This document shows, one piece after another, positions 1 through 64,000 of a stretch of 64,000 nt of DNA. Location of the stretch: contig CAZJVY010000006.1 of the NCBI GenBank assembly GCA_964549395.1, positions 6,972 through 70,971 on the forward strand. The letters are read 5' to 3'. Origin of the DNA: an uncultured Armatimonadia bacterium (GTDB lineage Bacteria > Armatimonadota > Zipacnadia > Zipacnadales > UBA11051). The notes below the pieces were generated by a model that saw only the letters and a list, made by a program, of their open reading frames with translations, made no database searches and was not told where the DNA came from. Within the stretch, counting starts at the first letter, position 1. Each line of letters starts with the position of its first letter. The translations under genes were made by a program, and so were the position numbers.

Positions 1-4
1 CTGT

Positions 5-274
5 GTGAAGCAGATCAAAGCGGCGGACCGGCAGCTCGTCACCCCGACCGAAATGTGCCTCGCGCAGCCGGCAATGCATGTCGTCAATGAGGCGTTCGAG
101 CCGGTGGCCAAGCTCCTCGCGCTGGATGGGGGAATTCTGACACTGGACAGGGATTTCATGGCGGCACAGTTCCCCGACGCCGATGGTGACGGGGCGATTC
201 GGGCCTATATCATGGAGTTCGGCCCCGGCGATACAGTCTTGGTACCCAGCTCCATACGCTACCAGAGACACTAG
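5..274 (+). CDS. hypothetical protein; possibly the 3' part of a gene that begins upstream of the window (the ORF opens with GTG at the window edge)
   Basis: Open frame from position 5 to a stop at 274 with protein-like composition. No recognisable motif. Confidence 0.25.
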   Translation: MKQIKAADRQLVTPTEMCLAQPAMHVVNEAFEPVAKLLALDGGILTLDRDFMAAQFPDADGDGAIRAYIMEFGPGDTVLVPSSIRYQRH

Positions 275-335
275 CCGGACCGACGACACCGTATCCGGAT
301 CGCTGTGGACTGATGGCGCGGCCACCGTTGCGACG

Positions 336-1778
336 TTACGTGGGGTTGCGGTTGCGGATTTGCCTCAGGATGTCCCAGTAAGCGCCGCGCGCTCCGGCGG
401 CGACGGCATCCACCAGTGGCTGGTTGTCATCGTAATCGTAGTCACGGTCATCGCCGCTGCCGCCGAAGAAGAAGCGCTGGTCACCGGCGATAACGTCCGA
501 CAGGAAGCCTGCCGCCTCAGCCGGCGCGCCCAGTGCCGGCGCGATGTAGAACACGGGGGCCAGCAGGTCCTCGTTCCCCTCTGTCTCCCCCCAGAGCGCC
601 GGGTTATCCTCCAGAGGGCCCTCGCTCGCGACGAAGTGGGCCATTCCTGTGCCCGCATAGACCCTCACTCCCAGAGAGATGCCCATGCAGGACGGACCGG
701 CGGCCTTCGCCCCCTCGATGGTCTCCCTGGCGGTCTCTTTCGTCTCGCCCGGCGCGCCGATGAGCAAGTCGAGCATTACCACAATCCCCTGCTCGTGGCA
801 TAGACTGACGGCTTCCGATATGGCGTCATGTGAGAAATCGCGTCCCAGACGCGCCAGCATCTCGTCATTCCCGCTGTCTGCTCCGAAGTTGATCCCCGCG
901 CAGCCCGCACGCCGCATCGCCTCGGCAAGCTCTCCCGAGAACGGATGTGGCGCGAGATATGCATACCACCGCGTCTTCTCTCCCAATCCCCGGCCGGCGA
1001 GTTCCTCGCAGACGGCCAGGGCATGATCCTCGGGAATGTTGAATTCGCTGTCGCACAGGTGATAGACGTCAATCCCTTGACTAAGCAGGTTCTGGACCTC
1101 GTCCGCGACGGCCACCGGCGAGCGCCGCCTCACGCGGTGGCCTTTGCCCAACGGGTCCGCGCAGAAAATGCACTTCCGGTCGCATCCGCGCTTGGTCTCC
1201 AGTCCCATCTGCCCGCCCTCGTTGAAGTAGCGGCGGTTATCTATCATATCGCGCTGCAGAGCGGGGCCGTCCGCGATGTCCGGCCAGGCCGGGGCGTTAC
1301 CTTCGATCCCATCGCCATCGTGCCACAGCAGCCCGGGCACATCCTGCGGGCTCATCTCGCCTCGCAGGGCTTGCAGCAGAAGCGGCACTGCTTCCTCGCC
1401 GTCGCCGAGCACACCGTAGTCAATTCCGGCTGCCCTCATGATGGCTTCCGGTGCCACGCAGAACCCCGCACCTCCTGCCACGACGGGCGCATCGGTGGAC
1501 TGCCGAATGGCGGCCACGACCTGCTGCAGTTCAGGCACGAATGAGTGCGAGCTGAGCAGCATGCAGTTGTCGGTGTTGCGGAATGTGATCCCGACCAACT
1601 GCGGGTCCGTCTCTGTGACGCGCCGCTGCAGCGCACCTGTCGGGTCGGCCTCAAGACACAGGTCCACGATTTCGACTTCCATGCCCCGGCGGCGGCAGGC
1701 CTCGCCCACGTACTCCAGCCCCAGCGGCGCAATCGGCGGCTTGGTCACATTTGAGTTCACCAGCACAATGCGAGACAT
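336..1778 (-). CDS. B12-binding domain / radical SAM protein (class B radical SAM)
   Basis: CDRKCIFC (CX3CX2C) radical SAM cluster motif. N-terminal MSRIVLVNSN...PPIAPLGLEY Rossmann-like B12-binding-type start. Start moved to the ATG at 1778, preceded by a GAGGTGAAG RBS. Confidence 0.7.
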   Translation of the reverse strand: MSRIVLVNSNVTKPPIAPLGLEYVGEACRRRGMEVEIVDLCLEADPTGALQRRVTETDPQLVGITFRNTDNCMLLSSHSFVPELQQVVAAIRQSTDAPVVAGGAGFCVAPEAIMRAAGIDYGVLGDGEEAVPLLLQALRGEMSPQDVPGLLWHDGDGIEGNAPAWPDIADGPALQRDMIDNRRYFNEGGQMGLETKRGCDRKCIFCADPLGKGHRVRRRSPVAVADEVQNLLSQGIDVYHLCDSEFNIPEDHALAVCEELAGRGLGEKTRWYAYLAPHPFSGELAEAMRRAGCAGINFGADSGNDEMLARLGRDFSHDAISEAVSLCHEQGIVVMLDLLIGAPGETKETARETIEGAKAAGPSCMGISLGVRVYAGTGMAHFVASEGPLEDNPALWGETEGNEDLLAPVFYIAPALGAPAEAAGFLSDVIAGDQRFFFGGSGDDRDYDYDDNQPLVDAVAAGARGAYWDILRQIRNRNPT

Positions 1779-2078
1779 TAACCGCTTCACCTCAAGCTTC
1801 GTGCGGCCGTGGAACATCACGCCTACGCCGCACGTCCAACCTGACAGTATGAAGATTTGGTGTCGTCACGGTAACACAGTGGCCGCGTAGGGCCGGACTG
1901 CTGCCTATCCCATTGGTTTGCCGCCGAGCGCCGGCGTACCTGCTTCCGTAGAGGCGCGTCCACAGAGTTCAGGGCGTCAGGCCCCCGGCAGTGCAGACCG
2001 GCGGCATAGAAACGGGATTGCAGGCCCGCAGTCATTGCAGTAAACTGGACTGCAGAAAACGCCAGGGAGATATGACAG

Positions 2079-2501
2079 ATGAAGCACACGGTGCTATTGG
2101 TCGCACTAGTGTTGACCGCATGTGTGGCAGGCTGTGGTGGTGGCGGCGGTGGCGGCGGCTCGACCAATGCTGCGCCCACGGTCACCAGCTTGTCGGTCGT
2201 GCCGAGCCAGTTGGGGTACACGGGCGGCACGGTCACGATCACGGCTCAGGCCACGGACGACAGTCAGGTGGCATCGGTGTCCGCGAGCGTTGCCGGGCCC
2301 TCGGGCACGGAGACGGTAGCTCTGACCGCAGCCGGCAACGACTATGCAGGCACCTATACGGCTGCTGGGAATCTCGGCCCTGGCGCTGCCGCGTATAGTG
2401 TCAGTGTCACAGCTACGGACGACGATGGAGCGACCAGCGATGCGGCCACTGCCGGCTTCACGGTGGCCTCCATCTCCCCCCCCCCCCCCCGGCCCACCTG
2501 A
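2079..2501 (+). CDS. small secreted lipoprotein with poly-Gly linker and Ig-like Thr/Ala-rich domain, C-terminus PPPPRPT
   Basis: Signal peptide with lipobox LTAC, followed by CGGGGGGGG. GGGAGA RBS 8 nt upstream. Ends in a poly-Pro tail encoded by a C15 tract. Confidence 0.55.
   Translation: MKHTVLLVALVLTACVAGCGGGGGGGGSTNAAPTVTSLSVVPSQLGYTGGTVTITAQATDDSQVASVSASVAGPSGTETVALTAAGNDYAGTYTAAGNLGPGAAAYSVSVTATDDDGATSDAATAGFTVASISPPPPRPT
2476..2490 (+). repeat. homopolymeric C15 tract inside the 3' end of the lipoprotein CDS (encodes PPPP)
   Basis: 15 consecutive C counted directly in the sequence (2476-2490). Confidence 0.9.
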
Positions 2502-2702
2502 TATCTGAACGGTTGCATCCCCCTTTGAGGGCCTCCTTTGGCGCACGAGAGCCTGCGTTCTTCCTCGGATCGCGCCTGAACTTGCATGAGCGGTATGCTT
2601 GCGCAACAAAGCGGAGCCATTGGAGTATTCCAACAGGGAAATCACCCACCCCTGACGAACAGTAGCCGGTGAACCGAATCTTGTCCCATCGGAGGAACGT
2701 AG

Positions 2703-5700
2703 ATGCTGGAAAGGTGCGTCGTGAGTTTGCTGGTGGGTTTGCTACTTGTCATGGCAGCTTCCACAGCGGGTGCCAAGAAGTGCAGTCGCTTCGTCACCGC
2801 GCAGATGCGTGCGAACGCGCTGAAGAACATCGAAACACTTGACTGGGCCGCCGGTCAGCAGAAGAGCGCCATTGCCGGAGCCCAAAGCTGGCTGCAGATG
2901 AGTGACGATCAGCTTTGGGAGATGGTACCCTCCCAGGAATTGCCACGCGCCGACATTACCAACAAGGGGGTCCTGTACGAGGGCAAGCGGCCCGGCTGCC
3001 CCAACTGCGGTGAGGCGGCGCTGAAGTATGGCATGAGGTGGTGGAAGTACGACGCGAACAATGCACCGTGGAAGGCGAAATGTCCCAACTGCGGCCAGGT
3101 CTATCCCAAGAACGATTTCTGGGCGTTCTACCAGACGGCGCTGGACGAACACGGCATGTTCCGGCGCGAACTGGGCGACCGTTCTCTGCTTTTCAACGCC
3201 GAGCACCCCGACCCAAACGACCCCTTGCACAAGCTCTATGTGGACGACGGCTACGGAATGGTGGACGAGAAGGGGGATACGCATCACATCATTGCTGCTT
3301 ACTGCCAGTGGGTGCAGTGGCCCAGAATCTACGGGGCCATATCGGCTCTGGCGCAGGCCTACACGCTCACCGGCGACAAGGCGTATGCCCACAAGGCGGC
3401 CGTGCTTCTGGACCGCGTCGCCGACGTGTACCCCGAGATGGATTATCTGCCCCTGCACAAGTTGGGCTTCCAGCACAGCCAGGGCGGCACCGGAGAGGGC
3501 CGCATTGAGGGATGCATCTGGGAGACCGGCGCGGGGCAGAGGTTCGCCCGCACCTACGACCTGATCTACGATGGCATCCAGGACGATGGAGAGCTGGTGG
3601 CGTTCTGCTCGCGGAAGGCGGAGCAGCACAAACTGGGTGATAAGAGCAGCATCGCCGCAATCTGCCGGCACATTGAGGACCATCTGCTGATGGAGATACT
3701 GGCTTCGTGCAGGGATGGCCGCATCAGGGGCAATACCGGCATGACACACGCCTGCCTGGCGAATAGTGCGATAGCCCTGGACAGAGAGAAGATCACGGAG
3801 GAATGGCTGAACTGGCTATTCGATCCATGCTATCCGGGTGAGTATAACCAAAGCAAGGATCCGGTGCCCTGGGTGTTGGTCGAAGGCCTGGACCGTGACG
3901 GAATGGGCGGCGAATGTGGGGGATATGGCTTCATCTGGACCCGCTACATGCAGCAGCTCGTCGAGATCATGTCATCCTACCCGGACTACAAGGCACATGA
4001 CATGGTGGCCGAGTTCCCGAAGCTGAAGCAGAGCTTCCTGGTAGAAGCACGTCTCAACGTGCTGGATTCCACCGTCCCGAACATCGGCGATAGCGGCGCG
4101 ACCGGCACATGGGGCCGGGCGGGTAACGCGGCCACCTTCATGCGGGCCTACAAGCTCTACAGGGACCCTCGCTTCGCCCAAATGGCCTGGCGCGAGCACG
4201 CGGAGTACAAGTCATCACTGCGGCTCCCGGATGACATCTTCGCTCCGGACCCCGATGCTCTCATCCGCGAGGCGGAGAAGGTCGCTCTGGCCGAACCATT
4301 CAAGCTCAAGTGCGACCATCTTGGGCGCTACGGCCAGGCGGTGTTGCAGACTGAGCAGCCTGCAGGCGGCCGTGCCCTGTGGATCCATTACGGCTACAGC
4401 AAGGGGCACTCGCACTGCGACTGCCTCAACATTGGTCTCTACGCAGAGAACATGGACATGCTTCCCGAGCTGGGCTATCCGGAGTACACAGGCTCCTGGC
4501 CCAAGCGGGGAGCCTGGACATCCAATACCATCAGCCACAATACGCTGGTGGTGAATGACACGAGGTCCGGCTACAGCCCCGGCGGCAGAATCAGCCTATT
4601 TGCAGTACAGCCGCCGCTGCGGGTGATGGATGTCAGCTCCCTGACGGCCTATCCCGATATGCAAACCTACCGGCGGACGGTGGCGCTGGTGGACGTCTCG
4701 GACACCGACAGCTACGTGTTCGACGTTTTCCGGGCCCGTGGCGGCAAGAATCATCGTCTCTCCTACCATGGCCCTGCGGAGAATGCGACTGTTGCCGGTC
4801 TGTCGCTGGTCAAGCAGCCGACGGGCACCTTTGCCAGTCCGGACGTGGAGTTCGCCACCCTCGATGGTGAGCAGGCCGATTTCTACAAGAGCAGCGGCTT
4901 CACATACCTGTACGATGTCGAACGCTCGCCTGGCGCTGTGGCTGGCGGGTACACGGTGGACTGGAAGGCCGAGGACCTGCGCGGCCGCATCAAGGAGGGC
5001 ACGGAGCCGCACCTGCGGCTGCACGGCCTGACGGCCTGCGATGCAGTGGCCCTTGCCAGCGGCGACCCGCCCCAGAACAAGTCCGGGAATCCCCGCCGCC
5101 TGCGCTACCTGATCCAGAGCCGCCTGGGTGAGAACATGGAGAGCCAGTTCGTGACCGTACTGGAGCCGTATGACACGACCCCGTTCATCAAACAGGTTCG
5201 CGTCCTGAAAGTCGAGCACGATGCGGACCATAATTCGGTCGCGGCGGTAGCGGTCGAGCTTGCGGACGGCACGACTGACATACTCATCAACTGTGAAGAG
5301 CCGACCCAGGTGACGGTCGAGGGCGGCATCGAGTTCAACGGCCGGATCGGCTTCCTGAGGCTCGTGAATGGGCAGATGAAGCTCATGCGCATGAGCAATG
5401 CCACACTGCTTAGCTACGGCGGCGTCACGCTGGCCGCGGATCAGGCCGCCTACAAGGGCAAGGTCGTCAAGATTGACGCTTCCGACGCGGAGAACAACCT
5501 TGTCTTCCTCGACCCGCCGCTTCCGCAGAAGGCCGATCTCGTAGGCGGGACGATACATTTCGGCAATGCGCTGCCTCTGGACACCAGTTATGAGATACGA
5601 GCCGTGACGCCCGAGGGCATTTCCACGGGCGACATCACGATCATCCACGGCTTCCAGGATAAGGGGGACTTCGCGGCCGGCCATAAGTACCTGGTCAATG

Positions 5701-5747
5701 TCGGGGATGACTACATGGTCCCATGCAGCGTCGGCCTGGACCGCTAG
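2703..5747 (+). CDS. large secreted heparinase II/III-like (polysaccharide lyase-like) protein, paralog 1, with embedded double CPxCG zinc ribbon
   Basis: N-terminal signal peptide. GHSHCDCLNIGLY...LPELGYPEY motif resembling the GHxHxD motif of the heparinase II/III family (from memory). CPNCG-x26-KCPNCGQVYPKNDF zinc ribbon at aa 99-139. GGAGGA RBS. Confidence 0.6.
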   Translation: MLERCVVSLLVGLLLVMAASTAGAKKCSRFVTAQMRANALKNIETLDWAAGQQKSAIAGAQSWLQMSDDQLWEMVPSQELPRADITNKGVLYEGKRPGCPNCGEAALKYGMRWWKYDANNAPWKAKCPNCGQVYPKNDFWAFYQTALDEHGMFRRELGDRSLLFNAEHPDPNDPLHKLYVDDGYGMVDEKGDTHHIIAAYCQWVQWPRIYGAISALAQAYTLTGDKAYAHKAAVLLDRVADVYPEMDYLPLHKLGFQHSQGGTGEGRIEGCIWETGAGQRFARTYDLIYDGIQDDGELVAFCSRKAEQHKLGDKSSIAAICRHIEDHLLMEILASCRDGRIRGNTGMTHACLANSAIALDREKITEEWLNWLFDPCYPGEYNQSKDPVPWVLVEGLDRDGMGGECGGYGFIWTRYMQQLVEIMSSYPDYKAHDMVAEFPKLKQSFLVEARLNVLDSTVPNIGDSGATGTWGRAGNAATFMRAYKLYRDPRFAQMAWREHAEYKSSLRLPDDIFAPDPDALIREAEKVALAEPFKLKCDHLGRYGQAVLQTEQPAGGRALWIHYGYSKGHSHCDCLNIGLYAENMDMLPELGYPEYTGSWPKRGAWTSNTISHNTLVVNDTRSGYSPGGRISLFAVQPPLRVMDVSSLTAYPDMQTYRRTVALVDVSDTDSYVFDVFRARGGKNHRLSYHGPAENATVAGLSLVKQPTGTFASPDVEFATLDGEQADFYKSSGFTYLYDVERSPGAVAGGYTVDWKAEDLRGRIKEGTEPHLRLHGLTACDAVALASGDPPQNKSGNPRRLRYLIQSRLGENMESQFVTVLEPYDTTPFIKQVRVLKVEHDADHNSVAAVAVELADGTTDILINCEEPTQVTVEGGIEFNGRIGFLRLVNGQMKLMRMSNATLLSYGGVTLAADQAAYKGKVVKIDASDAENNLVFLDPPLPQKADLVGGTIHFGNALPLDTSYEIRAVTPEGISTGDITIIHGFQDKGDFAAGHKYLVNVGDDYMVPCSVGLDR

Positions 5748-5782
5748 CACCGCACTTTGCAGTCCTAACGCGATGTTGTCTC

Positions 5783-5817
5783 TTGCCTGTCGAGCAATCG
5801 GCAGGCAATTTGTTTTG
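5783..5817 (+). terminator. candidate intrinsic terminator after heparinase-like gene 1
   Basis: Stem TTGCCTG / CAGGCAA (7 bp, 12-nt loop) followed by TTTGTTTTG. Confidence 0.35.
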
Positions 5818-5961
5818 CGCTGTTAGACAAAAACCGCACGCGAGAACACACTAAGACACAGGTATGTGTGTGTCGTCGAGGCGCAGTACCACGCGCAACG
5901 TATTCCGTGAGAGTCATGCCGCACTCGCCGGCATTGGCATTCGGGAAAGGGGCTTCTGTCT

Positions 5962-7167
5962 ATGGGCCTTTATCGGTACTCAGCGGATGACGGAGATATC
6001 CTGAGAAGTGGCGAGGTCTCAGCGGCCAGCTTGCCGCAGGCCATCAGGAACTTGCAGTGCCGTGGCCTGCGCCTGAATGAAGTCGCCGCAATGAGCCGCG
6101 CAGGCGAGATGTGGGGGCGTCGGCATGAGATCGAGCGGGTGTGGCTGTACCGTCATCTGGCCGATCTGCTGGCCTCCGGCGTGACGCTGTCGGCAGCGCT
6201 GGAGGTGCTCGCCCAGGATGCGCCATGTTCGGCAGACGCAGTTCGCTTGCGCACCATGTCCCAGCTTGTCGCCGGCCAGGGCCTCACGCTGTCGGAGGCG
6301 ATGGAGCAGCACCCAACCCTCATCGGCAGCTACGGAATCGCCGTGGTGCGCTCCGCTGAGCAAGCCAACCGCCTTCCCGAGAGCCTGCGCATGCTCGCCG
6401 CACACCTCGACAACAGCAACCGCATCCGCGAGCGCTCCATGACGCCTATCGTTTACCCCGCCATCATCCTGATATGGATGGGTGTGGTGTTCGTGTTCCT
6501 GACGACCTTCATACTGCCCAAGTTCATGGACCTATTCCTTGAGTTGGGCATGACCCAAGACAAGTTCCCGCTTCCTACGCTCATGGCCATCAGAGTGAGC
6601 AACGCGGCCCCCTTCTTTCTGTTCTGGCTCGTAGTGTTGCTGCTGGCGTTCGCGCTTTTGCGGGTGTTCTTGCGGCGATCGAAGCGGGTACAGCTCGATC
6701 TGGCGATGTGGTCGCTGTGGATGCCCATTTTCGGGCGGCTGAATCGGGACTGTGCAACGGCACGCGTACTTGGCGTGCTGGCCTTGGCACTGGAAGCCGG
6801 AATGCCGCTGGACCGAGCGCTTGAGGCGGCCGGCCCTGCTGCTGAAAACGAACTGATGAATCTAGCGATGCGCAGGGCGGTGGATCGTGCCCGCCGTGGA
6901 TATTCGGCCGGCAAATCAATCGCCGGTGCCGGAATTCTGCCGCCGGCACTTGTCTGGCATTTGCAGACGGCCGAGAAGTCCGGACATCTGGCGGCGACCT
7001 GCCAGGCCGCCGCGGAGACCTACATCGCCCGTGTCGAGATGCACACCGTCCGCACGGCGGCAGTTCTCGAGCCGCTTCTCATCATATTCGTTGGCATATG
7101 CGTCGGCTTCGTCGGCCTCAGCATGTTCCTGCCGTTGGCCGGGATTATCGGAGAGCTGTCATCATAG
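5962..7167 (+). CDS. gspF: type II secretion / type IV pilus platform protein (GspF/PilC family)
   Basis: About 400 aa with three TM segments and two repeated cytoplasmic domains, the typical GspF layout. Immediately upstream of the GspE ATPase. Confidence 0.8.
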   Translation: MGLYRYSADDGDILRSGEVSAASLPQAIRNLQCRGLRLNEVAAMSRAGEMWGRRHEIERVWLYRHLADLLASGVTLSAALEVLAQDAPCSADAVRLRTMSQLVAGQGLTLSEAMEQHPTLIGSYGIAVVRSAEQANRLPESLRMLAAHLDNSNRIRERSMTPIVYPAIILIWMGVVFVFLTTFILPKFMDLFLELGMTQDKFPLPTLMAIRVSNAAPFFLFWLVVLLLAFALLRVFLRRSKRVQLDLAMWSLWMPIFGRLNRDCATARVLGVLALALEAGMPLDRALEAAGPAAENELMNLAMRRAVDRARRGYSAGKSIAGAGILPPALVWHLQTAEKSGHLAATCQAAAETYIARVEMHTVRTAAVLEPLLIIFVGICVGFVGLSMFLPLAGIIGELSS

Positions 7168-7217
7168 ACCAGCACAGATGTCTTCGCGGTAGGTAGCTGC
7201 CGAAGGGAGAAGCTGAA

Positions 7218-8732
7218 ATGTGGTTATTCGAGCCGCTGACATGTGAGCAAACCGTCCCGGGTGACAGGAGGTGGCTGCATCTCTCACCTGACGGTCTGGC
7301 GTTGAGCGAGGCCGGTAAGGTGGCTGGCGACACATCATATGCCCTCGCGGACTACGGCGCAATCTCCGAGGTCCTTCTGCGCGGCGGCCGCCGGGCCAGT
7401 CTGCGGCTCGCCTTCGCCGATCACCGCAACCCGTGGGTAGTGCGTGGAGTGCCGCGACCACATGCAGAATGGGCGCTGCACACGATAAGCGGATATCGTA
7501 AGCTGACACGCTGGGCGCTGAGCGAGGAGGCGAAGGCACCCCTGACGTTTGACAAGATAGCGGCTCGCGTGAACATGTACGCCGATGACATGCCCCTGCT
7601 CGGCAATTTGCTTATCGCCCAGGCGATAGCTCATGCGGCCAGCGACATGGATCTGGAGCCGACGGGAGACGCCTACGCCCTCCGCTACCGCGTTGACGGT
7701 GCGGTGTTCTCCGTGGCCGGGATGCCCAGGACTGCTGCCGAGCGCCTGCTGCGAATGCTGAAGAACCAGGCGAATCTGCAGGCGCACCGCTCCGACATCA
7801 CCCAGGAGGGCCGCATCCGGCTCGCGGCGCAGACCGGTCCGGTTGACCTGCGCGTAACCATCATGCCGGGCATAGCGGGGGAGAAGGTCAACGTCCGTCT
7901 GCTCAACCCCGCTACACAGCTCTTCGGCCTGGATGAGCTGGGCATGAGCGGCCCGCAAGTGGCGCGGATGAAAACGCTCCTGTCTGCACCGACCGGCGCG
8001 GTGGTGCTGTGCGGGCCGGGTGGCGCCGGCAAGACGACAACGATCTACGCCGCACTCACCTACCTGGCGGGCCTGGGGCCCGGACGCGCCATCTCCAGCA
8101 TCGAAGACCCGGTGGAATTCGATCTGGAGGGCGTTTCTCAGACACAGGTCGGTGCCGGGCTGGACTTCGCGAAGGCGCTTGCGGTGTTGCTGCGCCAGGA
8201 TCCGGGGGTGGTGATGGTCGGCGAAATCCGCGACCCCGAAACCGCACAAATCGCCATGCGCGCGGGGATGACCGGCCAGCTGCTGCTCACAACCATGCAT
8301 GCCAGCGGGCCGGAGCTCGTGATCCCGCGCCTGTTCGACCTGGCGGTCGAGCCGTACATGATCAGCTCGGCGTTGGCGGCCATTGTTTCCCAACGGCTGC
8401 TACGCAAGGTGTGCGAAAGCTGCGCTGCAACCTGCACTCCGAGCGCGGAGGAACTGGCCGCTGCAGGGATCACTTCGGAAATGGCCGCGGGCGCTACGTT
8501 CAAGACCGGCAAAGGGTGCCCCGCATGTCATGAGACCGGCTACAAGGGGCGCATCGGCATATTCGACCTGACGGCGATTGACGAAGACACGGCCAATCTG
8601 ATAATGGCGCGCAACATGGCTGCCCTGCGCATGAAGCTGACAAGTGACGGGTTGCGGGCCGCGGCGTTTGAGAAGGTCAAGGCCGGCGTCACCGACATCG
8701 CCGAGGTCATCCGCGTGCTGGGAGTGAGGTAG
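7218..8732 (+). CDS. gspE: GspE/PilB-family secretion ATPase with atypical N-terminal domain
   Basis: Walker A GPGGAGKTTT, Asp box IEDPVEF, Walker B VMVGEIRD, His box LLLTTMHASG, C-terminal tetracysteine CESC...CPACHETGYKGR. Confidence 0.85.
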   Translation: MWLFEPLTCEQTVPGDRRWLHLSPDGLALSEAGKVAGDTSYALADYGAISEVLLRGGRRASLRLAFADHRNPWVVRGVPRPHAEWALHTISGYRKLTRWALSEEAKAPLTFDKIAARVNMYADDMPLLGNLLIAQAIAHAASDMDLEPTGDAYALRYRVDGAVFSVAGMPRTAAERLLRMLKNQANLQAHRSDITQEGRIRLAAQTGPVDLRVTIMPGIAGEKVNVRLLNPATQLFGLDELGMSGPQVARMKTLLSAPTGAVVLCGPGGAGKTTTIYAALTYLAGLGPGRAISSIEDPVEFDLEGVSQTQVGAGLDFAKALAVLLRQDPGVVMVGEIRDPETAQIAMRAGMTGQLLLTTMHASGPELVIPRLFDLAVEPYMISSALAAIVSQRLLRKVCESCAATCTPSAEELAAAGITSEMAAGATFKTGKGCPACHETGYKGRIGIFDLTAIDEDTANLIMARNMAALRMKLTSDGLRAAAFEKVKAGVTDIAEVIRVLGVR

Positions 8733-8734
8733 TA

Positions 8735-8992
8735 ATGCGCCGGATCGCGTCAGACATCTACTGGGGCCTGTACGGCCTTGCTCACTACGTGCAGTTCCTC
8801 GTTCTCGCAGCACTGGTGTTGCTGCCGGTTGCGGCGTTCACCGTAACGACAATGCACATCGGCGCCCCCATGCTGCATGTGCCACTGCTGGTCGCAGCCG
8901 GCCATTTCTTGGTCCTGGGGCTGTTGGGTTACGGCATATACTACCTGCCCGCGCAGCTCGAGAGTAGAGTCGCTTCTCCCGAGGATGAATAG
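8735..8992 (+). CDS. small 2-TM membrane protein of unknown function
   Basis: ATG 3 nt after the gspE stop with a GGGAGTGAGG RBS. Two hydrophobic helices. Confidence 0.4.
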   Translation: MRRIASDIYWGLYGLAHYVQFLVLAALVLLPVAAFTVTTMHIGAPMLHVPLLVAAGHFLVLGLLGYGIYYLPAQLESRVASPEDE

Positions 8993-8994
8993 CA

Positions 8995-9351
8995 ATGCGC
9001 TCTGCCCCTGACGCACCGACAACCTGGGACAAGCTGGCCGACGCGATGCCGACATTCGCGCATTGGTGGGCGGTGCTGGCTGACCTGCCCGGCTATCTGG
9101 TCGAGTGGTGGCCCGTCGGGAGCATGTGGCTGCGCTTTGTTTGCGTGCTTGTGCTGGCCATCGTATTTGTGGCATTGTTCCTGTTATGCGGCATTGGAGG
9201 GCTGGCATGGGCGGGTGCGCCGGTGATATTCCTTGGAATGGGGATGTGGCTCTGGCAGCGCAACGCCCGCACCAGAGCTGACCGCTTCTGGTACTACAGG
9301 TCGGCCCCGCTGAGAAGTGACATAGCCTTCCCGGAGGCCGATGACGAATGA
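8995..9351 (+). CDS. small 2-TM membrane protein of unknown function
   Basis: Starts 3 nt after the previous stop. Trp-rich with two hydrophobic helices. Its stop overlaps the next start (ATGA). Confidence 0.4.
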   Translation: MRSAPDAPTTWDKLADAMPTFAHWWAVLADLPGYLVEWWPVGSMWLRFVCVLVLAIVFVALFLLCGIGGLAWAGAPVIFLGMGMWLWQRNARTRADRFWYYRSAPLRSDIAFPEADDE

Positions 9352-9737
9352 GACGGGGAGCGACACTCATCTCGACATTGGTGGGAATGGCCATCCTGGC
9401 CGCGGTGCTGGGGGCCACGGTACACATCTACTCTCTCGGCAGCCTCGCCGCCGGCGTCGCCGAGAGCCGCAGCATCGCTCTAATGGTTGCTGAGACACAA
9501 CTGGAGACCATGCAGGCGGAAGGATATGCAGCGCTTCCTGCAATCGGCGAGTATCCTCTGCACGTGCCGATGCTTGGCAAACTGCCGGGAGCAGCGGGAA
9601 CGCTCACGGTCGCTCAAGGGCCGGACCCGCAAAGCCGCACGGTCAGTGTGAAGATAGCGTGGCAGCAGCGCCCCGGACGCCCCACTTCAGCCGTCACCCT
9701 CAGCCGCATTATCGCCGCCGGGGGGATGAGCCGATGA
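9348..9737 (+). CDS. minor pseudopilin-like protein (GspI-like; non-canonical N-terminus lacking Glu+5)
   Basis: RRG|ATLISTLVGMAILAAV hydrophobic N-terminal helix. Translationally coupled within the operon. Confidence 0.45.
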   Translation: MRRGATLISTLVGMAILAAVLGATVHIYSLGSLAAGVAESRSIALMVAETQLETMQAEGYAALPAIGEYPLHVPMLGKLPGAAGTLTVAQGPDPQSRTVSVKIAWQQRPGRPTSAVTLSRIIAAGGMSR

Positions 9738-10165
9738 ACCGCAGGGGCATCACGCTGCTGGAGACACTCATCGCAATCGCGGTCTTCACCGTGCTCATCT
9801 CGTTGGTGCTGAGAATGTTCTTTCTCGGTGACAGGGCCATGATGCGCAGCGAGGCCGGGCTGAAAGCGACGTTGGGCCGCGTCGCCCTGCAATCCCAGTT
9901 GCGCAATGATATCTGGATGGCAACGCAGTTCCAGAGTGCCGCCGATGACATGGCAACATTCATCATGCCTGACGGGACTGTTGCGATCTATGCGCCTGCT
10001 GCAGGTGGCAAGGTATCGCGCACCTGCAGCGGCGAGGAGACTCTGTACAAAGGCACCTTGGTGTTCTCGGAGGGCAAGCACGGTCTGATAGCAGTGCTCG
10101 GCCAGGACACCGCCGAGTGGGGCTTCGCAGCCCGGATGCGCAATAAGGCGCGTGAGCGGCGATGA
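9734..10165 (+). CDS. pseudopilin with prepilin-type N-terminal cleavage/methylation motif (GspH/J-like)
   Basis: MNRRG|ITLLETLIAIAVFTVL with Glu at +5. Start placed at ATG 9734, overlapping the previous stop (ATGA). Confidence 0.6.
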   Translation: MNRRGITLLETLIAIAVFTVLISLVLRMFFLGDRAMMRSEAGLKATLGRVALQSQLRNDIWMATQFQSAADDMATFIMPDGTVAIYAPAAGGKVSRTCSGEETLYKGTLVFSEGKHGLIAVLGQDTAEWGFAARMRNKARERR

Positions 10166-10623
10166 GATGCAGCAGGCGAAGAGGAGCGGCATTGCTGCTA
10201 GCGGTGATTCTCGTAGGCACCGCGGCGATGCTGGGCATGGCCGCATACGTGACGACCGTGGCCGTCGGCGCCGCCCGCGTGCAACACCAGCGCGATACGC
10301 TGCAGTGCGTCTATGCGGCGGAGAGCGGCATCGAACTGGCCATGGCGCGCGCCAACCGGGGTGTCATCGCTGATGGGCCGATAGCCGGCAGCGTCGGCAC
10401 CGCGCTCTTCACCGCCCGCGCCGTGCAGACAGACGGCAAGCTGACCATCACCTCCGACGGCATCCAACAGCGCCCCGGACGCGCGCAACTGGTACGCCGC
10501 ATCGAGGTGGTATGCCGCCGTTCGAACGGCACGTACCAGATCAGCCGGTGGCGGACGTTGCCGCCGCCCGAACCCGAAGCGATTGAGCCGGCACCGATTG
10601 GCCCGCAGGAGGAGAACCGATGA
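10162..10623 (+). CDS. minor pseudopilin-like protein (GspK-like, no Glu+5)
   Basis: RRRG|AALLLAVILVGTAAML N-terminal hydrophobic segment. ATGA overlap with neighbours. Confidence 0.45.
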   Translation: MRCSRRRGAALLLAVILVGTAAMLGMAAYVTTVAVGAARVQHQRDTLQCVYAAESGIELAMARANRGVIADGPIAGSVGTALFTARAVQTDGKLTITSDGIQQRPGRAQLVRRIEVVCRRSNGTYQISRWRTLPPPEPEAIEPAPIGPQEENR

Positions 10624-11180
10624 CCTACCGGCGCGGCTTCATGTATGCGGATGTGCTCTGCACGCTGGCCGTCATCGGCCTCATGTACGCCCTGGTGATG
10701 GGCTACGCAACGCGCGCGGTGACGCATACCCGGACTGCGGCATGTGCACACAACATGCACGAAATCGGGGTGGCACTACGCGCGTATGCATTGGACTATG
10801 GCGGCGCCTTTCCGGCGCAGCAATGTGGCCTGGAAGCCCTTTGGGACAAGTATGCGGCAGACAAGGGGATTCTAGTGTGCCCGCAGGTGGAGGTTCTTGC
10901 GAAAACGCAGAAGGACGACGTGCCGCCATCGCGGGTGGCGGGCCGCACTGATTTACTGGTGGACTATGTCTATCGCGGCGGCCTCTATGGCGATGACCTG
11001 CCGTCTCTCCCCGTTGCGATGGACTACCTGGCCCGACAGCACCAGGGCGGCGCGAACGTGTTGTATCTGGATGGGCATGTGCAGTGGCGCGCCTTCCCCG
11101 AGACGCACATCTTCAGCAGGCAAATGCTCACCTCCGGGGCGCTGGACGGAACCCCGCCGCTACGGGGGGATAAGCCATGA
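10620..11180 (+). CDS. prepilin-type N-terminal domain protein, DUF1559 family (H-X9-DG type)
   Basis: RRG|FMYADVL N-terminus. Characteristic C-terminal LYLDGHVQW (DGH) motif. Confidence 0.65.
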   Translation: MTYRRGFMYADVLCTLAVIGLMYALVMGYATRAVTHTRTAACAHNMHEIGVALRAYALDYGGAFPAQQCGLEALWDKYAADKGILVCPQVEVLAKTQKDDVPPSRVAGRTDLLVDYVYRGGLYGDDLPSLPVAMDYLARQHQGGANVLYLDGHVQWRAFPETHIFSRQMLTSGALDGTPPLRGDKP

Positions 11181-11692
11181 AACGCGGCTTCATACTTGTT
11201 GAATTTGCGAGTGCCGTGGCGATCATTGCTATTCTGGCGGCCATCCTGTTTCCGGTCTTCGCGCGAGCCAGGGAGAAGGCCCGCCAATCGAACTGCCTCA
11301 CCAACATGCTGAACGTCGGAGTGAGCCTGCGCCAGTATGCCGCCGACTACTGCGGTGGCTTTCCGCCGAACGATCTCGATTTCACACCCCTACTCCACAA
11401 GTACCTGCCCGACGAGCGGGTGCTCGACTGCCCCAGCACGACTCGCACGTTCGATGGCACCGAAGGCGACTACTCCTACAAGGGCGGCTATCGCGACGAC
11501 GACCGTGGCGACCTGGTTCTGATGATGGAGCGAATCCTCAATGCCCACAACGAGGGCTGCAACTATCTTTGCATAGATGGTCACGCGAGGTGGTTCAAAG
11601 CTTCCTCTCAGTGTGTCCCGTCCGATGTAAAGTCAATGCCCGGGGTTGACACAAGCCCCTTGGGCAATTCATTCGGAGAGTTCACGCCATGA
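11177..11692 (+). CDS. prepilin-type N-terminal cleavage/methylation domain protein, DUF1559 family
   Basis: MKRG|FILVEF...IAILAAILFPVFARAREKARQSNC hallmark N-terminus. C-terminal CIDGHARW. Confidence 0.75.
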   Translation: MKRGFILVEFASAVAIIAILAAILFPVFARAREKARQSNCLTNMLNVGVSLRQYAADYCGGFPPNDLDFTPLLHKYLPDERVLDCPSTTRTFDGTEGDYSYKGGYRDDDRGDLVLMMERILNAHNEGCNYLCIDGHARWFKASSQCVPSDVKSMPGVDTSPLGNSFGEFTP

Positions 11693-12348
11693 AACGGCAG
11701 CATATCATAAGAATAGTCGGCAAGCGCGCATTCTGTCTCGCGGACTTGCTGATAACCATAGCAATGATCGCGATCCTCGCCGCGATTCTGTTTCCGGTAT
11801 TCGCCCGCGCCCGCGAGAAGGCGCGAGCCGCGACGTGCACGAGCAACCTGGTGAATATCGCGCTCGCCCTGCGCAACTATGCCGCAGACAACGACATGCG
11901 CTATCCGCCGCGTGACAATGACCTGTCCCCGCTGTGGCCGGTGTATGTCAACACCCGCCTGACCTTTGCCTGCCCCAGCATATCGGCCGGCAAGCCGATG
12001 GGAATGATGCCGGCGGACGAGCCTCCGCAGCCTCCCACTGGTGGACCGCCACCTCCTCCGGATGTTTCGACTACGCCGCCGCCCGGACCGCCTGTACAGC
12101 AGCCGCCACCAGCGGCCATGCCTCCGCCGGAGGACGCACCTGAGGTGACGCTGGAAACGGGCTATTTCTACGTCAGCGGCTACCGCTACGACCAGTTCAT
12201 ACGCCGGATGCCGCTGTCGGGAGACTCAGGCGCAAGCCGGCACAATGACAGGGCCAATGTGCTCTTCACGGACGGCTCGCTTGGACTGTGGACAAGAGCG
12301 GACTACCTCCGGGCAGGGCTGCAACGCTATGCATGGATGGATGATTGA
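11689..12348 (+). CDS. DUF1559-family prepilin-type protein with proline-rich linker
   Basis: IAILAAILFPVFARAREKARAATC. Pro-rich insert PPQPPTGGPPPPPD...PPPGPP. C-terminal FTDGSLGLW. Confidence 0.7.
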   Translation: MKRQHIIRIVGKRAFCLADLLITIAMIAILAAILFPVFARAREKARAATCTSNLVNIALALRNYAADNDMRYPPRDNDLSPLWPVYVNTRLTFACPSISAGKPMGMMPADEPPQPPTGGPPPPPDVSTTPPPGPPVQQPPPAAMPPPEDAPEVTLETGYFYVSGYRYDQFIRRMPLSGDSGASRHNDRANVLFTDGSLGLWTRADYLRAGLQRYAWMDD

Positions 12349-12914
12349 TGCGAACCGGACGGGCCGCAAACAGGGGATTCAGCGGACTTGAGCTGCTCAT
12401 GGTCATGTTGATACTGACCGGCCTGACGGCGTTCGTTGTGCTGATTGGAGCACAGGCACGCTCCAAGGCGCGTGAGAACAACTGCCTGAGCAATCTGAAG
12501 CAGCTCGCGCACGCTGCGGCGATGTACGCCGCAGATTACGGCGGCCGCTACCCCCGCGACAGCTTCGCCAACGGACTGATGCCTTACATCAAGAATGAGC
12601 AGGTACTGCGCTGCCCCACGCAAGGCGTCTGGCGTGGCTCCTTTGACACTCAAGCCGAGTTGCGCGAAGCCGGGGAGAACTTCAGTTGGTATCGGGACGA
12701 GCAGGGCAAGCTGACGGTCATTGACTATTACTTCGTACCCGGTCTGTGCAGCGATGACCGGCCTGACACGATACTAGCATACGATGACATCCCGGACCGC
12801 CACCCGCACAAGTCCTTCAACATGGTGCGGCTTGACGGCGCGGGCTGGAAGCTGCCGGCCGGACGATGGCCCGGCGTTCCTGCTCAGGTCAAGGAGGTTG
12901 CTGGCAATGAATAG
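12345..12914 (+). CDS. DUF1559-family prepilin-type protein
   Basis: RG|FSGLELLMVMLILTGL...ARSKARENNCLSNLKQL. C-terminal RLDGAGW. Confidence 0.6.
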   Translation: MMRTGRAANRGFSGLELLMVMLILTGLTAFVVLIGAQARSKARENNCLSNLKQLAHAAAMYAADYGGRYPRDSFANGLMPYIKNEQVLRCPTQGVWRGSFDTQAELREAGENFSWYRDEQGKLTVIDYYFVPGLCSDDRPDTILAYDDIPDRHPHKSFNMVRLDGAGWKLPAGRWPGVPAQVKEVAGNE

Positions 12915-13446
12915 ATGTGGATTTACGCTGATAGAACTGCTGGTGGTAATCGCGATTATCGCGATCCTGTCCGCCATGCTGATGCCGTCGTACTCGACCA
13001 CCAATGACCGCAGCCGCGTGGCGGAATGCAACACGAATCTGACCTCGATCTACCTGGGTATCCAGATGTGGGTGGAGGATCACGGGACGCGCCCCGAGAG
13101 TCTGCAGCAGCTCTATGAGAAGGGATACGTGACCGACGAGTCCATCCTGCGCTGTACAAAGACCGGCGCGGAGTACTACTACAATCCGGCCGCGGGGAAG
13201 GACGAGATACTGGCCGCCTGCGTGCATCCCCATACTGAGAGTGGCAAGCGCCCGCACTCGTTCAGGCAATCGTATGCTGCGCTGCTGGGCGGCGGCAGGC
13301 TGGTCGAGATCGGTCGCAAGACCTACTCCTTGCCTGACTACGGCGTTAAGGAAACGCCCGAGGAAGAGGAGAACAGGACACGGATTCCGCCGCCTGGTCC
13401 TCCTCCATCCGCTCCTCCTCCGCCACCCCCACCCCCATCCCCATAG
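12907..13446 (+). CDS. prepilin-type N-terminal cleavage/methylation protein (DUF1559-like) with poly-Pro C-terminus
   Basis: MNRCG|FTLIELLVVIAIIAILSAML. Start at ATG 12907, overlapping the previous stop. Ends PPPGPPPSAPPPPPPPPSP. Confidence 0.6.
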   Translation: MNRCGFTLIELLVVIAIIAILSAMLMPSYSTTNDRSRVAECNTNLTSIYLGIQMWVEDHGTRPESLQQLYEKGYVTDESILRCTKTGAEYYYNPAAGKDEILAACVHPHTESGKRPHSFRQSYAALLGGGRLVEIGRKTYSLPDYGVKETPEEEENRTRIPPPGPPPSAPPPPPPPPSP

Positions 13447-13599
13447 TGCTGTTCTCTTGCAGATGGACAAACGCCGGCCGCTCGCGTGGCCGGCGTTTGC
13501 GTTTGGTGTTTTCCCAATCGTGGAGGCCAAGGCCGCTTGGCCGGCGAAATTGAGCCATCGCGGAAGTCCGATGTACCAGCCGCAGAAGGGGGCAGTCAC

Positions 13600-16500
13600 A
13601 TGCGCATCTGTAGTCTGATCTGTCTGATTATGGGAGGAATACTCATCATGAGCGGACTTGTCTTGGGCGGCGCGGTTGAGGATGAACCGTTGGTGGACTG
13701 GTCACTGTGGGAGAAGTACCGCAAGACGGTCCAGCACCCGGCCGGCTATATCAATGCACAAGACCTGGAAAACGCGCGGGAAAACATCAAACGTTATGAT
13801 TGGGCGCGCGATTTCGCCAAGTCCGCCGAAGACACCGTGCTCCCGCACCTGCAGCGGCTGACGCCGGAGTTCATCGAGAGCATGATACCGACCACGACGT
13901 GCATTCCGTGCTACCAGTGCCCGGCGTGTCACGACAAGGGACTGCCCGGTCACCCCGGTGGGGAATGGAGTTGGTCGCTGGACAACCCCGACGTCATAAC
14001 GTGTCGGCGCTGCGGCACCGTATTCCCCAATGACGAGTACCCGGAGACTATCGTGTTGGAGTGCAAGTCGGAAGCCGGCAAGGGCCAGAAGTTCAGCTTC
14101 TATGGCGCTAAGACTTTCAGGCAGTGGGGCTATCCCAACTACCGCCCCAGCTTCTCTAGCGGCATCAGGGCCCAGAAGATAGGCTGGTGCAAGAGCATGG
14201 TCTACCGCCTCGCGCGAGCCTACGCGCTGACCGGCAAGCCCGAGTACGCCGAGCCCACCAGGCTGCTGCTTCTGCGCTTTGCGGAGGTGTATCCCAACTG
14301 GCTGCTGGTGTCCACGTACGGCGAGATTGCCGACATGGACCCGCACGTGGCGGCCTTCAGCATGGACAGCCTTCCCGAGGATGAACTGGTGCACCCGCCC
14401 AACAAGCCCGACCGCAAGCTCTACAACGGCTCGTGGGCGGGCTGCAGATGCGGCGGCGGAGGCCAGGAGGGCTATGCGACCGGCATGTTCCTATCGGCGT
14501 ACGAGTTGACCTACGACGCCAGGAAGGCCGATGGCACGCCGCTGTACAGCGAGGAGGAACGCATCAAGATCGAGCACGACCTGATCCTGGAAAGCTGTGT
14601 GCACCTCGTCGCCGAGAAGCGGATTAACAACAAATCGGTCGGCAACCGCATCGCAGTGGCGAATGTCGGCATCGCTCTGGGGCATCCCGGCTTCGTGCGC
14701 TTCGGCCTCGAAGGCTGGGACCTGACCATGAATAACTGGTTCCTGGCTGACGGCTGCACGCCCGAATCGCCGGCATACGCGCTGATGAGCCTGGGGGGAG
14801 TATACTCACTAGGACAGTCAATCCGTGGCTACTCCGATCCACCCGGCTACACGGATGAAAACGGCAAGCACATCGAGGGGCTGAACCTCTACGAAGGCAG
14901 GTACAAGCTGGTCTGGCAGCGGATGCTGGAGGGTCTACAGGGCAATCTGGTCTATCCCCCGTATGCCGATTCCTATCGCACCTCGGGCATCGGTACGCGC
15001 TTCGCCGAGTTGCTGGCGGCCAATTACCCCGACAACCCGCAATGCCTGGCACTGCTGAAGGCGTATGCCGGCGATGACCTGGGCAAATGCGACCAGGAAA
15101 CGGCCATCTTCTTCAGGAGGCCGGGCCTGGAAGAGAAGCAAGCCCCACCGCTTCATTTTGACGACAACTTCTTCCCGATACTCTGTCTGGGGCAGGTGCG
15201 CACCGGTGAGGATGGCCGCACATCTCTGGCGCTGTTGAGCGCCACTCACTCGGGCGGACATCATCATGTTGACAGCCTCAACCTGTACTACTGGAAGGAC
15301 GGGCAGGAACTGCTGACAGACCTCGGCTACCTCTGGGATCACCCGAAGGCAGGCATGACCCGTCGCACCTTCTCCCACAACACCGGGATGGTTGACCTCA
15401 AAGAGCAGAAGATGAAGGGACGCGGCGGGCAATTCCACCTCTTCCATACCGGTGACAGCGTCAAGGTGATGGAAGCGTCCTCCAACGCATACGACGGTGC
15501 CGATGTCTACCGCCGCACGGTCGTGCAGATTGACCATGCGCCTGGGAACTCCTACATTGCCGACATCTTCAGGCTGCGTGCCGATGGCTCGCGCGACCTG
15601 GTCTATCACGGGCCTAACAGCGATTACGAAGTCTCCGGCATCCAGTTGCAGCAGGGCGACATAGTCCTCGCCGCCGAGAAGCAGATGCGCTTCGGCGTGC
15701 GCTTCCACGTCACCGGCAAGACGGATGAGATCTACGTGGACGATGTGAGTATCAAGCTTGCCGACGGGCGGGAGCTGGCAGCCAATCCCTCCGCCTCGGA
15801 GTTGAGTGCGAAGGGGCAGCTTGTCGGCTGGGGCCGCTACGGTGGCAGCGGAACGGCGCAATCAGGCCCGAATTCACCCGGACGCACTGACGAGCGCTGC
15901 GCCTACCTGAAAATCACCGGCGGAGAGGATGTCAACCAGGCGCTGATACAGGGCGACACCAACGGCTATACGGGTCCGAACGCCCTGGAAATGCCCCTCG
16001 GCAGCGAGGGAAAAGTGAGCTTCTGGATTCGCGGCAATGCCGCCACCTGCAGTGTCGGATTTGTGACCTGGCCCAACGACCCCAATGACCCCGGTGACCG
16101 TGCCCACATCGGCCTCGCTTCAGTGCCTGTCACCGACCAGTGGGTTCAGCACACATTGGACTTCTCGCTCAAGCGCAGCGGCATGGACCTTGGGAATGTG
16201 AAATCGGCGCACAGTCCGGATAGTTGGAGCGCTGTCTGGAAAGTGGGGGATGCCCTGCTGTTCTCGGCGCACCATTGCGGCCAGCGCGGCGAACTGACAT
16301 ACATCGGCGACGGCTGGGGCCAACGCGACTGGCGCAACACCGACATCGGCGCCACCATTCCGTACATCGTCCGTCGCCACAGGCCCGACAGCGGCGTCTC
16401 AGCCTTCGCTACCGTCTATGAGGCCCACCCGCCGGACGCGGCGCTTGTTAAATCGGCCTATCGTCTCGCAGTGCCGGAAGAGCAGCGCGACAATCTGGTT

Positions 16501-16749
16501 GCGCTTGCAGTCGAGACCGCCACGGGCACGGATATCGTCATAAGCCAATTGGACCCGGCGGAGACTGAGCTGGATACGCCTGCAGGAAGGGTGCAGACGG
16601 ATGCCGCTGTAGCCGTCATTGCCCTGCAGAACGGTCGTGTCGTTTTCAGCGCGGTTGCCGAGGGAGCTGCGTTGCGCCTCAACGGGGCGGACCTTGCGGC
16701 CCAGAGACTGCGCGCGGGTGAAGCCCTGGCGGAGCAAGTAAGCGAATAG
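13600..16749 (+). CDS. large secreted heparinase II/III-like protein, paralog 2, with double zinc ribbon
   Basis: Signal peptide MRICSLICLIMGGILIMSGLVLG with a GAAGGGGG RBS. CPACH...TCRRCGTVFPNDEY ribbon. GGHHHVDSLNLYYW...LTDLGY motif. Confidence 0.6.
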   Translation: MRICSLICLIMGGILIMSGLVLGGAVEDEPLVDWSLWEKYRKTVQHPAGYINAQDLENARENIKRYDWARDFAKSAEDTVLPHLQRLTPEFIESMIPTTTCIPCYQCPACHDKGLPGHPGGEWSWSLDNPDVITCRRCGTVFPNDEYPETIVLECKSEAGKGQKFSFYGAKTFRQWGYPNYRPSFSSGIRAQKIGWCKSMVYRLARAYALTGKPEYAEPTRLLLLRFAEVYPNWLLVSTYGEIADMDPHVAAFSMDSLPEDELVHPPNKPDRKLYNGSWAGCRCGGGGQEGYATGMFLSAYELTYDARKADGTPLYSEEERIKIEHDLILESCVHLVAEKRINNKSVGNRIAVANVGIALGHPGFVRFGLEGWDLTMNNWFLADGCTPESPAYALMSLGGVYSLGQSIRGYSDPPGYTDENGKHIEGLNLYEGRYKLVWQRMLEGLQGNLVYPPYADSYRTSGIGTRFAELLAANYPDNPQCLALLKAYAGDDLGKCDQETAIFFRRPGLEEKQAPPLHFDDNFFPILCLGQVRTGEDGRTSLALLSATHSGGHHHVDSLNLYYWKDGQELLTDLGYLWDHPKAGMTRRTFSHNTGMVDLKEQKMKGRGGQFHLFHTGDSVKVMEASSNAYDGADVYRRTVVQIDHAPGNSYIADIFRLRADGSRDLVYHGPNSDYEVSGIQLQQGDIVLAAEKQMRFGVRFHVTGKTDEIYVDDVSIKLADGRELAANPSASELSAKGQLVGWGRYGGSGTAQSGPNSPGRTDERCAYLKITGGEDVNQALIQGDTNGYTGPNALEMPLGSEGKVSFWIRGNAATCSVGFVTWPNDPNDPGDRAHIGLASVPVTDQWVQHTLDFSLKRSGMDLGNVKSAHSPDSWSAVWKVGDALLFSAHHCGQRGELTYIGDGWGQRDWRNTDIGATIPYIVRRHRPDSGVSAFATVYEAHPPDAALVKSAYRLAVPEEQRDNLVALAVETATGTDIVISQLDPAETELDTPAGRVQTDAAVAVIALQNGRVVFSAVAEGAALRLNGADLAAQRLRAGEALAEQVSE

Positions 16750-16760
16750 CCTTCGCAAAG

Positions 16761-17234
16761 GTGGTCCGGAGATTGGCCGAACAGTACCTGCCCGAATTGC
16801 ATGTTCCGACGCTACGGCTCATGGAGGGCGTAGCACGGGCACATGCCGCCGGCTCGGGGACGATCAGCCTACTTGAGGTGATCGAGCTTTTCCAGCTCGG
16901 CCTCAGCCGAGATGACCAGGCACGGCTCCGGCGTCGAGGCGGCCTGGCCATTACGAAAACGGGCGAACGCGGGGGCACATTCGAGAGCCGTGGAGATGAG
17001 CTAAGGCTAGATGTAGGGGGCCAGGCAATCACGGTGCCTGCCGTGCTCCAGGGCACGTATTGCTCCGATGCCGATGGCACCGAATTAGTCTTTCACACCG
17101 GCGCTACGGTGTATGTCGCCAAGCTTTTGTTTATCGAGATCGGCCTGGCATCTATCCGCGCTGACAGCACGCATATAGACATCCACCTCAGGCCGGGGAT
17201 TCATCAACGCTACCGCCACGCTCCGCCGGAGTAG
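16761..17234 (+). CDS. hypothetical small protein (GTG start), uncertain
   Basis: Non-low-complexity ORF in a convergent intergenic gap. Its stop is followed directly by a terminator-like hairpin with a T4 tail. No RBS and no recognisable motif. Confidence 0.3.
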   Translation: MVRRLAEQYLPELHVPTLRLMEGVARAHAAGSGTISLLEVIELFQLGLSRDDQARLRRRGGLAITKTGERGGTFESRGDELRLDVGGQAITVPAVLQGTYCSDADGTELVFHTGATVYVAKLLFIEIGLASIRADSTHIDIHLRPGIHQRYRHAPPE

Positions 17235-17236
17235 AC

Positions 17237-17262
17237 CCGCAAGTGGGGCGCCTCGCGGTTTT
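17237..17262 (+). terminator. candidate intrinsic terminator between convergent genes
   Basis: CCGCAAG-tggggcgc-CTCGCGG (7-bp stem with one mismatch) followed by TTTT. Confidence 0.35.
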
Positions 17263-17270
17263 GACGGCCG

Positions 17271-18494
17271 CTACATCAAGTCAAGGCAGGCCATGGCTTG
17301 CTTGTTGCGGACGATCAGCTTGCCGTTCGCGATGACCGGTGCCGTCCAACTCTGGCCGCCGAGCGGCTTGATGCGTCCCAGCTCCTGATAGCCGTCGGTT
17401 GACGCATTGACCATTACGACATCTCCCTGCTTGTCGTCCATAACGATCAGCACACCGTCAACTGCGACGAGGCCACCTTTCTGGAAGCCGGCTTGCCTCC
17501 ACATCACCTTCGGATCTCTCGTGTTCAGGCAGACCAGATGCCCCGAATCGCCCGTGCCGTAGACAAAGCGGTTGTAGAACACCGGCGAGCTGAAGTGGGA
17601 GACGATGAACTTCTCGGCCCAGTACTGGTCCGGGCCCTGGGGCGTTATCTCGAATAGTGCGCAGCCGTGATTGTAGCCGCTGGTGATGAAGACGAAGTTG
17701 CCGACCACGATCGGCATCGCGGCGTTCACGTCGTAGTTCGTCTGCCAGGGAACGCTCCACAGCAGCTTGCCATGGGCCGCATCAACGCCGATGAGCGACG
17801 TTGCCATGAATGCCACGTACTGCTTGCGGTCCAATATTGTGGCCACCACCGGCGTGGAGTACCCTGAGCCGTCGCTGCCGCCGCCCGTCCAAATCGTTTC
17901 TCCCGTAGCCTTGTTGAGAACGGCCACGGCCGCATTGGAGCCGCCCGGCAGGATTACCAGCCTGTCACCGTCAACCACCGGCGACCATGCGTAGTCCCAC
18001 TTCGGCCGCTTGCCGCCGAATTCGTTCACCATGTTACGGGACCACAGCTTCGTGCCGTTCTCGGCATTCAGACAGTGGAGAAGGCCGAGACGGCTGAGGG
18101 CGTAGATGCGGCCGTCTGAGAATACCGGCGTGGAACGCGCAAACCCGTAGTTGGGCTTATCGGTATCTTGATAGCTGTATCGCCAGACCTCCTTACCATC
18201 TTCTAGATTGAAGGCCTTGACGATGTCCTGGTCCCCCGCATGGTCTGTGATGAAGACCTTACCCCCGGCCACCGACGGACCCGCGAAGCCGTCGTCACCA
18301 AGTGACACGCGCCACAGGACCTGTGGCGGCCTCTGCCCCCAGTTCTTGTTGATCCCCGTGTCCGGAGCCAGGAAGTTGGCCGTCGGCCCGCCGAATTGAG
18401 GCCAGTCGGCCCCGAGAGCATCAAGGGCCGACAGTACCAGAATGGGTATGATGACCAGCTTGACCCCGCGAATCATCGCAACACCCCTGCGCAA
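17271..18494 (-). CDS. secreted PQQ-like / BamB-like beta-propeller repeat protein
   Basis: Signal peptide then DWPQFGG. Repeated ...G-x-V(Y/F)...DG-x-L-x-A-x-D-x-x-TG-x-x-x-W blades. About 370-aa propeller. Confidence 0.7.
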   Translation of the reverse strand: MRRGVAMIRGVKLVIIPILVLSALDALGADWPQFGGPTANFLAPDTGINKNWGQRPPQVLWRVSLGDDGFAGPSVAGGKVFITDHAGDQDIVKAFNLEDGKEVWRYSYQDTDKPNYGFARSTPVFSDGRIYALSRLGLLHCLNAENGTKLWSRNMVNEFGGKRPKWDYAWSPVVDGDRLVILPGGSNAAVAVLNKATGETIWTGGGSDGSGYSTPVVATILDRKQYVAFMATSLIGVDAAHGKLLWSVPWQTNYDVNAAMPIVVGNFVFITSGYNHGCALFEITPQGPDQYWAEKFIVSHFSSPVFYNRFVYGTGDSGHLVCLNTRDPKVMWRQAGFQKGGLVAVDGVLIVMDDKQGDVVMVNASTDGYQELGRIKPLGGQSWTAPVIANGKLIVRNKQAMACLDLM

Positions 18495-18588
18495 TGATGT
18501 TCAGTTTGCCTGCTTCACCGCTGCAACCATCTTCTGCATAGACGACAGAGCGCCCCCTGATGTTGCAGGAGTTTTCACCCCTGCCGCC

Positions 18589-19794
18589 CTAACGCCCGAA
18601 GCAGTATATGGCGCCGTCGGAGCTTCCAATCACAAGCCTGCCGTCGGCAATGGCCGGACTGGCGGCGATCCTGGCGCCGGCGTTGAACTGCCAGACCTTG
18701 TGCCCCGTCGCCAGATCCAGAGCGTACAGCTTGCCGTCATCGCAGCCGAAGAAAACCCTATTGTCGGCAATTATAGGTGAGGAATCCACCTCATCACCGG
18801 CAGTGAAAACCCATCGCGTAGCGCCGGTGCCACGGTGTAACCTGAAGACCGTGTGATTGCGGGACGAGAAGATGACCGCATCGCCGGCCACTGCGGCCGA
18901 TGAATAGCTTGCGCCACGGTTCCTCGTCACCATTACTTTCCAGATGATCCTCCCATCTGCCAGCCGTACCGAGGCATACTCGCCCCCCATGCCCCCGACG
19001 AACACGCAGCCCGAGCCGTAGGCCGGTGAGGCCGCGAAGTTCGGGCCGATGTCGGCGGCGGTCCTCTGCCTGCCGGTGGCCAGGTCAATCATTCGCACCG
19101 CGCCGTCACATCCGGCGATGACTACGGTGTCGGACACAACGCAGGGGGAGCAGTGAACTTGGGCCTCGGACTTGAAGCTCCAGATCTTGCGACCCGTGGC
19201 CGCAGCCAGCTTGTACAGGTAGTTGTCGTAGGACCCGACCAGCACCGCCCCTGGGGCCGCCGTCGCAGATGACATGATCTTGTCACCTGTCCCGAACTTC
19301 CACACCAGCCGCCCGTTGCTGGCGTCAACTGCATAGAACGTTCCGCCCTCATCACCGATGTACACGCTATCTTCGGCCCGGCACGGTGAGGCACTGATCC
19401 TGTCGTCGGCTAGGAACTTCCACTTCAGCGTCCCATCTGTCACGCGCAATGCCAGCAGGGCGTTGGTCATGGTGCCCACGTAGGCGGTGTCGCCCACAAT
19501 CGCCGCAGTCGACTCGATGGACGAGCCTGTCTCATACGTCCACTGCAACCGCAGCGGGACAGACAGACTCTCCGATGTGTATCCCGACATCCGTGGCCCG
19601 CCACGGAACGAGGCCCAATCCATCGCCGGGGCAGCAATCGCCGCACCGCCGAGCGCCAGGAACAGGGCCAGCACCCCGATCTTACACACCACACGCACGC
19701 TGGACTGTCGTGTCTTCACATACAACGGCCCTACTCCTGCCTGAGAGCCGCGACGAGATTCCCTCGCACGGCGCTGTGTACGGCAATGGCGCAA
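18589..19794 (-). CDS. secreted PQQ-like / BamB-like beta-propeller repeat protein
   Basis: Signal peptide IGVLALFLALGGAAIAAPA then DWASFRGG. Repeated propeller blades. The true start is probably the GTG at 19719, because the Arg-rich N-terminus of the long ORF overlaps the upstream gene. Confidence 0.7.
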   Translation of the reverse strand: MRHCRTQRRARESRRGSQAGVGPLYVKTRQSSVRVVCKIGVLALFLALGGAAIAAPAMDWASFRGGPRMSGYTSESLSVPLRLQWTYETGSSIESTAAIVGDTAYVGTMTNALLALRVTDGTLKWKFLADDRISASPCRAEDSVYIGDEGGTFYAVDASNGRLVWKFGTGDKIMSSATAAPGAVLVGSYDNYLYKLAAATGRKIWSFKSEAQVHCSPCVVSDTVVIAGCDGAVRMIDLATGRQRTAADIGPNFAASPAYGSGCVFVGGMGGEYASVRLADGRIIWKVMVTRNRGASYSSAAVAGDAVIFSSRNHTVFRLHRGTGATRWVFTAGDEVDSSPIIADNRVFFGCDDGKLYALDLATGHKVWQFNAGARIAASPAIADGRLVIGSSDGAIYCFGR

Positions 19795-22700
19795 CTTACT
19801 AACCCGAATAGTAGTATACCCAGCAACACCCCGCTCAGAACATGCCAGTTCACGTGAGCCTGTGCCGACGCCAGGTGCGGCGCAACAGCGAGCAGTGCCA
19901 TGCCCGTACCCAGGAGCAATCCGGCCACCAGCAGGCCGCCGTTCTCCAGCAGCAGTACGCGAACCACTTTCGGGCGGTGGAAGCCCACTGCCAGCATCAG
20001 CGCCAGCTCCGACCTGCGCTCCAGAGCACTGCGCAGCAGCACGGTCACAAGGCCGGCAGTACCCAGCAACAGACCGAGGCCGCCCAGAGCCAGGAACATG
20101 GACAGATACGTGTTCTGTACCCCAATGAACTCGTTGAGTACCTCCCGTGTGGTTCGCACCCGCACTCCCATGTCTCCCAGATTCGTGCGCAGGATTGCGG
20201 CGATGTTGTCCTCACGCCCCGGCGGGACATCAAGCAGGAAGTAGCTTGGAGCACTCACCGACGGGAAGAGCGTGTGGAAACTGTCCTCGGATACCAGGAC
20301 CTCCCGCTGGAAGATGCTCCCTGGAAGCACTCCCACGAATCGCAGACTGACGGGCCTCAAGGTATCCGTCGGGATCTGATACGTCTTGCCCAGCCCCGAA
20401 TGCAGTGTCCACTGCACGCTGGCTGCGTCGCCGAAAGCCGGAATGGTGTCATCCGCTGCAGGCTGCTCCAGGAGGCTCCAGGGCTGGTCGGCGAAGCTGT
20501 CGCTCACAGTGCCCGGTGAGAAACCACCGCGTTGTATCATGGTGTGGGGGACGCCAAGGATGCGCGGGTGACTGGGGCGCGCGATGTTCAGGCAACTGAT
20601 GTCCTCTCCCTGGCTTGCCAGGAAAGACACGACCTTGACATCCGCGAAAGCCGCTTCGTCATCAGCCGAGAAGCCCAGGTTGCTCCGTCCTGCCGGCGTG
20701 CCCAGGTCGAAGGACAATGGGACCGATGAGGTGGCCTGCAGTTCGAAGCCTCCGGTGCCGGAACTCCGGTCCGTGGGGTCCATCCGCGAGAAATCGCGGG
20801 AATTGGCGGCGACGGCCACGATGACGAAGGTGGCGGCGGCGAGCAGGCCTATCACCAGCAGACTGCGGCTTGCGCTTGCCGCGGCGTTCCGTGCCGAGAA
20901 AGCCGGCAAGGAGCGGGTAGCACCCCTCAGGCGCAGTGTGCGGGACAGCAGCAGAGCGGATGCCGCCAGTGCTGCCAGCAGGAGTGCGAAGCCGATTCCG
21001 AAGAAAGCCACCTGCGGCGCGAGCACTCCCACAACCGCTAGCAGGCCCAGAGCAGGCGCTGCAGTCAATGTCAATATGAGTAGGAACACCACCCGTCTGC
21101 TGCTTGGTCGCACCACAGATACGGCCATTCCACGCCACCCGCCAAGGAGTTCCAGAACCTCCAGACGACCGAGGTGCCGTGCACTCCAAAACGTAGTGAG
21201 CAGCCCGATAACCAGACCTGAGACGGCGCCGGTAACGATGCTGCCAGCCGTCACGTGCAGCCACAGGGATGGAGCCGCACCCAGAGCCCCGCTCCACCAG
21301 CTAGTGAGGGCGTGTATGATGCCGGCCGCATACAGCAGCCCTGCCGGGACCCCGGCCGCCATCCCCAGCACGGTCAGGATTGCACCTTCGGCGAAGATTG
21401 CTCTCTTGACGAGAGCAGGGGGCACGCCGGTGGCCAACATGATCCCGACCTGTGACGCCCGCCGGTCAATTGAGAGGCGCAGCAGCATTCCCCCGAGACC
21501 GGCACCGGATAGCACCAGGAACATGCTCAGGCCCAGGAGAAGCTGGCCGAAATCCGAGGTGCCCTGTGCCGCCCTCAGCGCCAGCTTACGCACCGGACGG
21601 AAGACAAGCCCTTCAGCAGGCGGGGGCGTGCGTTTCATCAGCATCTTGGTGAACAGCTTGCCGAACTTGCCCAGTGTGGTATCCGGCGGTGGCACCATGC
21701 GGATTGAGGTCACCCAGTCGGCTTCGGATCCCTGCGGGCCGCTCTGCCACATCGCGCGTGCCGTATCGGGGCTTACAAAGCCTCTGGGAGTTGCCCTGTA
21801 CCTGTCCCAGTACTCCTCATCGCGGTCGGTGATGCGGCTGAAATCCACCGGGAATGGCGGGTCCCATTCGCCGATGCGAGCCGCATCGGTAATGCCCTCG
21901 AAGTCGGGCACCAGGGTGGGATCGGCGGCCGGCCCCGCCATCTCCACTATGCCCGTTACGGTGAGCTCCGTGTGCGCGGTCGGGTATGTGCCATCCTCCG
22001 TCGGGACCATGTATGTCAGGCGCAGGCGGTCGCCTACTGCGGCCTGGAGGTCTTCAGCCGCCCACGTATTGAGCCAGATGCCGCCCGGCTGCGGCCGCTT
22101 GCCGCTCCCGGCGCGCAATGTGAACGGCTGCAGCGGCTTCAGGCCTGCGATCATCGCATAGGCCGACTCCCTGCCACCGACTCCGTCAGCCCTGGTGATG
22201 GCCGTCGCCAGATAGACTGAAGCAGGAGTACTGCGTGCGTCGCAGCCGGCAGCCGCGCGGATTGCCGACTCGACCTGTCCTTCGGAAAGCAGGATGCCGT
22301 CGCCTACGAGTGATATGCAGTTGTGTCGAGCGTCGGGAACCAGCTTCAGTCCGAGGTCGGCGAGCGTGCGACCGCCTACTACCGCGTCAATCAGATCCCT
22401 CGCTGCTTCGGGTTGCGCCTCCGGTGCCACTGACGCGACGAGGACATTCATGGAATCTTGTTTGCCGAGGCGGTCGGCGAGCCACTGCCTGCCAATGAAT
22501 ACATTGCGCGGCGCTGCACTTTGGGCGTCCAGGCGGAAGTCACCCGCTCCTCCTGCAGGCAATATGTACTCGACCTGCACCCTCATCATCGGTGCAACGT
22601 GCTGTTTGTCGCGGCGGGCAAAGAGCGTTTCAGTTGATATCGCGCTCCGCTTGTGCACGGTCAGGAGAAGATAGTCGCCTTCGCGCAGACTGAGATCCCT

Positions 22701-23126
22701 GGCGAGGGCGGCGTTGACGGCACAGGCCCGACCGGAGAGCTCGGGCGTCTGGGGGAGATCGTAGAAGCTCCAGAAGCTGTCCTCTACGCCCCACACACTC
22801 ACATCGGGGACCGTGGCCTCCGTAGCGGGGTTGCGTGCCGCGCCGTTTGATGTGAGTAGAGCGGACAGGTTGCGAATGGACGCCGCTGCCGGTTGCGCGC
22901 GTATGTCATCCGCGAACTGCCGGCGGAGGTACCGGGGTGCCGTCATAGCATAGTCAATCCTACCGAGTCGCGCCAGAGCCGTATCGCGCAGGCTGCCACG
23001 CACCGAATCGCCGATGAGTAGCGAGCCGGTGATGACCGCAGTGGCCACACCGAGCCCGAAGACGACCACAATGCCTGTCTGCCAGTAGTACGCAAGGCTG
23101 CGGGAGATGAGGCTTCTCAGATTCAC
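19731..23126 (-). CDS. ABC transporter permease, MacB/FtsX-like with duplicated FtsX domains and large extracytoplasmic domains
   Basis: 1131 aa with multiple TM clusters. Translationally coupled to the upstream ABC ATPase gene. Confidence 0.65.
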   Translation of the reverse strand: MNLRSLISRSLAYYWQTGIVVVFGLGVATAVITGSLLIGDSVRGSLRDTALARLGRIDYAMTAPRYLRRQFADDIRAQPAAASIRNLSALLTSNGAARNPATEATVPDVSVWGVEDSFWSFYDLPQTPELSGRACAVNAALARDLSLREGDYLLLTVHKRSAISTETLFARRDKQHVAPMMRVQVEYILPAGGAGDFRLDAQSAAPRNVFIGRQWLADRLGKQDSMNVLVASVAPEAQPEAARDLIDAVVGGRTLADLGLKLVPDARHNCISLVGDGILLSEGQVESAIRAAAGCDARSTPASVYLATAITRADGVGGRESAYAMIAGLKPLQPFTLRAGSGKRPQPGGIWLNTWAAEDLQAAVGDRLRLTYMVPTEDGTYPTAHTELTVTGIVEMAGPAADPTLVPDFEGITDAARIGEWDPPFPVDFSRITDRDEEYWDRYRATPRGFVSPDTARAMWQSGPQGSEADWVTSIRMVPPPDTTLGKFGKLFTKMLMKRTPPPAEGLVFRPVRKLALRAAQGTSDFGQLLLGLSMFLVLSGAGLGGMLLRLSIDRRASQVGIMLATGVPPALVKRAIFAEGAILTVLGMAAGVPAGLLYAAGIIHALTSWWSGALGAAPSLWLHVTAGSIVTGAVSGLVIGLLTTFWSARHLGRLEVLELLGGWRGMAVSVVRPSSRRVVFLLILTLTAAPALGLLAVVGVLAPQVAFFGIGFALLLAALAASALLLSRTLRLRGATRSLPAFSARNAAASASRSLLVIGLLAAATFVIVAVAANSRDFSRMDPTDRSSGTGGFELQATSSVPLSFDLGTPAGRSNLGFSADDEAAFADVKVVSFLASQGEDISCLNIARPSHPRILGVPHTMIQRGGFSPGTVSDSFADQPWSLLEQPAADDTIPAFGDAASVQWTLHSGLGKTYQIPTDTLRPVSLRFVGVLPGSIFQREVLVSEDSFHTLFPSVSAPSYFLLDVPPGREDNIAAILRTNLGDMGVRVRTTREVLNEFIGVQNTYLSMFLALGGLGLLLGTAGLVTVLLRSALERRSELALMLAVGFHRPKVVRVLLLENGGLLVAGLLLGTGMALLAVAPHLASAQAHVNWHVLSGVLLGILLFGLVSCAIAVHSAVRGNLVAALRQE

Positions 23127-23839
23127 TGCCGTCCGACCTCTGTCTCTGCGGTATCCACGGGTGCAAGGCTGCCGTCACGCAGTTGCAGGCAGCGGCCGAA
23201 CCGCGACGCCTGCTCCAGGTTGTGGGTGACCATCAGCACTGTAACGCCCTGCTGCTCGGCCAGCTCCAGCAGCAGAGACACGACCGTCTGCCCGGTGTGG
23301 CGGTCGAGGTTGCCCGTCGGTTCATCACACAACAGCAGGTGGGCATCGTTTATCAACGCTCTGGCGACGGCAACTCTCTGGCGCTCCCCTCCCGAAAGCT
23401 GTGCGGGGAAGGCGTCTTGCCGGTCTGCAAGGCCGACGCGCTCGATCAGCCGCGTGGCCCTCGCATCGGCCTCCTTGCCTCCGGCATTCGCCAGCGTGGG
23501 CAGCAACACGTTCTCAACGGCCGTCAACTGGGGCAGCAGATGATGATCCTGGAAGACAAACCCCACTTGCGATGCGCGGAATGAAGCCAGTGCCTTGCCG
23601 TGCAGAGCGGTTACCTCGGTGTCACCGAGGCGTACCCGTCCTGATGTCGGTTTGTCCAGTGCTCCGGTAATGTTGAGTAGCGTGCTCTTGCCTGAACCTG
23701 AGGGCCCCACGACGGCCACGGTCTCACCAACACTGATCTGGCAGGAAACACCGTCCAGCACCGTGAGATCCGGCCCTCCCGCAATCGGGAACCGTTTCGT
23801 GATTTCCTGCAGAACGAGACCCTCTGCCGGACCTGTCAT
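23123..23839 (-). CDS. ABC transporter ATP-binding protein (LolD/MacB-type)
   Basis: Walker A GPSGSGKST, signature LSGGERQRVAVARAL, Walker B LLLCDEPTGNLD. Start placed at MTGPAEG (23839). Confidence 0.85.
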   Translation of the reverse strand: MTGPAEGLVLQEITKRFPIAGGPDLTVLDGVSCQISVGETVAVVGPSGSGKSTLLNITGALDKPTSGRVRLGDTEVTALHGKALASFRASQVGFVFQDHHLLPQLTAVENVLLPTLANAGGKEADARATRLIERVGLADRQDAFPAQLSGGERQRVAVARALINDAHLLLCDEPTGNLDRHTGQTVVSLLLELAEQQGVTVLMVTHNLEQASRFGRCLQLRDGSLAPVDTAETEVGRQ

Positions 23840-25407
23840 AGTAGCTCCTTGCGCAGGGCGAGTGCGGCCGTGGGGCAGGCCTCGGCACATTCGCGGGCCA
23901 CCTTCTCCAGCCCTGCTGCCAGTGTTTCGTTGAACGGTACTCCCACCACTATGTCGAATCCCCTGCCAACGAATGTGAGGCCCAGTCGCTCACGGGCGCT
24001 TTCTGCAATCTGCACGCACAGGCCGCAGGCGATACACTTGCCCGGCTCGTACACCAGGATGGGGTGAGTTGTCTCGCGCTGGAACGTCCGCCGGCCTTCC
24101 TTGTAGCGGGTAACGCTGGCATCGTAGGCGGTTGCCCACTTGCGCAGCTTACAGTCATCCTGCCCTACGCAATCGCAGTGCAGACAGCGCCTTGCCTCGT
24201 GTCCCGCTTCAGCATCGGAGAAGCCTGCTTGCTCGCCGCCAACGGGCGCAACCCGGTCATGCTCGGGAATGCCGGACGCAAACGCGCGCAATTCGTGCTC
24301 CTCTAACCGCCCAATGTGGACGGTATAGGGCCGCCCTGCGCCCCTGGCCTCCTCACCGGCCAGATAGCGGCAGATGGCAACTGCCGCCGACCTGCCGCTG
24401 CCAACAGCGCGCACGGCGTGCCGCGAAGGCGACAGCGCCGAGCCCGCCGCGAACACCTCCGGCGTCTCGGCCATGTGCGAATTGCGGTCAGCCTGCAGGC
24501 CTCTGCCGGACATGCTCAGGCCCAGGTCACCTGCAGCATCCCGCGACATCTCACCCGTTGCTACCAGAATGGCATCGGATTCCCCGCGCAGATCGTCTAT
24601 CGAGACATGCCGACCGACATGGACGCCGGTGCGGAGCTCCGCACCTAGTTGCAGAACGCGCTCTATCTCCGCGCCAAGGACATCGCGCGGCAGGACGTCC
24701 TCGGGAACGCCGTAGCGCAGCATGCCGCCCGGCTCCTCGTGGTCGTCAATGATCGTGCAGCCGTGTCCTGCCTGCATCAAGTAGTATGCAGCCGTGAGAC
24801 CCGCCGGACCGGCGCCGATTATGCCCACGTGCTTGCCGGTCGGCGGGCGGCACTCCGGCCGGTAGGGCTGTGCCGCAGCCAGATCCCAGTCGCCCACGTA
24901 CCGCTTCACCAGGCGTATGCCGACCGGACTATCCAGGTCTCCGCGCCGGCAGCCCTTCTCGCACAGCTCCGGACAGATCCGCCCCAAGGTAGCGGGAAAG
25001 GGAATGTGCTGCTTCACGGTCGCAGCTGCCTCCGCGATGCGCCCTGCGGCAACGAGTCTCAGCATCCTCGGGATGTCCATGTGTGCAGGGCAGATGCTTT
25101 GACAGGGACCTATGCAGTCACCCAGGTGATTCCCCAGCAGCAGCTCCAGCGCGTTGCGTCGTGCCGCCTTGACCTTTTCGCTCTCGCTTTCCACCACCAT
25201 GCCGTCGGTGGCCTCCGTGGCGCAGGCCGGCACCAGCCGCTCAGCCCCGTTCACTCTCACCACACATACCATGCAGGATGTCGGCGGCTTGCAGCCTTGC
25301 ACAAAGCACAGCGTGGGTATCTCGATGCCTAGCTTCCGGGCCGCGTCCAGAACGGTCGCACCCGCTTCGACTTCTACCTCCCGGCCATCTATGGTAAGCT
25401 TCGGCAT
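23836..25407 (-). CDS. FeS-flavoprotein: NuoG-N-terminal-type [2Fe-2S]/[4Fe-4S] domains fused to a GltD-like FAD/NAD(P)-binding domain plus C-terminal ferredoxin (StnA-like)
   Basis: MPKLTIDGREVEV...TLCF [2Fe-2S] start. HLGDCIGPCQSICP His-ligated cluster motif. GIIGAGPAGLTAAYYL dinucleotide fold. C-terminal CIACGLCVQIA. Confidence 0.65.
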   Translation of the reverse strand: MPKLTIDGREVEVEAGATVLDAARKLGIEIPTLCFVQGCKPPTSCMVCVVRVNGAERLVPACATEATDGMVVESESEKVKAARRNALELLLGNHLGDCIGPCQSICPAHMDIPRMLRLVAAGRIAEAAATVKQHIPFPATLGRICPELCEKGCRRGDLDSPVGIRLVKRYVGDWDLAAAQPYRPECRPPTGKHVGIIGAGPAGLTAAYYLMQAGHGCTIIDDHEEPGGMLRYGVPEDVLPRDVLGAEIERVLQLGAELRTGVHVGRHVSIDDLRGESDAILVATGEMSRDAAGDLGLSMSGRGLQADRNSHMAETPEVFAAGSALSPSRHAVRAVGSGRSAAVAICRYLAGEEARGAGRPYTVHIGRLEEHELRAFASGIPEHDRVAPVGGEQAGFSDAEAGHEARRCLHCDCVGQDDCKLRKWATAYDASVTRYKEGRRTFQRETTHPILVYEPGKCIACGLCVQIAESARERLGLTFVGRGFDIVVGVPFNETLAAGLEKVARECAEACPTAALALRKELL

Positions 25408-25410
25408 AGG

Positions 25411-27900
25411 CTATTCAACCATTACCGCATCAACCGGACAGACCTGCCGGCAGGTGTCGCAGCGGATGCACTTCTCGGCATCAATTTCGTGTTGCTGGTA
25501 CGGTTCCATTGCGATGGCCTGCGCCGGGCAGTGCTGGGCACACCTGGTGCAGCCGATGCACTTATCGGTGATGCGATAGGTGATGAGCGCCCGGCATCTC
25601 CCGGCCGGACATCTGCCCTCCAGATGCGCCTCGTACTCATCCCGGAAATAGCGCAGCGTCGTGAGAACGGGGTTCGGCGCGGTCTGACCGAGGCCGCACA
25701 AGCTCGTCGTCTTGACCATCAGCGCCAGTTCTTCCAGCTTCTCGAGGTCGTCCTGTTTGCCCTGGCCGGTGCAGATCCTCTCCATGATGTCCAGCATCCT
25801 GCGCGTGCCCACTCGACAGGGGGTGCACTTGCCGCACGATTCCCGCTGCGTGAACTCCAGGAAGTAGCGGGCGACATCGAGCATGCAGTCGCTGTCATCG
25901 AGGACCACTAGCCCGCCGGATCCCATGATGGCGCCGGCACCCACCAGTTCCTCATAGTCAACAGGCATGCCGGCCAGCTCGGCGGGTATGCAACCGCCGG
26001 AGGGGCCGCCGATCTGCACCGCCTTGAAGCGGCGGCCCTCACCGACACCTCCGCCGATCCGCTCCACAATCTCGCGGATCGTGATGCCCATAGGCACCTC
26101 GATGAGGCCGCCTCGCTTCACTTTTCCCGTTAGGGAGAAGACCTTCGTGCCCTTGCTGTGTCGGGTGCCGAATTCGGTAAATGCCTCCGGGCCGTTGCGG
26201 ATGATGAATGGCACCAGGGCGAGGGTCTCCACGTTATTCACGCATGTGGGGCGGCCCCACAAGCCGCTCTGAGCGGGGTAGGGAGGACGCAGATGTGGGC
26301 TGCCCCGGCGGCCCTCTATCGAGGCTATCAGCCCGGTCTCCTCCCCGCAAACGAACGCCCCCGCACCCTCCATGATGCTCAGACGAAGCCCGAAGTCGCT
26401 GCCGAAGGGATCATCCCCCAGCAGCCCCTGCTCCTCGCATATCTGGATCGCTTCCCATACCCGCCTTACAGCCAGGGCGTACTCGGTTCGTATGTACAGC
26501 AGGCCCTCGCGCGCTCCCACGGCATAGGCCGCGATTGCCATGCCCTCCAGCACCCGGAACGGATACGACTCCAGCAGCATCCGGTCCATGAAGGCCCCGG
26601 GATCGCCCTCGTCCCCGTTGCAGATGATGTACTTCACGTCTCCGGGCGCATCAGCCACCGCTCGCCACTTGGGGCCGGTCGGGAAGCCTGCCCCACCACG
26701 TCCGCGCAGGCCGGATGCGGCCACAGTCTCGATCACCTGGTCCCGCGTCAACTCCGATACGCACGTGCGCAGCGCCTCAAAGCCGTTGTGGTGAAGATAC
26801 TCCCCGATGTCCAGTGGGCCGGCCGTGCCGTGCAGTTCTGTAGCAATGTGCTTCTGCGCGTTCAGAAATGCCGACACGCTGTCGCCGTGTACATCCAGTG
26901 CCTGGCGCGTCACCGGCTTCCAGGACTGGTCGGTGAGAATCTGTTCGAGCGCCTGGTCAACCGTTGTCCTTATCTTGCGAAGCAGCCCGCGCGGCCGGAA
27001 GTGGTGGCGAATGACGGCCTCCGCATCCTCAGGCTGGACGCGTGCATAGAGTGCGGGCGCCTCTCCAGGCACCAGCACCTCGACAAGCGGCGTCTGATGG
27101 CACATGCCCACACATCCGACCGGCTTGACCACGGCCGGCGCTCCCAGTGCGTCCAGCGCCTCCTGCATCGCGACTAGCACATCCATGCTGCCACTGGCAA
27201 TGCAGCACGAGCCCACGCCGATGCGGACTTCCGCCACGCCCTCTGCCGGCGCGTCTGCTGATGCCGGGTGGCGCTCCAGGGCGCCGCGCCGCCGCAGTTC
27301 CAGAAAGTCCGTGACCATCTGCGGGACGCCGTCTGGCGTCAGATGGCCGTATGTCACGCCGTCAATCTGGACCACTGGCGCAAGAGTGCAGCAACCCAGG
27401 CAGTCCACCCGCTGAACGGTGAACAGGCCGTCCTGCGTCGTGTCGGCTCCCTCGTCGAGGCCGAGGTGTCTGCTCAGCGCCTCGCTTATCAGAGACGCGC
27501 CCTTGACGTGGCAGGCCGTGCCGTGGCACACGCTGATCAGATGCCGGCCGACGGGACTGTGCCGGAAGCGCGAATAGAAAGTGGAAACGCCGGTGATGGC
27601 CGCGGGGGTAATCTCCGTAATCTCACAGACGCGGCGCAGGGCTTCCTGCGGCAAGTAGCGATAGTGACCTTGCAGGGCCTGGAGAATGGGGATGACGGCG
27701 TCCAGCTCGCGCCCCAGTTCCTCGACGATCTCATCAACGAAGTCCAGATCGAGCGCTTCCTCGTCAGGGGGTGCATTATCATCGCATGGTACGGGGGCGC
27801 TGTCGAAACCGGCAGGGGCTGAGGTGGACGTATCCGAACACTCGGTAGTCCCTTCAACTGTGTAGCCGTCTGATGCCTCTGGTGGCACGCTTCCATTCAT
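25411..27900 (-). CDS. NuoE-like [2Fe-2S] thioredoxin-like domain fused to NuoF-like FMN/NADH-binding 51-kDa domain with two C-terminal [4Fe-4S] ferredoxin motifs (HydB/StnC/FdhB-like)
   Basis: CHGTAC...CLGCC NuoE motif. Second thioredoxin-like SCCIASGS...GCVGMC. GRGGAGFPTG...CNGDEGDPGAF NuoF signature. SCGKCTPCRVG cluster. CIGCTRCAQHCP and CIRCDTCRQVCP. Confidence 0.75.
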   Translation of the reverse strand: MNGSVPPEASDGYTVEGTTECSDTSTSAPAGFDSAPVPCDDNAPPDEEALDLDFVDEIVEELGRELDAVIPILQALQGHYRYLPQEALRRVCEITEITPAAITGVSTFYSRFRHSPVGRHLISVCHGTACHVKGASLISEALSRHLGLDEGADTTQDGLFTVQRVDCLGCCTLAPVVQIDGVTYGHLTPDGVPQMVTDFLELRRRGALERHPASADAPAEGVAEVRIGVGSCCIASGSMDVLVAMQEALDALGAPAVVKPVGCVGMCHQTPLVEVLVPGEAPALYARVQPEDAEAVIRHHFRPRGLLRKIRTTVDQALEQILTDQSWKPVTRQALDVHGDSVSAFLNAQKHIATELHGTAGPLDIGEYLHHNGFEALRTCVSELTRDQVIETVAASGLRGRGGAGFPTGPKWRAVADAPGDVKYIICNGDEGDPGAFMDRMLLESYPFRVLEGMAIAAYAVGAREGLLYIRTEYALAVRRVWEAIQICEEQGLLGDDPFGSDFGLRLSIMEGAGAFVCGEETGLIASIEGRRGSPHLRPPYPAQSGLWGRPTCVNNVETLALVPFIIRNGPEAFTEFGTRHSKGTKVFSLTGKVKRGGLIEVPMGITIREIVERIGGGVGEGRRFKAVQIGGPSGGCIPAELAGMPVDYEELVGAGAIMGSGGLVVLDDSDCMLDVARYFLEFTQRESCGKCTPCRVGTRRMLDIMERICTGQGKQDDLEKLEELALMVKTTSLCGLGQTAPNPVLTTLRYFRDEYEAHLEGRCPAGRCRALITYRITDKCIGCTRCAQHCPAQAIAMEPYQQHEIDAEKCIRCDTCRQVCPVDAVMVE

Positions 27901-29915
27901 TCGCTGGTTGCTCGGCTGCCTATGCAGTAGAGATGCTTCTCGCCCCGGATGTAGATCCTGCCGTCCACGTAGGCGGGCGTAGCGCGTATCGCCTCAGTGA
28001 TTTTGCCCGTAGAGACGGCCTTGAACTTGCGCGCGGCCTCGAAGATGTGCATGACCCCGCGCGTGTCGGCGATGTAAACATGCTCGCCCACCACGGTCGG
28101 AGACGACACCAAAGACGCCTTCAAGTCCTGCTGCCACAGCTTCTTGCCGTCCTTTGCGTCATAGCACGTAATCAGGCCGTAGCTGGCCGCCACAAACACC
28201 AGCTCACCGTTGCTGACCGGACTGGTGGTATCCGGCAGTCCCTCGCTGGCCGACCAGACTACCTCACCTTTGGTGCCCTTGCCCGGCGCCGGAGGGCGAA
28301 TGGCGAACAGGCCGGCACTCTCGCTACAGGCGAACACCAAGCCGCCCGCATAGCATGGCGTCGAAGCGATATCGCCGCTCAGACATTCGGCGCGCCAGAG
28401 CTCCTCGCCAGTGGCAGCATTGTAGGAGATGACCCAGGGGTCGGCGCTGGTGATGATCTCGTCGCGCTCGGCGGTGTTGACGACAATCGGGCTGGCCCAC
28501 GAGTTGGGGACCGGCCGCTTCGTCCGCCACACGGCCTTCCCATCGCCGGCATCGAGCGCAATCAGCGCCGACAGGCCATCTGCTGCGCTATATCCCTGAT
28601 CGAGCTGTATGATGACAATGTTGCGGTACGTCGCCAGCGAAGACGCATGACCGTACACGTTGTCCGGAGTGCCCAACGTCTTCGCCCACACCTGCTTGCC
28701 TTCCAGATCGAAAGCCGCCACGTCGCCGTTGGCGAATATCGCGAAGACTCGTTGCCCGTCGCACGCCATCGTAGGAGCGGCGAAGCCCGTATCTTCCGAG
28801 ACCTCGGGCGCCTCGTCGTTGGCACTCGCATCAATCAACACCTGGTGTTTCCAGGCCATTTCGCCCGTGTTTGCATCAATGCAGTACACGCCACGGCGCT
28901 TCTCATCGGCGCCGGTCACAAACACTTTCCCATCCCAGAAGGCGGGGGAGCTGTGGCCGGGCAGGGGTATGTCCGCCTTCCACAGCACCCCTTCGCTCTT
29001 GGCACCATCCCAGCGCGTCGGATACCCGCCCGCAGCGATGATGCCTGATGCGGACCCCCGAAATGACGGCCAGTTCCTGGCGCGTTCTTCTGCCGTCGGG
29101 TATGTCCCCTCCAGGTCCGCAGTGCCGCCGGCGGCAGGCGACTGGTCGCCCTTGGGCGGCTTATCCTTCTTCTCGGGCGCCGGCTTCTCGGCAGGTGGAC
29201 TAGGGGGCCCCGGCTCCCCGCGAGGGCCACGGGGACCCGAAATGCCTGCGGGCCCGGGAGGTCCTGGAGGACCCGGAACCGCAGCCGGCGGCGCAGCCTC
29301 GGGGGCCGGTGGTTGCTGCGTCTCTTCCTCAGGAGGCCTGGTGCCGTCGAGTGGCTTCTCACCCGTGTCGGATGCCGCCGCCAGACGTGCAGCCTTGACG
29401 TATTCCGAGGATGCATCATGCCGGGCGAGGACGGCTACAGTAAGAAGGACCCCCGCCATGACAATGCCCAGGATGGCAACCGACCGCCGTGCCAGAGCGG
29501 CCTCAACCCAGAACTCCCGAGCGCGCGAGGGCTGCGGCGCTGGGGCCTTGGCCCGGAATCGCGCAACCACGTGCAGGGATGCCAGCAACACGGCCAGACC
29601 TCCCAGCAGCAGATAGACGCCGGTGATGGCCCGTGCCCGGGTGGTGAAGTACGTGCTGCGTATGTATTCATCCAGTGCACGGATATGCTGCCTGAGCTGG
29701 TCGTTATCCGGCTGCCTGGCCAGCTCCGCCTTAAGCGCATCTATCCGCGCCGGCTGCAAGGGGTCGGCCGCCCGCCCCTGCGCCAGGTTTGCCACCAGCA
29801 AACCGAGCACCACCAGGCAGAAAACGAACGCCAGTGCCGCAGTTGCCAGCGCAGCCTGGTAGTAAAGGTTGTGGCGAGCGATTTCCTCGGCTTCCCCGAG
29901 CGGCTCTTCGCTCAT
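27897..29915 (-). CDS. membrane-anchored (3 TM) PQQ/BamB-like beta-propeller protein with collagen-like GXY linker
   Basis: Three N-terminal hydrophobic helices. GPPGPPGPAGISGPRGPRGEPGPP. NWPSFRGSASG then propeller blades. Confidence 0.65.
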   Translation of the reverse strand: MSEEPLGEAEEIARHNLYYQAALATAALAFVFCLVVLGLLVANLAQGRAADPLQPARIDALKAELARQPDNDQLRQHIRALDEYIRSTYFTTRARAITGVYLLLGGLAVLLASLHVVARFRAKAPAPQPSRAREFWVEAALARRSVAILGIVMAGVLLTVAVLARHDASSEYVKAARLAAASDTGEKPLDGTRPPEEETQQPPAPEAAPPAAVPGPPGPPGPAGISGPRGPRGEPGPPSPPAEKPAPEKKDKPPKGDQSPAAGGTADLEGTYPTAEERARNWPSFRGSASGIIAAGGYPTRWDGAKSEGVLWKADIPLPGHSSPAFWDGKVFVTGADEKRRGVYCIDANTGEMAWKHQVLIDASANDEAPEVSEDTGFAAPTMACDGQRVFAIFANGDVAAFDLEGKQVWAKTLGTPDNVYGHASSLATYRNIVIIQLDQGYSAADGLSALIALDAGDGKAVWRTKRPVPNSWASPIVVNTAERDEIITSADPWVISYNAATGEELWRAECLSGDIASTPCYAGGLVFACSESAGLFAIRPPAPGKGTKGEVVWSASEGLPDTTSPVSNGELVFVAASYGLITCYDAKDGKKLWQQDLKASLVSSPTVVGEHVYIADTRGVMHIFEAARKFKAVSTGKITEAIRATPAYVDGRIYIRGEKHLYCIGSRATSE
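29205..29276 (-). repeat. collagen-like Gly-X-Y triplet repeat (8 triplets) within CDS 27897-29915
   Basis: GPP GPP GPA GIS GPR GPR GEP GPP read directly from the translation (aa 214-237). Confidence 0.8.
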
Positions 29916-31207
29916 GGCGCCTCCTCCGTCAATCCCACGTCGGCCTCTTGACTCCCCGCACGCTCAACGGGACACGACGCATAACAGCGGGCGCAGGCAA
30001 CGCACGTCGCGGGATCGGCCTGGTACTCATCACGACGACGGCGGATTGATGCCCCAACCGTCTTCAGCCCGAGCACCAGCCCAATCCAGGCTCCCAGTAG
30101 CCAGGAGCCGGTGTTGAAACTGCCTCTGATTGCAGCAGCCTCCCGGTAGGCATCCATCGGCGGCGTCGCCTGAATGTGAAATGCCTCGGTGGCCTCCGTC
30201 TTGCCCTCCACAAGCCCCTGTTCCTCCAGCCACAGCCGGTCCGCCAGGCGCACGGCCGGATGAACCTGTGCCAGCAGGGGACTGCCCAGTCGCACCAGCC
30301 CCGCGCCCGCTGCAATGAGCACCGGCAGCAGTAGCAGTGCCGTCGCCAGGCGTGCCTTTGCCGGTTTTCGGTTCACGCTCTCCCCTTGCGGAGTGGGCGG
30401 CCTGATGGCTCCATAGGGGCACGCATCAGCGCACAGATGGCAGTTCACGCACTCAGCCGGGCTGATACTGGCTCGCCAGCGGGCAAGCGGCGACACGATC
30501 TGCAGCAGCGCTCCATAGGGGCACGCATACCGGCAGTACGGCCGCCCCACGACCGTGGCCAACAGCAGCACCGCGACCCCGACGATCAGCATTGCAGCGC
30601 TGCCGCCTAGCCGGAAGAACAGCACGAACGGGTCAAACTGGCAGATGATGAACGCACTGCCCGTCGCAGCGAAGAGCACCGCCGCACCCAGGTAGAGATA
30701 GGGCACGGTAGCCAGCGCGCTATCCAGCCAGCTCGGTACTCTCACAGGCCGGAAGAGCACTACTTCCTGGGCGGCCCCCAGCGGGCACACGGCGGCGCAG
30801 AACACCCGCCCGAAGAAGAGCGCGAACAGCAATGGCAAGAGAAAGAACACGCCCGCCGCCAGGGGCAGCACGTAATCGGCGTTCGAGAGCGCGAGAGACA
30901 CGTTCTGGATCGCGCCTATCGGGCATACGCAGCCGCGGCGGTAGAAGCCGAAGTACAACAGCGAAAACAGCACCAGCACGACCAGTTCGCGCCGCGAACG
31001 TCTTTTCAGAGACAGATAGGCCGCCAGCGCCAGCGCCACGAACAGCACCGCGACGTCCATGTATGACAGGATATCGGGGCGTGGCGACGGCGTGGTGACA
31101 TCGGGAAACCAGTAGCCCTTGCTGAATTCCGGCGGCGGGAATCTCTCAATGGCAAAAACCGCCACCGGAAGACAAAGCAGCAACAGCACCTGGCAGGCAG
31201 CTCTCAA
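29912..31207 (-). CDS. NapH/MauN-like integral-membrane polyferredoxin (4Fe-4S binding)
   Basis: Several TM helices with CX3CP motifs (FCAAVCP, YCRYACP) and two C-terminal CxxCxxCxxxCP ferredoxin motifs. Confidence 0.7.
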   Translation of the reverse strand: MRAACQVLLLLCLPVAVFAIERFPPPEFSKGYWFPDVTTPSPRPDILSYMDVAVLFVALALAAYLSLKRRSRRELVVLVLFSLLYFGFYRRGCVCPIGAIQNVSLALSNADYVLPLAAGVFFLLPLLFALFFGRVFCAAVCPLGAAQEVVLFRPVRVPSWLDSALATVPYLYLGAAVLFAATGSAFIICQFDPFVLFFRLGGSAAMLIVGVAVLLLATVVGRPYCRYACPYGALLQIVSPLARWRASISPAECVNCHLCADACPYGAIRPPTPQGESVNRKPAKARLATALLLLPVLIAAGAGLVRLGSPLLAQVHPAVRLADRLWLEEQGLVEGKTEATEAFHIQATPPMDAYREAAAIRGSFNTGSWLLGAWIGLVLGLKTVGASIRRRRDEYQADPATCVACARCYASCPVERAGSQEADVGLTEEAP

Positions 31208-31222
31208 TATCCGTCTCCCGGT

Positions 31223-31798
31223 CTATTCCTTGGTTCGCAGCAGATACGGCTTGTTTGCCGGCACGCGAACGATGGCATCCGATGGGCATACGTTCGCGAT
31301 GGCGCACTGATTGCAGTTGATGCAGCGGTCATGCCGAATCTGCAGGATGAGCGAGCCGTTCCCGTAATCCCGGCACCCCTTCACGCAGGCTCCGCAGCCG
31401 ATGCACTTGGACTCGTCTATCACGTACTGGTAATAGGGATCCTCAATGAAGCTGCGGCTGATCGCATTGGTGGGGCATCGCTGGTTCTCGGCGCCTTCGG
31501 TGTCATCCGCGCGCTTCTCGGCTAGATAGCCGAAGCAGAGGTCGCAGTACCCGCACATTGCGTACTCGTGCACGCACTTGACTGCCGAGGGGTTCAACAC
31601 ACATGCCGTGGCGCACTTCCCGCATTGCGTGCATTTGGCGGGGTCCACCTGCCACACGTACTCATTGGCGTTCCCCCGAGACACCAGCGCCCCGAGCAAC
31701 CCACCGGTGAACAGCAGACCGGCGCCTCGCGCGGCCTGGGTCAGGAACTCGCGCCGGGTCATCGTCTCGCGCTCGTCTGTGGAAGGCTCTAGGGACAT
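31223..31798 (-). CDS. Tat-exported NapG/MauM-like ferredoxin with four [4Fe-4S] motifs
   Basis: Twin-arginine motif TRREFL. CTQCGKCATAC, CGYCDLC...CP, CIGCGACVKGC, CINCNQCAIANVCP. Confidence 0.7.
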   Translation of the reverse strand: MSLEPSTDERETMTRREFLTQAARGAGLLFTGGLLGALVSRGNANEYVWQVDPAKCTQCGKCATACVLNPSAVKCVHEYAMCGYCDLCFGYLAEKRADDTEGAENQRCPTNAISRSFIEDPYYQYVIDESKCIGCGACVKGCRDYGNGSLILQIRHDRCINCNQCAIANVCPSDAIVRVPANKPYLLRTKE

Positions 31799-32019
31799 TG
31801 CTCTCCTTCGCTTGCGCCAGCCCGTTTCGCCGATAGTGCCTGCGGCAGATGGCAGGCCTCAAAAGCGCCACAACCCCGGCAGATGCCCTGGTTGATGCAT
31901 TCTTCGCTGTTGCGGGTCATCAGCGCGCCGACGCCGCCGCCCAACAGCAACGCAACGCCATACCTGCCGATATCGCGCAGGAATTCACGCCTGGTCATTC
32001 TGCCCGGCTTCTCCAGCAT
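31789..32019 (-). CDS. tiny Tat-signal Cys-rich periplasmic protein (mature part about 40 aa, 6 Cys)
   Basis: MTRREFL Tat motif then CINQGICRGCGAFEACH...EQCP. Overlaps the next gene start by 10 nt. Confidence 0.45.
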   Translation of the reverse strand: MLEKPGRMTRREFLRDIGRYGVALLLGGGVGALMTRNSEECINQGICRGCGAFEACHLPQALSAKRAGASEGEQCP

Positions 32020-32045
32020 CGCGACCTTTCTCCTGGGAACGCCTG

Positions 32046-33062
32046 CTACTTTCGGGCAAACACCTTCACGGTACCCGCCGCCGGGTCCATCACGTAAATG
32101 CGCCCCTCACCGTCCACGGCCAGATCCAGGCCCGCCGCTTTCGGCGAGAAATCGTCCGGCACGGCGACTACACTCTCGAGCGTGCCGTCGCGGTTATGTA
32201 CCTTCACGCGCGGCAGGCCCTTCTCGCTGGTGACTATCCTGCCGTCCGCCAAAACCGCGATATCAGTGGGGTTACAGCAGCCGCAGAAGCCGTCAATCTC
32301 CTGTGATGGCTTGCCCCATGTTGACTTGAGAGTCCCATCCGCCGCGTATGTCCCGACCGCGTGGCGGCCGGGATTGTTGACGATGAGCGTCTGCTCCGGC
32401 CCCAAGGCCACATCGAGATGCGGACTGGGCAGCAGCAGGCCCGGCACACCCTTGCCCTCATCCTTCTCGCCGATCCTGCCCAGCAAGTCGCCGGACTTGC
32501 TGTAGTGCAATACGACGCGGTTTCCGGCATCCCCGACCCAGACATCCTCACCTGAGACAACCAGGCTGGTCAGGTAGGCGTTCTCACCCGGCAGTGTCCA
32601 GCCGGCCTGCACATTGCCCTTGGTGTCGTATGCGACTATCCCCGTGCGCAGGCCGATCCACTCAGTCTCGTCTTCGCCCAGCGCAATTGCGTACGGCGGC
32701 TCAGGCAGTTGACGCTGATAGTTGCAGTGGCCCTGTGCATCGAACACGCGGAGGCCGCTGTCGCCGACCGCATAGAGACTTGCCGCCTCACCGAATGTCA
32801 CCGCGATCCCGCGCGGCTCGTCAAAGCCGGTCGCGATTTGGCTGACTTGCTGGTACTTGACGAGCGCCGGGTCAACCTGCCGCAGTGCGCTCATGTCATC
32901 ATTCGACTGCCGCACGGCGCTTTCGGTATGAGAGCGGATTTCGGAGCGGCTGAGTTCGTAGCAGCCACTGACGGCCACTAGCAGCGATAGAAGAGCGACA
33001 CGCCCAGGCTTCAGGGCCGGGCCGGACTTACTGGCGAGTTGTGAGCCGGTACGCCTGCTCAT
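32046..33062 (-). CDS. NHL-repeat (6-bladed beta-propeller) lipoprotein
   Basis: Lipobox LLVAVSGC. Repeated DG-x-x-Y/V-x-D blades with a CGCCNPTD motif. Confidence 0.5.
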   Translation of the reverse strand: MSRRTGSQLASKSGPALKPGRVALLSLLVAVSGCYELSRSEIRSHTESAVRQSNDDMSALRQVDPALVKYQQVSQIATGFDEPRGIAVTFGEAASLYAVGDSGLRVFDAQGHCNYQRQLPEPPYAIALGEDETEWIGLRTGIVAYDTKGNVQAGWTLPGENAYLTSLVVSGEDVWVGDAGNRVVLHYSKSGDLLGRIGEKDEGKGVPGLLLPSPHLDVALGPEQTLIVNNPGRHAVGTYAADGTLKSTWGKPSQEIDGFCGCCNPTDIAVLADGRIVTSEKGLPRVKVHNRDGTLESVVAVPDDFSPKAAGLDLAVDGEGRIYVMDPAAGTVKVFARK

Positions 33063-33063
33063 A

Positions 33064-34638
33064 TCAGGTTCCCGTCACGTCAACACAGACCATGCTGGTC
33101 AAATCGCGGGCCAGCAACCGGCCGCCAACGATGACCAGCGGGCCCCATGGCTCCGACCCGCTGAGTATCTTCGCCCTCCCGAGCTCCTTATACCCGCCCG
33201 GGCCGGCCTCCACCATCACCAGCTCGCCGGCGTCGCTCATCACGTAGATCTTGCCGTCGGCGATGATGTACGGATTGATGCCGAAACGAGCCGTGCCGCT
33301 TCGCCAGATCGTCTTGCCGCTCAGGTCAATGCAGGAGAGTTCCTTGCTGGGTATGACCCCGTAGATGTGGTCATTGTACAGGATCGGCGTTTGCTGGTGC
33401 GAGCCGAACACTTCAGCGGAAAGCCGCTGCGCGATGGATGCATTGGAGCCGCTGATGCGGATGAATGCCGCCCCCGCGCCGTAGCCGCCGCAGACGAAGA
33501 TGCGGCCGTCGCCGATCGGTACGGCTGACGGGACGTTGGCCGTCTTGACGGTCCACTCGCTGGTCTCCCATGCTAGCGAGCCGTCGCCTGCCGAGACCCC
33601 CACAACGCCGCCGCTGGCCGGATAGACGTACGTCTTCTTGCCGCCAAGGCTGATCGGTACAATCGAGGAATGGGTCATCTGCCAGCCGCGCGGATTGGGC
33701 GTTCGCCAGACTTCCTTGCCCGTCGCCAGGTCCACAGCGACCATCAGCGCGCTGCCGCCCGGCGCGAGAATGACCCGATTGCCGTCAATCAGCGGACACT
33801 GCCCGGCATACCAGGAGGGCACCTGGGCGCCGTACTGGCTGACCATGTCAATCTTCCACTGCACGCTGCCGCCGGCCGTGTCGCAGCACATCACGTGGCA
33901 TTTCGGCCCCAGGCTTACAACATACTTGCCGGTAACCGCAGGGACTGTGCGCGACATGCCATGGTTGCGCTTAACCTCAACCGGATACGACTGCGACCAG
34001 ATCTGTTTGCCGTCAGACAGGGACAGGCAGAGCAGTTCGTCGGCCCCGTTGGCGTGGTCGTAGTCCAGCAGATACACGCGTCCATCGAGCACCGCTGGTG
34101 CCGCATATCCCTCACCAAGCTGGCGCGACCACAGCTTGCGCGGCCGGCCTGCACCCCAGCTATCGGCCAGCGAGATGCGTTCTTTGCTTATGTTGTCGAA
34201 ATCGGCGCCCCTGAAGCGCAGCCAGGCACCAGTAGGAGCGCCGGCACCGGCGGAAGGCGTCGAACCTGCCGTCCCCGCCGCAGATGCCGCTGTGGTTGCC
34301 GCCGCACCCGCACCGGACACAGCAGGCCCCGACGTGGCGGTAGCGGGACCGGCAGCAGGTTGTGATGATGTCGCCTGTCCCGTGACTGCTGCGCGGTCTG
34401 GCAGCCGAGGCAGGACATCGCTTACCTGCGGGGCAGTCCTCAGCCACAACACAACGGCCGCTATCCCGATTGCGGCGACAACCGCCGGTATGCCGACCGT
34501 CACCAACAGATTCGCGCGTCTCCGCCCCTTCTTGCGCCGCACAGGCGCCAGGGATGCCGTATCTGCGGTCCGGCGGCTGCTGCCAAGACGTACAGATGAA
34601 GGTGTGCGACGACTCAACGACCCCGGCCGCTTCTCCAT
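33064..34638 (-). CDS. single-TM-anchored PQQ/BamB-like beta-propeller protein with Ala/Thr/Ser-rich linker
   Basis: TM helix LLVTVGIPAVVAAIGIAAVVLWL. Low-complexity linker. AWLRFRGADFDN then propeller blades. Confidence 0.65.
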   Translation of the reverse strand: MEKRPGSLSRRTPSSVRLGSSRRTADTASLAPVRRKKGRRRANLLVTVGIPAVVAAIGIAAVVLWLRTAPQVSDVLPRLPDRAAVTGQATSSQPAAGPATATSGPAVSGAGAAATTAASAAGTAGSTPSAGAGAPTGAWLRFRGADFDNISKERISLADSWGAGRPRKLWSRQLGEGYAAPAVLDGRVYLLDYDHANGADELLCLSLSDGKQIWSQSYPVEVKRNHGMSRTVPAVTGKYVVSLGPKCHVMCCDTAGGSVQWKIDMVSQYGAQVPSWYAGQCPLIDGNRVILAPGGSALMVAVDLATGKEVWRTPNPRGWQMTHSSIVPISLGGKKTYVYPASGGVVGVSAGDGSLAWETSEWTVKTANVPSAVPIGDGRIFVCGGYGAGAAFIRISGSNASIAQRLSAEVFGSHQQTPILYNDHIYGVIPSKELSCIDLSGKTIWRSGTARFGINPYIIADGKIYVMSDAGELVMVEAGPGGYKELGRAKILSGSEPWGPLVIVGGRLLARDLTSMVCVDVTGT

Positions 34639-34884
34639 TTGTGCCCCACAATGCAGGGCAGCCCCGTTGGCTGACTGCCCTCGAGTTGGCTACTGTGTAC
34701 AGATATGCTATGCAATGTCTGCCATGGTGTCAAGCTCAAGGCACCTTGGCGGCCCTTCAGTCGGAAGCTACCCTCCCCTCTTAGGCAAGAAGGTGCGCCA
34801 GATAGGTCTCTAAGGGGGGCCCACTGGGTCAAATGACGCCCCATTTACCGCCCAGGTTCACACCCTTAACGGCTCAAGACGGAT

Positions 34885-34902
34885 ATGTTTCACGTGAAAC
34901 AT
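34885..34902. promoter_or_regulatory. perfect 18-bp palindrome ATGTTTCACGTGAAACAT in a divergent intergenic region (candidate operator)
   Basis: The left half is the exact reverse complement of the right half. Sits in an AT-richer stretch and is followed by a TTGAC-like hexamer. Confidence 0.4.
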
Positions 34903-35057
34903 TTATTGACCGAACCGCTGCAAGCAGCCTATCAACCGCTCACAGAGGAAAGGCAGGCCCCAAAGGCGAAGAAATGCGCGAACGTAAGCGACGGAACACG
35001 GGGCGGTGGCGAAGTCTGAAGAATGCCTCAACGGATCGTTCGGAGAGCGAAGAACCC

Positions 35058-35912
35058 ATGTATGCGACAGTGGTAATCGCCCGCAGCAGCGCCGGCACCT
35101 CCGAGCGCGCTGCCATCGAGGAGGAACTGGGCGGTCTGTGTGTCGCTCGCGGCCTCGACACGGTGCTGGTGCCGGACCTCTACCACGTGGCCGACCGGAG
35201 CCACATCTGGGAGGTGCTTGCAGCGCTACCCGGGCCGATTGTGGTTTTTGGCCGGCTGTATCCGCGCCCCCTGGAGTGGCTGCTGCGGTCTCACGGTGTC
35301 GGAGAGGACGGCCTGCGTGCATTTGACCTGGGGGCCTATGAGGATGCCCGTAGTGCCCTGAGGGCGGCTTTGCCGGGACAGCCGCAGGAGCCCGGTATCG
35401 CACCGGGCCGCCTTCAGGAGCTGCAGGAAGCTGTTGCGCCGCGCTGGTACCCGCTGGTGGATCGGTCGCGCTGCACCAACTGCCGGCACTGCCTCCAGTT
35501 CTGCATCTTCGGCGTCTATGAGCTTGATGAGGCGGGCCATGTCACGACGAAGAGCCCCGACAACTGCAAGCCGGGCTGTCCGGCGTGCGCTCGCGTTTGC
35601 CCCAACTCGGCGATCATGTTCCCCCTGCACGCGGATGACGAGGCAATCGCCGGCGCTCCTGGCAAGTTCGTAACCATGGACGCAGCGGCCCGCCGCATGT
35701 ACTACCTGCGCACCGGCGCGCGGTGCCCGAAGTGCGGCCTGGACGCAGCAGCGCCTCCAGCGGCGGGACGGGGAGGCGAGAAGTGCGCCGAATGCGGGCG
35801 GCGTCTGCCAGATTCCCACGCGACACCGGCGGAAGCGCCGCGTTCCGAGGTTCTGGACGAGATTGATGCTCTCATCAACGAGCTCGACAATCTCGCCCAT
35901 GGGAGTCAGTAG
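35058..35912 (+). CDS. 4Fe-4S dicluster ferredoxin-domain protein with C-terminal CxxC...CxxC ribbon
   Basis: CTNCRHCLQFC and CKPGCPACARVCP, then CPKCG...CAECG. Start at ATG 35058 with a GGAGAG RBS. Upstream ORF extension is Arg-rich low complexity. Confidence 0.5.
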   Translation: MYATVVIARSSAGTSERAAIEEELGGLCVARGLDTVLVPDLYHVADRSHIWEVLAALPGPIVVFGRLYPRPLEWLLRSHGVGEDGLRAFDLGAYEDARSALRAALPGQPQEPGIAPGRLQELQEAVAPRWYPLVDRSRCTNCRHCLQFCIFGVYELDEAGHVTTKSPDNCKPGCPACARVCPNSAIMFPLHADDEAIAGAPGKFVTMDAAARRMYYLRTGARCPKCGLDAAAPPAAGRGGEKCAECGRRLPDSHATPAEAPRSEVLDEIDALINELDNLAHGSQ

Positions 35913-37427
35913 ATGCCAGGCACCGACGGTGTCCCGATCGTGCTCACCGCCGACCGCACGCTGATGGTCCACTACCGCGTTCTGTTGGACGGTATGGTCG
36001 CCTGCAGCCAGACCACCACAACCCCCTGGCAGATCATGGACAAGGTTCTGATGCCCAGAGCGCCGCACCCGGATGGCCGGGCCGCGTTCGCGCCTCTGGG
36101 GCTGCGGCGGATCGAGGCGGCACTGCTTGCCGGCGGCTTCCAGCACAGCGACGTGGCGGTCGTGGACGATAGCCATCTGTCGGATGTCATCGGGCCTGCC
36201 ACCAGGGCAGTAGCGGTCAGTTCGGGCGAGCCGACGGGGCTGGGCATGAGCAGCTCGACGATGGCGGCGGTCGCCGGCGGCACGATCCAGCCGCAGTTGA
36301 TGTTCGAGCGATTGCTCGGTCGCATCCGCGAGTTGGTGACTGCTCGTGCCCCGCAGGCGAAAGTCGTTCTCGGCGGCTCCGGCGCCTGGCAATTGGCCGA
36401 TGATGCACCTACGCGGCGGAAGCTGGGCATTGACCACGTCGTTGTCGGCTATGCAGAGGGCAACGCGCCGGACGTGTTCGAGTCACTGCTCGAGGGCGAT
36501 GACCTGCCTGAGGTGATGGCGGGCGAGGGCGTGCGGGGAGACGCCATACCTGCAATCCGGGGGGCGAGCGCGATGGGAGCGGTCGAGATCAGTCGCGGCT
36601 GCGGCCTCGGGTGTGACTTCTGCACCATCGCACAGACGCCGATGATGCATCTGCCGCCCGAAACCATCATCGCCGACGCGGAGACTAACGTTGTAGCCGG
36701 AATGACAAGCATCGCGGCGCTCAGCGAGGACTTCTTCAGATACGGCGGCAGCGGCACGCACTGCGATCCCGAGGCCGTCCTGGACCTACTCAGACGGCTG
36801 AGGAAGATTGAGGGATTGCGCCTGATCCAGATTGACCACGCCAACATCTCGAGCATCGCGCAGTATGGTGATGTGGAGTTGGCGCTGGTGCATCGGCTCC
36901 TGGTAGGCGAGAAAGCGCGCAGATCCGCGTGGGTGAATGTGGGAGTCGAGACGGCGTCCGGGGCGCTTCTGGAGGCCAACGGCGGCAGGCCGAAGATGAT
37001 GGGCATACAGCTTGATGAATGGGGTGATATGTGCGCCCGGCAGTTGCGGCGGCTGTGCAGGGCAGGATTCATCCCCATGGCAAGCCTGGTTGTCGGCCTG
37101 CCGGGCGAGACCGATGATGACGTGCAGCGGACGCACGCCTGGGTGCGATCACTGCTGGGGGAGCGTCTGGCGGTGTTCCCGGTGCTTCATGCGCCGATTC
37201 GGGGCCAACCGCGGCGTACCTTGACGGACTTGAGCCGGGCCCAGTGGGCGCTGATCCGGGAGTGTTACCGGCTCAACTTCAAGTGGGTGCCGCGCATGTA
37301 CTGGGACAGCCAGACGGGTGCGGGTGTGCCCCTCAGGAAGCGTCTCCTGCTGCAATTGTTGGCCAACGTTCAGGCGGCACAGTGGCGGGTGCTGCTGGCT
37401 CGCCACGAGCGGAGGGCCGCGACGTGA
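35913..37427 (+). CDS. radical SAM protein with N-terminal B12-binding-like domain (hopanoid-associated HpnJ-like candidate)
   Basis: GCGLGCDFC CX3CX2C motif. Stop overlaps the shc start. Lies in a hopanoid gene context. Confidence 0.6.
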   Translation: MPGTDGVPIVLTADRTLMVHYRVLLDGMVACSQTTTTPWQIMDKVLMPRAPHPDGRAAFAPLGLRRIEAALLAGGFQHSDVAVVDDSHLSDVIGPATRAVAVSSGEPTGLGMSSSTMAAVAGGTIQPQLMFERLLGRIRELVTARAPQAKVVLGGSGAWQLADDAPTRRKLGIDHVVVGYAEGNAPDVFESLLEGDDLPEVMAGEGVRGDAIPAIRGASAMGAVEISRGCGLGCDFCTIAQTPMMHLPPETIIADAETNVVAGMTSIAALSEDFFRYGGSGTHCDPEAVLDLLRRLRKIEGLRLIQIDHANISSIAQYGDVELALVHRLLVGEKARRSAWVNVGVETASGALLEANGGRPKMMGIQLDEWGDMCARQLRRLCRAGFIPMASLVVGLPGETDDDVQRTHAWVRSLLGERLAVFPVLHAPIRGQPRRTLTDLSRAQWALIRECYRLNFKWVPRMYWDSQTGAGVPLRKRLLLQLLANVQAAQWRVLLARHERRAAT

Positions 37428-39307
37428 TCGAGCGACAGAAGCTTGAGGATGCCTTGCGCCTGGCCCGCGAACGCCTCCTGGCGGCCCGTCTTGGCGACGG
37501 CTACTGGGAAGGCCGCCTTTGCTCCTCCGCACTGGCCACCGCAACCGCGATCAGCGCCCTTGCACTGGCGGGAGAGCCGCAGGATGAGGCGATAGTGGCG
37601 CGGGGCATCCGCTGGCTGGAGGCAACACAGAACGCTGACGGCGGTTGGGGGGATACGCCGGACAGTCCCAGCAACCTGGCGACATCCCTGCTGGCGGTTT
37701 CTGCTCTTCGTATCGCCGCAGACATCGCGCAGTCGGACAGTGCGCTTGCGAAGGCAAACAGGTATGTTTCCGGAATGGCAGGAGAAGGGCCGAGTGAACG
37801 AGTAGCCGGAATCAAGGCGGCATACGGGTCGGATCGCACGTTCGCCGTGCCGATTCTAGTCAACTGCGCACTGGCCGGCCTGGTGCCCTGGGACGGCATA
37901 CCCGCGCTGCCGTTTGAGTTGGCCGCACTGCCACAGGGCCTCTACCGCTTTGCAGGGCTGTCGGTGGTCAGCTATGCCCTGCCTGCCTTAATCGCGGTCG
38001 GCCTGGCACTGGACCATTTCACGCCGCCGACAGGCCCACTGGTTCGCCTCATTCGGCGGCTGGTCAACACCGGCATAAGGCGCAAGCTGGAGGCGCTACA
38101 GCCAGAGCATGGGGGATTTCTGGAGGCAACACCGCTTACAGCCTTCGTGGCCATGAGCATCACGGCCGCGTATGGAGCGCAGGAGCCGGTCGTACGGAAA
38201 TGCCTGGAGTTCCTGCGTGCTTCGGTGCGAGCCGACGGCAGTTGGCCGATTGACACGAACCTGTCCGTGTGGGTAACGACGGCCGCCCTGAACGCTTTGG
38301 CTAAGTCAGGCGGCTTGTCGCCGGATGAAGTGGAGCGGACTTGCGCCTGGATTCGGACCGGGCAGTATGGGCACGTCCACCCTTTCACAGGAGCACGACC
38401 CGGCGGATGGGGATGGACGCATCTTGCCGGCGGCGTGCCGGATGCCGACGATACCTCCGCCGCAATCCTGGCGCTGGTGAAGACAGGCGATATGGCCGCA
38501 GTGCCGGCTGGTGTCACATGGCTGGCGAGGTTGCAGAACCCGGACGGCGGCTGGCCGACGTTCTGCCGGGGCTGGGGGCGGCTGCCGTTCGACCGGAGCT
38601 GTCCGGACATAACGGCTCATGCACTGCGCGCACTGCACGCGGCGGCTAGTATGGAGCCGCTTCCCGAGCTGGTAACCTGTGTGGCGCGGGGGATGCGATA
38701 CCTGCTGCGGCAGCAACAGGCTGACGGGTCGTGGCTGCCGTTGTGGTTCGGGAATCAGGCCGCTCCCGGCCGGGCGAATCCCGTACTGGGCACTGCGCGG
38801 GTGCTGATGGCACTTGCGGAATGGGACCCGACAGGCGACCTCGCGACGCGTGGGCTGGAGCACCTGGGGGATATGGAGAGCCAAGACGCGGCACCTGCAG
38901 CGTCCCGGAGAATCGCCGCTTGGACGCGAACGGGTGCAGGAGGCCTGCCGTTTGTGTTGCGGAGGGGGCCTCAATTGCGGACGGCGCTGGCGGAGGCGAT
39001 TACCTACCTGGGGCAGGCCCAGAACCCCGACGGGGGATGGGGAGGCGCGGCCGGGGTGGCTTCCTCGGTCGAGGAGACTGCACTTGCGGTATCAGCATTG
39101 TCGGCTTGGCCACAGGAGACGCGCCAGTCGCTCACCAATGGCGTTTCGTATTTGCTAACGCGGATCGAGAATGGAACCTGGACGCAAGCCACGCCGATCG
39201 GCGTGTACTTCGCCAGACTTTGGTATTCGGAGGAGCTATACCCGGTTATCTGGACAGTGGAGGCGCTCGGGCGGGCCCTGCGGGCGTCTGAACAACTCGG
39301 GTCATAG
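37424..39307 (+). CDS. shc: squalene-hopene cyclase
   Basis: DADDTSAA (DxDDTA catalytic motif), multiple QW/DGGWG repeats. About 628 aa from the GTG at 37424, which overlaps the previous stop (GTGA). Confidence 0.85.
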   Translation: MIERQKLEDALRLARERLLAARLGDGYWEGRLCSSALATATAISALALAGEPQDEAIVARGIRWLEATQNADGGWGDTPDSPSNLATSLLAVSALRIAADIAQSDSALAKANRYVSGMAGEGPSERVAGIKAAYGSDRTFAVPILVNCALAGLVPWDGIPALPFELAALPQGLYRFAGLSVVSYALPALIAVGLALDHFTPPTGPLVRLIRRLVNTGIRRKLEALQPEHGGFLEATPLTAFVAMSITAAYGAQEPVVRKCLEFLRASVRADGSWPIDTNLSVWVTTAALNALAKSGGLSPDEVERTCAWIRTGQYGHVHPFTGARPGGWGWTHLAGGVPDADDTSAAILALVKTGDMAAVPAGVTWLARLQNPDGGWPTFCRGWGRLPFDRSCPDITAHALRALHAAASMEPLPELVTCVARGMRYLLRQQQADGSWLPLWFGNQAAPGRANPVLGTARVLMALAEWDPTGDLATRGLEHLGDMESQDAAPAASRRIAAWTRTGAGGLPFVLRRGPQLRTALAEAITYLGQAQNPDGGWGGAAGVASSVEETALAVSALSAWPQETRQSLTNGVSYLLTRIENGTWTQATPIGVYFARLWYSEELYPVIWTVEALGRALRASEQLGS

Positions 39308-39538
39308 ATGAGTCATAGAGCAAGCCCAGAGATGCCTACAAGATGGGTGCGATGATGGAGATCTGGCGGACTGGCACGCACCTGCAGTCAGACCGTCGCA
39401 TCCAGCGCAATTGACACCGCGGCCGGACAGGTTGTCCGTGGGCAGTTGTTGAACATGGGGCAGGGGACGTGCTACCCTAGTATGAGGACGGCCAATAGTA
39501 GCCGTGAGCATACCGTTGAGGGAGTATAACTTGAGATT

Positions 39539-41299
39539 ATGAGCACTAAGCCCGGCGCCGGGCCGCTACTTATCAGTGACGGCGCGGAAGACATCAAGTC
39601 GGTGCCACAGGATGCCGCCACGCGCGCGGCCATCCGCCGGCGTGCTTGCGATTTGGCCGGCAGCCCTGGACCGAACGGGCCGCCGGTATTTGATGCTCTG
39701 CAGTCCGTGGGGCGGCAGATACTGCAAGGTCTGTCATTGCCGGACAGGTTCCTGGGTTTCGCGATGGTCGCTGCGGATAACGCCGCCTGGGCTGGGGCGT
39801 TCCGAGCGGTGCCGTTTCAGCGCCGGCTGCTGCTGTTGCCGAAGTGTCTGAGCGACCGGGCCCATTGCGAGGGCTGGTATGACTCCGTCGGGCTGCACTG
39901 CGCCGGATGTGGCAGGTGCGTCATATCGGGTCTGAAGCAGCAGGCCGAGGAACTCGGGTACGATGTGGTTGTGGCCGAAGGCACCTCATCGGTGCTGATG
40001 AAGGTGGTGGAGGGCGAGGCGGACGCGATCGTGGGAGTGGCGTGCCTGGACTCACTGCAGCAGTCATTCCAGAGCATTGCGGAGCTCGGCATTCCTCATC
40101 AGGCCATCCCCCTGCTCAATGATGGGTGCAAGGATACGACCGCGGAAGTGGAACTTGTCGCAGAGATGATTGCAGCCCAAGCCGATGAGGGGCCGACAGT
40201 CCAACGCAGCTATCTGCCACTTCTGCGCGAGACGGGCAGCATCTTTGACATGGAGGCATTGACGGATGCGCTTGCTTCCTGCGTCTGTGCGCCGAGCGGG
40301 GACGGGGCTGACCAGGGCCAGTTGGCGGCGACGGACGCGATAGCCCGTGATTGGCTGCAGCGCGGCGGCAAGCGTTTGCGTCCGTTCATCACTTTGTCTG
40401 CCTATGCGGTGGGCAAGCACGGTATGGCCGCATTGTCTCCGGATGCTGAACTGCCGGCCCTGATTCCTCCCGCGATCCGGCGCATCGCGGTGGCGATAGA
40501 GGCACTGCACAAAGCGTCTCTGGTGCACGACGACATCGAGGACGATGATCCCTACCGCTACGGGCAGCCGACGCTGCACCGCACGCATGGGATCGGTCAG
40601 GCAATCAATATCGGGGATTATCTGGTGGGTCTTGGGTACCGTCTGATCTGCGCCCAGGCGTCGGAGTTGGGCGCCGAGTGCATCGCCGACATTCTGGGAC
40701 ATCTGTCGGCTGCGCACCTGCAGTTGTGCTGCGGTCAGGGCGCGGAGCTAATGTGGAGTCGCCGTCGGGGCGGAGAGTTGCGCCCGCTTCACGCCCTGCA
40801 GATCGGCCGCCTGAAGACCGCGCCGGCGTTCGAAGTGGCCTTGTACGCGGGCTTGCGCGCGGCCGAGGCCGGCATTGACGACAGCGTTGTACGCAGTTTC
40901 TCGACATACATCGGTGAGGGCTACCAGATTCGCAACGACTTGAGCGACTGGGATGCCGACGGGGGCAACAAGGTGTCGCTGGGCCAGGACGTGCTCGCCT
41001 CGCGTCCGACCGTGCTGCGCGCATTCGCGCTGGAGGCCGGCGCGGGGAACACGCTCGCGGCACTGCTGGATGCGTCCCCGAACGGGGATGAGGAGAGCGG
41101 TGTTGTTGACCAGGCGCGGAGGCTCTATACGGACACCGGCGCTTTCGAGAAGGCCGAGTTGTTGTATGTGCGGCTGCGGGAGCGGTCGCTGGCGCTGGCC
41201 GACACCGTATCAGATCCTCCGCTGCAGGACCTGCTGCGCTTGCTGGCGCGTATTGTCCTGCCGGAGCGGAACCCGACCCTTGGGGCTGAGCGCCCGTGA
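39539..41299 (+). CDS. polyprenyl synthetase (trans-isoprenyl diphosphate synthase) fused to about 260-aa N-terminal Cys-containing domain of unknown function
   Basis: First aspartate-rich motif LVHDDIEDDD, second RNDLSDWD. N-domain has CEGW...CAGCGRC. Confidence 0.7.
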   Translation: MSTKPGAGPLLISDGAEDIKSVPQDAATRAAIRRRACDLAGSPGPNGPPVFDALQSVGRQILQGLSLPDRFLGFAMVAADNAAWAGAFRAVPFQRRLLLLPKCLSDRAHCEGWYDSVGLHCAGCGRCVISGLKQQAEELGYDVVVAEGTSSVLMKVVEGEADAIVGVACLDSLQQSFQSIAELGIPHQAIPLLNDGCKDTTAEVELVAEMIAAQADEGPTVQRSYLPLLRETGSIFDMEALTDALASCVCAPSGDGADQGQLAATDAIARDWLQRGGKRLRPFITLSAYAVGKHGMAALSPDAELPALIPPAIRRIAVAIEALHKASLVHDDIEDDDPYRYGQPTLHRTHGIGQAINIGDYLVGLGYRLICAQASELGAECIADILGHLSAAHLQLCCGQGAELMWSRRRGGELRPLHALQIGRLKTAPAFEVALYAGLRAAEAGIDDSVVRSFSTYIGEGYQIRNDLSDWDADGGNKVSLGQDVLASRPTVLRAFALEAGAGNTLAALLDASPNGDEESGVVDQARRLYTDTGAFEKAELLYVRLRERSLALADTVSDPPLQDLLRLLARIVLPERNPTLGAERP

Positions 41300-42219
41300 C
41301 GGCGGGCTACCTGCAGTGGCTGGATGCGCTGCTGGAGAGAGGGGCGCAGTCCCTCAGCGAAGCGTTCCGGCAGGTTCAGGTCGGCTACGTCACATCCCCG
41401 CAGTTGCCGGACGGCGGATTCCCCGGACGTGATGGCGGCCCCGACATCTATTACACCGATTTCGGCCTGCGCGTGGTGAGCCTTTTAGATCCGAGTAACG
41501 AGGCCGTGCGCCGGGCGGCTCCATTCGTGCGCGCTGCAGCCGACGGGGTGCAGAACATTGTTGAGTGCTTCTGCCTGCTCAATTGCAGCCGCATGTTGGC
41601 GCGATGCGGGGTCCGAGTGGGCCTCGATACAGAGAGCATTTCACGTATCATCAACGGGCAGCGGCTGGCGGCGGGCGGCTTCGCGCGACCCGGTGGCACC
41701 GGCATCAGCGCCTATAACACCTATATCGGCGGTCTCTGCTATGAGGTGCTGTGTGAAGACACGCGCCAAGTCGCAGCGGCCGCTTCAGCCCTTGGCAGCC
41801 TGCAGGGGGCAGGCGGAGGCTTCAAAGAGCAGCCTGGTGAAGGCTGCGAGCAGACCAGCGCCACGGCAGCGGCCATCGGGTTCCTGCAGATGACGGGGCG
41901 CTGTTCGCGCCAACAGGCGGCGGCAGCGACGGGCTTCCTTCAACTCATGCAATGTGCCGACGGCGGTTTCCTGGCCCACGAACACGCGCCCTGCAGCGAT
42001 CTTCTGTCCACCTTCACGGGCCTGGTCACGCTGGCAGCCCTGGATGCGCTGGAGCGTGTTGACCTGCCCGCTGCAGCCCGGTTCGTCAGAGACGCAGCGC
42101 GTCCGGACGGCGGATTCGCGGCATTCCCGTCTGACGATGTCGGCGATATTGAGTACACGTATTACGGCTTGGCCTGCCTGGCGATATTGCGGTCTGCAGG
42201 CGGCTCGAAGGCGGATTAG
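41296..42219 (+). CDS. prenyltransferase / squalene oxidase (SQCY) repeat protein, half-size alpha/alpha-toroid
   Basis: Repeated G/DGGF(A/P) motifs spaced about 48 aa apart (PDGGFPG, AAGGFAR, AGGGFKE, ADGGFLA, PDGGFAA). GTG start overlapping the previous stop. Confidence 0.55.
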   Translation: MTAGYLQWLDALLERGAQSLSEAFRQVQVGYVTSPQLPDGGFPGRDGGPDIYYTDFGLRVVSLLDPSNEAVRRAAPFVRAAADGVQNIVECFCLLNCSRMLARCGVRVGLDTESISRIINGQRLAAGGFARPGGTGISAYNTYIGGLCYEVLCEDTRQVAAAASALGSLQGAGGGFKEQPGEGCEQTSATAAAIGFLQMTGRCSRQQAAAATGFLQLMQCADGGFLAHEHAPCSDLLSTFTGLVTLAALDALERVDLPAAARFVRDAARPDGGFAAFPSDDVGDIEYTYYGLACLAILRSAGGSKAD

Positions 42220-42310
42220 ATGGTCGGAGAGAATAGTGCCTGCAGGAAGTCATGAGCGTCAGACACGGCATTCTCCGGGGGTCGCCGCCGGCGTTGCGGC
42301 TTGAGCACTC

Positions 42311-43603
42311 ATGAGGATCATCCACTTTGCTGCGGGAGCGGGGCAGATGTACTGCGGGGCTTGCACCCGCGACTTCGTGCTGGCCCGCGGCCTGATCTCC
42401 CGTGGGCACGATGTGTCAGTCCTGCCGCTCTACACGCCACTGCGCACGGATAGCGCCGAGCCATTCGTGGCAGGTCGCGTGTTCCTCGGCGGCATCAACG
42501 CGTGGCTACAGCAGCAGTCGGCGCTGTTCCGCTATACTCCGGCCTGGCTGGACCGTATCTTTGACTCCCCCGGACTATTGTGGCTGGCATCCGGGTTGGC
42601 CGTCAAGACCAGGCCTCGTGACTTGGGAGCGATGACAGTGTCGGTGCTGGCCGGCACGGAGGGTCGTCAGGTCAAGGAATTCCGCAAGCTCATCAGTCAT
42701 CTGCAGGCCATGCCGCCGCCGGACCTGTTCATCATCACCAACACATTGCTGTCAGGCTTCGCCCAGGAGCTGAAGCGACATTTTGCCGTACCTCTGATCT
42801 GCGGAGTGCAAGGCGAGGATGCCTTCCTTACGGCAATGCCGGAGCCGCACCGGGACAGAGCGCGCGAACTGATGCAGCGCAACTCCGCGTTTATTGACCT
42901 TTTCATCTCGCCGACGCCAGACTACGCGCGGGAAATGGCCGCTTACCTGAGCGTCCCACACGACCGGATGCGGGTGGTGCGCACCGGCATAGTGGCGGAG
43001 GACTATGCCCTCGACGTTCCCCGCGTACGCGAGCCGTTCACCATCGGCTATCTGTCCGTCATTACGCCGGCGAAAGGGCTGGACATCCTGGTGGAGGCAT
43101 GGCGGCTGTTGGCACAGAAAGGCGATAGAGACATAAGGTTGCGCGTCGCCGGCCGCGTGCTGGATAGGGGCCATTGGCGAGGGATACTGAACGCAGTCCG
43201 GAGGGCGACTCTAGCGGCCAGATTCGAATACTGTGGTGAGGTGGACTTCGCCGGCAAGGTGGACTTCCTGCGGCGCTGCAGTGCCTTCTCGGTGCCCGGC
43301 AGGTGCATAGAGCATCGGGGACTGGCGACTATGGAGGCGCTAGCGTGCGGCGTTCCCGTAGTTGTGCCCGATGCGGGTGTCTTCCCGGAGATGATATCGC
43401 GGACGGGCGGCGGTCTGTTGGTGCCGCCGGACGACGCACGGGCGCTGGCTGAGAAGATGATGCTGCTCATGAGTGACCCGGAGAACGCCGACCGTATGGG
43501 GCGCGAGGGAGCTCGAGGGATAGCGGCCCACTACCACGCCGAGCGGTCCGTGGAAGACATGCTGGGGGCGATTGAGGCGGCAATGGATCAGCGGCAGATG
43601 TAG
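42311..43603 (+). CDS. glycosyltransferase family 4 (GT-B, group 1)
   Basis: C-terminal EALACGVPVVVPDAGVFPEMI (E-x7-E). Rossmann GT-B layout. Confidence 0.75.
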   Translation: MRIIHFAAGAGQMYCGACTRDFVLARGLISRGHDVSVLPLYTPLRTDSAEPFVAGRVFLGGINAWLQQQSALFRYTPAWLDRIFDSPGLLWLASGLAVKTRPRDLGAMTVSVLAGTEGRQVKEFRKLISHLQAMPPPDLFIITNTLLSGFAQELKRHFAVPLICGVQGEDAFLTAMPEPHRDRARELMQRNSAFIDLFISPTPDYAREMAAYLSVPHDRMRVVRTGIVAEDYALDVPRVREPFTIGYLSVITPAKGLDILVEAWRLLAQKGDRDIRLRVAGRVLDRGHWRGILNAVRRATLAARFEYCGEVDFAGKVDFLRRCSAFSVPGRCIEHRGLATMEALACGVPVVVPDAGVFPEMISRTGGGLLVPPDDARALAEKMMLLMSDPENADRMGREGARGIAAHYHAERSVEDMLGAIEAAMDQRQM

Positions 43604-43627
43604 TCCAGCGGGCGGCGCGCCACCTGG

Positions 43628-44881
43628 CTACAGGCCGATGGCTACAGCGCTGATCTTGTGCAGGGCGCGGTAGAAGCCATCGAAGACCTCCACGACGCGC
43701 CTCGCAGTCGCAACTTCCTGACCTTTCCTCCACGTGCCGGAAAGTTGGCCGGCGGCCAAGGTGGCTTCCACCTCCTCCGTCGTCAAGATGTCGGGGGCCA
43801 ATCTGGGAACGATATCGAGAGGATCCTCGATCTTCTCGTGTTGGAGAAGCTCCCAGAATGCGGCCAGTGGTTGGCGGAAGAAGGTGTTCCTGACCCGGTT
43901 CAGTTCCCACGGGATGAGGATTGACGTGTCGAAGTAGGACGGCGCGTTGGCCAGGAAGTAGATACGACCCTTGGTCAGTCGCGCGTACTTGGCGCCGTCG
44001 AAGACCGTCATCGCCAGGTCAACAGGCTGTCGGCTCAATGCCTGCTGCCATTGCGCCGGTGAGGTGCAGGCGGCACCAGGTATGATGGTGATGGCGTCGG
44101 CCAGACGGAGGCCGACTGTCCTTACTGCATCAAAGAGACGCTCCTCGAAATCCGACAGCGCCGGGTCGGAATACAACTCAGGAATCTCGTAGTGCCGCTC
44201 AACTATGTCAAGAGCCTCTGCGAACACGCTTACGTTCGGGAACATGACGGCGGCTCGGCGTAGGGCGTCTATCTTGCCGACGAGAGTTTGATGCCCGAGA
44301 ATGGCAAGGGCCGATTGGACCGGCGGGGGGAAGTAGTGCATCAGGCGACTGTGAAGCGGATATTTGTTTTCGTAAGCGCCGAGGTTAATGGCCGGGTCAA
44401 TCGCGCGGTTGTACGGGCCGTAGTATGCCAGGAACTTCGACAGATTGTACCGTTCATCTTTCGCGTCCCAGGGCCGGCTCGCCAGGGCTTGCGTGACGCG
44501 TGCCAGTCTTTCGGGCTGCGCGGTGTCGTAGAATGTCCACTGCTTGTACTCGGGATGATAGAGCTGGGGCAGCGTGAGTTCGCTCCACGTCAGGCTGACG
44601 CCGGGAAGGTGTTCGAGCCTGCGCGTCCATTCGGGGTGTGCCCTGCAAAGCTCCAAATGCATTTCGCCTACTGCGGCGGAGACGCGGCACCAGTCGTCTG
44701 CCGTCATGCCGTCGGCGCAGATCAGCCGGTAGTCGAAATCGCTCATGCCGGGGATGAGATCCTCAAAGGCCCATTTCCCGGCGATACCCTCCACTTCAGG
44801 AGCCACTGAACGGCATCGCTCGTAGTAGAGCGTGATGAACTCGGCAAAGTCGTTGCGGGGAGCAGGCTCGAAGATCATCAC
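43628..44881 (-). CDS. hypothetical protein with possible nucleotidyltransferase-fold motif
   Basis: IPGMSDFDYRLI matches the hG[GS]...DhD minimal nucleotidyltransferase pattern. Last gene of the minus-strand sugar-modification operon. Confidence 0.4.
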   Translation of the reverse strand: MMIFEPAPRNDFAEFITLYYERCRSVAPEVEGIAGKWAFEDLIPGMSDFDYRLICADGMTADDWCRVSAAVGEMHLELCRAHPEWTRRLEHLPGVSLTWSELTLPQLYHPEYKQWTFYDTAQPERLARVTQALASRPWDAKDERYNLSKFLAYYGPYNRAIDPAINLGAYENKYPLHSRLMHYFPPPVQSALAILGHQTLVGKIDALRRAAVMFPNVSVFAEALDIVERHYEIPELYSDPALSDFEERLFDAVRTVGLRLADAITIIPGAACTSPAQWQQALSRQPVDLAMTVFDGAKYARLTKGRIYFLANAPSYFDTSILIPWELNRVRNTFFRQPLAAFWELLQHEKIEDPLDIVPRLAPDILTTEEVEATLAAGQLSGTWRKGQEVATARRVVEVFDGFYRALHKISAVAIGL

Positions 44882-44938
44882 CGTTCCCAGTTTCGTATGG
44901 TGGACTGACCGCAGAACGGCCCTGTCAAAGTGACATCT

Positions 44939-46099
44939 CTACTTCAGCGCGGCTATCGCTTCTCTCAGCGCCCAGGCGACGTATTCCAGGTCCTCGTACG
45001 GCGTGTCGGGGAAGATGGGGAGTTGGAAGACCTGCTCGCACGCCTTCTCCGCAATCGGGCAGTCGCTCTTGTCGTAGTCAATCTTCTCGAAGGCCTCCCA
45101 GCTCCAGGCAAGCGGATAGCACTTGGAGGTGCCGACCTGATAGGTTTCCTGGAGGTGCTTGCGCAGGTCCGCCTCCGAGCAGCCGACCTTGTCGGTATCC
45201 AGCCGGACGGCATACATGTGGCTGGCGTGATTCGGGCCGTGGCCGACCGGCCTGATGATTTCGTCAATATCGCTGAGCAGATCGTTCATCTTCAGCATCC
45301 GCTCGCGGCGCTCGGCGACAACCCTATCGAGCTTGGCCAGTTGGGTTAGGCCGACGGCGTACTGCGGCTTGGTCATGCGGTAGTTGAAGCCGACGGTGAC
45401 GACGCGTAGCGTAGGACCGTACACATAGCCGAAAGTCTTGCGCTGGCGCACCTGCTCGGCGAAGTCGGGGTCATCGGTGGTGACCGCGCCACCCTCGCCG
45501 AGAGTGGTCATGTTCTTATTGCTCTGGAAGCTGTAGCAGGACGCCTTGCCCCGTCCGCCGACCGGTTTCCCCTCGTATAGTCCGCCCGGCATGTGGGCGG
45601 CATCATAGATGATGGGGATGCCCGTCTCCCTGCTGATCTCGTCAAATGCGTCGAGGTCACAGGCCAGGCCGGTATAGTGGACGGGGATGATGGCCCGGGT
45701 CCGGTCGGTGATTTTGGCTCTCACCTTCTCCGGGTGGAGGTTCATGGTAGCCTGGTCAATGTCGGCGAAGACCACCTTCGCGCCGCGTGCCGCTGCACAG
45801 GTCGCCGAGCAGACGAAGGTGAGGGGGGTGGTGATGACCTCGTCGCCCGGCCCGATGCCGAGGACCATCATGCACAGGTCCAGGCCCGTGCCGCAGCTAT
45901 TGACGGCCACGGCATGTTTGGCGCCCTCATGCTGTGCGAAGGCATTCTGGAAATCCGTCTCCTCGGGGAGAGGAAAGAATGTGCCCTCCGGCGTGGCGGC
46001 GCTGCTTATCACCCGCATGGCGGCGTCAACGTCGTCCTGCTCATACAGACCACCCATCGCCTTGAATGGAACCGGGTGGATGTTCATGTCATCGCACAC
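44939..46099 (-). CDS. DegT/DnrJ/EryC1/StrS-family PLP-dependent sugar aminotransferase
   Basis: Typical family layout including the SFQSNKNMTTLGEGG lysine region. Confidence 0.8.
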   Translation of the reverse strand: MCDDMNIHPVPFKAMGGLYEQDDVDAAMRVISSAATPEGTFFPLPEETDFQNAFAQHEGAKHAVAVNSCGTGLDLCMMVLGIGPGDEVITTPLTFVCSATCAAARGAKVVFADIDQATMNLHPEKVRAKITDRTRAIIPVHYTGLACDLDAFDEISRETGIPIIYDAAHMPGGLYEGKPVGGRGKASCYSFQSNKNMTTLGEGGAVTTDDPDFAEQVRQRKTFGYVYGPTLRVVTVGFNYRMTKPQYAVGLTQLAKLDRVVAERRERMLKMNDLLSDIDEIIRPVGHGPNHASHMYAVRLDTDKVGCSEADLRKHLQETYQVGTSKCYPLAWSWEAFEKIDYDKSDCPIAEKACEQVFQLPIFPDTPYEDLEYVAWALREAIAALK

Positions 46100-46120
46100 T
46101 CCTTGAGGTGACCATTTCGC

Positions 46121-47329
46121 CTACGCCGACGTCTGAGGCAGCTCGCCGGCCTTGCGTGTCTCATTGGGCCGAAAATCGGGCACCTCGATTTGCTCACCGG
46201 TTTCCGCCGAAGCGCCCGCCAGTATGCCCGGTGCCTGTACCTCGGCGGCGCGGTAGATATTGTTGAACGGCTCGGTATCGTTGATGATGCAGTTGACGAA
46301 GTCCTCTGCGGGGTAGTAGTCCAGGCCCCCGTGTCCGCTGGCGAGCGCGGCGGCAGGCACCGGCTGGAAGGCGGTGTGTCCCCACATCACCGGCACGCGG
46401 GTCTGCATGTAGCGCCCGGCCAGCCACCATGCGCCGGGGTCATCACGGGCGCCCGTACCGGTGCGCGCGGTCTCCATGTCGCCGCCGGTGCCCACCAGAT
46501 GGTACCAGTGCGCCGGTTGCGCGGTCGGGAAGTTGAAGCCACATACCAGGCGGATGACGGTATCCTTCTCGGTGTGCATGAGCGCCACCTGAAGATCCGA
46601 GCCGGACAGGAACTCGTGGTAGTAGCTGGCTTCGCGCCTCGTGCCCATGCAGAACACCCGCTTGACGCGATCATCCAGCACGCGCAGCAGGGGGCTGAGG
46701 TCGTGGGTGTGGTACTTGATGGGTGAGCCGAGGTTACAGTAGCGGCTCCTGACCGCCTTCGGGTTGCCTTTGGCTTCTTCCGAACCCATCTTGCGGCCGG
46801 TTTCACTGTCCACCCACAGGACGTAGTCGGGCATGCCGTGCAGGTACTGGCCTTCGGCAAGGAGCACCTTGCCGAGCTCCCCTCGCTCGATCATGTCGCG
46901 CCATGCGAACACCCAGGGCGACCAGGCGACCTGTTCGGCAAGCTCGAACTTGAGGCCCGTCCGCTCGACGGTGGTTACCAGTCGCCACACGTCGTCCATT
47001 TCGTAGCACATGGGCACTTCGGCGATGGCGTGCTTGCCGGCCTCCAGCGCGCGGACGCTCAACTCCGCCAGGGCTTCCGGTTCGGCGATGACGGCGACTG
47101 CATCCATGTCGGCTTCGGCAAGCATCTCGTCATAGTCACGGAAGCCCCGCACGTCCGGATCCTCGGCGCGCTCCAGTCCCTGCTCCACCAGCGGCCCAAT
47201 TCTGTCACAGACGGCCGTCAGCCGACAGTATGGTACTAGCTTCAGCGTGTTGATCCAGCCCCGACCTCGTCCGCCCATACCGACTATGCCGATCTTAACC
47301 TCGTCCATCGTGTCCCTCGCTTCGCTCAT
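46121..47329 (-). CDS. Gfo/Idh/MocA-family NAD(P)-dependent oxidoreductase
   Basis: KIGIVGMGGRG Rossmann start. The family's EKP-like motif appears as EAGKHAIAEVPM. Confidence 0.75.
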   Translation of the reverse strand: MSEARDTMDEVKIGIVGMGGRGRGWINTLKLVPYCRLTAVCDRIGPLVEQGLERAEDPDVRGFRDYDEMLAEADMDAVAVIAEPEALAELSVRALEAGKHAIAEVPMCYEMDDVWRLVTTVERTGLKFELAEQVAWSPWVFAWRDMIERGELGKVLLAEGQYLHGMPDYVLWVDSETGRKMGSEEAKGNPKAVRSRYCNLGSPIKYHTHDLSPLLRVLDDRVKRVFCMGTRREASYYHEFLSGSDLQVALMHTEKDTVIRLVCGFNFPTAQPAHWYHLVGTGGDMETARTGTGARDDPGAWWLAGRYMQTRVPVMWGHTAFQPVPAAALASGHGGLDYYPAEDFVNCIINDTEPFNNIYRAAEVQAPGILAGASAETGEQIEVPDFRPNETRKAGELPQTSA

Positions 47330-48246
47330 TTGTCCTTGAGATAACCGCGCATGTCCAATCCGAGTTCTCTCGCCTGTCTGGGTGCCCTGTCCCGATACAT
47401 CTCGACTATTTCGTGAACCGTCGCCCCTGCTACCTCATATCCCAGGTCGGTGACGATCTTCTTGTAGTGGGTGATGATCCCCTCGAGCGTCTGGCGTCTG
47501 AAGTCGGCCGGGTCGCCGTACTCAAAGATATTGTGTGTCACGGTATGGATGAGTTTGACCGGGACATCCTCCGCAATCTGCCTGCGGGCCGACTTGTCTA
47601 TGGTGTAGAAGTGGTTCTTGGCGTCAACAAGCTCCACGCGCAGGTCCTGGGGGTGTTTGCCTCCCCACATCCTGCTCTCCCAGTCTATCGTACCCGGTAC
47701 CTCAACGAAGTCCATGTCGCCGACCAGGCAGCGGTGATATGGATGCGTGTAGTGCATGAACAGCGGTGCTCCGGCCCATATTGAGGCACATTCGGGCAGA
47801 ATACGACCCGGAATAGAGCAGGTGCCGTGGGTGAAGCCGTTGCTGACCAGGATGGAATATGTGTAGTCGTTGGCGGAACCGTAGCCCATGCAGAGCGCTT
47901 GCGGACGCGTTCCCATGACCTGCGCAAAGCGGTCCGCGGCTTCTGCTATGATTTCCTCTTGCACGTCCGGGCCATAGATGCCAAGGAATGGGGAGTAGCC
48001 CTGAGCGGCGGCGTGAAGGTGTAGGCCGACCTCGTGTCCAGCCTCGCGCAGTTCATTATACAAACGCGGATGGGCCTCTAGGTCGGTCGCGATGACATAG
48101 AATGTCCCCCGCCAGCCCTCCGCCTCAAGCACATCGCGCAGGCCGCAGGTGGCGCGCTCTCCGAGAGCAGCGTCGTTGAGGGCCGGATCGGTGGCCTCAC
48201 AGTCGGTACTCAGGTTGAAGTAGATGGTGTGGTCCGTATTCGCCAT
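47326..48246 (-). CDS. polysaccharide deacetylase-like (CE4-like) protein
   Basis: GHEVGLHLH His motif and an Asp-rich N-terminal motif. Divergent from the canonical family. Confidence 0.45.
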   Translation of the reverse strand: MANTDHTIYFNLSTDCEATDPALNDAALGERATCGLRDVLEAEGWRGTFYVIATDLEAHPRLYNELREAGHEVGLHLHAAAQGYSPFLGIYGPDVQEEIIAEAADRFAQVMGTRPQALCMGYGSANDYTYSILVSNGFTHGTCSIPGRILPECASIWAGAPLFMHYTHPYHRCLVGDMDFVEVPGTIDWESRMWGGKHPQDLRVELVDAKNHFYTIDKSARRQIAEDVPVKLIHTVTHNIFEYGDPADFRRQTLEGIITHYKKIVTDLGYEVAGATVHEIVEMYRDRAPRQARELGLDMRGYLKDK

Positions 48247-48275
48247 GGCTGTCCCCTTCCGTCGTGGATTGTAGC

Positions 48276-49466
48276 CTAGTCATGCGCCTCGCCGCGCAGG
48301 ACCTTCTGCACCGCCGCAAACACCTCGTCCACCTCGATCTGCTGCATGCAGATATTGCTCCCATGTACGCAGCGGGCGTGTTTCTGATTGAAGACGGTAA
48401 GACACGGACTGCAGGGCAGGTGCCTGCAGACGACAACATTCCTGTGACCGACCGGTTTGTGCGTCCATGCTGTCGGCCCCAGCAGGACGACTACAGGAGC
48501 GCCGGCGATAGAGGCCAGGATCATCGGGCCGGTATCGCAACTGACCATGCAACTGACCAGCCGGCTGACGGCGGCCAGCTCGGCCAGCGTTGTCTGGCCT
48601 GCGAGGCTCACGACCGTGCCGCCGTTGCCGTCAACGCTCTCGACTATGGAGGCGACATATTCCACATCGCCGGGGCCGCCGGTGATCGCCACCTGTGCGC
48701 CCAATTCCCGCACGCAACGCTGGGCCAGAAGGGCGAACTTGTCCTTGTTCCATCGTCGCGGCGGCGCGCTGAAGGCACTGACATTGGGGTTCAATAGGAT
48801 GATGGGCCTGGTCTCGTCCAGGCCGTTCCTGCTCAGTACTTCGTGTCCCCGGCGCATGTCGTCTTCGGAAAGCTGTACCCCCGGGATAGGTCTTTCGGGC
48901 TGGGCACCGCACACCTTGGCGATGCCGTCGTAGAACATGTCAATCATCTGCAAGTGGATTGAGTAGTGCATTCGATCCGTGAGCAGGTTGCCCCGGTACA
49001 TGGAGGGGCTGTGGAAACCGGCGCGGCGTGGGGCACCGGTCAGATAGCTGAGGATCATGGTGAAGCGGGCGAAGTAATCGAGGTCCACCACCAGATCGTA
49101 GCGGTTGGCCCGCAGCTTCCTGAGAATGCGGATGGCAGAGACAACAAATGCCCACGCGGAGCGCCCGGACACGAGGCACAACTCATCAACATGGCCGGCT
49201 AGCTCGACGGCCGGCTTGAACTGCTCGAAGGTCAGGAAGTCCACCTGCACGCCGGGCAGGAGCTGCTTCAGCGACCTGGTGACCGCGGAGGTGAGCAGTA
49301 TCGTGCCGAGGCCGAGCAGCTTGATGACCAAGACGCGCCTGGGTGGCGTGCCATCATTGGGGCGTCCCCTGCGCAGAAGCGACTTCACAGAGTTCACCAC
49401 TGAGAGCAGCCAACACCCGGCCACACCCAGGGTGTTGTCAAGCAGACGCATCGCGGTGACGTTCAT
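48276..49466 (-). CDS. glycosyltransferase family 9 (heptosyltransferase-like)
   Basis: VLVIKLLGLGTILLTSAV N-terminal motif. GT-B fold with a C-terminal G-x-D-T/S-G-P-M-I-L-A region. Confidence 0.65.
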   Translation of the reverse strand: MNVTAMRLLDNTLGVAGCWLLSVVNSVKSLLRRGRPNDGTPPRRVLVIKLLGLGTILLTSAVTRSLKQLLPGVQVDFLTFEQFKPAVELAGHVDELCLVSGRSAWAFVVSAIRILRKLRANRYDLVVDLDYFARFTMILSYLTGAPRRAGFHSPSMYRGNLLTDRMHYSIHLQMIDMFYDGIAKVCGAQPERPIPGVQLSEDDMRRGHEVLSRNGLDETRPIILLNPNVSAFSAPPRRWNKDKFALLAQRCVRELGAQVAITGGPGDVEYVASIVESVDGNGGTVVSLAGQTTLAELAAVSRLVSCMVSCDTGPMILASIAGAPVVVLLGPTAWTHKPVGHRNVVVCRHLPCSPCLTVFNQKHARCVHGSNICMQQIEVDEVFAAVQKVLRGEAHD

Positions 49467-49484
49467 GCCGCTGCTGTCCCCACC

Positions 49485-49973
49485 TCACTGCGGTGATTCC
49501 TCATCGTCGCGTGCCCTGATGACCTCCAGCAGCCGTGACGTTGAATTCCCGCTCAGGTACGGCCCGATCACGACTTCGCCTCCGAGCGCTTCGACGACGG
49601 CGGTCTCCTTCATGTCTTCTTTTTGATAGTCGCCGCCCTTGACGTGGATGTGGGGCCGGACCGCCTCGATGGTCTTCACCGGGTCGAGCTCGTCGAAGAT
49701 GATGACGAAATCCACGGCGGGCAAGGCGGCGATTATGCGCGCTCGCTCGTCCTCGGGTATAACCGGCCGGCCAGCGCCCTTGAGCTTGCGCACGGAGGCG
49801 TCGCTGTTGATACCGACGACCAGCGCATCCCCGAGACTGCGCGAGAAGTTCAGCAGGCTGATATGCCCCAGGTGCAGCAGGTCGAAGCAGCCATTGGTGA
49901 ACACGATGCGCGTCGCGTCGTCGAGACTGTCCCGTAATGCCCCGAATGTCTCCCGGCCAACGATCAGGCCCAT
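49485..49973 (-). CDS. D-glycero-beta-D-manno-heptose-1-phosphate adenylyltransferase (RfaE domain II / cytidylyltransferase-like)
   Basis: VFTNGCFDLLHLGHISLL (HxGH nucleotidyltransferase motif). Start chosen at MGLIVGRE, giving about 163 aa. Confidence 0.7.
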   Translation of the reverse strand: MGLIVGRETFGALRDSLDDATRIVFTNGCFDLLHLGHISLLNFSRSLGDALVVGINSDASVRKLKGAGRPVIPEDERARIIAALPAVDFVIIFDELDPVKTIEAVRPHIHVKGGDYQKEDMKETAVVEALGGEVVIGPYLSGNSTSRLLEVIRARDDEESPQ

Positions 49974-50165
49974 GCCGTCACACCCGCTCTCAGCAAACCC
50001 ACCAGTTGTCCGCACAGCCCTATTCCACGCCATGGCTGCACTGACCTGCCGCTCGCGAGGGGCCTGGAAGCATGCGGAGGCAGGTGCTCTGTGTACCTGC
50101 AGGGAAGTTCGCTAGGAGAACTAAGGGCAACCCATCGAAGAGCAGCCATAGGAGGTTTCTCCCCG

Positions 50166-53100
50166 ATGAAGAATGTGGCCAGTGCCCTGATGGTCAGCGT
50201 CCTGCTCTCGCTCGTCACTGCGGCGACGGATGCTGCGGGAGAGCTGAAGTGCATCCAGCAGCCGACTTTTTGGATTGTCGGGCAGTGGACGCGGATCATG
50301 ATTGAGACGCCCGCGGACAGCGGTCAGCTTGAGGTCACACACCCGCAGGAGTTGCAGCTCATTGACCGCCGGCCTTACAAGCCCGGCGACACGATGCAGC
50401 GTTTCTACTTTAGGGCTATTGAGCCGTTGTCGGCAGGGGAGGTAACGTTCCGGTCGGGGCAATACGCTCTATCGCTGCCCATCCGTGTAATGGCGTGGAA
50501 AGAGGTGCTGACCGAGCGCTGCGAACGGGAAGTGAACCCCGGTTACACTTGGGCCGGCACGATAAAGCTGCCGCGGCTGTTCCCGATTGAGAGCGAGGAT
50601 GAGCCAAAGAGCGGCCTGAGCTACCTGACACGTGAGGAGTTGAATAACCAACGAGAGGGGTTCGCCCACGACCAGAAAGCGGAGGCCCAGCGGCGGGTGG
50701 GGGAGGTGGAGGACCTACACAAGCTGTTCTACTCCCTGCCGGAGAGCACCATCCCCCGTGCCGTGTACGTCAACAACCCCGTGTACCGGCCGGAGGATGC
50801 TGAGCCGGCGAAGGGTTGCCCGATATGCGGCACCAAGGTCTTCGAGGGCCGCTCGGCATTCTATCCGTGGGTGCTGGACCGTGAGAACCATCCGTTTAAG
50901 CTGCAATGCCCGGAGTGCGGGCGGTGGTTCCCTAGCAATGACTTCGGCGCGGGCGACATGACCGGCGGGGAGTTCCCGGATGATGGTTGGGGGTACTTCG
51001 ACGAGAAGGGGCGGCCGTACTCATTTGTCGGCTATTACGTGTTACAGAACTATCGCGGCGGGGAGCGCCGCACCGAGCTGTTCTCGCGTTACTACCTGGC
51101 CTGTGGTGACCGGCGCTGGGCGCGCGCGACGGCGGTCCTGCTGTTTCGCGTTGCCGAGCAGTACCTGAACCTGGCGCTCAACATCAACCAGCGGGAGAGG
51201 TACATGCGCGACAACCTGTGGCGGGGTGCAATCCCGCCACAGGGCACGCCACCGCCCAGCTATTCCTCATACTTCTCCCCCGGCTTCTACCTGGATGCCG
51301 TGTGGTCCATCGGGCTTGAGAGGTTCTACGCCGAGGCGTTCGAGAGAATCTGGGACTACTTCGATGAGGAAGACCCGGAGTTGCTGAAGTTTCTGCAGGA
51401 CAACTACCATCCCGAGATGCAGACCATGCAGGATGTGAAAAGCTTCATCGAGACGGGCTACTTCCGCACCGTAGCGCAGGGCGTTCTGGATTATAGCGTG
51501 GCCGGCAACGGGCCGACGGAGCATGCCATGGCCATGAGGCTGGCGCGCTTCCTGAATACTCCGCACTCCATCGAGCTTGTTGACTGGGTCTTCAACAACC
51601 CCAGGCACGGCATGCGCTACTACCTGTCCAACAACTTCTTCATTGATGGTTCGGGCTACGAATCGCCCGGCTACAACAACGCTCACTACGGGAGCACGGT
51701 GGACCTTGCCGACATGCTAACGCGACTGACTGAGTTGCGGCCGCAGCAGTACGCGCAGGCAGGCTTCCCGCTGTTGGCTGATAGCCCCAAGTTCAAGTAC
51801 ATGTTCGACCACAACATCGACCTCAGCCTCATCAGCCGCACCTATGCCAATGTGGGTGATGATGGCGATCTCGCCTACACCGATCCCCTGCCTTTGAAGT
51901 CGGGGGCTTCGTTAGTGACCAACAAGTGGGTGAATGCCTTCGAGAGATGGCCGGAGGAAGTCAACTATGCGAGGGCTTTGTGGGACAGCACGACCAATGC
52001 TCCCAGCAGGTATCTGACCGACCCGGAATTGCGTGCCAAGGTGACCGAGATAGTGGAGCGCGAGGGGCCATATCTCAATCTACCCAGCCAGGTGCTGGAC
52101 GGATATGGGCATGTCATCCTGCGCAGCGGCGAAGGCGACGACCAACGGGCGCTGTGGATGAGATACGGGACGATGTACGGACATGCCCACCACGATTGCT
52201 TGACCATCGGCTTCGAGGCCCTGCAGCGCACTTTGCTGCCTGAACAGGGCTACAACCGGGGGCCGGACTACCGCACTGAGTGGGACATGAACTGGGCGAT
52301 TCACTACTGCGGCAGGATTGTGGGTGCGGCAGGAGAGCCGGCCAATGAGTGGGGCCGGCAGGGACGAGGTGGCGGCAGCTTGCGGCTGTTCGGTGACGGT
52401 GGCTGGGTGAAGATGGCGACGGCCGGACGCCGGCTCTGCAATGAGCTTGACCCGCCGGAACTGATGGAGCTGACCGACGATCTGGCCCTGGAGCGGACCA
52501 TCGCGCTGGTGGATGTGGATGCCCAGCACTCGTATGCGGTAAGCATGTTCCGTCTCACCGGCGGGACCGATCACTATTGGAGCTTCCACGGCCCGCGCGG
52601 CGCCGCCGAGGCAAGCGGCCTGCAGTTGACCGCGCAGAACGGCGGCACGCTCGCCGGGCCGGACGTGCCGTACGGGCAGAAGTGGAACTCGGAATGGAGC
52701 CAGCAGCACTTCCATCTGCTGACCTTCCCCTTCCTCTACGATGTGCGGCGAGCACGGCCTGTTGAGCCGTGGAGCGTGCGCTGGGACCTGGAGAACTACC
52801 CGGACGTGCACCTGCACCTGCATTCACTGCAGCCTGCCGGTGCGGAGGTGTCGCTATCCAAGGGCAAGCCCCCTGGGGGTGGCAAGCCGTACGAGTTGGT
52901 GTGGGTGGTGCAGCACAATTCTGGCACTGAGCCGCTGGACAGCGTGTTTGTCGAAGTTATGGAAGCGTATGAAGGAGAGCCGGTCATCTCCGAAGTGCGG
53001 CGTCTCGAGGTGAGCGGCAACAAGGGCGGTCAACCACCCGTCGCGTTCCAGGTTATGTGCGGTGGCCGGACGGACACGATCATCCATTCAGCCGACCCGG

Positions 53101-53768
53101 CAGGGACGGTGATAACCGGCAACGGCATCGCGATGCAGGGGTCGTTCGGCGTGTGGTCGGAAGAAGGCGGCACAGTGAAGCGGGCGTTCCTAGTTGGCGG
53201 CACGCGGATAGCGAAGGGTGAGACGGAACATGCGACTGCAGCGCCGGCATGGAGCGGCAAGATCGTGGCGGCCGACTTCGCGGCGTGCAAGATCCAGGTA
53301 TCACCTGCACCTGATGAGCCGGTGAAGCTGGTGGGGCGGTACGCGCGGATTACCAATGAGGTCGGCAGTGACACCACGCACCTCATCAAGGGGGCCAAGC
53401 CGGTAGCGGGTGGCGTCGAACTGGTGCTCGAGCTGGACCCGAGGATCGGGGAAGGGCCGGTCGGCGCAGTACATGCAGATGGCGTGCAGTCGGCGGTGCG
53501 TTTGCAGTTCGGCGGTCTCTACTACAGGGGCAAGACACTGAGCAATGAGGACCATTCCGCGCTCTACAAGCTCAGTGGGGTGAAGGATTCCCGGGCTTAC
53601 GTCAGCATTTCGACGGACCCGCAGGCGACAGAGGACGGCCTACGCCGGCAATTCGCCGACAGGGATGGGGATGGCACGCCCCGGTTCCTGATCTACGACT
53701 ACGGACCAGGCGATGTGGTGACAGTGCCCAGTATCATTTCCATATCCCACGGTGGCACTGAGGGGTAG
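50166..53768 (+). CDS. large secreted heparinase II/III-like protein, paralog 3, with double zinc ribbon
   Basis: Signal peptide MKNVASALMVSVLLSLVTAATDAAG with an AGGAGG RBS. GCPICGTK...QCPECGRWFPSNDF ribbon. GHAHHDCLTIGFE...LPEQGY motif. Confidence 0.6.
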   Translation: MKNVASALMVSVLLSLVTAATDAAGELKCIQQPTFWIVGQWTRIMIETPADSGQLEVTHPQELQLIDRRPYKPGDTMQRFYFRAIEPLSAGEVTFRSGQYALSLPIRVMAWKEVLTERCEREVNPGYTWAGTIKLPRLFPIESEDEPKSGLSYLTREELNNQREGFAHDQKAEAQRRVGEVEDLHKLFYSLPESTIPRAVYVNNPVYRPEDAEPAKGCPICGTKVFEGRSAFYPWVLDRENHPFKLQCPECGRWFPSNDFGAGDMTGGEFPDDGWGYFDEKGRPYSFVGYYVLQNYRGGERRTELFSRYYLACGDRRWARATAVLLFRVAEQYLNLALNINQRERYMRDNLWRGAIPPQGTPPPSYSSYFSPGFYLDAVWSIGLERFYAEAFERIWDYFDEEDPELLKFLQDNYHPEMQTMQDVKSFIETGYFRTVAQGVLDYSVAGNGPTEHAMAMRLARFLNTPHSIELVDWVFNNPRHGMRYYLSNNFFIDGSGYESPGYNNAHYGSTVDLADMLTRLTELRPQQYAQAGFPLLADSPKFKYMFDHNIDLSLISRTYANVGDDGDLAYTDPLPLKSGASLVTNKWVNAFERWPEEVNYARALWDSTTNAPSRYLTDPELRAKVTEIVEREGPYLNLPSQVLDGYGHVILRSGEGDDQRALWMRYGTMYGHAHHDCLTIGFEALQRTLLPEQGYNRGPDYRTEWDMNWAIHYCGRIVGAAGEPANEWGRQGRGGGSLRLFGDGGWVKMATAGRRLCNELDPPELMELTDDLALERTIALVDVDAQHSYAVSMFRLTGGTDHYWSFHGPRGAAEASGLQLTAQNGGTLAGPDVPYGQKWNSEWSQQHFHLLTFPFLYDVRRARPVEPWSVRWDLENYPDVHLHLHSLQPAGAEVSLSKGKPPGGGKPYELVWVVQHNSGTEPLDSVFVEVMEAYEGEPVISEVRRLEVSGNKGGQPPVAFQVMCGGRTDTIIHSADPAGTVITGNGIAMQGSFGVWSEEGGTVKRAFLVGGTRIAKGETEHATAAPAWSGKIVAADFAACKIQVSPAPDEPVKLVGRYARITNEVGSDTTHLIKGAKPVAGGVELVLELDPRIGEGPVGAVHADGVQSAVRLQFGGLYYRGKTLSNEDHSALYKLSGVKDSRAYVSISTDPQATEDGLRRQFADRDGDGTPRFLIYDYGPGDVVTVPSIISISHGGTEG

Positions 53769-53797
53769 TGCGGTGAAGCGGAAGATGGGCACGCCGG

Positions 53798-55903
53798 ATG
53801 TCTACAATCGGAAAGGCGATGGGAAGCATGTTTGAGGAGCTCTACAAGCTGTTACGGGCGGAGATATCCGGCGAGAACGCCAAGAACATGGCGACGGATA
53901 TCTGGCTGCACGACTGCACCTGCTCATTCGCCGAGTACGCCAAGTCGGCGCGATACTGCGTGGACAGACTAAGAGAAGCCAGTGCCAGCGAGGCCGAGAT
54001 AATCGCTTTTCCTGCAACCGGCAAGGCGAAGTACGGAGCCTACAGGCTGCAGAGAGCATGGGACGGCCATGACGCAGAACTGCACATAGTGCAGCCGGGC
54101 GCTCAGGCCAGGCGACTGCTGTCATACCGCGACAACCCGTACGTGCTCTGCCGGGGCAGCGCCGCCACTGCGAGGGGGGGCATTGGGGCCGAGGTCGTCA
54201 TCCTGGAGGGAGGCGCCAAGGATGCCGATTACAAGCGCACCAACGTAAAGGGCAAGATTATCTTGACGGGCAGCGCACCTCGCGCCATCCAGAAGCTGGC
54301 AGCCAAGCACGGGGCCATTGGCATTGTCACCGACATCATGGCGACCAATCCGCTTGTGCGCCCTACCCCGATGGACCTGCCTGATGCGCACCTGTGGCAG
54401 ACGATGGAGCCGGATGGGAAGCTGTTCGCGTTCGTGCTTTCGCCGCGTGAGGGCAAGCAGCTTCGCGACATGGTGGCCGCACAGCAGAAGAAGAACCGGC
54501 CGGTGACGCTACGCGCATTTGTTGATACGAGAATATACGATGGCAAGTACGAGATGGTGAGTGCCAGCATCAAGGGGCGGCGCACGGACCAGGAGGTCGC
54601 CTTGGTAGCCCACCTCTACGAGCCCGGATGCAATGACAATGCTTCGGGCGTGTCGGTGTGTCTGGAGATAGTCCGCGCGCTGAATGCCCTCATCAAGGCC
54701 GGCAAGCTGCCACGGCCCTACCGGACGATCCGCGTCTGGCTGGTACATGAATTCCAGTCCTTGCAGGCCCTGGCCTACGCGCGGCCCGAGGACATGGAGC
54801 GGGTCATCGCCGCCGCCAACGTGGACTTCGTGGGGCAGGAGCAGAGCCTGTGCGGCAGTCACCTGATGTATCAGACCTGTCCGGGCGCGCTGCCATCGTT
54901 CATTGACCACGTCCTGCTCGAACTCATTGAGGACTTCCGGGGCACCTTCTACACGTGGGGCAACGACGCGAGCACCGAGCGGTACTTTGCGACACTGCAA
55001 ACGCCGTTCTGGATGAACGACAACTTCATATCCGACCCCTCCATAGGCGTTCCCAGCGTTGCCTTGATCCAGTGGCCGGACAAGTTCTATCATACCGATC
55101 ATGACACACCGGACAAGGTGGTCCCCGATTCGCTGGCCCGCGTTGCCGCACTGGCGGGCAGCTTCGTTTATCGCATAGCCAACGCGCGCACGCCGCAGGT
55201 TCTGGATTTCGCGGAGGCCGTCGCCGACCGCACCGGCGAGTTCCTCCGAGCGGCCGTTGACAAGGAAATGGCGAACCTAGTGGCTCTCGTCAGCAGTACA
55301 GACAACGAAGCGCAGGGCGGGAAGAAGAAGGGCTCTGATGTTGCCAAGCAGTTCGCCGAGACGTGGCGCGAGGTGCATGAGAAGATTGACTACGAGCGCG
55401 ACCGGCAGCTTGCCGCGTTGGACTCCCTGAGTGTGCTGCTGTCGGAACGGGAAATGAAGGCGGCAGGGGACAGCATGGCAGAGGCTAGGGCCGAGATTGA
55501 CGGAGCCGCCCGGACATGGCACCAGCGGGCGGAGCGGAGAGTGGCAGCGGTGGCCAAAGAGCGCGGTCTGGCGGTCGCCGGGCCGGCGGAGAAGAAGCCA
55601 CTCACCGCCGCGGAGAAGCGTGCAGCCGCCATTGTGCCGTACCGCAAGCTGCGCGGCATTGTCTCGAACGCCGAACTGCCGAAGAAGGCCCAGGAGGCGA
55701 TCCAGAAGGCAAGCAAGGGCGGCATCCCGCGTTTGATGCTCTACTGGGTGGACGGCAAGCGGTCGGTGCTCGACATCTGCCGCCTGACCAGGCTCGAAGG
55801 CGACGGCAAGCCGGTTGAGCCGGCACGGGCCATTCGTTGGGCGGAGGCGATGAAGCAGGCAGGGGTCGTGGGTCTGAGACGGCGTCCTGCATCCCGAGCT
55901 TGA
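53798..55903 (+). CDS. M28-family peptidase-like protein with PA-domain insertion and Ala/Lys-rich C-terminal extension
   Basis: CNDNASG (compare M28 GADDNASG). PA-like segment VKGKIILTGSAPRA...GAIGIV. Conserved HTDHDTPDKV motif. Confidence 0.5.
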   Translation: MSTIGKAMGSMFEELYKLLRAEISGENAKNMATDIWLHDCTCSFAEYAKSARYCVDRLREASASEAEIIAFPATGKAKYGAYRLQRAWDGHDAELHIVQPGAQARRLLSYRDNPYVLCRGSAATARGGIGAEVVILEGGAKDADYKRTNVKGKIILTGSAPRAIQKLAAKHGAIGIVTDIMATNPLVRPTPMDLPDAHLWQTMEPDGKLFAFVLSPREGKQLRDMVAAQQKKNRPVTLRAFVDTRIYDGKYEMVSASIKGRRTDQEVALVAHLYEPGCNDNASGVSVCLEIVRALNALIKAGKLPRPYRTIRVWLVHEFQSLQALAYARPEDMERVIAAANVDFVGQEQSLCGSHLMYQTCPGALPSFIDHVLLELIEDFRGTFYTWGNDASTERYFATLQTPFWMNDNFISDPSIGVPSVALIQWPDKFYHTDHDTPDKVVPDSLARVAALAGSFVYRIANARTPQVLDFAEAVADRTGEFLRAAVDKEMANLVALVSSTDNEAQGGKKKGSDVAKQFAETWREVHEKIDYERDRQLAALDSLSVLLSEREMKAAGDSMAEARAEIDGAARTWHQRAERRVAAVAKERGLAVAGPAEKKPLTAAEKRAAAIVPYRKLRGIVSNAELPKKAQEAIQKASKGGIPRLMLYWVDGKRSVLDICRLTRLEGDGKPVEPARAIRWAEAMKQAGVVGLRRRPASRA

Positions 55904-55909
55904 GGCAGC

Positions 55910-56818
55910 TTGAACGATGGGCTCCGACCAGGAAGCAAGGCGGATAGCATGGGAGGGTCGCGTCGGTCAGAGGTGAGAGCGCTGGACATAGACATGAGCA
56001 TCGGCGGCATGGTATGGACGCTTGGGGAGATGACCGGGCTCTACGAGCAGATCGCCTGGTTCGCCGAGCGCGATTTCACCGGGATCAGCTTTCACACACA
56101 GCCGGACCTCAGCCAGGAATGGGCGACTTTTGATGTCCGCAAGGCGTCACGTGACGACAGGGAGAGGCTAGATGACGCCTTGGCGCCATTCAAGGAAGCC
56201 AGCATTCACGGCGAGTCGTTCGTGTGTGACATATTGCTGGAGAGCCCGAATGATCTGGTGCGCCGCGCGTCGGTGGAGTCTCTGCGGCAGACGATCGAGT
56301 TGGCTGCGGAAGTCGGTGTGGCCGTTGTGACTTTGCACAAGGGCAAGGCTGGTGCGCAATGGGCCCCGCAGGCGCTTCGAGATGCGTTCGCCCGCACGCT
56401 GGACGAGTTGGGGCAGATGACGGCAGGAACGGGGGTGACGGCCGCCATCGAGAACGAACCCGGCGTCAAGCCGGACTACGACCTGATCATGCAGGCCGAT
56501 GCGTCGGTCGGCGTCACCATTGACGTTGGCCACATCTGCATGAATGACGGGGAAGGCTACCGCGAGTTCGGGACGATCGGGAACCTGATACGGCATCTGG
56601 GGGATCGGGTGGCGCACGTCCATGTGCACGACTACGACGGTAAGCAGGATCACCTCGCCGTCGGCAGCGGCCTTGTGGATTGGCGCGACGTGTTGGGGGC
56701 GCTGGTTGACACCGGCTACAGCGGCATGCTGTGCATGGAGTACAGTCCTACGCTTACCACGCCGCAGGACTATGTGGATGGCCGTAAACGGCTGCAGGAT
56801 ACTCTGGGGGGCCTGTAA
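55910..56818 (+). CDS. sugar phosphate isomerase/epimerase (xylose-isomerase-like TIM barrel)
   Basis: AIENEPG...DVGH...HVHVHD metal-binding pattern typical of the family. Confidence 0.7.
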   Translation: MNDGLRPGSKADSMGGSRRSEVRALDIDMSIGGMVWTLGEMTGLYEQIAWFAERDFTGISFHTQPDLSQEWATFDVRKASRDDRERLDDALAPFKEASIHGESFVCDILLESPNDLVRRASVESLRQTIELAAEVGVAVVTLHKGKAGAQWAPQALRDAFARTLDELGQMTAGTGVTAAIENEPGVKPDYDLIMQADASVGVTIDVGHICMNDGEGYREFGTIGNLIRHLGDRVAHVHVHDYDGKQDHLAVGSGLVDWRDVLGALVDTGYSGMLCMEYSPTLTTPQDYVDGRKRLQDTLGGL

Positions 56819-56823
56819 GCCCT

Positions 56824-57549
56824 ATGCAGAGGATACTGGTTGCGGCGGACATCCATGCGAATCTGCCGGCCTTTGAGGCGGTGGTGGATGGGGCAGGGCG
56901 TGTGGATGCGTGCATTGTCCTGGGTGATGTTGTGGGCTACGGGCCGCATCCTGCGGAGTGTATCAGTTTACTGAGCGAACTCGTTCACGAACTGCCTACA
57001 TGGGCGATTCTCGGCAACCACGACACGTGTGCACTGGAATATGCCGGCTCGTGGCAAGGCGGCGTAGTGGGGAATGGTGCGGAATGGGATGCATGGACTG
57101 CAGCGCAACTGGATGACGCCGCCGCTACCTTTCTCCGGCAACAGCCGCCGGACATTGCGGCGACCTTCCATGGAACCCCTACATACCTGTGCCACCACCA
57201 GTCGCCCCTCAGCAGCCACGTTGACGATGCCACAGTCGCCGAGGAATTGGAGACGTGGGAGCACGCGGAGGGCACGGCGTTGGTTCTGTTCGGCCATTTT
57301 CACCGACAGATTGACTGGCTGGTAGGGGACACGCGCATGGTCAACTCCGGAAGCGTCGGTCAACCGCGGGGGAATGACCCGACGGCGGCGTTCGCCATCT
57401 GGGAGCCGGCCGGGATCAGGTTCCAACGGGTGGCCTATGACGTTGACCGCACGGTAGCCGCACTGGCCGATATGCCCATGGCACCGCGCTATCGAGAGAC
57501 GTGGGAGATCAACTACCGCCGGGGCATAGTGGACCTCAGCAGGGAATGA
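56824..57549 (+). CDS. metallophosphoesterase (calcineurin-like)
   Basis: AADIHAN, LGDVVGYG, GNHD and LFGHFH motifs. Confidence 0.75.
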   Translation: MQRILVAADIHANLPAFEAVVDGAGRVDACIVLGDVVGYGPHPAECISLLSELVHELPTWAILGNHDTCALEYAGSWQGGVVGNGAEWDAWTAAQLDDAAATFLRQQPPDIAATFHGTPTYLCHHQSPLSSHVDDATVAEELETWEHAEGTALVLFGHFHRQIDWLVGDTRMVNSGSVGQPRGNDPTAAFAIWEPAGIRFQRVAYDVDRTVAALADMPMAPRYRETWEINYRRGIVDLSRE

Positions 57550-57641
57550 GCGACAGCAGAATGGGCATGTGCGCGGGCCGTTATGACCTTGCCTTCCACT
57601 GATGCCCAATCCATCCGCGCCATCTCCTGTGTGCTCTGTGC

Positions 57642-58703
57642 TCAGAAATCATTGAATGCCTGTACGACCTGCCCCGTCTTTATTGACTCCCATGCGGCAG
57701 AAGCAACCGCGATGGATTTTGCGCTGTCCAGGACGCTGGCGTATGGTTCGAGGTCATTGTCGAGGCAGTCCTGGAAGTGGCGCATATAGCGGATGACGCT
57801 GGCGCCCAGCCCGTAGGCGCTGAGATCGGTCTCCGGCTCGATATCAGCTACGAAGGGCTTGTGATCCGCGAGCTTGTCGAATACCACGCGCACCTGCCCC
57901 GGTTCATTGTCAGTGAAGCCGGTCTGCAGGCTGCCTTTGCTGGCGTAGATGCCGATCTGCATCATCGGCATGGGGGGATGGACGATGCCGTACAGCCCCG
58001 ACACCCGCCCGATGACGCCCGACTTGAACTTGACGTTGATGAAGAAGTTGTCCTCGAGCGGATAGCCCTCGGTAAGGTTGCCCTTGATGGCGTTGGCATG
58101 TACCGTATCCACATCTCCGGCGAAGGCGCGAATGGCCGCTATCGAGTGGACGCAGCCGCCATACAGGAAGTCCTGCGGCACGGTCAGCCGCCACGGGGTG
58201 AACTCGAAGACTGCACGCAGGTCGTGTACGTAGTGGCTCTCGACGGCGATAAGCTCGCCCAGGTCGCCGTCGTCGAAGAGCTTCTTGGCCATGCGGAATT
58301 GCCGGTCGAAGAGCATCGTCTCCCCGACGAGGAACTTGACGCCCTTCTCGCGCACGAGTTGGACAAGCTTCTGCGCATCTTGCAGGGATGCCACCATCGG
58401 CTTGGTGCAGACGACGTGCTTACCGGCTTCCAGGGCGGCGACGCAGTGTTCGGCGTGCAGGTAGTCGGGTGTGAAAACACAGACCACGTCCACATCATCG
58501 CGCTGGGCAAGCTCGCGGTAATCGAGCGTTCCGAAGGGGATGCGGAATTGCTGAATGCATCTGTCCAGCACCTCCTGTCGGCGGGCGCAGACCGCGGTGA
58601 TGTCATAACGCAGATCGGGCTCGTCCTTGAGAAGGACGAAGGTCGAAGCCATGTTCGTCGGCGACATGCCGACGATGCCGAGACGAATGGTGTCCTTTGT
58701 CAC
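57642..58703 (-). CDS. Gfo/Idh/MocA-family oxidoreductase
   Basis: RLGIVGMS Rossmann N-terminus. EAGKHVVCTKPM motif. Confidence 0.75.
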   Translation of the reverse strand: MTKDTIRLGIVGMSPTNMASTFVLLKDEPDLRYDITAVCARRQEVLDRCIQQFRIPFGTLDYRELAQRDDVDVVCVFTPDYLHAEHCVAALEAGKHVVCTKPMVASLQDAQKLVQLVREKGVKFLVGETMLFDRQFRMAKKLFDDGDLGELIAVESHYVHDLRAVFEFTPWRLTVPQDFLYGGCVHSIAAIRAFAGDVDTVHANAIKGNLTEGYPLEDNFFINVKFKSGVIGRVSGLYGIVHPPMPMMQIGIYASKGSLQTGFTDNEPGQVRVVFDKLADHKPFVADIEPETDLSAYGLGASVIRYMRHFQDCLDNDLEPYASVLDSAKSIAVASAAWESIKTGQVVQAFNDF

Positions 58704-58743
58704 CGTGCTATTCCTTCCTTTCAGGGCATAGGCTCAGGTTGTA

Positions 58744-60027
58744 CTACTGGCGGCCTGCCATGTGAGCTTCCAGCTTGGCCTTCAGTTCGGCCGCCTTCGC
58801 CGGCTCCCGATCGAGGACGTTGTGCCGCTCGCCGGGGTCAACGGCGAGATTGTAAAGCTCGTAGCTTCGCGTTCCGGCTACCGGATTCAGGTTCATGATG
58901 AGCTTCCATTCGAGCGTGCGCACACACCAGATGCGGCGCTCGTCGCCGGTGATAGCCTGCCAGCCGGCCGGCATCGTTTCCGCGTAGGCCTCCTCACGGA
59001 AGACATCGGTATCGCCATCAATGAGCGGCAGCGTCGAGGTGCCGTCATGGGGCAGTGTCAGCTCCAGGCCGAGAATGTCAAACAGCGTCGGCATTACGTC
59101 AATCTGCGAGATTTGCTGCGTGACTACCTTGCCTGCCGGCAGGCGCTTCGGGTAGTGCATGATGAGCGGGACGCGCAGGCACTCGTCATAGAGGGTGCCC
59201 TTCAGGTTGCAGGAAGTGTGGCCGACGTGCCCGCGCTCCAGCAACTCCTCGCCATGGTCCGAGATGATGACGATCAGCGTGTCGTCGAGTTGGTCCAGCT
59301 CCTCCAGCTTGGCGATCCAGCGGCCGACCATGTCGTCGAATACCCGCAACTCTCCATCATATAGCGCACGTATTCCGGGGGCGTCCTCAGGCTCGAACTC
59401 GACGACGGCGGTAGTGCGCTTGTGGGCGTCGTCGCCATCGCCGATGGGATCCTTGCGGCCGGCTTCCATGGCGGATTGCACATCGGGAGGGTGCAGGATC
59501 ATGCGCGTCCTGACGGTGTCCATGCGCGCAAGTGTGTCCGCGCCTGGCTGGAAGCCGCCATCCACGAACAGATCGTAGTACTCCTGGGGCGGGTCATAGG
59601 GAAGATGCGTCGGATAGGGCTGGGCGAAGTAGAACCACTGCCTGTCGCGATTGTGCTCCATGTACTGCTCGAGCCCCTCAGCGTCGCGCTCAAACCCAAG
59701 CGGCCGCCACCGGGTGACCAGCTCTCCGTCTATGAGGAAGCCGTTGTCTTCCAGGACATGCAAGGGCGTGTGGTGGCCCTTCCACAGTTCTCCGCTTATC
59801 CAGGGGTCGTAGTGAGCGGGGCTCATCAGGCCGTGTGTTGCCGTGGTCTGTCCGGTGATGATGGACACTACGGGCGGAAACGTATGCGTGGACACGGCGA
59901 TGCAGTTTTCGAAGCGGACGCCCTCGCGGGCAAGGCGGTCGCAGTGGGGCGTGGTGGGCTTCGCATAGCCATAGCACGACATGTGCGCGGGTCGCACGGC
60001 GTCCTCAAGTATGACCAGAATGTTCAT
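58744..60027 (-). CDS. sulfatase-like hydrolase/transferase (alkaline-phosphatase superfamily)
   Basis: N-terminal NILVILED...CYGY...TPHCDRLA layout. The canonical CxPxR FGly motif is not obvious. Confidence 0.6.
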   Translation of the reverse strand: MNILVILEDAVRPAHMSCYGYAKPTTPHCDRLAREGVRFENCIAVSTHTFPPVVSIITGQTTATHGLMSPAHYDPWISGELWKGHHTPLHVLEDNGFLIDGELVTRWRPLGFERDAEGLEQYMEHNRDRQWFYFAQPYPTHLPYDPPQEYYDLFVDGGFQPGADTLARMDTVRTRMILHPPDVQSAMEAGRKDPIGDGDDAHKRTTAVVEFEPEDAPGIRALYDGELRVFDDMVGRWIAKLEELDQLDDTLIVIISDHGEELLERGHVGHTSCNLKGTLYDECLRVPLIMHYPKRLPAGKVVTQQISQIDVMPTLFDILGLELTLPHDGTSTLPLIDGDTDVFREEAYAETMPAGWQAITGDERRIWCVRTLEWKLIMNLNPVAGTRSYELYNLAVDPGERHNVLDREPAKAAELKAKLEAHMAGRQ

Positions 60028-60045
60028 TCCGCAATGCCTCCGTCA

Positions 60046-61062
60046 TCATCCCGCCGAAGGAGCACCGTCTTCTTCGTGCCGCCAGACATTGCTGGGTCTG
60101 TCTGCGTATTTCATCGCCTGGGCTACGATGTCCACTCCGACCTCATCGCTCCAGGCCTGCAGAAGCGCCCGTGTCAACGGGCCGGGCACATGCTTCATCG
60201 CAACGTGATTCACCCGCGACAGCGGCAACATGCAGTATGATGAGGTGGTCCAGAAGCCCTCGTCGGCACCATACACATCGTACAGCGTCAGGTCCCGCTC
60301 CACCACCGGGATGCCCAGCTTGCCGGCGAGGTCAATGACGACCCGGCGGCTGATGCCTTCGAGAATGTTGCGGCTCGTAGCCGTGTAGAGCACCCCATCG
60401 GACGCAACGAAGAAGTTGGCGCCCGTGCCCTCGGTCACGTAGCCTTCGGTATCCAGCAGCAGGGCGAAGGCGTTCGGGTCAACCATCTTGGCCTCGAGCT
60501 TGGCCATGAAGTAGTGCAGGCGGAACCGCGTCTTGCCGCGCGGGTCCACGCATCCCGGCGGCACGTTGCGGGTATTTGACACTATCGCAGCCTTGCCCTC
60601 AGTGTAGCAATGAGCGTACTCGTCATAGGGCAGAGGGCTGACGTAGGCAATCACCGTGGGCTTGCCCTGCTTGCCGCTCATGATCGGATGTGGGAAGCCA
60701 AGCCCGGGTGTCACCTCTGCGCATACCCAGCAGTCATCATCCTCAGGGAAGTTGGCGATGTTGGCCTCGATGACCTGGTTGATGACATCGGCCATCTCAT
60801 CCTGTGTGACAAGCGGCTCGATACCCACATAGCGCATGGACTTCTCCAGGCGCTGGAGATGGTCCTTGAGCCGGAAGACCTCGTGCTTGAAGGTGCGCAC
60901 GGCCTCCATGAACACCGCACTATACATGAACCCGATATCGAAGATGGAGACCCGCGCCTCCGCCTCGGGCACCAGTTTGCCGTTCAGATACACCAATGTC
61001 TCCATAGTTGTCATCCTCCATCCGAATCGTGAGTGAGGCGTGTCTATCGCACTTGCCGGCAC
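60046..61062 (-). CDS. class IV aminotransferase (branched-chain / D-amino-acid aminotransferase family)
   Basis: YLNGKLVPEAEARVSIFD start and a conserved class-IV layout. The true start may be the downstream Met (METLVYL). Confidence 0.75.
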   Translation of the reverse strand: MPASAIDTPHSRFGWRMTTMETLVYLNGKLVPEAEARVSIFDIGFMYSAVFMEAVRTFKHEVFRLKDHLQRLEKSMRYVGIEPLVTQDEMADVINQVIEANIANFPEDDDCWVCAEVTPGLGFPHPIMSGKQGKPTVIAYVSPLPYDEYAHCYTEGKAAIVSNTRNVPPGCVDPRGKTRFRLHYFMAKLEAKMVDPNAFALLLDTEGYVTEGTGANFFVASDGVLYTATSRNILEGISRRVVIDLAGKLGIPVVERDLTLYDVYGADEGFWTTSSYCMLPLSRVNHVAMKHVPGPLTRALLQAWSDEVGVDIVAQAMKYADRPSNVWRHEEDGAPSAG

Positions 61063-61065
61063 GAC

Positions 61066-61929
61066 TCACGTACTTCTCGGTGCTCCCTTCACGTCAGGCG
61101 GAGCGCTATCCACAAGGTCAATGATCTCCCTGGCCCAGATAGTCCGCCGCGTCGAGCAGTATTCCAACAGCTTCTCCAATGTCGTGAACTCGTCGGCCAG
61201 ATACATGCAGATGGGATGCGCCAGGATGGTCGCGAGGCCGCCGTGCTGCTCGATTGCCTGGGCCTGTTTGAGCACCAGCTCGCCCCACTGCTCTATCGTG
61301 TAGGAGACGGCCCCGAAGGCATCGGCTCCGTAGCTGCGCCGGTTGGCGGCCTCAACAAACTCCCTCGTGCGGTGAGCATGATAGAGGTGATCATGGTCGG
61401 GAATGACGTTCATGGGGTGTGAGATCAGTCCGTTTTGTATGCGTTCGGGCCAGAGATTGTCGGCGGATATCTCGTCGGAGATGAGCTTGAGCCCGTAGTG
61501 TGCCAGTAGCGGGTAGGTGTTGGGGTCCACCTTGTAGCTGTGCGCCCGCCAGGAGATGGGCCGGTAGCCGATCTTCTTCTCGCACACTCTGACATTCGTC
61601 CGAATGTCCCACGCCTGGTAGAAACGCGGCCCGTTCCAGTTGCCCGTGCGTTCGCCGTACCAGTCGAACCAGGGCCGAGGCTGCCGGGCGCGGTAGCCGT
61701 GGCCCCCGACTTCCACCAAAGGTGATCTGACAACCGGCTCCAGGTCCTTCCACTCCTCGACGAAGCATTTGCCGCAGACATAGAGGGTCGTCTTGACACC
61801 GTACTGCTCCAGCAAGGCGAGATAGCGCTGTGCCACCTTGACCTCGGTGTCTCCGGGCACCGTCAGGTAGCGTTGGTCGTTACAGCGCAGCGACATGTGA
61901 TGGACGTCGCCGGTCAGGCAGATCATCAC
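61066..61929 (-). CDS. polysaccharide deacetylase-like / hypothetical hydrolase
   Basis: LTGDVHH and VGGHGY His motifs are weakly CE4-like. Confidence 0.4.
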   Translation of the reverse strand: MMICLTGDVHHMSLRCNDQRYLTVPGDTEVKVAQRYLALLEQYGVKTTLYVCGKCFVEEWKDLEPVVRSPLVEVGGHGYRARQPRPWFDWYGERTGNWNGPRFYQAWDIRTNVRVCEKKIGYRPISWRAHSYKVDPNTYPLLAHYGLKLISDEISADNLWPERIQNGLISHPMNVIPDHDHLYHAHRTREFVEAANRRSYGADAFGAVSYTIEQWGELVLKQAQAIEQHGGLATILAHPICMYLADEFTTLEKLLEYCSTRRTIWAREIIDLVDSAPPDVKGAPRST

Positions 61930-62004
61930 GTCTCCTCCAGGTGGATATGCGACACGTTCGGCCGCGATGTTGCCGGTCGGGTGACCTAGATCCCTGTCTG
62001 TCGC

Positions 62005-63981
62005 CTACCCGCTGCCATACGTTTCGTATGCGAATCTGGTCACGAATACAGTGTCGTGGCCCTTCTCAAGGCGCGTTATGCCGATCTCGCCGCCTGGCTC
62101 GACCCCGGTGTAGTCGTCCGTCACCACCTGGTAGAAGCGTTGCATTGCCGTGCCCCATTCGTCGCATACCGGTACGGACTGCAGTTGCCGTAGCGGGCCG
62201 AGCATGTGAGGGCTGGCCGGGTCGCCGGCATACACCTTGAAGGCGGACCTCTTATGATCGAGTACGGGCGGTGGCTCCACGGTTATGCCGCTGCCGTCCA
62301 CGTGCCTGACGAGCAGCCAATTGTTCATCAGGTGGGGATGGCCGTCGAGTCGCAGCAAGTAGCGGCCGCCGCCGAGTGCCTCCACACTGCGGATCGTGAA
62401 AGATGAGCGGTCCTCACGATGCTGGACGATCAGCGTCTGGCCGGCCAGTACTTCCCCCTTGACCGTCTCCCAGCCGTCCGGCGACGAGGCGCCGGCCTCG
62501 ATGAGCATGGTGTCTGCAGTGTCGTCAAAGTCCAGCAGGCGGCCGGTCAGCGCCGGCGCGCCCTTCAGCTCCAGTTCGAACTTGTCAGCTTTCAGATAGC
62601 TGCCTCCGGCCAGGAGCAGACTCGCCTTGCCATCTCGCGGAAATGATACCACGGCGAGGTCCGTGTCAGTGGCAATCGTATGCCCGCTGTCCTGTACTTG
62701 AACCACCGGCGGCGTATCCGGCCCCCCGTAGGCGATGACATAGTCAGTGCCGTGGATTGTGTCCACAGCCAGCCCCACAACGTAATCGTCGTCGGTGTGC
62801 AAGTCGAGCCGACGGACGCTCCGGACAAATGCCTCCTTCTCATACGGCTCGATGACCGCGACAAACTTGTCAATGCGAGGCGTGTTGAGCCTGCGCACGC
62901 ACAGGACTTTCATGCGGCGGTTGAGGTCCAGGTTCCTGAAATCCCGCTGTGCCGGCGCATCGCCCACGAACACCTGACTACCCGGCTCGTCCGCCATCCA
63001 CAAGCGCATGAAAACGTCTTCGTGAATGAGCGGCTGTTGGGCCGGCTGGCCTCGGTAGTCGTCAATTCGGGACCACACGGCGCGCCAGGAGCCGGTTGAC
63101 GTTCCGGTCGCGAGCTGCTTGATGTTCTTAGCGCCGAACCCCTCGGCGCAGCGGAACGTCCAGCCGCTGTGGTCGTAGAGATTAGTCTCGGGATCGGCCA
63201 GTGACTTCAAGTTGATGCCGTCTGCCTCGAAACTCAGGCCGTGAGAGTGAAAATAGTAGTCGTGGATGTCGCCGCCTCGACCTCGCGCTATGTCAATAAC
63301 GTACTGATGCTCCTCGGATGGCAGCATCAGCAGCACCTGGCGGCTGAACTCGCCGTTCTGCGTCTCGCCGAAGCGCGCCCAGTCGGCCTGGTCATACTCC
63401 GCCGTGTCAGCGACCTGGCACGTAGGGCTGCAGATGAAGTTGCGGCGCAGATCGCCGCGAATCTCCCGCGTGCCGTTTGGGTCGCCGTTCACCTTCCGCA
63501 GAGTCAGGCAGTTGTGCGCGGGGAATGTCTGAATCCAGTTGATGGTGAGGAAATGCCCCGAGCTGAGATATCCCAGGTCGGATGCCAATTCCTGCCCGCA
63601 CGCATGTACCATCAAGGTCTGGGCCGGCGGGTGGTAATGCCCTGTCTTCTTGGTGAAATCGAGGCAAGCCACGGTTTGCTTGGCGACCTGCCCGCCACGT
63701 AGTATCGCCTTGCGGCGGTCGTGCAGCAGCATGGGCGGCAGCGGCACATTGCGGTTGAAGCTAATCGCGACCTCTCCGCCTTGCTGCCGCTCGATATTGT
63801 AGTACTTCCGCTCTTCCTCGGGAATGCCCCCGCCGTACTTCTCAATGAAGCGCAACTGCACCGTATTCCGGCTTGCGGCGTAGTAGTTGGAGTCCTCCCA
63901 CGGTATATACAGATCGTCCTCAGTAGTTGCGTAGTAGGGCATCTTGAGGGCGCACCACTGGTACACGGGCATGCGGAACAT
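62005..63981 (-). CDS. heparinase II/III-like protein, divergent paralog 4 (no zinc ribbon; may extend beyond the window at its 5' end)
   Basis: GHYHPP...ELASDLGYL region aligns with the GHxHxD...LxxLGY region of the other three paralogs. There is no in-frame stop between the first ATG and the window edge. Confidence 0.5.
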   Translation of the reverse strand: MFRMPVYQWCALKMPYYATTEDDLYIPWEDSNYYAASRNTVQLRFIEKYGGGIPEEERKYYNIERQQGGEVAISFNRNVPLPPMLLHDRRKAILRGGQVAKQTVACLDFTKKTGHYHPPAQTLMVHACGQELASDLGYLSSGHFLTINWIQTFPAHNCLTLRKVNGDPNGTREIRGDLRRNFICSPTCQVADTAEYDQADWARFGETQNGEFSRQVLLMLPSEEHQYVIDIARGRGGDIHDYYFHSHGLSFEADGINLKSLADPETNLYDHSGWTFRCAEGFGAKNIKQLATGTSTGSWRAVWSRIDDYRGQPAQQPLIHEDVFMRLWMADEPGSQVFVGDAPAQRDFRNLDLNRRMKVLCVRRLNTPRIDKFVAVIEPYEKEAFVRSVRRLDLHTDDDYVVGLAVDTIHGTDYVIAYGGPDTPPVVQVQDSGHTIATDTDLAVVSFPRDGKASLLLAGGSYLKADKFELELKGAPALTGRLLDFDDTADTMLIEAGASSPDGWETVKGEVLAGQTLIVQHREDRSSFTIRSVEALGGGRYLLRLDGHPHLMNNWLLVRHVDGSGITVEPPPVLDHKRSAFKVYAGDPASPHMLGPLRQLQSVPVCDEWGTAMQRFYQVVTDDYTGVEPGGEIGITRLEKGHDTVFVTRFAYETYGSG

Positions 63982-64000
63982 GTTGATTGAGCCGGCCGCT

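Follow-up and report, generated by a model that had tools for sequence, protein, structure and literature searches.

The window, a 64,000-nucleotide stretch of DNA, carries an uncharacterised system that occurs in hundreds of bacterial species, and its 12-gene operon appears, from its gene neighbourhoods, to be genetically tied to the making and export of a putative cyclic terpenoid lipid. No description of the g1-g12/terpenoid system was found in the searched literature. A sequence-only reading had confined the array to positions 17271-34638. These borders proved too narrow, as a terpenoid/radical-SAM module and a GT4 glycosyltransferase, which lie divergently at 34833-43603, are part of the same system. 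The same reading had placed the host among the PVC bacteria; the host most likely belongs to the Armatimonadota, while the system itself is commonest in Planctomycetota. The locus comprises the following features:

g1, 33064..34638, minus strand: 524 aa, N-terminally membrane-anchored 8-bladed PQQ_2/BamB-like propeller
g2, 32046..33062, minus strand: 338 aa, periplasm-facing six-bladed NHL propeller after a long N-terminal helix
g3, 31789..32019, minus strand: 76 aa, mini-protein with a Tat signal and the invariant motif Cx5Cx2Cx5C-LPxALS
g4, 31223..31798, minus strand: 191 aa, Tat-exported polyferredoxin, NapG-like in kind only
g5, 29912..31207, minus strand: 431 aa, NapH/NosR-superfamily membrane polyferredoxin
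g6, 27897..29915, minus strand: 672 aa, 3-TM-anchored PQQ_2 propeller
g7, 25411..27900, minus strand: 829 aa, BfuC-BfuB fusion
g8, 23836..25407, minus strand: 523 aa, minimal BfuA/NfnA-like subunit
g9, 23123..23839, minus strand: LolD/MacB/YbbA-type ABC ATPase; likely start ATG at 23839, longest ORF to 23890
g10, 19731..23126, minus strand: 1131 aa, type VII ABC permease (MacB/YbbP-like) with duplicated FtsX and large domains outside the cytoplasm
g11, 18589..19794, minus strand: secreted PQQ_2/Beta-prop_ACSF4 propeller; likely start GTG at 19719, alternative longer start at 19794
g12, 17271..18494, minus strand: secreted PQQ_2 propeller; likely start ATG at 18476, alternative longer start at 18494
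g1/d1 intergenic region, 34639..34832, no strand: divergent, with one sigma-70-like site
d1, 34833..35912, plus strand: 359 aa, ferredoxin-like, with a 2x[4Fe-4S] domain matching Fer4 families
d2, 35913..37427, plus strand: 504 aa, B12-binding-domain radical SAM enzyme with the motif CGLGCDFC
d3, 37424..39307, plus strand: alpha/alpha toroid resembling class II terpene cyclases, with the DxDD motif present as DADD
d4, 39539..41299, plus strand: 586 aa, DUF116 domain fused to polyprenyl synthase
d5, 41296..42219, plus strand: 307 aa, small prenyltransferase/terpene-cyclase-type alpha/alpha toroid
d6, 42311..43603, plus strand: GT4 glycosyltransferase (Glycos_transf_1 90.8 bits)

The genes g1-g12 are tightly packed and co-directional on the minus strand, with a coding share of 99% in 17271-34638, and Pfam and NCBIfam searches recovered the domains that had been named for them beforehand. 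ATGA/GTGA overlaps of 4 nt join g5/g6, g6/g7, g8/g9 and g9/g10, g3 and g4 overlap by 10 nt, and the remaining intergenic gaps measure 3, 11, 15, 26 and 112 nt. The overlaps listed earlier were thus correct except for 33064/33062 at the g1/g2 junction, which is a 1-nt gap. Co-direction and the predicted translational coupling of these junctions support the proposal of a single transcriptional unit. Between g1 and d1, a sigma-70-like site (TTGACA-17-TAGCAT) lies at 34733-34705 on the minus strand; since the number of such sites in this region does not exceed the shuffled expectation, it counts as weak evidence.

At least 589 species genomes were matched. We compared 80 loci, of which 53 stem from Planctomycetota, 15 from Armatimonadota, two from Bacillota-labelled MAGs and four from unclassified bacteria, with one locus each from Poribacteria, Aegiribacteria, KSB1, Aminicenantes, Calditrichota and Verrucomicrobiota. 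The order g1-g2-(g3)-g4-g5-g6-g7-g8 is shared by at least eight phyla, Planctomycetota and Verrucomicrobiota among them, and its recurrence in the 80 loci places the arrangement beyond chance. Where the contig left room, g7 directly follows g6 in 55 of 62 loci, g8 comes next in 48 of 57, and g1 lies 5' of g5 in 56 of 60. At least five different gene orders were seen with the membership of the system unchanged; g7/g8 do not adjoin g6 in ~11% of loci (L004, L065, L067, L069, L076, L078, L080). That the array holds no recognisable terminal reductase was borne out, and the scenario of a canonical operon with napAB just outside it fails: neither nap, nos nor any other terminal reductase is found in the window or the 80 related neighbourhoods. 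No further recurrent gene family was seen in the related neighbourhoods.

The cytoplasmic enzyme is encoded by g7 and g8. The g7 protein joins a NuoE-type [2Fe-2S] part, a Trx-like [2Fe-2S] domain, a NuoF FMN/NADH site and a C-terminal 2x[4Fe-4S] part (Pfam 2Fe-2S_thioredx, Complex1_51K, NADH_4Fe-4S and two Fer4), and the motifs GAGFPTG, CNGDEGDPGAF and CGKCTPCR can be read in it. Its best PDB matches are NfnB (9bov_B, 706 bits), 9n5u_B (697), Stn (8oh5_B, 672) and HydB (621), whereas the non-bifurcating FdsB/Nqo1 proteins reach only ~380 bits; the NuoF model TIGR01959 scores 464, under its cut-off of 559. Domains and PDB scores agree with its description as a NuoE-NuoF fusion of HydB/Stn type. 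The g8 protein consists of a Fer2_4 N-terminal [2Fe-2S] domain, a Fer4_20 dicluster, an FAD Rossmann domain and NuoG-type [4Fe-4S] motifs, and lacks the pterin-less Fdh-like remnant. These similarities support assignment of both proteins to the Stn/Nfn/HydBC (Bfu) family.

The g8 product had been read as a StnA-type NuoG-N/GltD fusion using NAD(P)H; the Stn/Nfn family and the FAD domain stand, but the NAD(P)H site does not. Its best PDB match is NfnA (352 bits), and the alignment covers NfnA residues 5-302 and 423-671, whereas residues 303-422, the NADPH Rossmann subdomain, and 672-1178 have no counterpart in g8. All 50 homologues examined (median length 532 aa) contain a single GxGPxG and hence only one GxGxxG motif, and the BfuA of L086 is shorter still (345 aa). 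An NAD(P)H-binding GltD is thereby rejected. Because the g8 family lacks this subdomain, the NuoF-type FMN site of g7 is left as the system's sole pyridine-nucleotide site.

Three Cys-rich proteins, g5, g4 and g3, could lead from the cytoplasm to the periplasm. The g5 protein is predicted to have a signal or TM helix followed by ~7 TM helices (hydropathy, AF2 helices and alignment to E. coli NapH), with two cytoplasm-side CX3CP motifs, two CxxCxxCxxxCP motifs separated by an inserted TM hairpin, and a family-specific periplasm-side Cys triad (GCxCP + CQ[FY]DP). It matches Fer4_5 (59.5 bits) and aligns by hhalign to E. coli NapH at a probability of 95% over residues 122-265; no PDB relative of g5 was found by sequence or fold, nor any structure of NapH or NosR. 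At E<=1e-30 it matches 580 50%-identity cluster representatives. The g4 protein matches several Fer4 families, has a Tat motif (RRxFL; RRxF[L] in 72/72 homologues) and carries 16 invariant Cys, sufficient for four [4Fe-4S] clusters. The labels NapG-like and NapH-like therefore hold for a Tat-exported 4x[4Fe-4S] protein and a NapH-superfamily polyferredoxin, but not in the sense of orthology, as both score far below the family cut-offs (g4, NapG NF007012, 23 versus 269 bits, with 28 bits in BLASTP to E. coli NapG; g5, TIGR02163, 47.6 versus 213 bits). NapH-like proteins have precedent as modular transmembrane electron wires (PMC8238504). The g3 protein has no Pfam or NCBIfam match; its description as a tiny Tat Cys-rich protein is confirmed by an RR motif in 30 of 31 homologues and four fully conserved Cys.

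The propeller g6 (PQQ_2 122.7 bits) is fused to g5 in proteins of ~1000 aa that carry Fer4_5 and PQQ_2 within one chain and form ten 50%-identity clusters (P0375, 376, 380, 383, 393, 407, 434, 449, 461, 491); the C-terminal part of P0376 matches g6 residues 31-666 at 37% identity (E 5e-122). Such fusions in about ten lineages argue that g5 and g6 form one unit. The 3-TM propeller with a collagen-like linker is correct for this copy of g6, but GXY runs occur in only 8 of 72 homologues. Similarly, g2 is an NHL propeller but not generally a lipoprotein, a lipobox being detected by a simple regex in 7/64 homologues; its invariant motif GFCGCCNP contains a vicinal Cys pair. The most conserved propeller of the system is g1 (PQQ_2 102 bits; BamB TIGR03300 43.5 versus a cut-off of 285), which has a low-complexity Ala/Ser/Thr/Pro linker. 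Among 44-59 homologues, C204, H226, C436 and C518 are invariant and C251, C281 and H323 near-invariant, and g1 is a candidate for a catalytic or interaction subunit. The secreted propellers g11 (Beta-prop_ACSF4 214 bits, PQQ_2 173 bits) and g12 (PQQ_2 127.7 bits) also occur in related loci: g11 is found with GT4-g9-g10 in Planctomycetota and 3' of g10 in L094, L138 and L154, and g12 lies 3' of g8 in many Planctomycetota loci, often in duplicate. No propeller cofactor site was recognisable, profile and fold matches being to generic BamB and NHL scaffolds only.

As proposed earlier, g9 and g10 are an ABC ATPase (ABC_tran 122 bits; LolD TIGR02211 228 versus a cut-off of 308) and a giant FtsX permease, with FtsX in two stretches and a weak ADOP family match; the g10 homologue in L001 carries MacB_PCD.

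In the divergent module, d1 is always directly 5' of d2, and the pair is kept in L001-L003, L083-L086, L088 and most metagenome loci. The d2 protein matches Radical_SAM, more weakly the B12-binding domain, and a TIGR04013-like model (74 bits versus a cut-off of 251); the best 120 of its 999 relatives show 55-70% identity. The d3 gene, with a GTGA start overlap, matches SQHop_cyclase_N and _C (SHC TIGR01507 118 versus a cut-off of 431) and is probably a member of the 'SHC-like' clade, for which no product is known (PMC7306690, PMC12414744). In d4 (DUF116 108.6 bits, polyprenyl_synt 121 bits) the first DDxxD is present and the second motif degenerate (NDLSD). The d5 gene (Prenyltrans 60.8 bits) is kept 3' of d4 in L084-L086, L088 and L094, among others.

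The module is found by itself in roughly half of its loci, and R, X or GT4 genes (R, g1-g8; X, g9-g12) adjoin it in 14 of 31 loci with enough flank. The divergent arrangement of the window recurs in L001-L003, L009-L011, L026, L063, L064, L079, L099, L105 and L134. Other lineages carry the module within the operon, with g8 before it and the ABC genes after it: L094 has, all on the same strand, the order g4-g5-g6-g7-g8-d1-d2-d3-d4-d5-g9-g10-g11, and in L086 and L088 d1-d5 are directly followed by ABC-FtsX. Directly 3' of the module, g10 is found in L086, L088, L094, L130, L136, L138, L139, L146, L148, L153 and L154. In Planctomycetota, the GT4 gene lies between g11 and g9 (L013, L016, L018, L023, L024, L043, L044, L051, L055, L059-L061, L070, L073, L086).

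Taken together, the locus could form one modular envelope system of three parts: R, T (d1-d5 and GT4) and X. Given the linkage conserved across phyla, R can reasonably be pictured as a conduit for electrons that joins cytoplasm and periplasm. NADH would bind at the FMN site of g7, with g8 as a minimal NfnA-like iron-sulfur/FAD wire without an NADPH site, and the pair may bifurcate electrons. In Bfu enzymes the NfnB C-terminal domain passes low-potential electrons to an 8Fe ferredoxin (PMC11829005). The cytoplasmic 2x[4Fe-4S] face of g5 resembles a membrane-tethered ferredoxin, and g7/g8 may dock there. In E. coli, NapH is taken to be a quinol dehydrogenase, and g5 may therefore exchange electrons with quinones rather than with g7/g8. 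With g7/g8 as the partner of g5, electrons would cross the membrane, presumably outward, to the Tat-exported g4 and the Cys4 mini-protein g3, which would serve a periplasmic assembly of g5-attached g6, anchored g1 and g2 with its vicinal Cys pair.

The T module would supply a cyclised polyprenoid that the B12-radical SAM enzyme modifies and that is probably also glycosylated. This lipid would be drawn from the inner membrane by the MacB/Lol-type extractor g9-g10 together with the soluble propellers g11 and g12. In the course of export, the periplasmic redox assembly would most likely carry out a reductive step, either on the lipid itself or on the molecule that carries or accepts it. As a whole, we regard it as possible, if slightly short of probable, that the system is an NADH-fed transmembrane iron-sulfur conduit serving periplasmic propellers whose substrate is a terpenoid glycolipid destined for export.

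The twelve open reading frames g1 to g12 occupy the minus strand at window positions 17271-34638, where 99% of the sequence is coding, and Pfam and NCBIfam agree with the domain calls made for them in the sequence-only reading. Four-nucleotide ATGA/GTGA overlaps were found at g5/g6, g6/g7, g8/g9 (with the ATG at 23839) and g9/g10, and g3 and g4 overlap by 10 nt. The stop/start overlaps described earlier hold for these five junctions, but not for g1/g2 (33064/33062), which is actually a 1-nt gap. The remaining genes are separated by 3 to 26 nt, with the exception of 112 nt ahead of g12. G+C content is even over the whole region (0.62-0.65). The divergent intergenic region 5' of g1 contains a single sigma-70-like site, a count not above the shuffled expectation, and a scan of the region for promoters and terminators returned neither signal in excess of shuffled or chance levels. 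The operon structure is thus deduced from gene packing and conservation, not from promoter or terminator signals.

Genes of the locus and their positions in the window.
17271-34638 (-): g1, g6, g11 and g12, PQQ_2-type eight-bladed propellers; g2, NHL propeller; g3, Tat mini-protein; g4, Tat polyferredoxin; g5, NapH-like membrane polyferredoxin; g7, BfuC-BfuB fusion; g8, minimal BfuA/NfnA-like subunit; g9, ABC ATPase; g10, FtsX permease
34833-43603 (+), divergent from g1: d1, ferredoxin-like protein; d2, B12-domain radical SAM enzyme with the motif CGLGCDFC; d3, SHC-like class II cyclase; d4, DUF116-polyprenyl synthase fusion; d5, small prenyltransferase-type toroid; d6, GT4 glycosyltransferase

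Over residues 224-829, g7 aligned end to end with NfnB, StnC and HydB at 621-706 bits overall, in comparison to only ~380 bits for the non-bifurcating FdsB and Nqo1. Residues 56-198 form a NuoE-type domain (165 bits). The protein contains the features by which Bfu enzymes are recognized, i.e., a Trx-like domain, an FMN/NADH site, a [4Fe-4S] site next to the FMN, a C-terminal 2x[4Fe-4S] domain and the [2Fe-2S] site of BfuC. Because of the NfnB/StnC/HydB alignment and the NuoE-type domain, we assign g7 as a BfuC-BfuB fusion whose cofactor sites make up the complete architecture described for the bifurcating core (PMC9304861, PMC11829005). The end-to-end matches bear out the earlier proposal of a NuoE-NuoF fusion of HydB/StnC type. 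Models of housekeeping complex I NuoF gave scores of 464 bits (TIGR01959, cut-off 559) and 359 bits (NF008436, cut-off 749), and no nuo membrane-arm genes lie within the window.

Matches of g7 residues 224-829, aligned end to end.
NfnB, PDB 9BOV: 706 bits
NfnB, PDB 9N5U: 697 bits
NiFe-HydB, PDB 7T2R: 673 bits
StnC, PDB 8OH5: 672 bits

The neighboring subunit g8 aligned to NfnA 5-302 and 423-671 only. The NADPH-binding Rossmann segment, NfnA 303-422 (T. maritima NfnB 251-403), has no equivalent in g8, which also lacks the C-terminal pterin-less Fdh-like domain of roughly 500 residues. An FAD-type GxGPxG motif at about position 198 was present in 50/50 g8 homologues examined (median length 532 aa), while a second conserved dinucleotide motif was found in none of the 50. 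In common with NfnA and StnA, g8 has the on-path N-terminal [2Fe-2S] site, the Fer4_20 dicluster and the NuoG-type [4Fe-4S] site (Pfam Fer2_4 and Fer4_20), but not the paired FAD and NADPH Rossmann folds of Nfn-type enzymes. It thus retains the on-path clusters and the FAD-binding domain and has no NAD(P)H site. Since both the NADPH Rossmann segment and a second dinucleotide motif are missing, the NuoF-type FMN site of g7 is the sole pyridine-nucleotide site of the system. The former label of g8 as "StnA-type, NAD(P)H" is correct with respect to the NfnA/StnA alignment, but not with respect to the NAD(P)H site, which is absent in g8 and in all 50 homologues. Lacking the NADPH subdomain and the pterin-less Fdh-like domain, g8 cannot, judging from its sequence, be an NADPH-oxidising transhydrogenase of known kind.

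In comparison to NfnABC and StnABC, g7 matches over its full length with a fused NuoE-type BfuC, and g8 shares the N-terminal domain, Fer4_20, the FAD domain and the NuoG-type clusters. The system differs from both in that BfuC and BfuB form one polypeptide in g7, and in that g7/g8 are encoded beside membrane and periplasmic partners and are present in aerobic lineages. Some related loci show variants of this region. In locus L086 (Planctomycetota), the g8 variant at 3199-4236 has just 345 aa and no FAD domain at all, and it is separated from g7 by an inserted 23S_rRNA_IVP gene. In L003 (unclassified MAG GCA_021372615.1), a FAD_oxidored gene (PF12831, 314 bits) at 13527-14867 is inserted between g6 and g7 and may encode an added flavoprotein partner. 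Long "g8" ORFs in L016 and L035, considered as g7-g8 fusions, contain no in-frame g7 domains and were rejected as ORF-calling artefacts.

The membrane protein g5 contains two Fer4_5 repeats with invariant CX3CP and two CxxCxxCxxxCP motifs. It scored 47.6 bits with the NapH/MauN model TIGR02163 (cut-off 213) and 40 bits with NF007013 (cut-off 234), and is not a NapH by either. The g5-family profile aligned to E. coli NapH over the core residues 122-265 only (probability 95%), and the invariant C137-x3-C141-P and C225-x3-C229-P line up with the two CX3CP motifs of E. coli NapH. The second cluster motif is set apart by an inserted hairpin of two TM helices between the two cluster motifs. Unlike NapH, the g5 family has a conserved Pro-rich N-terminal periplasmic segment and two additional TM helices with an invariant GCxCP after them, and its invariant Cys189 corresponds to Trp in NapH. 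No PDB entry matched g5 either by sequence or by fold. Using the NapH alignment as an anchor, we infer from hydropathy, AF2 helices and the positive-inside rule a topology with both CX3CP and both cluster motifs on the cytoplasmic side, and C93, C95 and C189 on the periplasmic side. These three residues form an invariant triad on the predicted periplasmic face that E. coli NapH does not share. On a Sec-inserted protein, an iron-sulfur site at the periplasmic side would be hard to assemble.

A TRREFL Tat motif, as expected of a NapG-type protein, was present in 72/72 homologues of g4, whose 16 invariant Cys are enough for four [4Fe-4S] clusters. Its scores were 23 bits with the NapG model NF007012 (cut-off 269) and 28 bits with E. 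coli NapG. The small protein g3 (76 aa) matched no family and has a conserved twin-arginine motif and a conserved Cx5Cx2Cx5C-LPxALS. The combination of a Tat-exported 4x[4Fe-4S] protein with a membrane protein carrying two CX3CP and C-terminal [4Fe-4S] motifs resembles NapGH, NosGH and MauMN, but no napAB, nosZ or mau genes were found at any g-locus examined. The likeness of g4/g5 to NapGH is a superfamily relationship and not orthology. The earlier description of a NapGH/MauMN-like pair is right in kind (Tat signal, clusters, CX3CP) and does not extend to NapGH orthologues, as all scores are far under the cut-offs.

A search of 1.84 billion cluster representatives with the g5-family profile returned 580 matches at E<=1e-30, and 10 of the best 150 of these are ~1000-aa g5-g6 fusion proteins, in which the g5-like part precedes the g6-like part and Fer4_5 and PQQ_2 lie in one chain. 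One of them, cluster representative P0376, aligned to g6 residues 31-666 at 37% identity (E 5e-122). The fusion fits the proposed topology, because the C-terminus of g5 and the N-terminus of g6 would both be cytoplasmic. That the two proteins are fused in some lineages argues that polyferredoxin g5 and anchored propeller g6 work as one unit. Long "g5" ORFs in L065 and L067 were rejected as candidate g4-g5 fusions; they are out-of-frame extensions with an Arg-rich junk N-terminus and no Fer4 domains.

Among the eight-bladed propellers, g1 has one N-terminal TM helix and g6 three, and g11 and g12 carry signal peptides. Scores of g1, g6, g11 and g12 with the BamB model TIGR03300 were 43.5, 97.7, 153.6 and 86.8 bits, respectively (cut-off 285), and those with the PQQ-dependent dehydrogenase models TIGR03075/TIGR03074 were 21-75 bits (cut-off 480). 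All four belong to the same 8-bladed PQQ_2 propeller fold family as BamB. They differ from it in being paralogues in one locus with a common WPxFRG start motif, two of which are anchored in the inner membrane and one of which is fused to the polyferredoxin in some lineages. Profile and fold searches with g1 and g2 returned only generic BamB and NHL scaffolds.

The last pair of membrane-associated genes, g9 and g10, encodes a LolD/MacB-like ATPase and a 1131-aa duplicated FtsX permease. A general ABC_tran domain was found in g9, which scored 228 bits with LolD (cut-off 308) and 213 bits with MacB (cut-off 966). In comparison to MacB, LolCDE and YbbAP, the LolD/MacB-like ATPase and the FtsX-fold permease with large periplasmic domains are shared. 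However, the g10 permease is one duplicated 1131-aa chain, scores stay under the LolD and MacB cut-offs, and the pair is linked to terpenoid genes, GT4 and propellers, and not to TolC, MacA or LolA/B. No NCBIfam model reached its cut-off for any periplasmic or membrane component, and database relatives of g2 and g5 are all unnamed or named generically.

One genome per species was scanned. Relatives of g5 were present in at least 589 species, and neighborhoods were taken from the best 80 loci. The closest g5 relatives are labelled Armatimonadota, and the host is most likely no PVC member. Among the best 80 loci the system spans at least eight phyla; in culture it is represented by Chthonomonas calidirosea, Rhodopirellula sp. 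SM50 and Novipirellula herctigrandis.

Distribution of the best 80 loci.
Planctomycetota: 53
Armatimonadota: 15
Poribacteria, Aegiribacteria, KSB1, Aminicenantes, Calditrichota, Verrucomicrobiota: 1 each
Bacillota-labelled MAGs: 2
Unclassified: 4

In tblastn searches with all window proteins, the core g1-g2-(g3)-g4-g5-g6-g7-g8 was recovered in nearly all sufficiently long loci. Where there was room, g6 came next after g5 in 65/68 loci, followed by g7 in 55/62 and g8 in 48/57. Gene order varies by lineage while membership is kept, and the linkage is preserved in at least eight phyla through several arrangements.

Gene orders at related loci.
Armatimonadota: same as window
Planctomycetota: g11-GT4-g9-g10-g1...g8-g12
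KSB1, Aminicenantes, Calditrichota: g4...g8-g11-GT4-g9-g10
L078: g4-g5-g6-g1-g11-g1-g2

No molybdopterin or cytochrome c genes were found around the locus in the window or in the 80 related loci, and neither napA nor napB lies at the borders. The earlier remark that no terminal reductase or oxidase is recognisable holds for the window and for all 80 loci. All-vs-all clustering of unassigned neighborhood ORFs gave no recurrent family beyond the window's own set, so that a classical terminal reductase or oxidase is missing in general and not owing to where the borders were drawn. Genes 3' of g6 in L069, L080 and L076, three loci without g7/g8 at this place, were considered as a hidden reductase or other donor, but are unrelated and encode only Tex-like, catalase, GH123 and sigma factor proteins. 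Three loci (L007, L034, L038) come from MAGs labelled Brocadiaceae, Eubacteriales and Bacillota; the identity of L007 is 65%, i.e., at the Armatimonadota level, and the three contigs may be misbinned or mislabelled. Two loci of Sedimentisphaerales (L012, 1285-3833, and L028, 6604-9132) have Sde182-type nucleoside-hydrolase-like/cellulose-binding proteins between g2 and g4.

The plus-strand genes d1 to d6 extend the locus beyond the twelve ORFs. Cyclase d3 scored 117.7 bits with the SHC model TIGR01507 (cut-off 431) and has DADD, a class II DxDD motif, at residue 400 of the long ORF. The divergent g1/d1 arrangement was found again in other Armatimonadota loci. L094 reads g4-g5-g6-g7-g8-d1-d2-d3-d4-d5-g9-g10-g11 on one strand; L086 contains g7, the short g8, GT4, PQQ, d1-d5, ABC and FtsX; L088 contains PQQ, d1-d5, ABC, FtsX and a propeller; and L083 reads g12-d1-d2-d4. 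In Planctomycetota, GT4 lies between g11 and g9. A survey centred on the radical SAM gene d2 found the terpenoid module in 50 metagenome loci, 31 with enough flank. Redox, export or GT4 genes adjoin it in 14 of these 31, with ABC-FtsX directly 3' of d5 in 8 of the 14, and the rest stand alone. The locus is best described as three modules, redox (R, g1-g8), terpenoid (T, d1-d5 and GT4) and export (X, g9-g12), found as R-X, R-T-X, T-X and X-R, and also singly. Since the T module is divergent from g1 here and inside the operon in other lineages, the terpenoid and GT4 genes belong to the system, and the borders drawn from the sequence alone were too narrow. The observation is thus confirmed, and both its size and its spread exceed what was first described.

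Planctomycetal SHC-like cyclases are described, in the searched parts of PMC7306690 and PMC12414744, as having a product that is not known and a non-squalene gene context. By sequence and context d3 is likened to them, as a divergent SHC homologue with DxDD beside polyprenyl synthase and not squalene synthase genes. The two papers treat the cyclase alone, and their searched text contains no link to redox, propeller or ABC genes. In L096, L102, L105 and L115, a weak g6-like propeller match (25-28% identity) lies between the d3 cyclase and the d4 polyprenyl synthase, and L003 has a PQQ_2 gene in the same spot. Bioreactor metagenome loci L123-L125 and L127 contain d2-like radical SAM genes (56% identity) with no other system genes within 10 kb.

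Further genes lie to both sides of the locus in the window. The sugar-modification block just past GT4 is not recurrent among related loci, and the heparinase II/III-like proteins together with the sulfatase suggest a sulfated-polysaccharide-degrading lifestyle.

Other features of the window.
336-1820 (-): another radical SAM protein with a B12-binding domain, 494 aa (B12-binding 62 bits, Radical_SAM 67.5 bits), unrelated to d2 in position
2703-5747 (+) and 13486-16749 (+): two ~1000-aa proteins with heparinase II/III-like C-terminal domains
5962-8732 (+) and 10162-13446 (+): PilC-like (T2SSF) and PilB-like (T2SSE) genes, then six small ORFs, several with prepilin N_methyl/DUF1559 N-termini
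16761-17234 (+), 157 aa; 43628-44881 (-), 417 aa; 50091-53768 (+), 1225 aa; 62005-63981 (-), 658 aa: no Pfam match at E<=1e-4
44939-50033 (-): DegT aminotransferase, GFO/IDH/MocA oxidoreductase, polysaccharide deacetylase, GT9 heptosyltransferase and cytidylyltransferase
58744-60027 (-): sulfatase

What is seen directly is the set of parts with their motifs, topology signals, fusions and linkage, and the reading best supported by these is a path from NADH via g7/g8, g5 and g4/g3 to the propellers, for which docking, direction, bifurcation and substrate are proposed as follows. NADH would be oxidised at the FMN of g7, and electrons leaving the Bfu module by its ferredoxin port or along the g8 chain would reach the clusters of g5 on the cytoplasmic side. 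From there they would cross the membrane to Tat-exported g4 and g3, which may feed a periplasmic assembly of g6, g1 and g2. This assembly could act on a terpenoid glycolipid that T makes and X extracts. The earlier idea that a conduit joins the periplasm to a cytoplasmic flavin/iron-sulfur module, without any known terminal enzyme, holds up as an architecture whose linkage is kept. In its full form the proposal is tentative, namely that of a multi-phylum envelope machine in which a Bfu-type enzyme, hard-wired via the NapH-like/propeller unit and Tat iron-sulfur proteins, might deliver low-potential electrons to the periplasm, where propellers might reduce a novel cyclised, radical-SAM-modified polyprenoid glycolipid co-extracted by the type VII ABC transporter.

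It is rather unlikely, in our view, that g5 instead serves as a NapH-like quinone/quinol anchor of a bifurcating module. Here g7/g8 would oxidise NADH and split the electrons, the exergonic branch running via g5 to quinone or via g4 to a periplasmic acceptor, and the endergonic branch reducing a cytoplasmic ferredoxin-like protein, e.g., d1, which powers B12-radical SAM d2. The module would thereby supply, in a Fix/EtfABCX-like manner, low-potential reductant for terpenoid modification, aerobes included. The homology of g5 to E. coli NapH, the complete bifurcating BfuBC architecture kept in g7 and the quinone-linked, membrane-bound members predicted for the Bfu family (PMC9304861) are in line with this. 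So is the position of d1 and d2, directly 3' of g8 in L092 and L094 and close downstream in L086. Radical SAM and cobalamin chemistry requires low-potential electrons, which likewise counts in favor of a quinone-coupled module. However, most Planctomycetota have d1/d2 elsewhere or none within 10 kb, no quinone-binding site was identified, and the Tat 4-cluster ferredoxin, g3 and the three periplasm-facing propellers, which are the most tightly conserved g5 partners, are left without account.

Electrons might also run in the opposite direction, from propellers acting as periplasmic oxidases or dehydrogenases via g4/g3 and g5 to g7/g8 and NAD+, possibly with ferredoxin in a confurcating or bifurcating manner. 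NapH-like proteins stand beside ExaA, an 8-bladed propeller, in 172 genomes, with a proposed flow from periplasmic oxidase to membrane (PMC8238504), Bfu enzymes work in both directions (PMC9304861), and the invariant Cys and His in g1 suggest a site. We consider this flow unlikely, as the propellers score far under quinoprotein dehydrogenase models (TIGR03075, 21-75 bits vs 480) and find their best matches in BamB-type scaffolds, no cofactor-biosynthesis genes or cytochromes are linked, and a donor able to reduce NAD+ would be required.

The conserved periplasmic cysteines point to another use of electrons delivered by g4/g3, namely an iron-sulfur-driven thiol/disulfide reductase that keeps envelope proteins or a thiol-linked substrate reduced. 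In addition to the vicinal Cys pair of g2 (C262/C263), which lies in an invariant GFCGCCNP, it might involve the conserved Cys of g1 and perhaps the invariant, periplasm-facing C93, C95 and C189 of g5, which E. coli NapH does not have. The link to terpenoids would be indirect. The cysteines may, however, be mere structural disulfides, no thioredoxin-fold, DsbD or CcdA-like protein was found at any locus, and the linkage to ABC/FtsX, GT4 and terpenoid genes is left without account, rendering such a reductase improbable.

That an Nfn-like enzyme, a NapGH-like pair, a Lol/MacB-like transporter and BamB-like propellers merely lie side by side is very improbable, even though every component family is also known from unrelated contexts, g7/g8 or the transporter are missing within 10 kb in some loci and the terpenoid module is often alone, given that membership is kept through several gene orders in at least eight phyla, junctions overlap by 4 nt, g5 and g6 are fused in some lineages and all components are family-specific variants under the housekeeping-family cut-offs. 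None of these four alternatives accounts for the periplasm-side Cys triad of g5 or for the FAD domain of a g8 without nucleotide site.

The proposed path from NADH to the propellers relates to two groups of described systems. A survey of the Bfu family counts 17 BfuB clades to which no function is assigned, predicts that some members are membrane-bound (Nuo-Bfu, Mbh-Bfu) and makes no mention of a NapH-like partner (PMC9304861). NapH-like proteins have been described as modular transmembrane wires in flavinylation-associated systems, one subtype standing beside the PQQ alcohol dehydrogenase ExaA (Meheust et al. 2021, PMC8238504). These systems, including NosR, PceC and the ExaA type, share with the present locus a PF12801 iron-sulfur wire to an extracytosolic enzyme and, in one subtype, an 8-bladed propeller. 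In contrast, their defining traits are an FMN-binding domain and flavinylation by ApbE, both absent at the g-locus, which instead combines Bfu-type input, a Tat polyferredoxin carrier and BamB-like propellers that are not PQQ dehydrogenases. A full-text search of the literature returned no paper describing the combined system, in agreement with the earlier statement that it is not a described one. A mention of Caldithrix NapGH was discarded, as it refers to a true nap cluster. We regard the system as a variation on the NapH-like theme of extracytosolic electron transfer, with a real chance that it is categorically new.

If the path holds, g7/g8 would be the first Bfu-type enzyme coupled to a transmembrane iron-sulfur wire, flavin-based bifurcation chemistry would be extended to the periplasm and to aerobic lineages, and the NapH/NosR superfamily would gain a defined cytoplasmic donor. 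It would also provide a cellular context for the orphan "SHC-like" cyclases found in Planctomycetes, whose product lipid-biomarker research has yet to establish. The envelope machine, if true, would represent a new lipid pathway that could be a source of biomarkers, and with it a Bfu enzyme would for the first time have a membrane-spanning output. As the conserved block of ~18-20 genes occurs in at least 589 species and carriers are in culture, genetics and lipidomics are directly possible.

Follow-up and report, generated by a model that had tools for sequence, protein, structure and literature searches.

Does a pair of iron-sulfur flavoproteins that resembles an electron-bifurcating transhydrogenase, and that is encoded together with membrane electron carriers, still exchange electrons with NADP(H), or has it acquired another partner? 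The pair is encoded on the minus strand of the 64-kb stretch of DNA analysed here (64,000 nucleotides, hereafter the window). Both ORFs are real, and identical copies of both proteins are on record for an NCBI contig of 73,348 bp. We read the pair as an NADH- and probably ferredoxin-linked iron-sulfur flavoprotein that descends from bifurcating Nfn/Stn transhydrogenases; its most likely role, held with moderate confidence, is that of the cytoplasmic electron-input (or output) head of an envelope-directed redox system, and no longer that of a transhydrogenase. The coordinates of the two proteins, their domains and the neighboring genes are given in Table 1.

Table 1. Features of the locus (positions in the window; residue numbers refer to the respective protein)
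Feature	Positions	Strand	Basis
Two PQQ_2 beta-propeller proteins (401, 407 aa), N-terminal anchor or signal sequences	17271..19794	-	
MacB/LolD-type ABC ATPase (255 aa) and duplicated FtsX-type permease (1131 aa)	19731..23890	-	
Short BfuA (523 aa), derived from NfnA/StnC	23836..25407	-	Pfam, PDB alignments, MAFFT, AF2
BfuA: NuoG/HydA-type clusters, residues 408-511	23860..24201	-	Aligned to 9bov_A residues 423-671
BfuA: FAD-binding half of GltD/NfnL fold, residues 190-352	24352..24840	-	
BfuA: GltD/NfnL-type domain with two [4Fe-4S]	24877..25128	-	Fer4_20 (residues 100-177), E 8.8e-20
BfuA: N-terminal [2Fe-2S] domain, cluster A1	25168..25407	-	Fer2_4 (residues 4-76), E 1.9e-18
BfuC-BfuB fusion protein (829 aa)	25411..27900	-	Pfam and PDB matches
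BfuCB: C-terminal 2x[4Fe-4S] ferredoxin domain, clusters B3/B4, residues 775-826	25423..25578	-	
BfuCB: NuoF-type core, residues about 354-766	25603..26841	-	Pfam
BfuCB: N-terminal thioredoxin-like domain of BfuB (B5 site), residues about 224-310	26971..27231	-	
BfuCB: NuoE/BfuC-like thioredoxin-fold [2Fe-2S] domain, cluster C1, residues 56-198	27307..27735	-	
PQQ_2 beta-propeller protein PQQ672 (672 aa)	27897..29915	-	
Polytopic membrane protein, NapH/NosR/CcoG family (431 aa)	29912..31207	-	Fer4_5, E 3e-16
Tat-exported NapG-type ferredoxin (191 aa)	31223..31798	-	TRREFL twin-arginine signal
Small protein (76 aa): RR motif, hydrophobic helix, Cx5Cx2Cx5C-LPQALSAK	31789..32019	-	
NHL-repeat lipoprotein (338 aa), lipobox VSGC	32046..33062	-	
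Membrane-anchored PQQ_2/BamB-type beta-propeller PQQ524 (524 aa), first operon gene	33064..34638	-	

The 829-aa protein is a BfuC-BfuB fusion (BfuCB) with every cofactor ligand of the bifurcating Bfu core. Pfam places a NuoE-like 2Fe-2S_thioredx domain (PF01257) at residues 56-198 (E 1.2e-48), Complex1_51K at 393-564 (E 1.9e-42), NADH_4Fe-4S at 675-759 (E 2.6e-36), and two Fer4 motifs, matched by Fer4_21/Fer4_7, at 775-826; residue 224 onward aligns with residue 2-7 onward of BfuB chains, which bears out the domain order of the preliminary description, i.e., NuoE-like, thioredoxin-like, NuoF, and 2x ferredoxin. The best PDB matches of the whole protein are 9bov_B (706.5 bits) and 9n5u_B (696.8 bits). 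For the NuoE part they are 9bov_C, 9n5u_C, and 8oh5_A (141-145 bits, versus about 98 bits at most for complex I subunits), and its C1 ligands (C125, C130, C167, C171) are 100% conserved. At the B5 site, which in solved Bfu enzymes holds a [2Fe-2S] cluster or Zn (PMC11829005), C233 and C263 are invariant and C232 and C267 are conserved at about 75%. The NuoF-type core comprises the FMN/NADH site, a ubiquitin-like domain, and a four-helix bundle with [4Fe-4S] cluster B1; the B1 ligands (C689, C692, C695, C735) and the Bfu-type bridge/Zn motif (H759, C764, C769) are 100% conserved, as are the eight cysteines of the B3/B4 domain. The latter aligns with the C-terminal domain of 9bov_B, 9n5u_B, and 7t2r_B, and in Bfu enzymes this 2x[4Fe-4S] domain is the ferredoxin-interacting one. 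Sixty-six related loci encode a BfuC-BfuB fusion of at least 760 aa, and every cluster ligand is kept in them.

The NuoF part matches 9bov_B, 9n5u_B, 7t2r_B, and 8oh5_B best, and its core searched alone scores 461-597 bits against Bfu-type B subunits and 383 bits or less against non-bifurcating Fdh-beta, Nqo1, and NuoF. The BC core is homologous to that of HydABC-type bifurcating [FeFe]-/[NiFe]-hydrogenases (7P5H, 7Q4V, 8A6T, 7T2R; NuoF core 507-582 bits), whereas here there is neither an H-cluster domain nor NiFe subunits in the window. Pfam detected no H-cluster, molybdopterin, or NiFe-hydrogenase domain, either in the two proteins or in the other sizeable ORFs across the whole window, so the earlier observation that no hydrogenase or MoCo catalytic subunit lies nearby was right. 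The complex I N-module (NuoEFG) and the membrane-bound Nuo-Bfu complexes, the latter predicted (PMC9304861), likewise lead electrons from NADH through FMN and an FeS chain to a membrane partner, and the truncated BfuA terminates at an N4-like cluster much like the NuoG N-terminal domain; complex I NuoF is, however, more distant (337-377 bits), no nuo membrane genes are present, and the partner here is a NapH-family protein instead of the Nuo P-module. The pair could also be a plain, non-bifurcating NADH dehydrogenase head of the NuoEFG kind that feeds the NapH/ferredoxin relay, with the ferredoxin domain as a wire or a vestige. Such a head would fit the aerobic life described for many host lineages (Pirellulales, Chthonomonadales) and the only 75% or so conservation of B5 ligands; moreover, the acceptor side, in the membrane and periplasm, may have a high potential, and ferredoxin coupling would therefore be unnecessary. 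We regard this as unlikely, although worth keeping in mind, given the complete conservation of the B3/B4 cysteines, the bridge motif and the C1/B1 ligands and the much closer relation of the NuoF core to proven bifurcating enzymes. Non-bifurcating homologues are without these extra clusters (PMC9304861), which are retained here.

The A subunit is where the pair departs from its relatives. The reference structures are the NfnABC/StnABC enzymes of Caldicellulosiruptor saccharolyticus (9BOV/9BP5), Sporomusa ovata (8OH5/8OH9), and Thermococcus sibiricus (9N5U/9N5V), which all three parts match best in sequence and in fold, with complex I far behind. They share with the pair a BC core with the same cofactor ligands and an A subunit with an N-terminal [2Fe-2S] domain, a GltD/NfnL insertion (two [4Fe-4S], FAD Rossmann), and NuoG-type clusters. 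In contrast to them, C and B are fused, the genes lie in an envelope-related cluster instead of a three-gene operon, and the A subunit has 523 aa instead of 963-1178 aa. As judged by its sequence, the short BfuA consists of an FAD-binding half and a wire of five clusters (one [2Fe-2S], four [4Fe-4S]), and it is without the NAD(P)H Rossmann subdomain of about 150 residues, the GD-motif Asp, one [4Fe-4S] cluster, and the entire C-terminal domain of the Fdh/NuoG-like type. The N-terminal FeS domains noted earlier are there (Fer2_4, Fer4_20), with the NuoG/HydA-type motifs further on at residues 408-511, and a match to NF040763 marks the N-terminal FeS domains of this A subunit as HydA-like. The A1 ligands (C34, C45, C48, C62) are invariant both in a set of 48 sequences and in one of 122; candidate ligands of the GltD/NfnL-type domain are C98, C102, C106, C145, C149, and C153 plus H94 and E150, in a cysteine pattern that matches 9bov_A and 8oh5_C; the NuoG/HydA-type [4Fe-4S] ligands are C408, C411, C413, C419 and C458, C461, C464, C511. 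In an alignment with the long form P0242, the second cluster of the NfnA ferredoxin fold is lost, with A468 in place and C507 as the sole remnant of the motif. The remaining fold is predicted with confidence (AF2 model, pLDDT 93.8, pTM 0.90) and superposes on NfnA/StnC: 9bov_A, 8oh5_C, and 9n5u_A are the top matches in both the PDB search and Foldseek (TMq 0.86-0.90 over 680-704 alignment columns).

Several alignments agree on the missing subdomain. Residues 286 and 287 (near nt 24549/24550) flank the deletion, the segment from the ATG to the GD motif counts 50 residues here versus 155-225 in longer relatives, and MAFFT opens a gap of about 150 columns in the 523-aa protein exactly where longer relatives have VVVGGGNTAMDAARTA. 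Pyr_redox_2 matches residues 193-225 only (profile positions 2-31 of 291), in contrast to its match in the relative P0154, which covers positions 2-291; PF00070 of Pfam does not match the protein. PDB alignments skip residues from about 302 to about 423 of StnC/NfnA and residues 250 to 404 of NfnB (4ylf_B), and a single GxGxxG motif is left. The motifs of the FAD half are kept (G198xG200xxG203, D221, G227-G228, A283xG285, F319xxG322), with the GD-motif Asp replaced by S323. This Asp is lost across the short BfuA family, where G, S, or A stands instead, and FAD occupancy is therefore uncertain.

The preliminary description had proposed a fused Stn-type NADH/NADPH/ferredoxin transhydrogenase in which the 523-aa protein binds NADP(H) through a GltD-like NAD(P)H domain. 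The ancestry holds, since all three parts (C, B, and A) are most like NfnABC and StnABC, and the GGGN(T/E)A motif is still intact in sister forms of the same gene cluster (P0138, P0154, P0232, P0237). The NADPH function does not: only the FAD-binding half of that domain is left, the StnC/NfnA/NfnB subdomain needed for the NADP(H) site is deleted throughout the family of about 520 aa, and just one GxGxxG motif remains, so that this activity is not supported and we consider it highly improbable. The Stn subunit letters had also been swapped; A is the NuoE-like, B the NuoF-like, and C the GltD/NuoG-like subunit (PMC10482914).

The short form is not an isolated degenerate gene. It occurs in at least 593 species genomes, mostly of Planctomycetota and Armatimonadota, and the family counts 2256 cluster representatives (50% identity) at E <= 1e-30. 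Among 122 cluster representatives with identity down to 38%, conservation is about 98-100% for all 18 cluster cysteines as well as for the GxGxxG and GG motifs; at the sequence level, this is a family under purifying selection. Intermediate stages are found as well. One related locus (L088) has unfused NuoE and NuoF subunits and a 709-aa BfuA with intact GGGNTAMDAAR, another (L091) has the fused BC protein and a 675-aa BfuA with a degenerate motif, and the motif is degenerate in further mid-length forms, which suggests that NADPH binding has come under relaxed selection here. Intact and decaying NADPH motifs in sister forms of the same gene cluster suggest that NADPH binding became dispensable and was then lost, which again leaves a NADH/NADPH transhydrogenase without support.

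If not NADP+, what would the partner be? The BfuCB/BfuA pair appears almost always within a conserved 12-gene cluster. Among loci with enough flank, BfuCB lies directly upstream of the short BfuA in 66 of 68, with a gap of only 3 nt here, and the genes of the NapH-like protein (NapH431), PQQ672, and BfuCB are joined by overlapping start/stop codons. Counted in the same way, PQQ672 is present in 54/59, the NapH-like protein in 49/54, the Tat-ferredoxin (upstream) in 48/53, the NHL lipoprotein in 47/53, and PQQ524 in 43/48. This synteny spans Armatimonadota, Planctomycetota, Poribacteria, and others; the linkage with membrane electron carriers, earlier called unusual, is thus real and is the conserved context of the family. 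Armatimonadota loci carry the ABC/FtsX genes downstream of BfuA, whereas in Planctomycetota these genes lie upstream of the cluster; of the 33 loci that span 18 kb or more, 24 have an FtsX-like gene.

Proteins of the NapH, NosR, NirI, and RdhC families are electron-supply partners of periplasmic enzymes, and periplasmic beta-propeller proteins (NosZ, NirS, MauB) adjoin the electron-supply genes of the Nos, Nir, and Mau systems. The present cluster resembles NapGH, NosGH, NosR, NirI, MauMN, and RdhC-type systems in its Tat-exported four-cluster ferredoxin (16 cysteines in four motifs, 98-100% conserved in 51 sequences), its polytopic protein and its beta-propeller neighbors. The polytopic protein has about 6-7 hydrophobic helices, two CX3CP motifs (C137, C225), and two [4Fe-4S] CxxCxxCxxxCP motifs (C253, C402), all with invariant cysteines. 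In contrast to the Nap, Nos, Nir, and Mau systems, no such catalytic subunit is encoded, and the napH match (TIGR02163, residues 123-266) is far below the family cut-off (47.6 versus 213 bits). PQQ672 has three N-terminal hydrophobic helices followed by a Pro/Gly collagen-like linker and the propeller. No cofactor motif is recognisable in the propellers, nor is there a CxxCH, and the cysteines conserved in them mostly seem to occupy structural positions of the blades.

Combining these data, we infer a path for the electrons, together with its direction, its end substrate and a bifurcating or confurcating mode of the core. NADH, probably together with reduced ferredoxin, would be oxidised at the BC core, and electrons would pass along the BfuA cluster chain instead of to NADP+, then to the cytoplasmic [4Fe-4S] clusters of the NapH-like protein, the Tat-exported ferredoxin, and the beta-propeller proteins, membrane-anchored or lipoprotein, that the operon also encodes. 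One candidate end point is the NHL lipoprotein with its invariant vicinal C262-C263 (GFCGCCNP). The retained FAD site may be a one-electron/two-electron converter, a docking point, or a vestige. The NapH family has no solved structure on which contact with the Bfu module could be modelled, and no fusion proteins linking the module with envelope parts were found.

Electrons may instead run the other way, the periplasmic proteins oxidising a low-potential donor and the Bfu core bifurcating the imported electrons to NAD+ and ferredoxin. Bfu enzymes are reversible (PMC9304861) and the cluster also occurs in anaerobic lineages, e.g., Sedimentisphaerales and Phycisphaerae; we nevertheless find this improbable, as no periplasmic dehydrogenase cofactor site was recognised, nor any hydrogenase, Fdh, heme, or true PQQ-enzyme signature. 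Still less probable is a soluble, stand-alone enzyme with an exposed FAD that reduces a small cytoplasmic two-electron acceptor (such as a quinone, a disulfide, or O2), with synteny reflecting co-regulation only. The dinucleotide-binding motifs for FAD are kept despite the loss of the NADPH subdomain, P0125, one of the representatives, carries a second, complete GltD module fused to the short form, and in two loci (L001, L004) the short BfuA gene lies apart from BfuCB and the NapH/ferredoxin genes, which also speaks against the relay, although L001 retains the ABC, FtsX, and propeller genes. Against it stand the gene order shared across phyla, the translational coupling with the NapH-like and propeller genes, and the unconserved GD-motif Asp.

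We found no description of a NapH-like/ferredoxin pair encoded with a cytoplasmic NADH-dehydrogenase head; an envelope-directed redox system of this kind, as yet undescribed, would be encoded in hundreds of uncultured bacterial species. Two smaller features of the operon are added here. A promoter-like site lies by PQQ524 (34733..34705), and the 76-aa Cys4 protein, to which no Pfam family was matched, is present at the same position in 38 related loci.

The 829-aa BfuCB, in which a NuoE-like BfuC and a NuoF-like BfuB are fused, had been described in the preliminary description as NuoE, thioredoxin-like domain, NuoF and two ferredoxin motifs in that order, and both Pfam and alignment to B subunits bear this out. 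Over residues 224-829 it can be aligned in full with B subunits of bifurcating enzymes of known structure, the PDB matches being to NfnB of Csac (9bov_B, 706.5 bits) and of T. sibiricus (9n5u_B, 696.8 bits), NiFe-HydB (7t2r_B, 673.2 bits) and StnB (8oh5_B, 672.4 bits). When only the NuoF core (412 residues) was compared with the PDB, all nine Bfu-type B chains scored 461-597 bits, against 383 for FdsB, 377 for Nqo1, 337-352 for NuoF and ~287 for mitochondrial 51-kDa subunits; the NuoE-like part best matches NfnC, StnA and HydC (141-145 bits), while complex I subunits reach at most ~98 bits. A complex I affiliation of BfuCB is rejected on these bit scores (Bfu-type cores 461-597 versus NuoF/Nqo1 337-377 bits, together with the NuoE part). 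Judged by bit scores, the N-module NuoEFG would require cores nearer to NuoF/Nqo1, and it would be accompanied by nuo membrane genes; no nuo gene is found within the window, and the TIGR01959 score of BfuCB (463.9) is under the cut-off of 558.65.

The C-B fusion was found in 66 orthologues, in which the ligands of the NuoE-part [2Fe-2S] cluster C1 (C125, C130, C167, C171), those of the NuoF [4Fe-4S] cluster B1 (C689, C692, C695, C735, adjoining a NuoF-type FMN/NADH domain), the C-terminal B3/B4 cysteines and the H759/C764/C769 motif of the bridge/Zn site B2 are all 100% conserved. The only variable site is B5 in the thioredoxin-like domain; the domain itself is there, and two of its four cysteines are just ~75% conserved. 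In NfnB of Csac, B5 is a Zn site and not a cluster (PMC11829005), and the extra BfuB elements B2, B3/B4 and B5 are absent from non-bifurcating homologues (PMC9304861, PMC11829005). Ligand conservation, together with the core-only and NuoE-part scores, is the reason that we assign BfuCB to the Bfu BC cores and not to the complex I group; every feature of such a core that can be judged from a sequence is predicted in it.

The partner subunit, BfuA (523 aa), is a short protein derived from NfnA/StnC. It was thought to carry a GltD-like NAD(P)H domain, but the NAD(P)H half of that domain, ~150 residues, has been deleted. The best PDB matches of BfuA are 9bov_A (NfnA, 1178 aa), 8oh5_C (StnC, 1172 aa) and 9n5u_A (963 aa), and each of these alignments falls into two pieces, BfuA 3-301 on chain residues 5-302 and BfuA 274-516 on 423-671. 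Likewise, on NfnB (4ylf_B) BfuA 100-301 corresponds to 45-250 and 295-352 to 404-462, and the segment skipped holds the second Rossmann motif of NfnB, GKKVAVIGAGNTAMDAA. MAFFT alignment with longer relatives places a gap of ~150 columns between E286 and M287, where three longer homologues (P0138, P0154 and P0242) have VVVGGGN(E/T)A(L/M)DAARTA and the remainder of the NAD(P)H subdomain; the stretch from the ATG-type to the GD-type motif is 50 residues in BfuA versus 155-225 in longer relatives. On BfuA the Pyr_redox_2 match is confined to profile positions 2-31 of 291; on P0154 it extends over positions 2-291 and is joined by a PF00070 match. A regex count of second Rossmann motifs is non-discriminating and hence was not used. 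The AF2 model of BfuA (pLDDT 93.8, pTM 0.90) superposes on NfnA/StnC with a TMq of 0.86-0.90 over 680-704 alignment columns, and therefore at least ~160 columns are gaps on the BfuA side.

What is left of BfuA is well preserved. The [2Fe-2S] ligands (C34, C45, C48, C62), those of two [4Fe-4S] clusters in the NfnL-type domain (C98, C102, C106, C145, C149, C153), those of two NuoG-type [4Fe-4S] clusters (C408, C411, C413, C419 and C458, C461, C464, C511) and the motifs of a predicted FAD dinucleotide-binding fold (G198xG200xxG203, D221, G227-G228, A283xG285, F319xxG322) are ~98-100% conserved among 122 cluster representatives down to 38% identity; in the same representatives of the short-BfuA family, the GD motif has G, S or A where Asp would be expected. 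The second ferredoxin-fold cluster is gone, with A468 where motif 1 should have its fourth Cys and with motif 2 reduced to C507 and C511, and BfuA ends at about residue 671 of 9bov_A/8oh5_C, where the Fdh-like domain of StnC/NfnA starts. Please note that NCBIfam NF045663 (diclust_near_Sec, pyridine nucleotide-disulfide oxidoreductase/dicluster-binding protein) aligns its profile positions 18-364 to BfuA 100-467, with a score of 164.7 that is far under the cut-off of 530. This alignment leaves no space for a 150-residue insertion, so the NF045663 family may also be without the NAD(P)H subdomain.

The short form is the common one. The top 120 BfuA homologues are 514-584 aa long with the exception of one fragment, and among the sequences retrieved for the top 150 representatives at 50% identity, 121/148 have 495-600 aa. 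An assembly artefact or a pseudogene as the origin of the deletion is ruled out by this majority of ~520-aa forms, by the invariant ligands and by the confident AF2 model. BfuA relatives are encoded in at least 593 GTDB species genomes; going by the titles of the records, Planctomycetota (Pirellulales, Phycisphaerae, Sedimentisphaerales and others) and Armatimonadota supply most of the best 80 loci, alongside a few from Poribacteria and single MAGs of Victivallales, Aminicenantes and Desulfobacterales. The closest named relatives among the matches listed are Armatimonadia MAGs with 61-64% identity.

Fifteen representatives of 628-723 aa keep the inserted subdomain. Four of them (P0138, P0154, P0232, P0237) have an intact GGGN(T/E)A motif, and in all the rest it is degenerate, e.g., IAAGSPGTDEAR, IGLDAAAFDAAR and VGPLETGLDVAE. 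Two mid-length forms were placed in their gene context: locus L088 encodes PQQ_2, NHL, ferredoxin, NapH-like, NuoE (298 aa) and NuoF (600 aa) proteins and a 709-aa BfuA with an intact motif, and L091 encodes PQQ_2, a fused BfuCB (801 aa) and a 675-aa BfuA with a degenerate motif. The existence of intact, degenerate and absent forms indicates that an NADPH site was once part of the system, was allowed to decay and finally disappeared. At the level of sequence, this argues strongly against NADP(H) as a substrate of the BfuA form in the window. Two homologues have additional modules: P0125 (1133 aa) combines a short BfuA with a second, complete GltD module (Pyr_redox_2 677-968, PF00070 806-879) and two Fer4 motifs, and P0121 (951 aa) is a short BfuA fused to an URO-D-like domain; an URO-D gene also adjoins bfuA in locus L004.

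The pair had been proposed to be a Stn-type NADH/NADPH/ferredoxin transhydrogenase, which the sequence does not support, for the reason that the required NADP(H) site is gone from the A subunit. In the Stn/Nfn-Bfu transhydrogenases, the GltD/NfnL module of the A subunit includes a Rossmann subdomain for NADP(H), and StnC/NfnA have a C-terminal Fdh/NuoG-like domain with further [4Fe-4S]; BfuA has neither. As the preliminary description had stated, a catalytic hydrogenase or formate dehydrogenase domain is also missing: the Pfam scan of all sizeable ORFs in the window detected no Fe-hydrogenase large-subunit (H-cluster) domain, no molybdopterin/tungstopterin family and no NiFe domain. This differs from the bifurcating [FeFe]-hydrogenase HydABC, whose H-cluster domain is found neither in BfuA nor in the neighboring genes, and from the NAD-dependent formate dehydrogenases (FdsABG/Fdh-Bfu), which have a molybdopterin domain. 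The module is predicted to work like a Bfu enzyme and to descend from Nfn-Bfu/Stn, yet it is without the NADP(H) site that defines a transhydrogenase.

The two genes lie in one run of at least 11 minus-strand ORFs, with a 76-aa ORF as a twelfth, small member and a sigma-70-like site upstream of the first gene. Most junctions have overlapping start/stop codons (NapH431/PQQ672, PQQ672/BfuCB, ABC/FtsX) or are 1-15 nt apart, and the gap from bfuCB to bfuA is 3 nt. At its longest, the ORF of the ABC ATPase shares 55 nt with the 3' end of the bfuA gene (window 23836-23890). Initiation at the Met in position 17 of the protein (MTGPAEG...) would leave only a few bases in common, which makes it probable that the annotated start lies too far upstream.

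Features of the operon, of BfuCB and of the remainder of the window
Feature	Position	Strand	Basis
Run of at least 11 ORFs	34638 to 17271	minus	
Sigma-70-like site	34733..34705		
NHL protein	32046-33062	minus	
76-aa ORF, between NHL and ferredoxin genes	32019..31789	minus	
PQQ672	27897-29915	minus	
BfuCB, 829 aa	27900..25411	minus	ORF
BfuA, 523 aa	25407..23836	minus	ORF
BfuCB: NuoE-type 2Fe-2S_thioredx	residues 56-198		Pfam
BfuCB: Complex1_51K	residues 393-564		Pfam
BfuCB: NADH_4Fe-4S	residues 675-759		Pfam
BfuCB: 2x[4Fe-4S] domain	residues 775-826		Pfam
Hopanoid/polyprenoid-like cluster	34833-43603	plus	
Fer4-domain protein	34833-35912	plus	
Radical SAM protein	35913-37427	plus	
Squalene-hopene cyclase	37244-39307	plus	
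DUF116-polyprenyl synthetase fusion	39539-41299	plus	
Prenyltransferase-fold protein	41296-42219	plus	
GT4 glycosyltransferase	42311-43603	plus	
Type II secretion/pilus region	2703-16749		
T2SS-F	5962-7167		
T2SS-E	7218-8732		
Several N-methyl/DUF1559 pseudopilin-like ORFs	10620-13446		

For synteny, eleven proteins of the window were searched by tblastn in 86 loci, with presence counted only where the flank was long enough. BfuCB is directly upstream of BfuA in 66/68 loci, accompanied by PQQ672 (54/59), the NapH-like protein (49/54), the ferredoxin (48/53), the NHL protein (47/53) and PQQ524 (43/48), and the gene order is constant. The codon overlaps support the earlier view that the pair is co-operonic with membrane electron carriers; that this would be unusual does not hold, for the same neighbors occur in most loci. 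The ABC/FtsX pair is downstream in Armatimonadota, including the window, and upstream in Planctomycetota; in loci L001 and L004 bfuA is separate from bfuCB. No Rosetta-stone fusions among the cluster proteins were found in the 86 loci. A GT4-family glycosyltransferase gene (~430-490 aa) is directly downstream of or close to bfuA in four loci from different phyla (L003, L006, L087, L091); the GT4 gene of the window is ~18 kb away.

Two neighbors resemble the NapGH-type pair of quinol dehydrogenase/electron-supply proteins. The 191-aa ferredoxin has a twin-arginine signal (TRREFL) and 16 cysteines, 98-100% conserved, in four cluster motifs, by which it is classified as NapG type; the 431-aa protein, with ~6-7 predicted helices, two CX3CP and two CxxCxxCxxxCP motifs, all invariant, is by the same token of the NapH/NosR/CcoG type. 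The features of a NapGH pair, i.e., a Tat signal with four [4Fe-4S] and two CX3CP with two cytoplasmic [4Fe-4S], are all found, and the family cut-offs are missed (TIGR02163 47.6 versus 213; NapG PRK09476 23 versus 269); no nap genes (NapAB/NapC) are within the window. For the AF2 model of the NapH-like protein (pLDDT 82.1), no Foldseek match in the PDB had an E-value under 0.36, and the sequence search of the PDB was without a match.

The NHL protein has a lipobox and the motif GFCGCCNP at residues 260-265, whose vicinal C262-C263 are invariant in 45 orthologues (C260 in 76%) and may be redox-active or bind a metal; in the PDB, the protein matched nothing beyond the generic NHL repeats of TRIM proteins. 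The propellers carry N-terminal anchors; they have no CxxCH motif for heme, and their conserved cysteines mostly look like structural blade positions. In PQQ672, three N-terminal hydrophobic helices precede the beta-propeller, and residues ~195-245 are a Pro/Gly collagen-like linker (PGPPGPPGPAGISGPRGPRGEPGPP) with a weak Pfam Collagen match. The 76-aa ORF, which is conserved and occupies the same place in 38 related loci, matched no Pfam family; it combines an RR motif and a hydrophobic helix with Cx5Cx2Cx5C-LPQALSAK.

How electrons might move through such a system can be pictured from its parts. In BfuCB, the NADH/FMN site is flanked by C1 and B1, and a ferredoxin-type C-terminal domain is present; the BfuA cluster chain ends in an N4-like cluster, with a side branch to the FAD fold that has no nicotinamide site; and the membrane and periplasmic FeS pair is in a translationally coupled unit with bfuCB/bfuA. 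NADH, alone or together with reduced ferredoxin, would supply electrons that exit BfuA to the cytoplasmic clusters of the NapH-like protein and then possibly pass to the ferredoxin of the periplasm and to the propeller and NHL proteins. The truncation point common to short and mid-length BfuA exposes the N4-like cluster; the equivalent place in complex I is taken by NuoI, and weak NuoI-type Fer4 matches occur in the NapH-like protein. We consider this exposed cluster the most probable place for the NapH-like protein to dock. Alternatively, electrons may leave by the candidate FAD, which would convert between one-electron and two-electron transfer, or this FAD may be a vestige.

Among the classes of electron-bifurcating enzymes, the Bfu type is the one recognized last. 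A survey of this type left 17 BfuB clades without an assigned third substrate, and those listed are hydrogen peroxide, pyruvate, CO, aldehydes, aryl-CoA thioesters, NADP+, F420, formate and quinones, with no NapGH-type partner among them; in its supplement, Planctomycetes appear under Nuo-Bfu only (PMC9304861). In our literature search, neither this cluster nor an NfnA/StnC without the NADPH domain was found described. With the exit through the NapH-like protein, the "third substrate" of this large, unassigned Bfu group would apparently be a membrane/periplasmic FeS relay and not a soluble molecule. We tentatively put forward the possibility of a new Bfu class, a confurcating NADH/ferredoxin head that would have arisen from Nfn/Stn by decay and excision of the NADPH site and would be hard-wired to a NapH/NapG-type relay, driving reductive reactions at the periplasmic propeller and NHL proteins together with a MacB-type ABC in a 12-gene system. 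Planctomycetota, Armatimonadota, Poribacteria and other groups would then share this envelope system, in at least 593 species. The natural series from an intact over a degenerate to a deleted Nfn-type NADPH site makes two matters testable, the possible driving of electron export to the envelope by a Bfu core and the role of a GltD-fold remnant with FAD only. Planctomycetota, Armatimonadota and Poribacteria are abundant hosts, and the variant is both widespread and experimentally approachable.

Elsewhere in the window, the plus-strand genes divergent from the operon look like a hopanoid/polyprenoid synthesis cluster, and type II secretion/pilus genes are found between two proteins of ~1000-1090 aa with heparinase II/III-like domains.

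Follow-up and report, generated by a model that had tools for sequence, protein, structure and literature searches.

The window analysed here, a 64,000-nucleotide (64-kb) stretch of DNA from an uncultured Armatimonadia bacterium, encodes a protein in which the collagen-type segment GPPGPPGPAGISGPRGPRGEPGPP lies in the linker between a membrane anchor and a BamB-like propeller. The segment consists of eight uninterrupted Gly-X-Y triplets and is a selected collagen-type sequence, not low-complexity noise. On balance it is probably one lineage-specific design of a distance-keeping spacer and not the element that defines the protein. An earlier note, made from the sequence alone, had read it as a rigid trimerising stalk that projects the propeller away from the membrane; the eight triplets and their order were confirmed by translation, while the stalk proved to be overstated for the segment alone. 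The gene and its parts are as follows.

27897-29915, minus strand: whole gene, 672 aa, with a three-helix membrane anchor followed by a variable spacer and then a BamB-like propeller (ORF list)
29370-29915, minus strand: N-terminal membrane domain, aa 1-182 (hydropathy, AF2 helices, invariant columns)
29793-29849, minus strand: hydrophobic helix 1, aa 23-41 (hydropathy)
29562-29618, minus strand: hydrophobic helix 2, aa 100-118 (hydropathy)
29424-29480, minus strand: hydrophobic helix 3, aa 146-164 (hydropathy)
29073-29423, minus strand: variable spacer, aa 165-281, 117 residues of which 27 are Pro and 14 Gly (linker extraction)
29274-29339, minus strand: acidic Pro-rich flank RPPEEETQQPPAPEAAPPAAVP, aa 193-214 (translation)
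29202-29273, minus strand: collagen-type run GPP GPP GPA GIS GPR GPR GEP GPP, aa 215-238 (translation)
29136-29201, minus strand: basic Pro-rich flank SPPAEKPAPEKKDKPPKGDQSP, aa 239-260 (translation)
27900-29072, minus strand: eight-bladed BamB-like beta-propeller, aa 282-672, from the conserved motif NWPSFRG (AF2, Foldseek)

Hydropathy and AF2 both place the run between membrane anchor and propeller, and the Pro-rich flanks described in the earlier note are present, acidic on the N-terminal side and basic on the C-terminal side. The gene overlaps each of its neighbours by 4 nt, at its ATG with the stop codon of the upstream gene and at its stop with the start of the downstream gene. A protein in public collections (P0001) is 100% identical to the one encoded here; it comes from a JGI metagenome contig of independent origin, and the phase of the triplets is thus reproducible.

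The base composition of the window (GC 61-66%, about 65%), together with an antisense ORF (28660-29616, plus strand) whose translation is likewise rich in Gly and Pro, speaks for regarding the run as a compositional accident of a GC-rich, Pro/Gly-rich region or as a misread strand or frame, a reading to which we attach almost no likelihood. Shuffling the linker 200,000 times, and a 60-residue Pro/Gly-rich core as many times, never produced eight in-phase Gly residues, the maximum seen being 7, and in the six frames of the window the run is the sole case of eight or more triplets. Hundreds of proteins homologous to the minus-strand product conserve anchor and propeller, the position and phase of the run are likewise conserved, and the plus-strand ORF is no more than the coding strand's shadow; chance, a GC artefact and the antisense ORF are thus ruled out by the shuffles, the homologues and the positional conservation. 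All four types of Gly codon are present in the run, its codons are scrambled and TRF returned nothing at this site, and on these grounds an origin as a DNA tandem repeat or a recent slippage array was rejected. The four Gly codons, the absence of a nucleotide repeat and the retention of the run in relatives indicate selection at the protein level. Collagen linkers as a general habit of the lineage were also rejected, since in 1.24 Mb of related loci Pro-rich GXY runs of at least six triplets are confined to orthologues of this gene.

With eight triplets the run exceeds the six contiguous, uninterrupted Gly-X-Y units by which collagen-like domains have been defined (PMC11923368). The Pfam Collagen profile (PF01391), which the earlier note had proposed as a check, scores the protein at 18.2 bits (E 0.0021), below the gathering cutoff of 27.2; a precomputed match to the same profile is present in many orthologues with longer runs. 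The supposition that bacterial collagen-like segments are uncommon did not hold up, a 2025 survey having counted 58,002 collagen-like domains of at least six triplets outside human collagens (PMC11923368). We regard the protein as a real but modest addition to the bacterial collagen-like proteins.

Homologues with different triplet counts, which the earlier note had suggested looking for, were found: in 33 of the 120 homologues listed, 6-24 triplets follow one another without a break at this site, with the phase kept. Conservation of the run among orthologues extends that far, many syntenic orthologues having no repeat. There is not one Gly interruption across 600 triplets in 42 distinct orthologous segments, in which Pro (59%) and Glu (5.0%) occupy the X position and Pro (41%), Ala (26%), Arg (8.5%), Gln (7.3%) and Glu (1.7%) the Y position; the asymmetries, with X favouring Pro and Glu and Y favouring Pro, Arg, and Gln, are those to be expected of triple helices. 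GPP triplets have a frequency of 0.38 at the C-terminal end of the orthologous segments versus 0.20 in mid-run, and it is at the C-terminal end that collagen folding nucleates (PMC11923368). Runs are shortest in the protein's own, closest clade, where 7-11 triplets are uninterrupted although the flanks diverge; other clades have 11-24. In one of these (P0052/P0059) a helix of about 30 residues leads from the third membrane helix directly into 19-24 triplets, which stop 12-20 residues ahead of the propeller. The named carriers of GXY runs are Armatimonadota genomes in 14 of 14 cases, and on the sequences compared the collagen triplets appear restricted to one lineage of that phylum.

Linker length varies from 16 to 172 residues across the 120 homologues listed. 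Clades with long linkers have 103-172 residues with a GXY run versus 97-144 without one, and the remaining clades have 16-51. Syntenic orthologues occur in at least 567 species, and the run is often absent from them. The linker is of the form (EPTPNP)n in one syntenic orthologue (L028), Glu/Lys-rich in another, from the cultivable Marinifilum flexuosum DSM 21950 (L049), and Pro/Ala/Ser-rich in others (L009, L010, and L017). Several sister groups have lost the periodicity and keep a Pro-rich linker of the same length; the proteins P0025, P0027, P0036, P0041, P0042, and P0048 have remnants such as PPGPPASMGPPA. Orthologues lacking the repeat, which the earlier note had counted against its own proposal, are therefore a feature of the family, with other spacers or very short linkers; they indicate that the protein can function without a collagen stalk, and that the GXY segment is one lineage-specific version of a variable spacer. 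The description of the linker as a spacer survives, lengths being similar with and without the run. The comparisons show the interchangeability of the spacers as well as the sequence features, their conservation and the synteny; a spacer function, like the topology, oligomeric state and triple-helix formation considered below, is something we infer. As we picture it, the spacer would hold the BamB-like propeller about 10-35 nm off, on what is probably the periplasmic side, one Armatimonadota lineage using 6-24 triplets for this and others (EPTPNP)n, Pro/Ala/Ser-rich or Glu/Lys-rich sequence, or nearly no spacer.

The gene lies in a cluster, the neighbouring members of which are listed here.

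33064-34638, minus strand: single-pass anchored PQQ_2 propeller, predicted extracytoplasmic (signal, synteny)
32046-33062, minus strand: NHL-repeat lipoprotein, predicted extracytoplasmic (signal, synteny)
31223-31798, minus strand: NapG-like 4Fe-4S ferredoxin with the twin-arginine signal MTRREFL... (domain matches, synteny)
29912-31207, minus strand: NapH-like membrane polyferredoxin, 431 aa, upstream (Pfam Fer4_5 and NCBIfam NapH/MauN, below cutoff)
25411-27900, minus strand: NuoE-NuoF fusion with 4Fe-4S domains, 829 aa, downstream (profile matches, synteny)
23836-25407, minus strand: 2Fe-2S domain and GltD-like NAD(P)H flavoprotein domain, 523 aa (profile matches, synteny)

The NapH-like gene adjoins the gene of interest at nearly every related locus. 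Of 80 loci from at least six phyla, almost all preserve the gene order, and the cluster was found in hundreds of species of Armatimonadota, Planctomycetota, Bacteroidota, Verrucomicrobiota, and others. No description of it was found in the literature searched, which likewise held no link between collagen-like sequences and Armatimonadetes and nothing relevant linking them to PQQ-type propellers. The cluster consists of the anchored propeller and the NHL lipoprotein, the NapG-like ferredoxin (exported by TAT), the NapH-like polyferredoxin, the protein described here, the NuoEF fusion and the GltD-like flavoprotein, and our protein would be a core subunit of this widely conserved assemblage.

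AF2 models the propeller (aa 282-669) with pLDDT 85-97, and the whole protein scores 122.7 bits against Pfam PQQ_2. The top Foldseek matches of the propeller are to BamB (target TM-score 0.72-0.80, 15-19% identity), and by Foldseek it has the eight blades of the BamB propeller. This fold is common to BamB and the PQQ-dependent dehydrogenases, from which the present protein differs in having a three-helix anchor, no lipobox and none of the inserts that PQQ enzymes have. In the PDB and NCBIfam, hits by sequence to BamB and to PQQ enzymes fell far under family cutoffs: against the BamB equivalogs the scores were 97.7 versus 285.2 (TIGR03300) and 71.6 versus 423 (NF008351), and against the PQQ dehydrogenases 60.3 versus 480 (TIGR03075) and 27 versus 833 (TIGR03074). 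The propeller spans only about 390 residues versus about 550-600 for a full-size PQQ dehydrogenase propeller with its cofactor-binding inserts, and a lipobox or lipoprotein signal such as that of BamB is absent from the N-terminus, which is formed by the three-helix membrane domain. Membership of either group was rejected on score, anchor, and size. The R79/D82/R86 domain, the NWPxFRG start of the propeller and the position between NapH-like and NuoEF genes are all present, and by these marks the protein belongs to an uncharacterised family, of at least 641 members, that combines a three-helix anchor with a propeller in NapGH-like/NuoEF clusters.

The membrane domain has no family match in Pfam or NCBIfam. 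AF2 places its helices at aa 8-49, 53-67, 72-122, 129-164, and 168-182; R79, D82, and R86 are invariant in the alignment (A1), and a conserved RHDxxxEY motif follows the third helix. A search with the N-terminal domain alone returned 768 representative clusters, nearly all with a propeller after it. An LPS heptosyltransferase is encoded in the window, which points to a diderm envelope, and the conserved three-helix domain would lie in the inner membrane, probably next to the NapH-like subunit.

Linker and propeller most likely face the periplasm (N-in/C-out). Of the claim that the linker is a spacer across the periplasm, the spacer part stands, and the periplasmic part assumes this topology, which the positive-inside count left undecided: loop 1 has a K/R count of 10.7 in 54 residues and loop 2 of 5.5 in 28, an ambiguous distribution. 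The reverse arrangement (N-out/C-in), in which a cytoplasmic linker would tether the propeller to the NuoEF/GltD-like module, is distinctly improbable. A simple TopPred-style count would make the C-terminus cytoplasmic, the charges slightly favour an internal loop 1, the gene sits directly between those for the NapH-like protein and NuoEF, and FtsK provides an example of a long Pro-rich linker in the cytoplasm. Against this, loop 2 is short and strongly basic, with a nearly invariant Arg before the third helix, and the nearest fold, BamB, is periplasmic. The N-terminal motif of the propeller is shared with secreted paralogues, in which a DWxxFxGG motif directly follows the signal peptide and the alignment to the propeller starts there, and other members of the cluster bear TAT, lipobox or type II anchor signals. 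To our knowledge, characterised bacterial collagen-like domains are all extracytoplasmic. One further protein (P0160, a singleton cluster on 2 contigs) is a single ORF in which NapH-like protein and propeller protein are fused, and such a fusion would make the N-terminus of the latter cytoplasmic. As a Rosetta stone it is weak evidence and could be a frameshift artefact; a search for the NapH-target junction returned separate NapH-like proteins only.

Whether a triple helix forms bears on what kind of spacer this is. The run accounts for 24 of the 117 linker residues, would extend about 7 nm, is unhydroxylated and includes the weak triplet GIS; no prolyl hydroxylase was seen near the gene among the ORFs scanned in about the first 56 kb of the window. 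By our own additive estimate, based on host-guest values reportedly from Persikov and Brodsky, a free 24-mer would melt at about 10 °C. In yeast cells, unhydroxylated (Pro-Gly-Pro)10 was not triple-helical at 30 °C (PMC11533527). Eight unhydroxylated triplets with a sub-threshold collagen score make autonomous trimerisation unlikely. In the monomer model aa 181-264, within the spacer, have AF2 pLDDT below 50, and a single chain with three concatenated copies of the linker gave pLDDT 53.8, pTM 0.13 and no secondary structure, a model too poor to weigh for or against a trimer. Searches with Pfam and NCBIfam recognised no known trimerisation domain next to the run, and a helix abutting the triplets is found only in another clade. 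A triple helix of about 7 nm is plausible only with pre-assembled chains, and the trimerising element might be the membrane domain, the propeller or the complex.

An obligate, rigid and homotrimeric collagen stalk made by the eight triplets, with oligomerisation of the protein due to it and three propellers held out across the periplasm, is rather unlikely. The conserved and uninterrupted Gly phase and the collagen-like preferences at X and Y speak in favour of such a stalk, as do the presence at either end of the run of GPR and GPP, which are the strongest triplets without hydroxylation, and the P0052/P0059 clade, whose helix and 19-24 triplets amount to a fully structured stalk; gp12 of phage SPP1, a 64-residue protein that is trimeric with a central collagen-like fold (PMC6316719), indicates that short collagen segments can trimerise. 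Set against these are the shortness and low profile score of the run, its weak GIS triplet, the behaviour of (PGP)10, the lack of a recognised adjacent trimerisation domain, and the syntenic orthologues with non-collagen or very short linkers. That no triple helix ever forms is a possibility we consider doubtful: the linker would then be a monomeric polyproline-II or disordered tether, its periodicity either ancestral or kept to make a stiff, protease-resistant and non-sticky spacer. Consistent with such a tether, AF2 gives the linker no structure, the runs of the protein's own clade are the shortest, and in several sister groups the periodicity is gone but the linker is still Pro-rich and of equal length. 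The rise per residue is nearly equal in polyproline-II and collagen. A neutral relic, however, should have gained Gly interruptions, and the 600 triplets hold none; short runs are intact even among proteins only 50-65% identical overall, and no structural reason other than triple-helix packing is known for a strict Gly at each third position.

The strictness of the Gly phase even in short runs can be argued to mean that the helix does form, which would call for an oligomerising element. If the membrane domain or the complex already holds three chains, the triplets would zip into a helix of about 7 nm that would stiffen the tether and bundle three propellers. It is conceivable, and we put it forward tentatively, that the subunit is already trimeric and that the triplets zip in vivo, giving an inner-membrane-anchored, collagen-stalked 'bouquet' of three periplasmic propellers as part of a widespread NAD(P)H-linked electron-transfer complex of the NapGH type. 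The lineage-specific spacer remains our preferred description of the run itself.

Several known systems resemble the protein in part. Like it, Scl1 and Scl2 of Streptococcus and BclA of Bacillus anthracis consist of an anchor, a Gly-X-Y stalk of variable triplet number and a globular head, and do without hydroxyproline, with Pro and charged residues providing stability. They differ in having tens of triplets (8 here, 6-24 in relatives), a head known to trimerise and nucleate the helix, and a place in the cell wall or exosporium, where they serve adhesion or form a surface nap, in contrast to the polytopic inner-membrane anchor, BamB-like head and redox cluster of the present protein. SPP1 gp12 is said, in work by Zairi et al. 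from 2014, to have about eight GXY repeats. It and the collagen-like tail-fibre proteins of prophages share with our protein very short collagen-like cores (PMC6316719; PMC3368898), but are soluble viral structural proteins unrelated to it in sequence, context, and function. Burkholderia Bucl8 is likewise an integral membrane protein with a collagen-like segment added to it and belongs to an envelope machine of several subunits, and its recombinant CL-Ct portion formed a triple helix by CD (PMC7682875). Bucl8, however, is an outer-membrane efflux component with an extracellular collagen part that binds fibrinogen, whereas the protein described here is anchored in the inner membrane with a linker that is most likely periplasmic.

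TonB, too, has an inner-membrane anchor, an acidic and then a basic Pro-rich stretch, and a C-terminal globular domain, its Pro-rich part being an extended spacer that spans the periplasm. The flanks PPEEE...PAPEAAPP and then PAEKPAPEKKDKPPK reproduce its charge pattern, to which the likeness is limited: TonB has one membrane helix, ExbBD partners and no Gly-X-Y core, whereas our protein has three helices and no homology to it. Membership of the TonB family was rejected on the three-helix anchor and the absence of a TonB_C match in Pfam. Among eukaryotic proteins, collagens XIII and XVII, MARCO/SR-A, C1q, and the collectins have an anchored collagen stalk, three heads and a helix or coiled coil beside the triplets, an arrangement that resembles the P0052/P0059 clade; their stalks are hydroxylated and much longer, with proven trimers, and the parallel is one of analogy, with no evolutionary relation.

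The known settings of bacterial collagen-like segments are surface adhesins, spore naps and phage fibres, to which the tether of a polytopic inner-membrane protein in a redox cluster would be a new one. If a triple helix forms, it would fix the stoichiometry (a trimer) of an uncharacterised complex in hundreds of species. Were the trimeric bouquet to prove true, bacteria would have a counterpart to membrane collagens and collectins, and the spacers, which range from 0 to 24 triplets and include PPII repeats and Glu/Lys-rich segments, would act as a molecular ruler for the width of the envelope. By itself, a sub-threshold run of eight triplets is a modest curiosity, and the conserved NapGH-like/NuoEF cluster is the more intriguing object. 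The orthologues amount to a natural spacer-swap experiment, with the same anchor and head on differing tethers, and their spacers can be used to test the effect of tether length and stiffness in the cell envelope.

The reading frame under study encodes a three-helix membrane anchor, a Pro-rich linker (aa 165–281) and a BamB-like propeller, and its Gly-X-Y triplets lie within the linker.

27897–29915, (−) strand: target ORF, 672 residues
29202–29273, (−) strand: Gly-X-Y run, aa 215–238, eight uninterrupted triplets (GPP GPP GPA GIS GPR GPR GEP GPP)

The run is exactly as the earlier note described it, preceded by RPPEEETQQPPAPEAAPPAAVP and followed by SPPAEKPAPEKKDKPPKGDQSP. It is not a product of chance: eight in-phase glycines arose in 0 of 200,000 shuffles of the linker (117 aa) and in 0 of 200,000 shuffles of its 60-aa Pro/Gly-rich core, and no other stretch of at least eight triplets exists in any of the window's six frames. 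No nucleotide tandem repeat was found at the run and all four types of Gly codon are present in it, indicating that the periodicity is at the level of protein and not of DNA. The Pfam Collagen profile matches aa 214–241 at 18.2 bits, short of its gathering score of 27.2, and an identical copy of the protein is present on an independent JGI contig. Hydropathy places three hydrophobic helices at aa 23–41, 100–118 and 146–164; an AlphaFold2 model, built from a 25-sequence alignment, has helices at 8–49, 53–67, 72–122, 129–164 and 168–182, pLDDT below 50 at aa 181–264 and a confident propeller at aa 282–669 (pLDDT 85–97). The best PDB match was BamB (Foldseek TM-score 0.72–0.80 on the target, 15–19% identity); identification of the target as BamB itself or as a PQQ dehydrogenase was rejected from NCBIfam and PDB comparisons. 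An antisense ORF (28660–29616, + strand, 318 aa), whose translation is also Gly/Pro-rich (…GPGSPRGPRGPEMPAGPGGPGGPG…), overlaps the linker-coding region and was rejected as a gene, being a shadow of the collagen-coding strand that might mislead gene callers.

A protein search returned 641 homologues, 120 of them listed, in which the architecture is constant: a three-helix N-terminal domain, a variable linker, the motif YPxxEExxxNWPxFRG and the propeller. Alignment across phyla gave 46% mean column identity, and the linker (16 to 172 residues) is the sole hypervariable part. The alignment-invariant residues R79, D82 and R86 fall in the motif IRxLDxxxR (aa 79–86, nt 29658–29681) on the helix preceding the second membrane helix, and may mark a docking or functional site in an otherwise unannotated domain; many members also carry RHDxxxEY directly after the third helix. 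Conservation of the run, a check proposed in the earlier note, was seen in relatives that keep the phase and differ in triplet count: an uninterrupted run of 6 to 24 triplets occupies the same place in 33 of the 120 listed homologues, the target being near the short end of this range and its closest clade having 7–11. There are no interruptions in 600 triplets from 42 distinct segments, and their composition is collagen-like and asymmetric, with Pro (59%), Ala (12.5%) and Glu (5.0%) at X and Pro (41%), Ala (26%), Arg (8.5%), Gln (7.3%) and Glu (1.7%) at Y. Across the 42 segments GPP triplets gather toward the C-terminus, where collagen folding nucleates (PMC11923368), and charged triplets toward the middle, a distribution consistent with triple-helix constraints on the segment. 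In one clade (P0044, P0049, P0051, P0052, P0055, P0059, and P0066), a helix of ~30 residues from the third membrane helix runs directly into 19–24 triplets that stop 12–20 residues short of the propeller, an arrangement predicted to give a fully structured stalk. At the related locus L007 (361–478), overlapping runs of 10 and 8 triplets in different reading frames of the linker suggest an assembly frameshift within the collagen-coding stretch of that MAG.

The earlier note held that orthologues lacking the repeat would count against its reading, and such orthologues exist. Scanning one genome per species located the family in at least 567 species, from phyla including Armatimonadota, Planctomycetota, Bacteroidota (with the cultured carrier Marinifilum flexuosum DSM 21950), Verrucomicrobiota, Poribacteria, and Chlorobiota. 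Gene order in the 80 loci kept, compared as far as each contig reaches, is anchored propeller, NHL protein, NapG-like, NapH-like, target, NuoEF and GltD-like, and this preservation identifies the target's relatives as orthologues. Loci with a run of at least six triplets all bear the names Armatimonadetes, Armatimonadia or Candidatus Zipacnadia (a class of Armatimonadota), and every named protein match with a run is likewise from Armatimonadota. Syntenic orthologues use other linkers: an (EPTPNP)n spacer in an uncultured Armatimonadia MAG (L028; target match 10001–11185), and in M. flexuosum (L049; target match 10001–11896) a Glu/Lys-rich spacer that may be a single alpha-helix. The spacers of three further Armatimonadota loci (L009, L010, and L017) are Pro/Ala/Ser-rich or Gly/Ser-rich, and most Planctomycetota and Poribacteria members have linkers of only 16–50 residues. 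In a neighbor-joining tree of the propeller domain, run-carrying proteins are interleaved with run-less long-linker proteins, some of which (e.g., P0048 and P0025) retain remnants of a run, which points to its repeated loss or decay. Linkers in the long-linker clades measure 103–172 aa with a run and 97–144 aa without, and a collagen helix and polyproline-II have nearly equal rise per residue, so that collagen and other spacer designs give similar reach.

Scl1/Scl2, BclA, and Bucl8 share the target's arrangement of anchor, collagen stalk and globular head, and for Bucl8 a triple helix was shown by CD (PMC7682875). The target differs from these in that its anchor is a polytopic inner-membrane domain, its head a BamB-like propeller, its collagen part very short and sub-threshold, and its context a NapGH-like/NuoEF redox cluster. 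The acidic-then-basic, polyproline-type charge layout of the flanks is that of the TonB spacer, and eukaryotic membrane collagens and collectins resemble the target by analogy. Collagen-like segments are less rare than the earlier note supposed: 58,002 such domains outside human collagens satisfy a 6-triplet definition in sequence databases (PMC11923368); the target thus joins an existing class and does not form a separate kind. Literature searches found no paper tying collagen-like sequences to Armatimonadetes or to the target's family.

The periplasmic location of the propeller assumed in the earlier note is not decided by charge counts; mean K/R numbers over 99 homologues are 10.7 in the 54 residues of loop 1, 5.5 in the 28 of loop 2, 2.0 in the N-tail and 1.6 in the flank after helix 3. 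Other clues favor an N-in/C-out arrangement. Two secreted paralogues in the operon (18589–19794 and 17271–18494) have DWASFRGG and DWPQFGG, respectively, directly after their signal peptides, and one of them can be aligned to the target propeller from this motif onward; other members of the cluster bear a type II anchor, lipobox or twin-arginine signals, and a near-invariant Arg precedes helix 3 in the family alignment. In P0160 (1136 aa, ENA) a single ORF runs from a NapH-like polyferredoxin, which must have its C-terminal Fe-S domain in the cytoplasm, into the N-terminus of a three-helix/propeller protein. This fusion is a singleton, present on two contigs, a junction search found no others, and it may be a frameshift or read-through artifact; if real, it supports both physical association with the NapH-like protein and N-in topology. 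From these sequence features, we consider a periplasmic orientation highly probable.

Eight triplets represent 24 of the 117 linker residues and would span ~7 nm as a triple helix. GPR is reportedly about as stabilizing as Gly-Pro-Hyp in the host-guest data of Persikov and Brodsky, and an additive estimate from those values would put the Tm of the free 24-mer near 10°C. Hydroxyproline is generally absent from bacteria (PMC11923368), and the window ORFs that were scanned include no prolyl hydroxylase. In yeast cells, unhydroxylated (Pro-Gly-Pro)10 was triple-helical at 16°C and not at 30°C, (PGP)13 at 30°C and not at 37°C, and (PGP)23 at 37°C (PMC11533527); the target run is shorter than the first of these and includes the weak triplet GIS. 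No trimerization domain was recognized in the target with Pfam and NCBIfam profiles, and a single-chain model of three concatenated linker copies was too low in confidence to inform on trimer formation (pLDDT 53.8, pTM 0.13). Short collagen cores can nevertheless trimerize if their chains are otherwise held together; phage SPP1 gp12 (64 aa) forms trimers with a central collagen-like fold (PMC6316719). Given how strictly the Gly phase is conserved, a helix could plausibly form at times or under certain conditions. We regard the case for a triple helix of the target run in vivo as evenly balanced, with better prospects for relatives of 20–24 triplets.

The earlier reading is supported as to a collagen-type tether segment and weakened as to a rigid trimerizing stalk, which eight triplets are unlikely to form by themselves. 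The run is a genuine collagen-type segment, set between acidic and basic polyproline-like flanks, and probably forms part of a distance-keeping tether that, in one Armatimonadota lineage, joins a conserved membrane-docking domain to a BamB-like propeller. Stiffening and bundling of the tether by the run would require three chains to be assembled beforehand. Other lineages solve the problem with other sequences or drop the distance altogether. A periplasmic, collagen-stalked propeller trimer in a new redox complex seems to us doubtful.

The redox cluster spans 17271–34638 (−) and was compared with loci L002–L084; its core order is kept in nearly all of 80 loci from at least six phyla. It comprises a TAT-exported NapG-like ferredoxin, a small TAT Cys-rich protein, a NapH-like membrane polyferredoxin, a NuoE-NuoF fusion, a 2Fe-2S/GltD-like flavoprotein, several periplasmic propellers, an NHL lipoprotein and, at one end, an anchored PQQ_2 propeller, and in many loci extends to an ABC ATPase, a 1131-aa FtsX-type permease and further propellers. 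Literature searches turned up no characterized counterpart or description of this core. The NuoEF and GltD-like pair presumably resembles NADH/NADPH-linked flavin modules such as Stn-type transhydrogenases. The cluster as a whole probably passes electrons from NAD(P)H in the cytoplasm to an acceptor in the periplasm; NapH-like proteins are regarded as modular units of transmembrane electron transfer (PMC8238504). The 76-aa ORF at 31789–32019 (−) combines a twin-arginine-like signal (MTRREFLRDIG...) with a Cys-rich tail, CINQGICRGCGAFEAC, and could encode a small metal or Fe-S protein of the periplasm; like the ORFs of 71–74 aa at its position in L002 and L003, it has no Pfam match. The NHL-repeat protein (32046–33062, −) has the lipobox LLVAVSGC and an unusual GFCGCCNP motif, a candidate metal site.

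Divergent from the cluster, 34833–42219 (+) encodes a Fer4 protein, a radical SAM enzyme, a squalene-hopene-cyclase-like protein, a DUF116/polyprenyl synthetase fusion and a prenyltransferase-like protein. In seven loci (L002, L003, L005, L010, L011, L017, and L039), six of them named Armatimonadota, the first three or four of these genes adjoin the redox cluster, and the set may constitute a terpenoid or hopanoid-type lipid pathway linked to it. Elsewhere in the window, a B12-binding radical SAM gene lies at 336–1820, and at 2703–16749 (+) type II secretion genes (T2SS F and E) and several prepilin-like DUF1559/N-methyl proteins lie between two very large proteins (1014 and 1087 aa) that carry Heparinase II/III-like domains.
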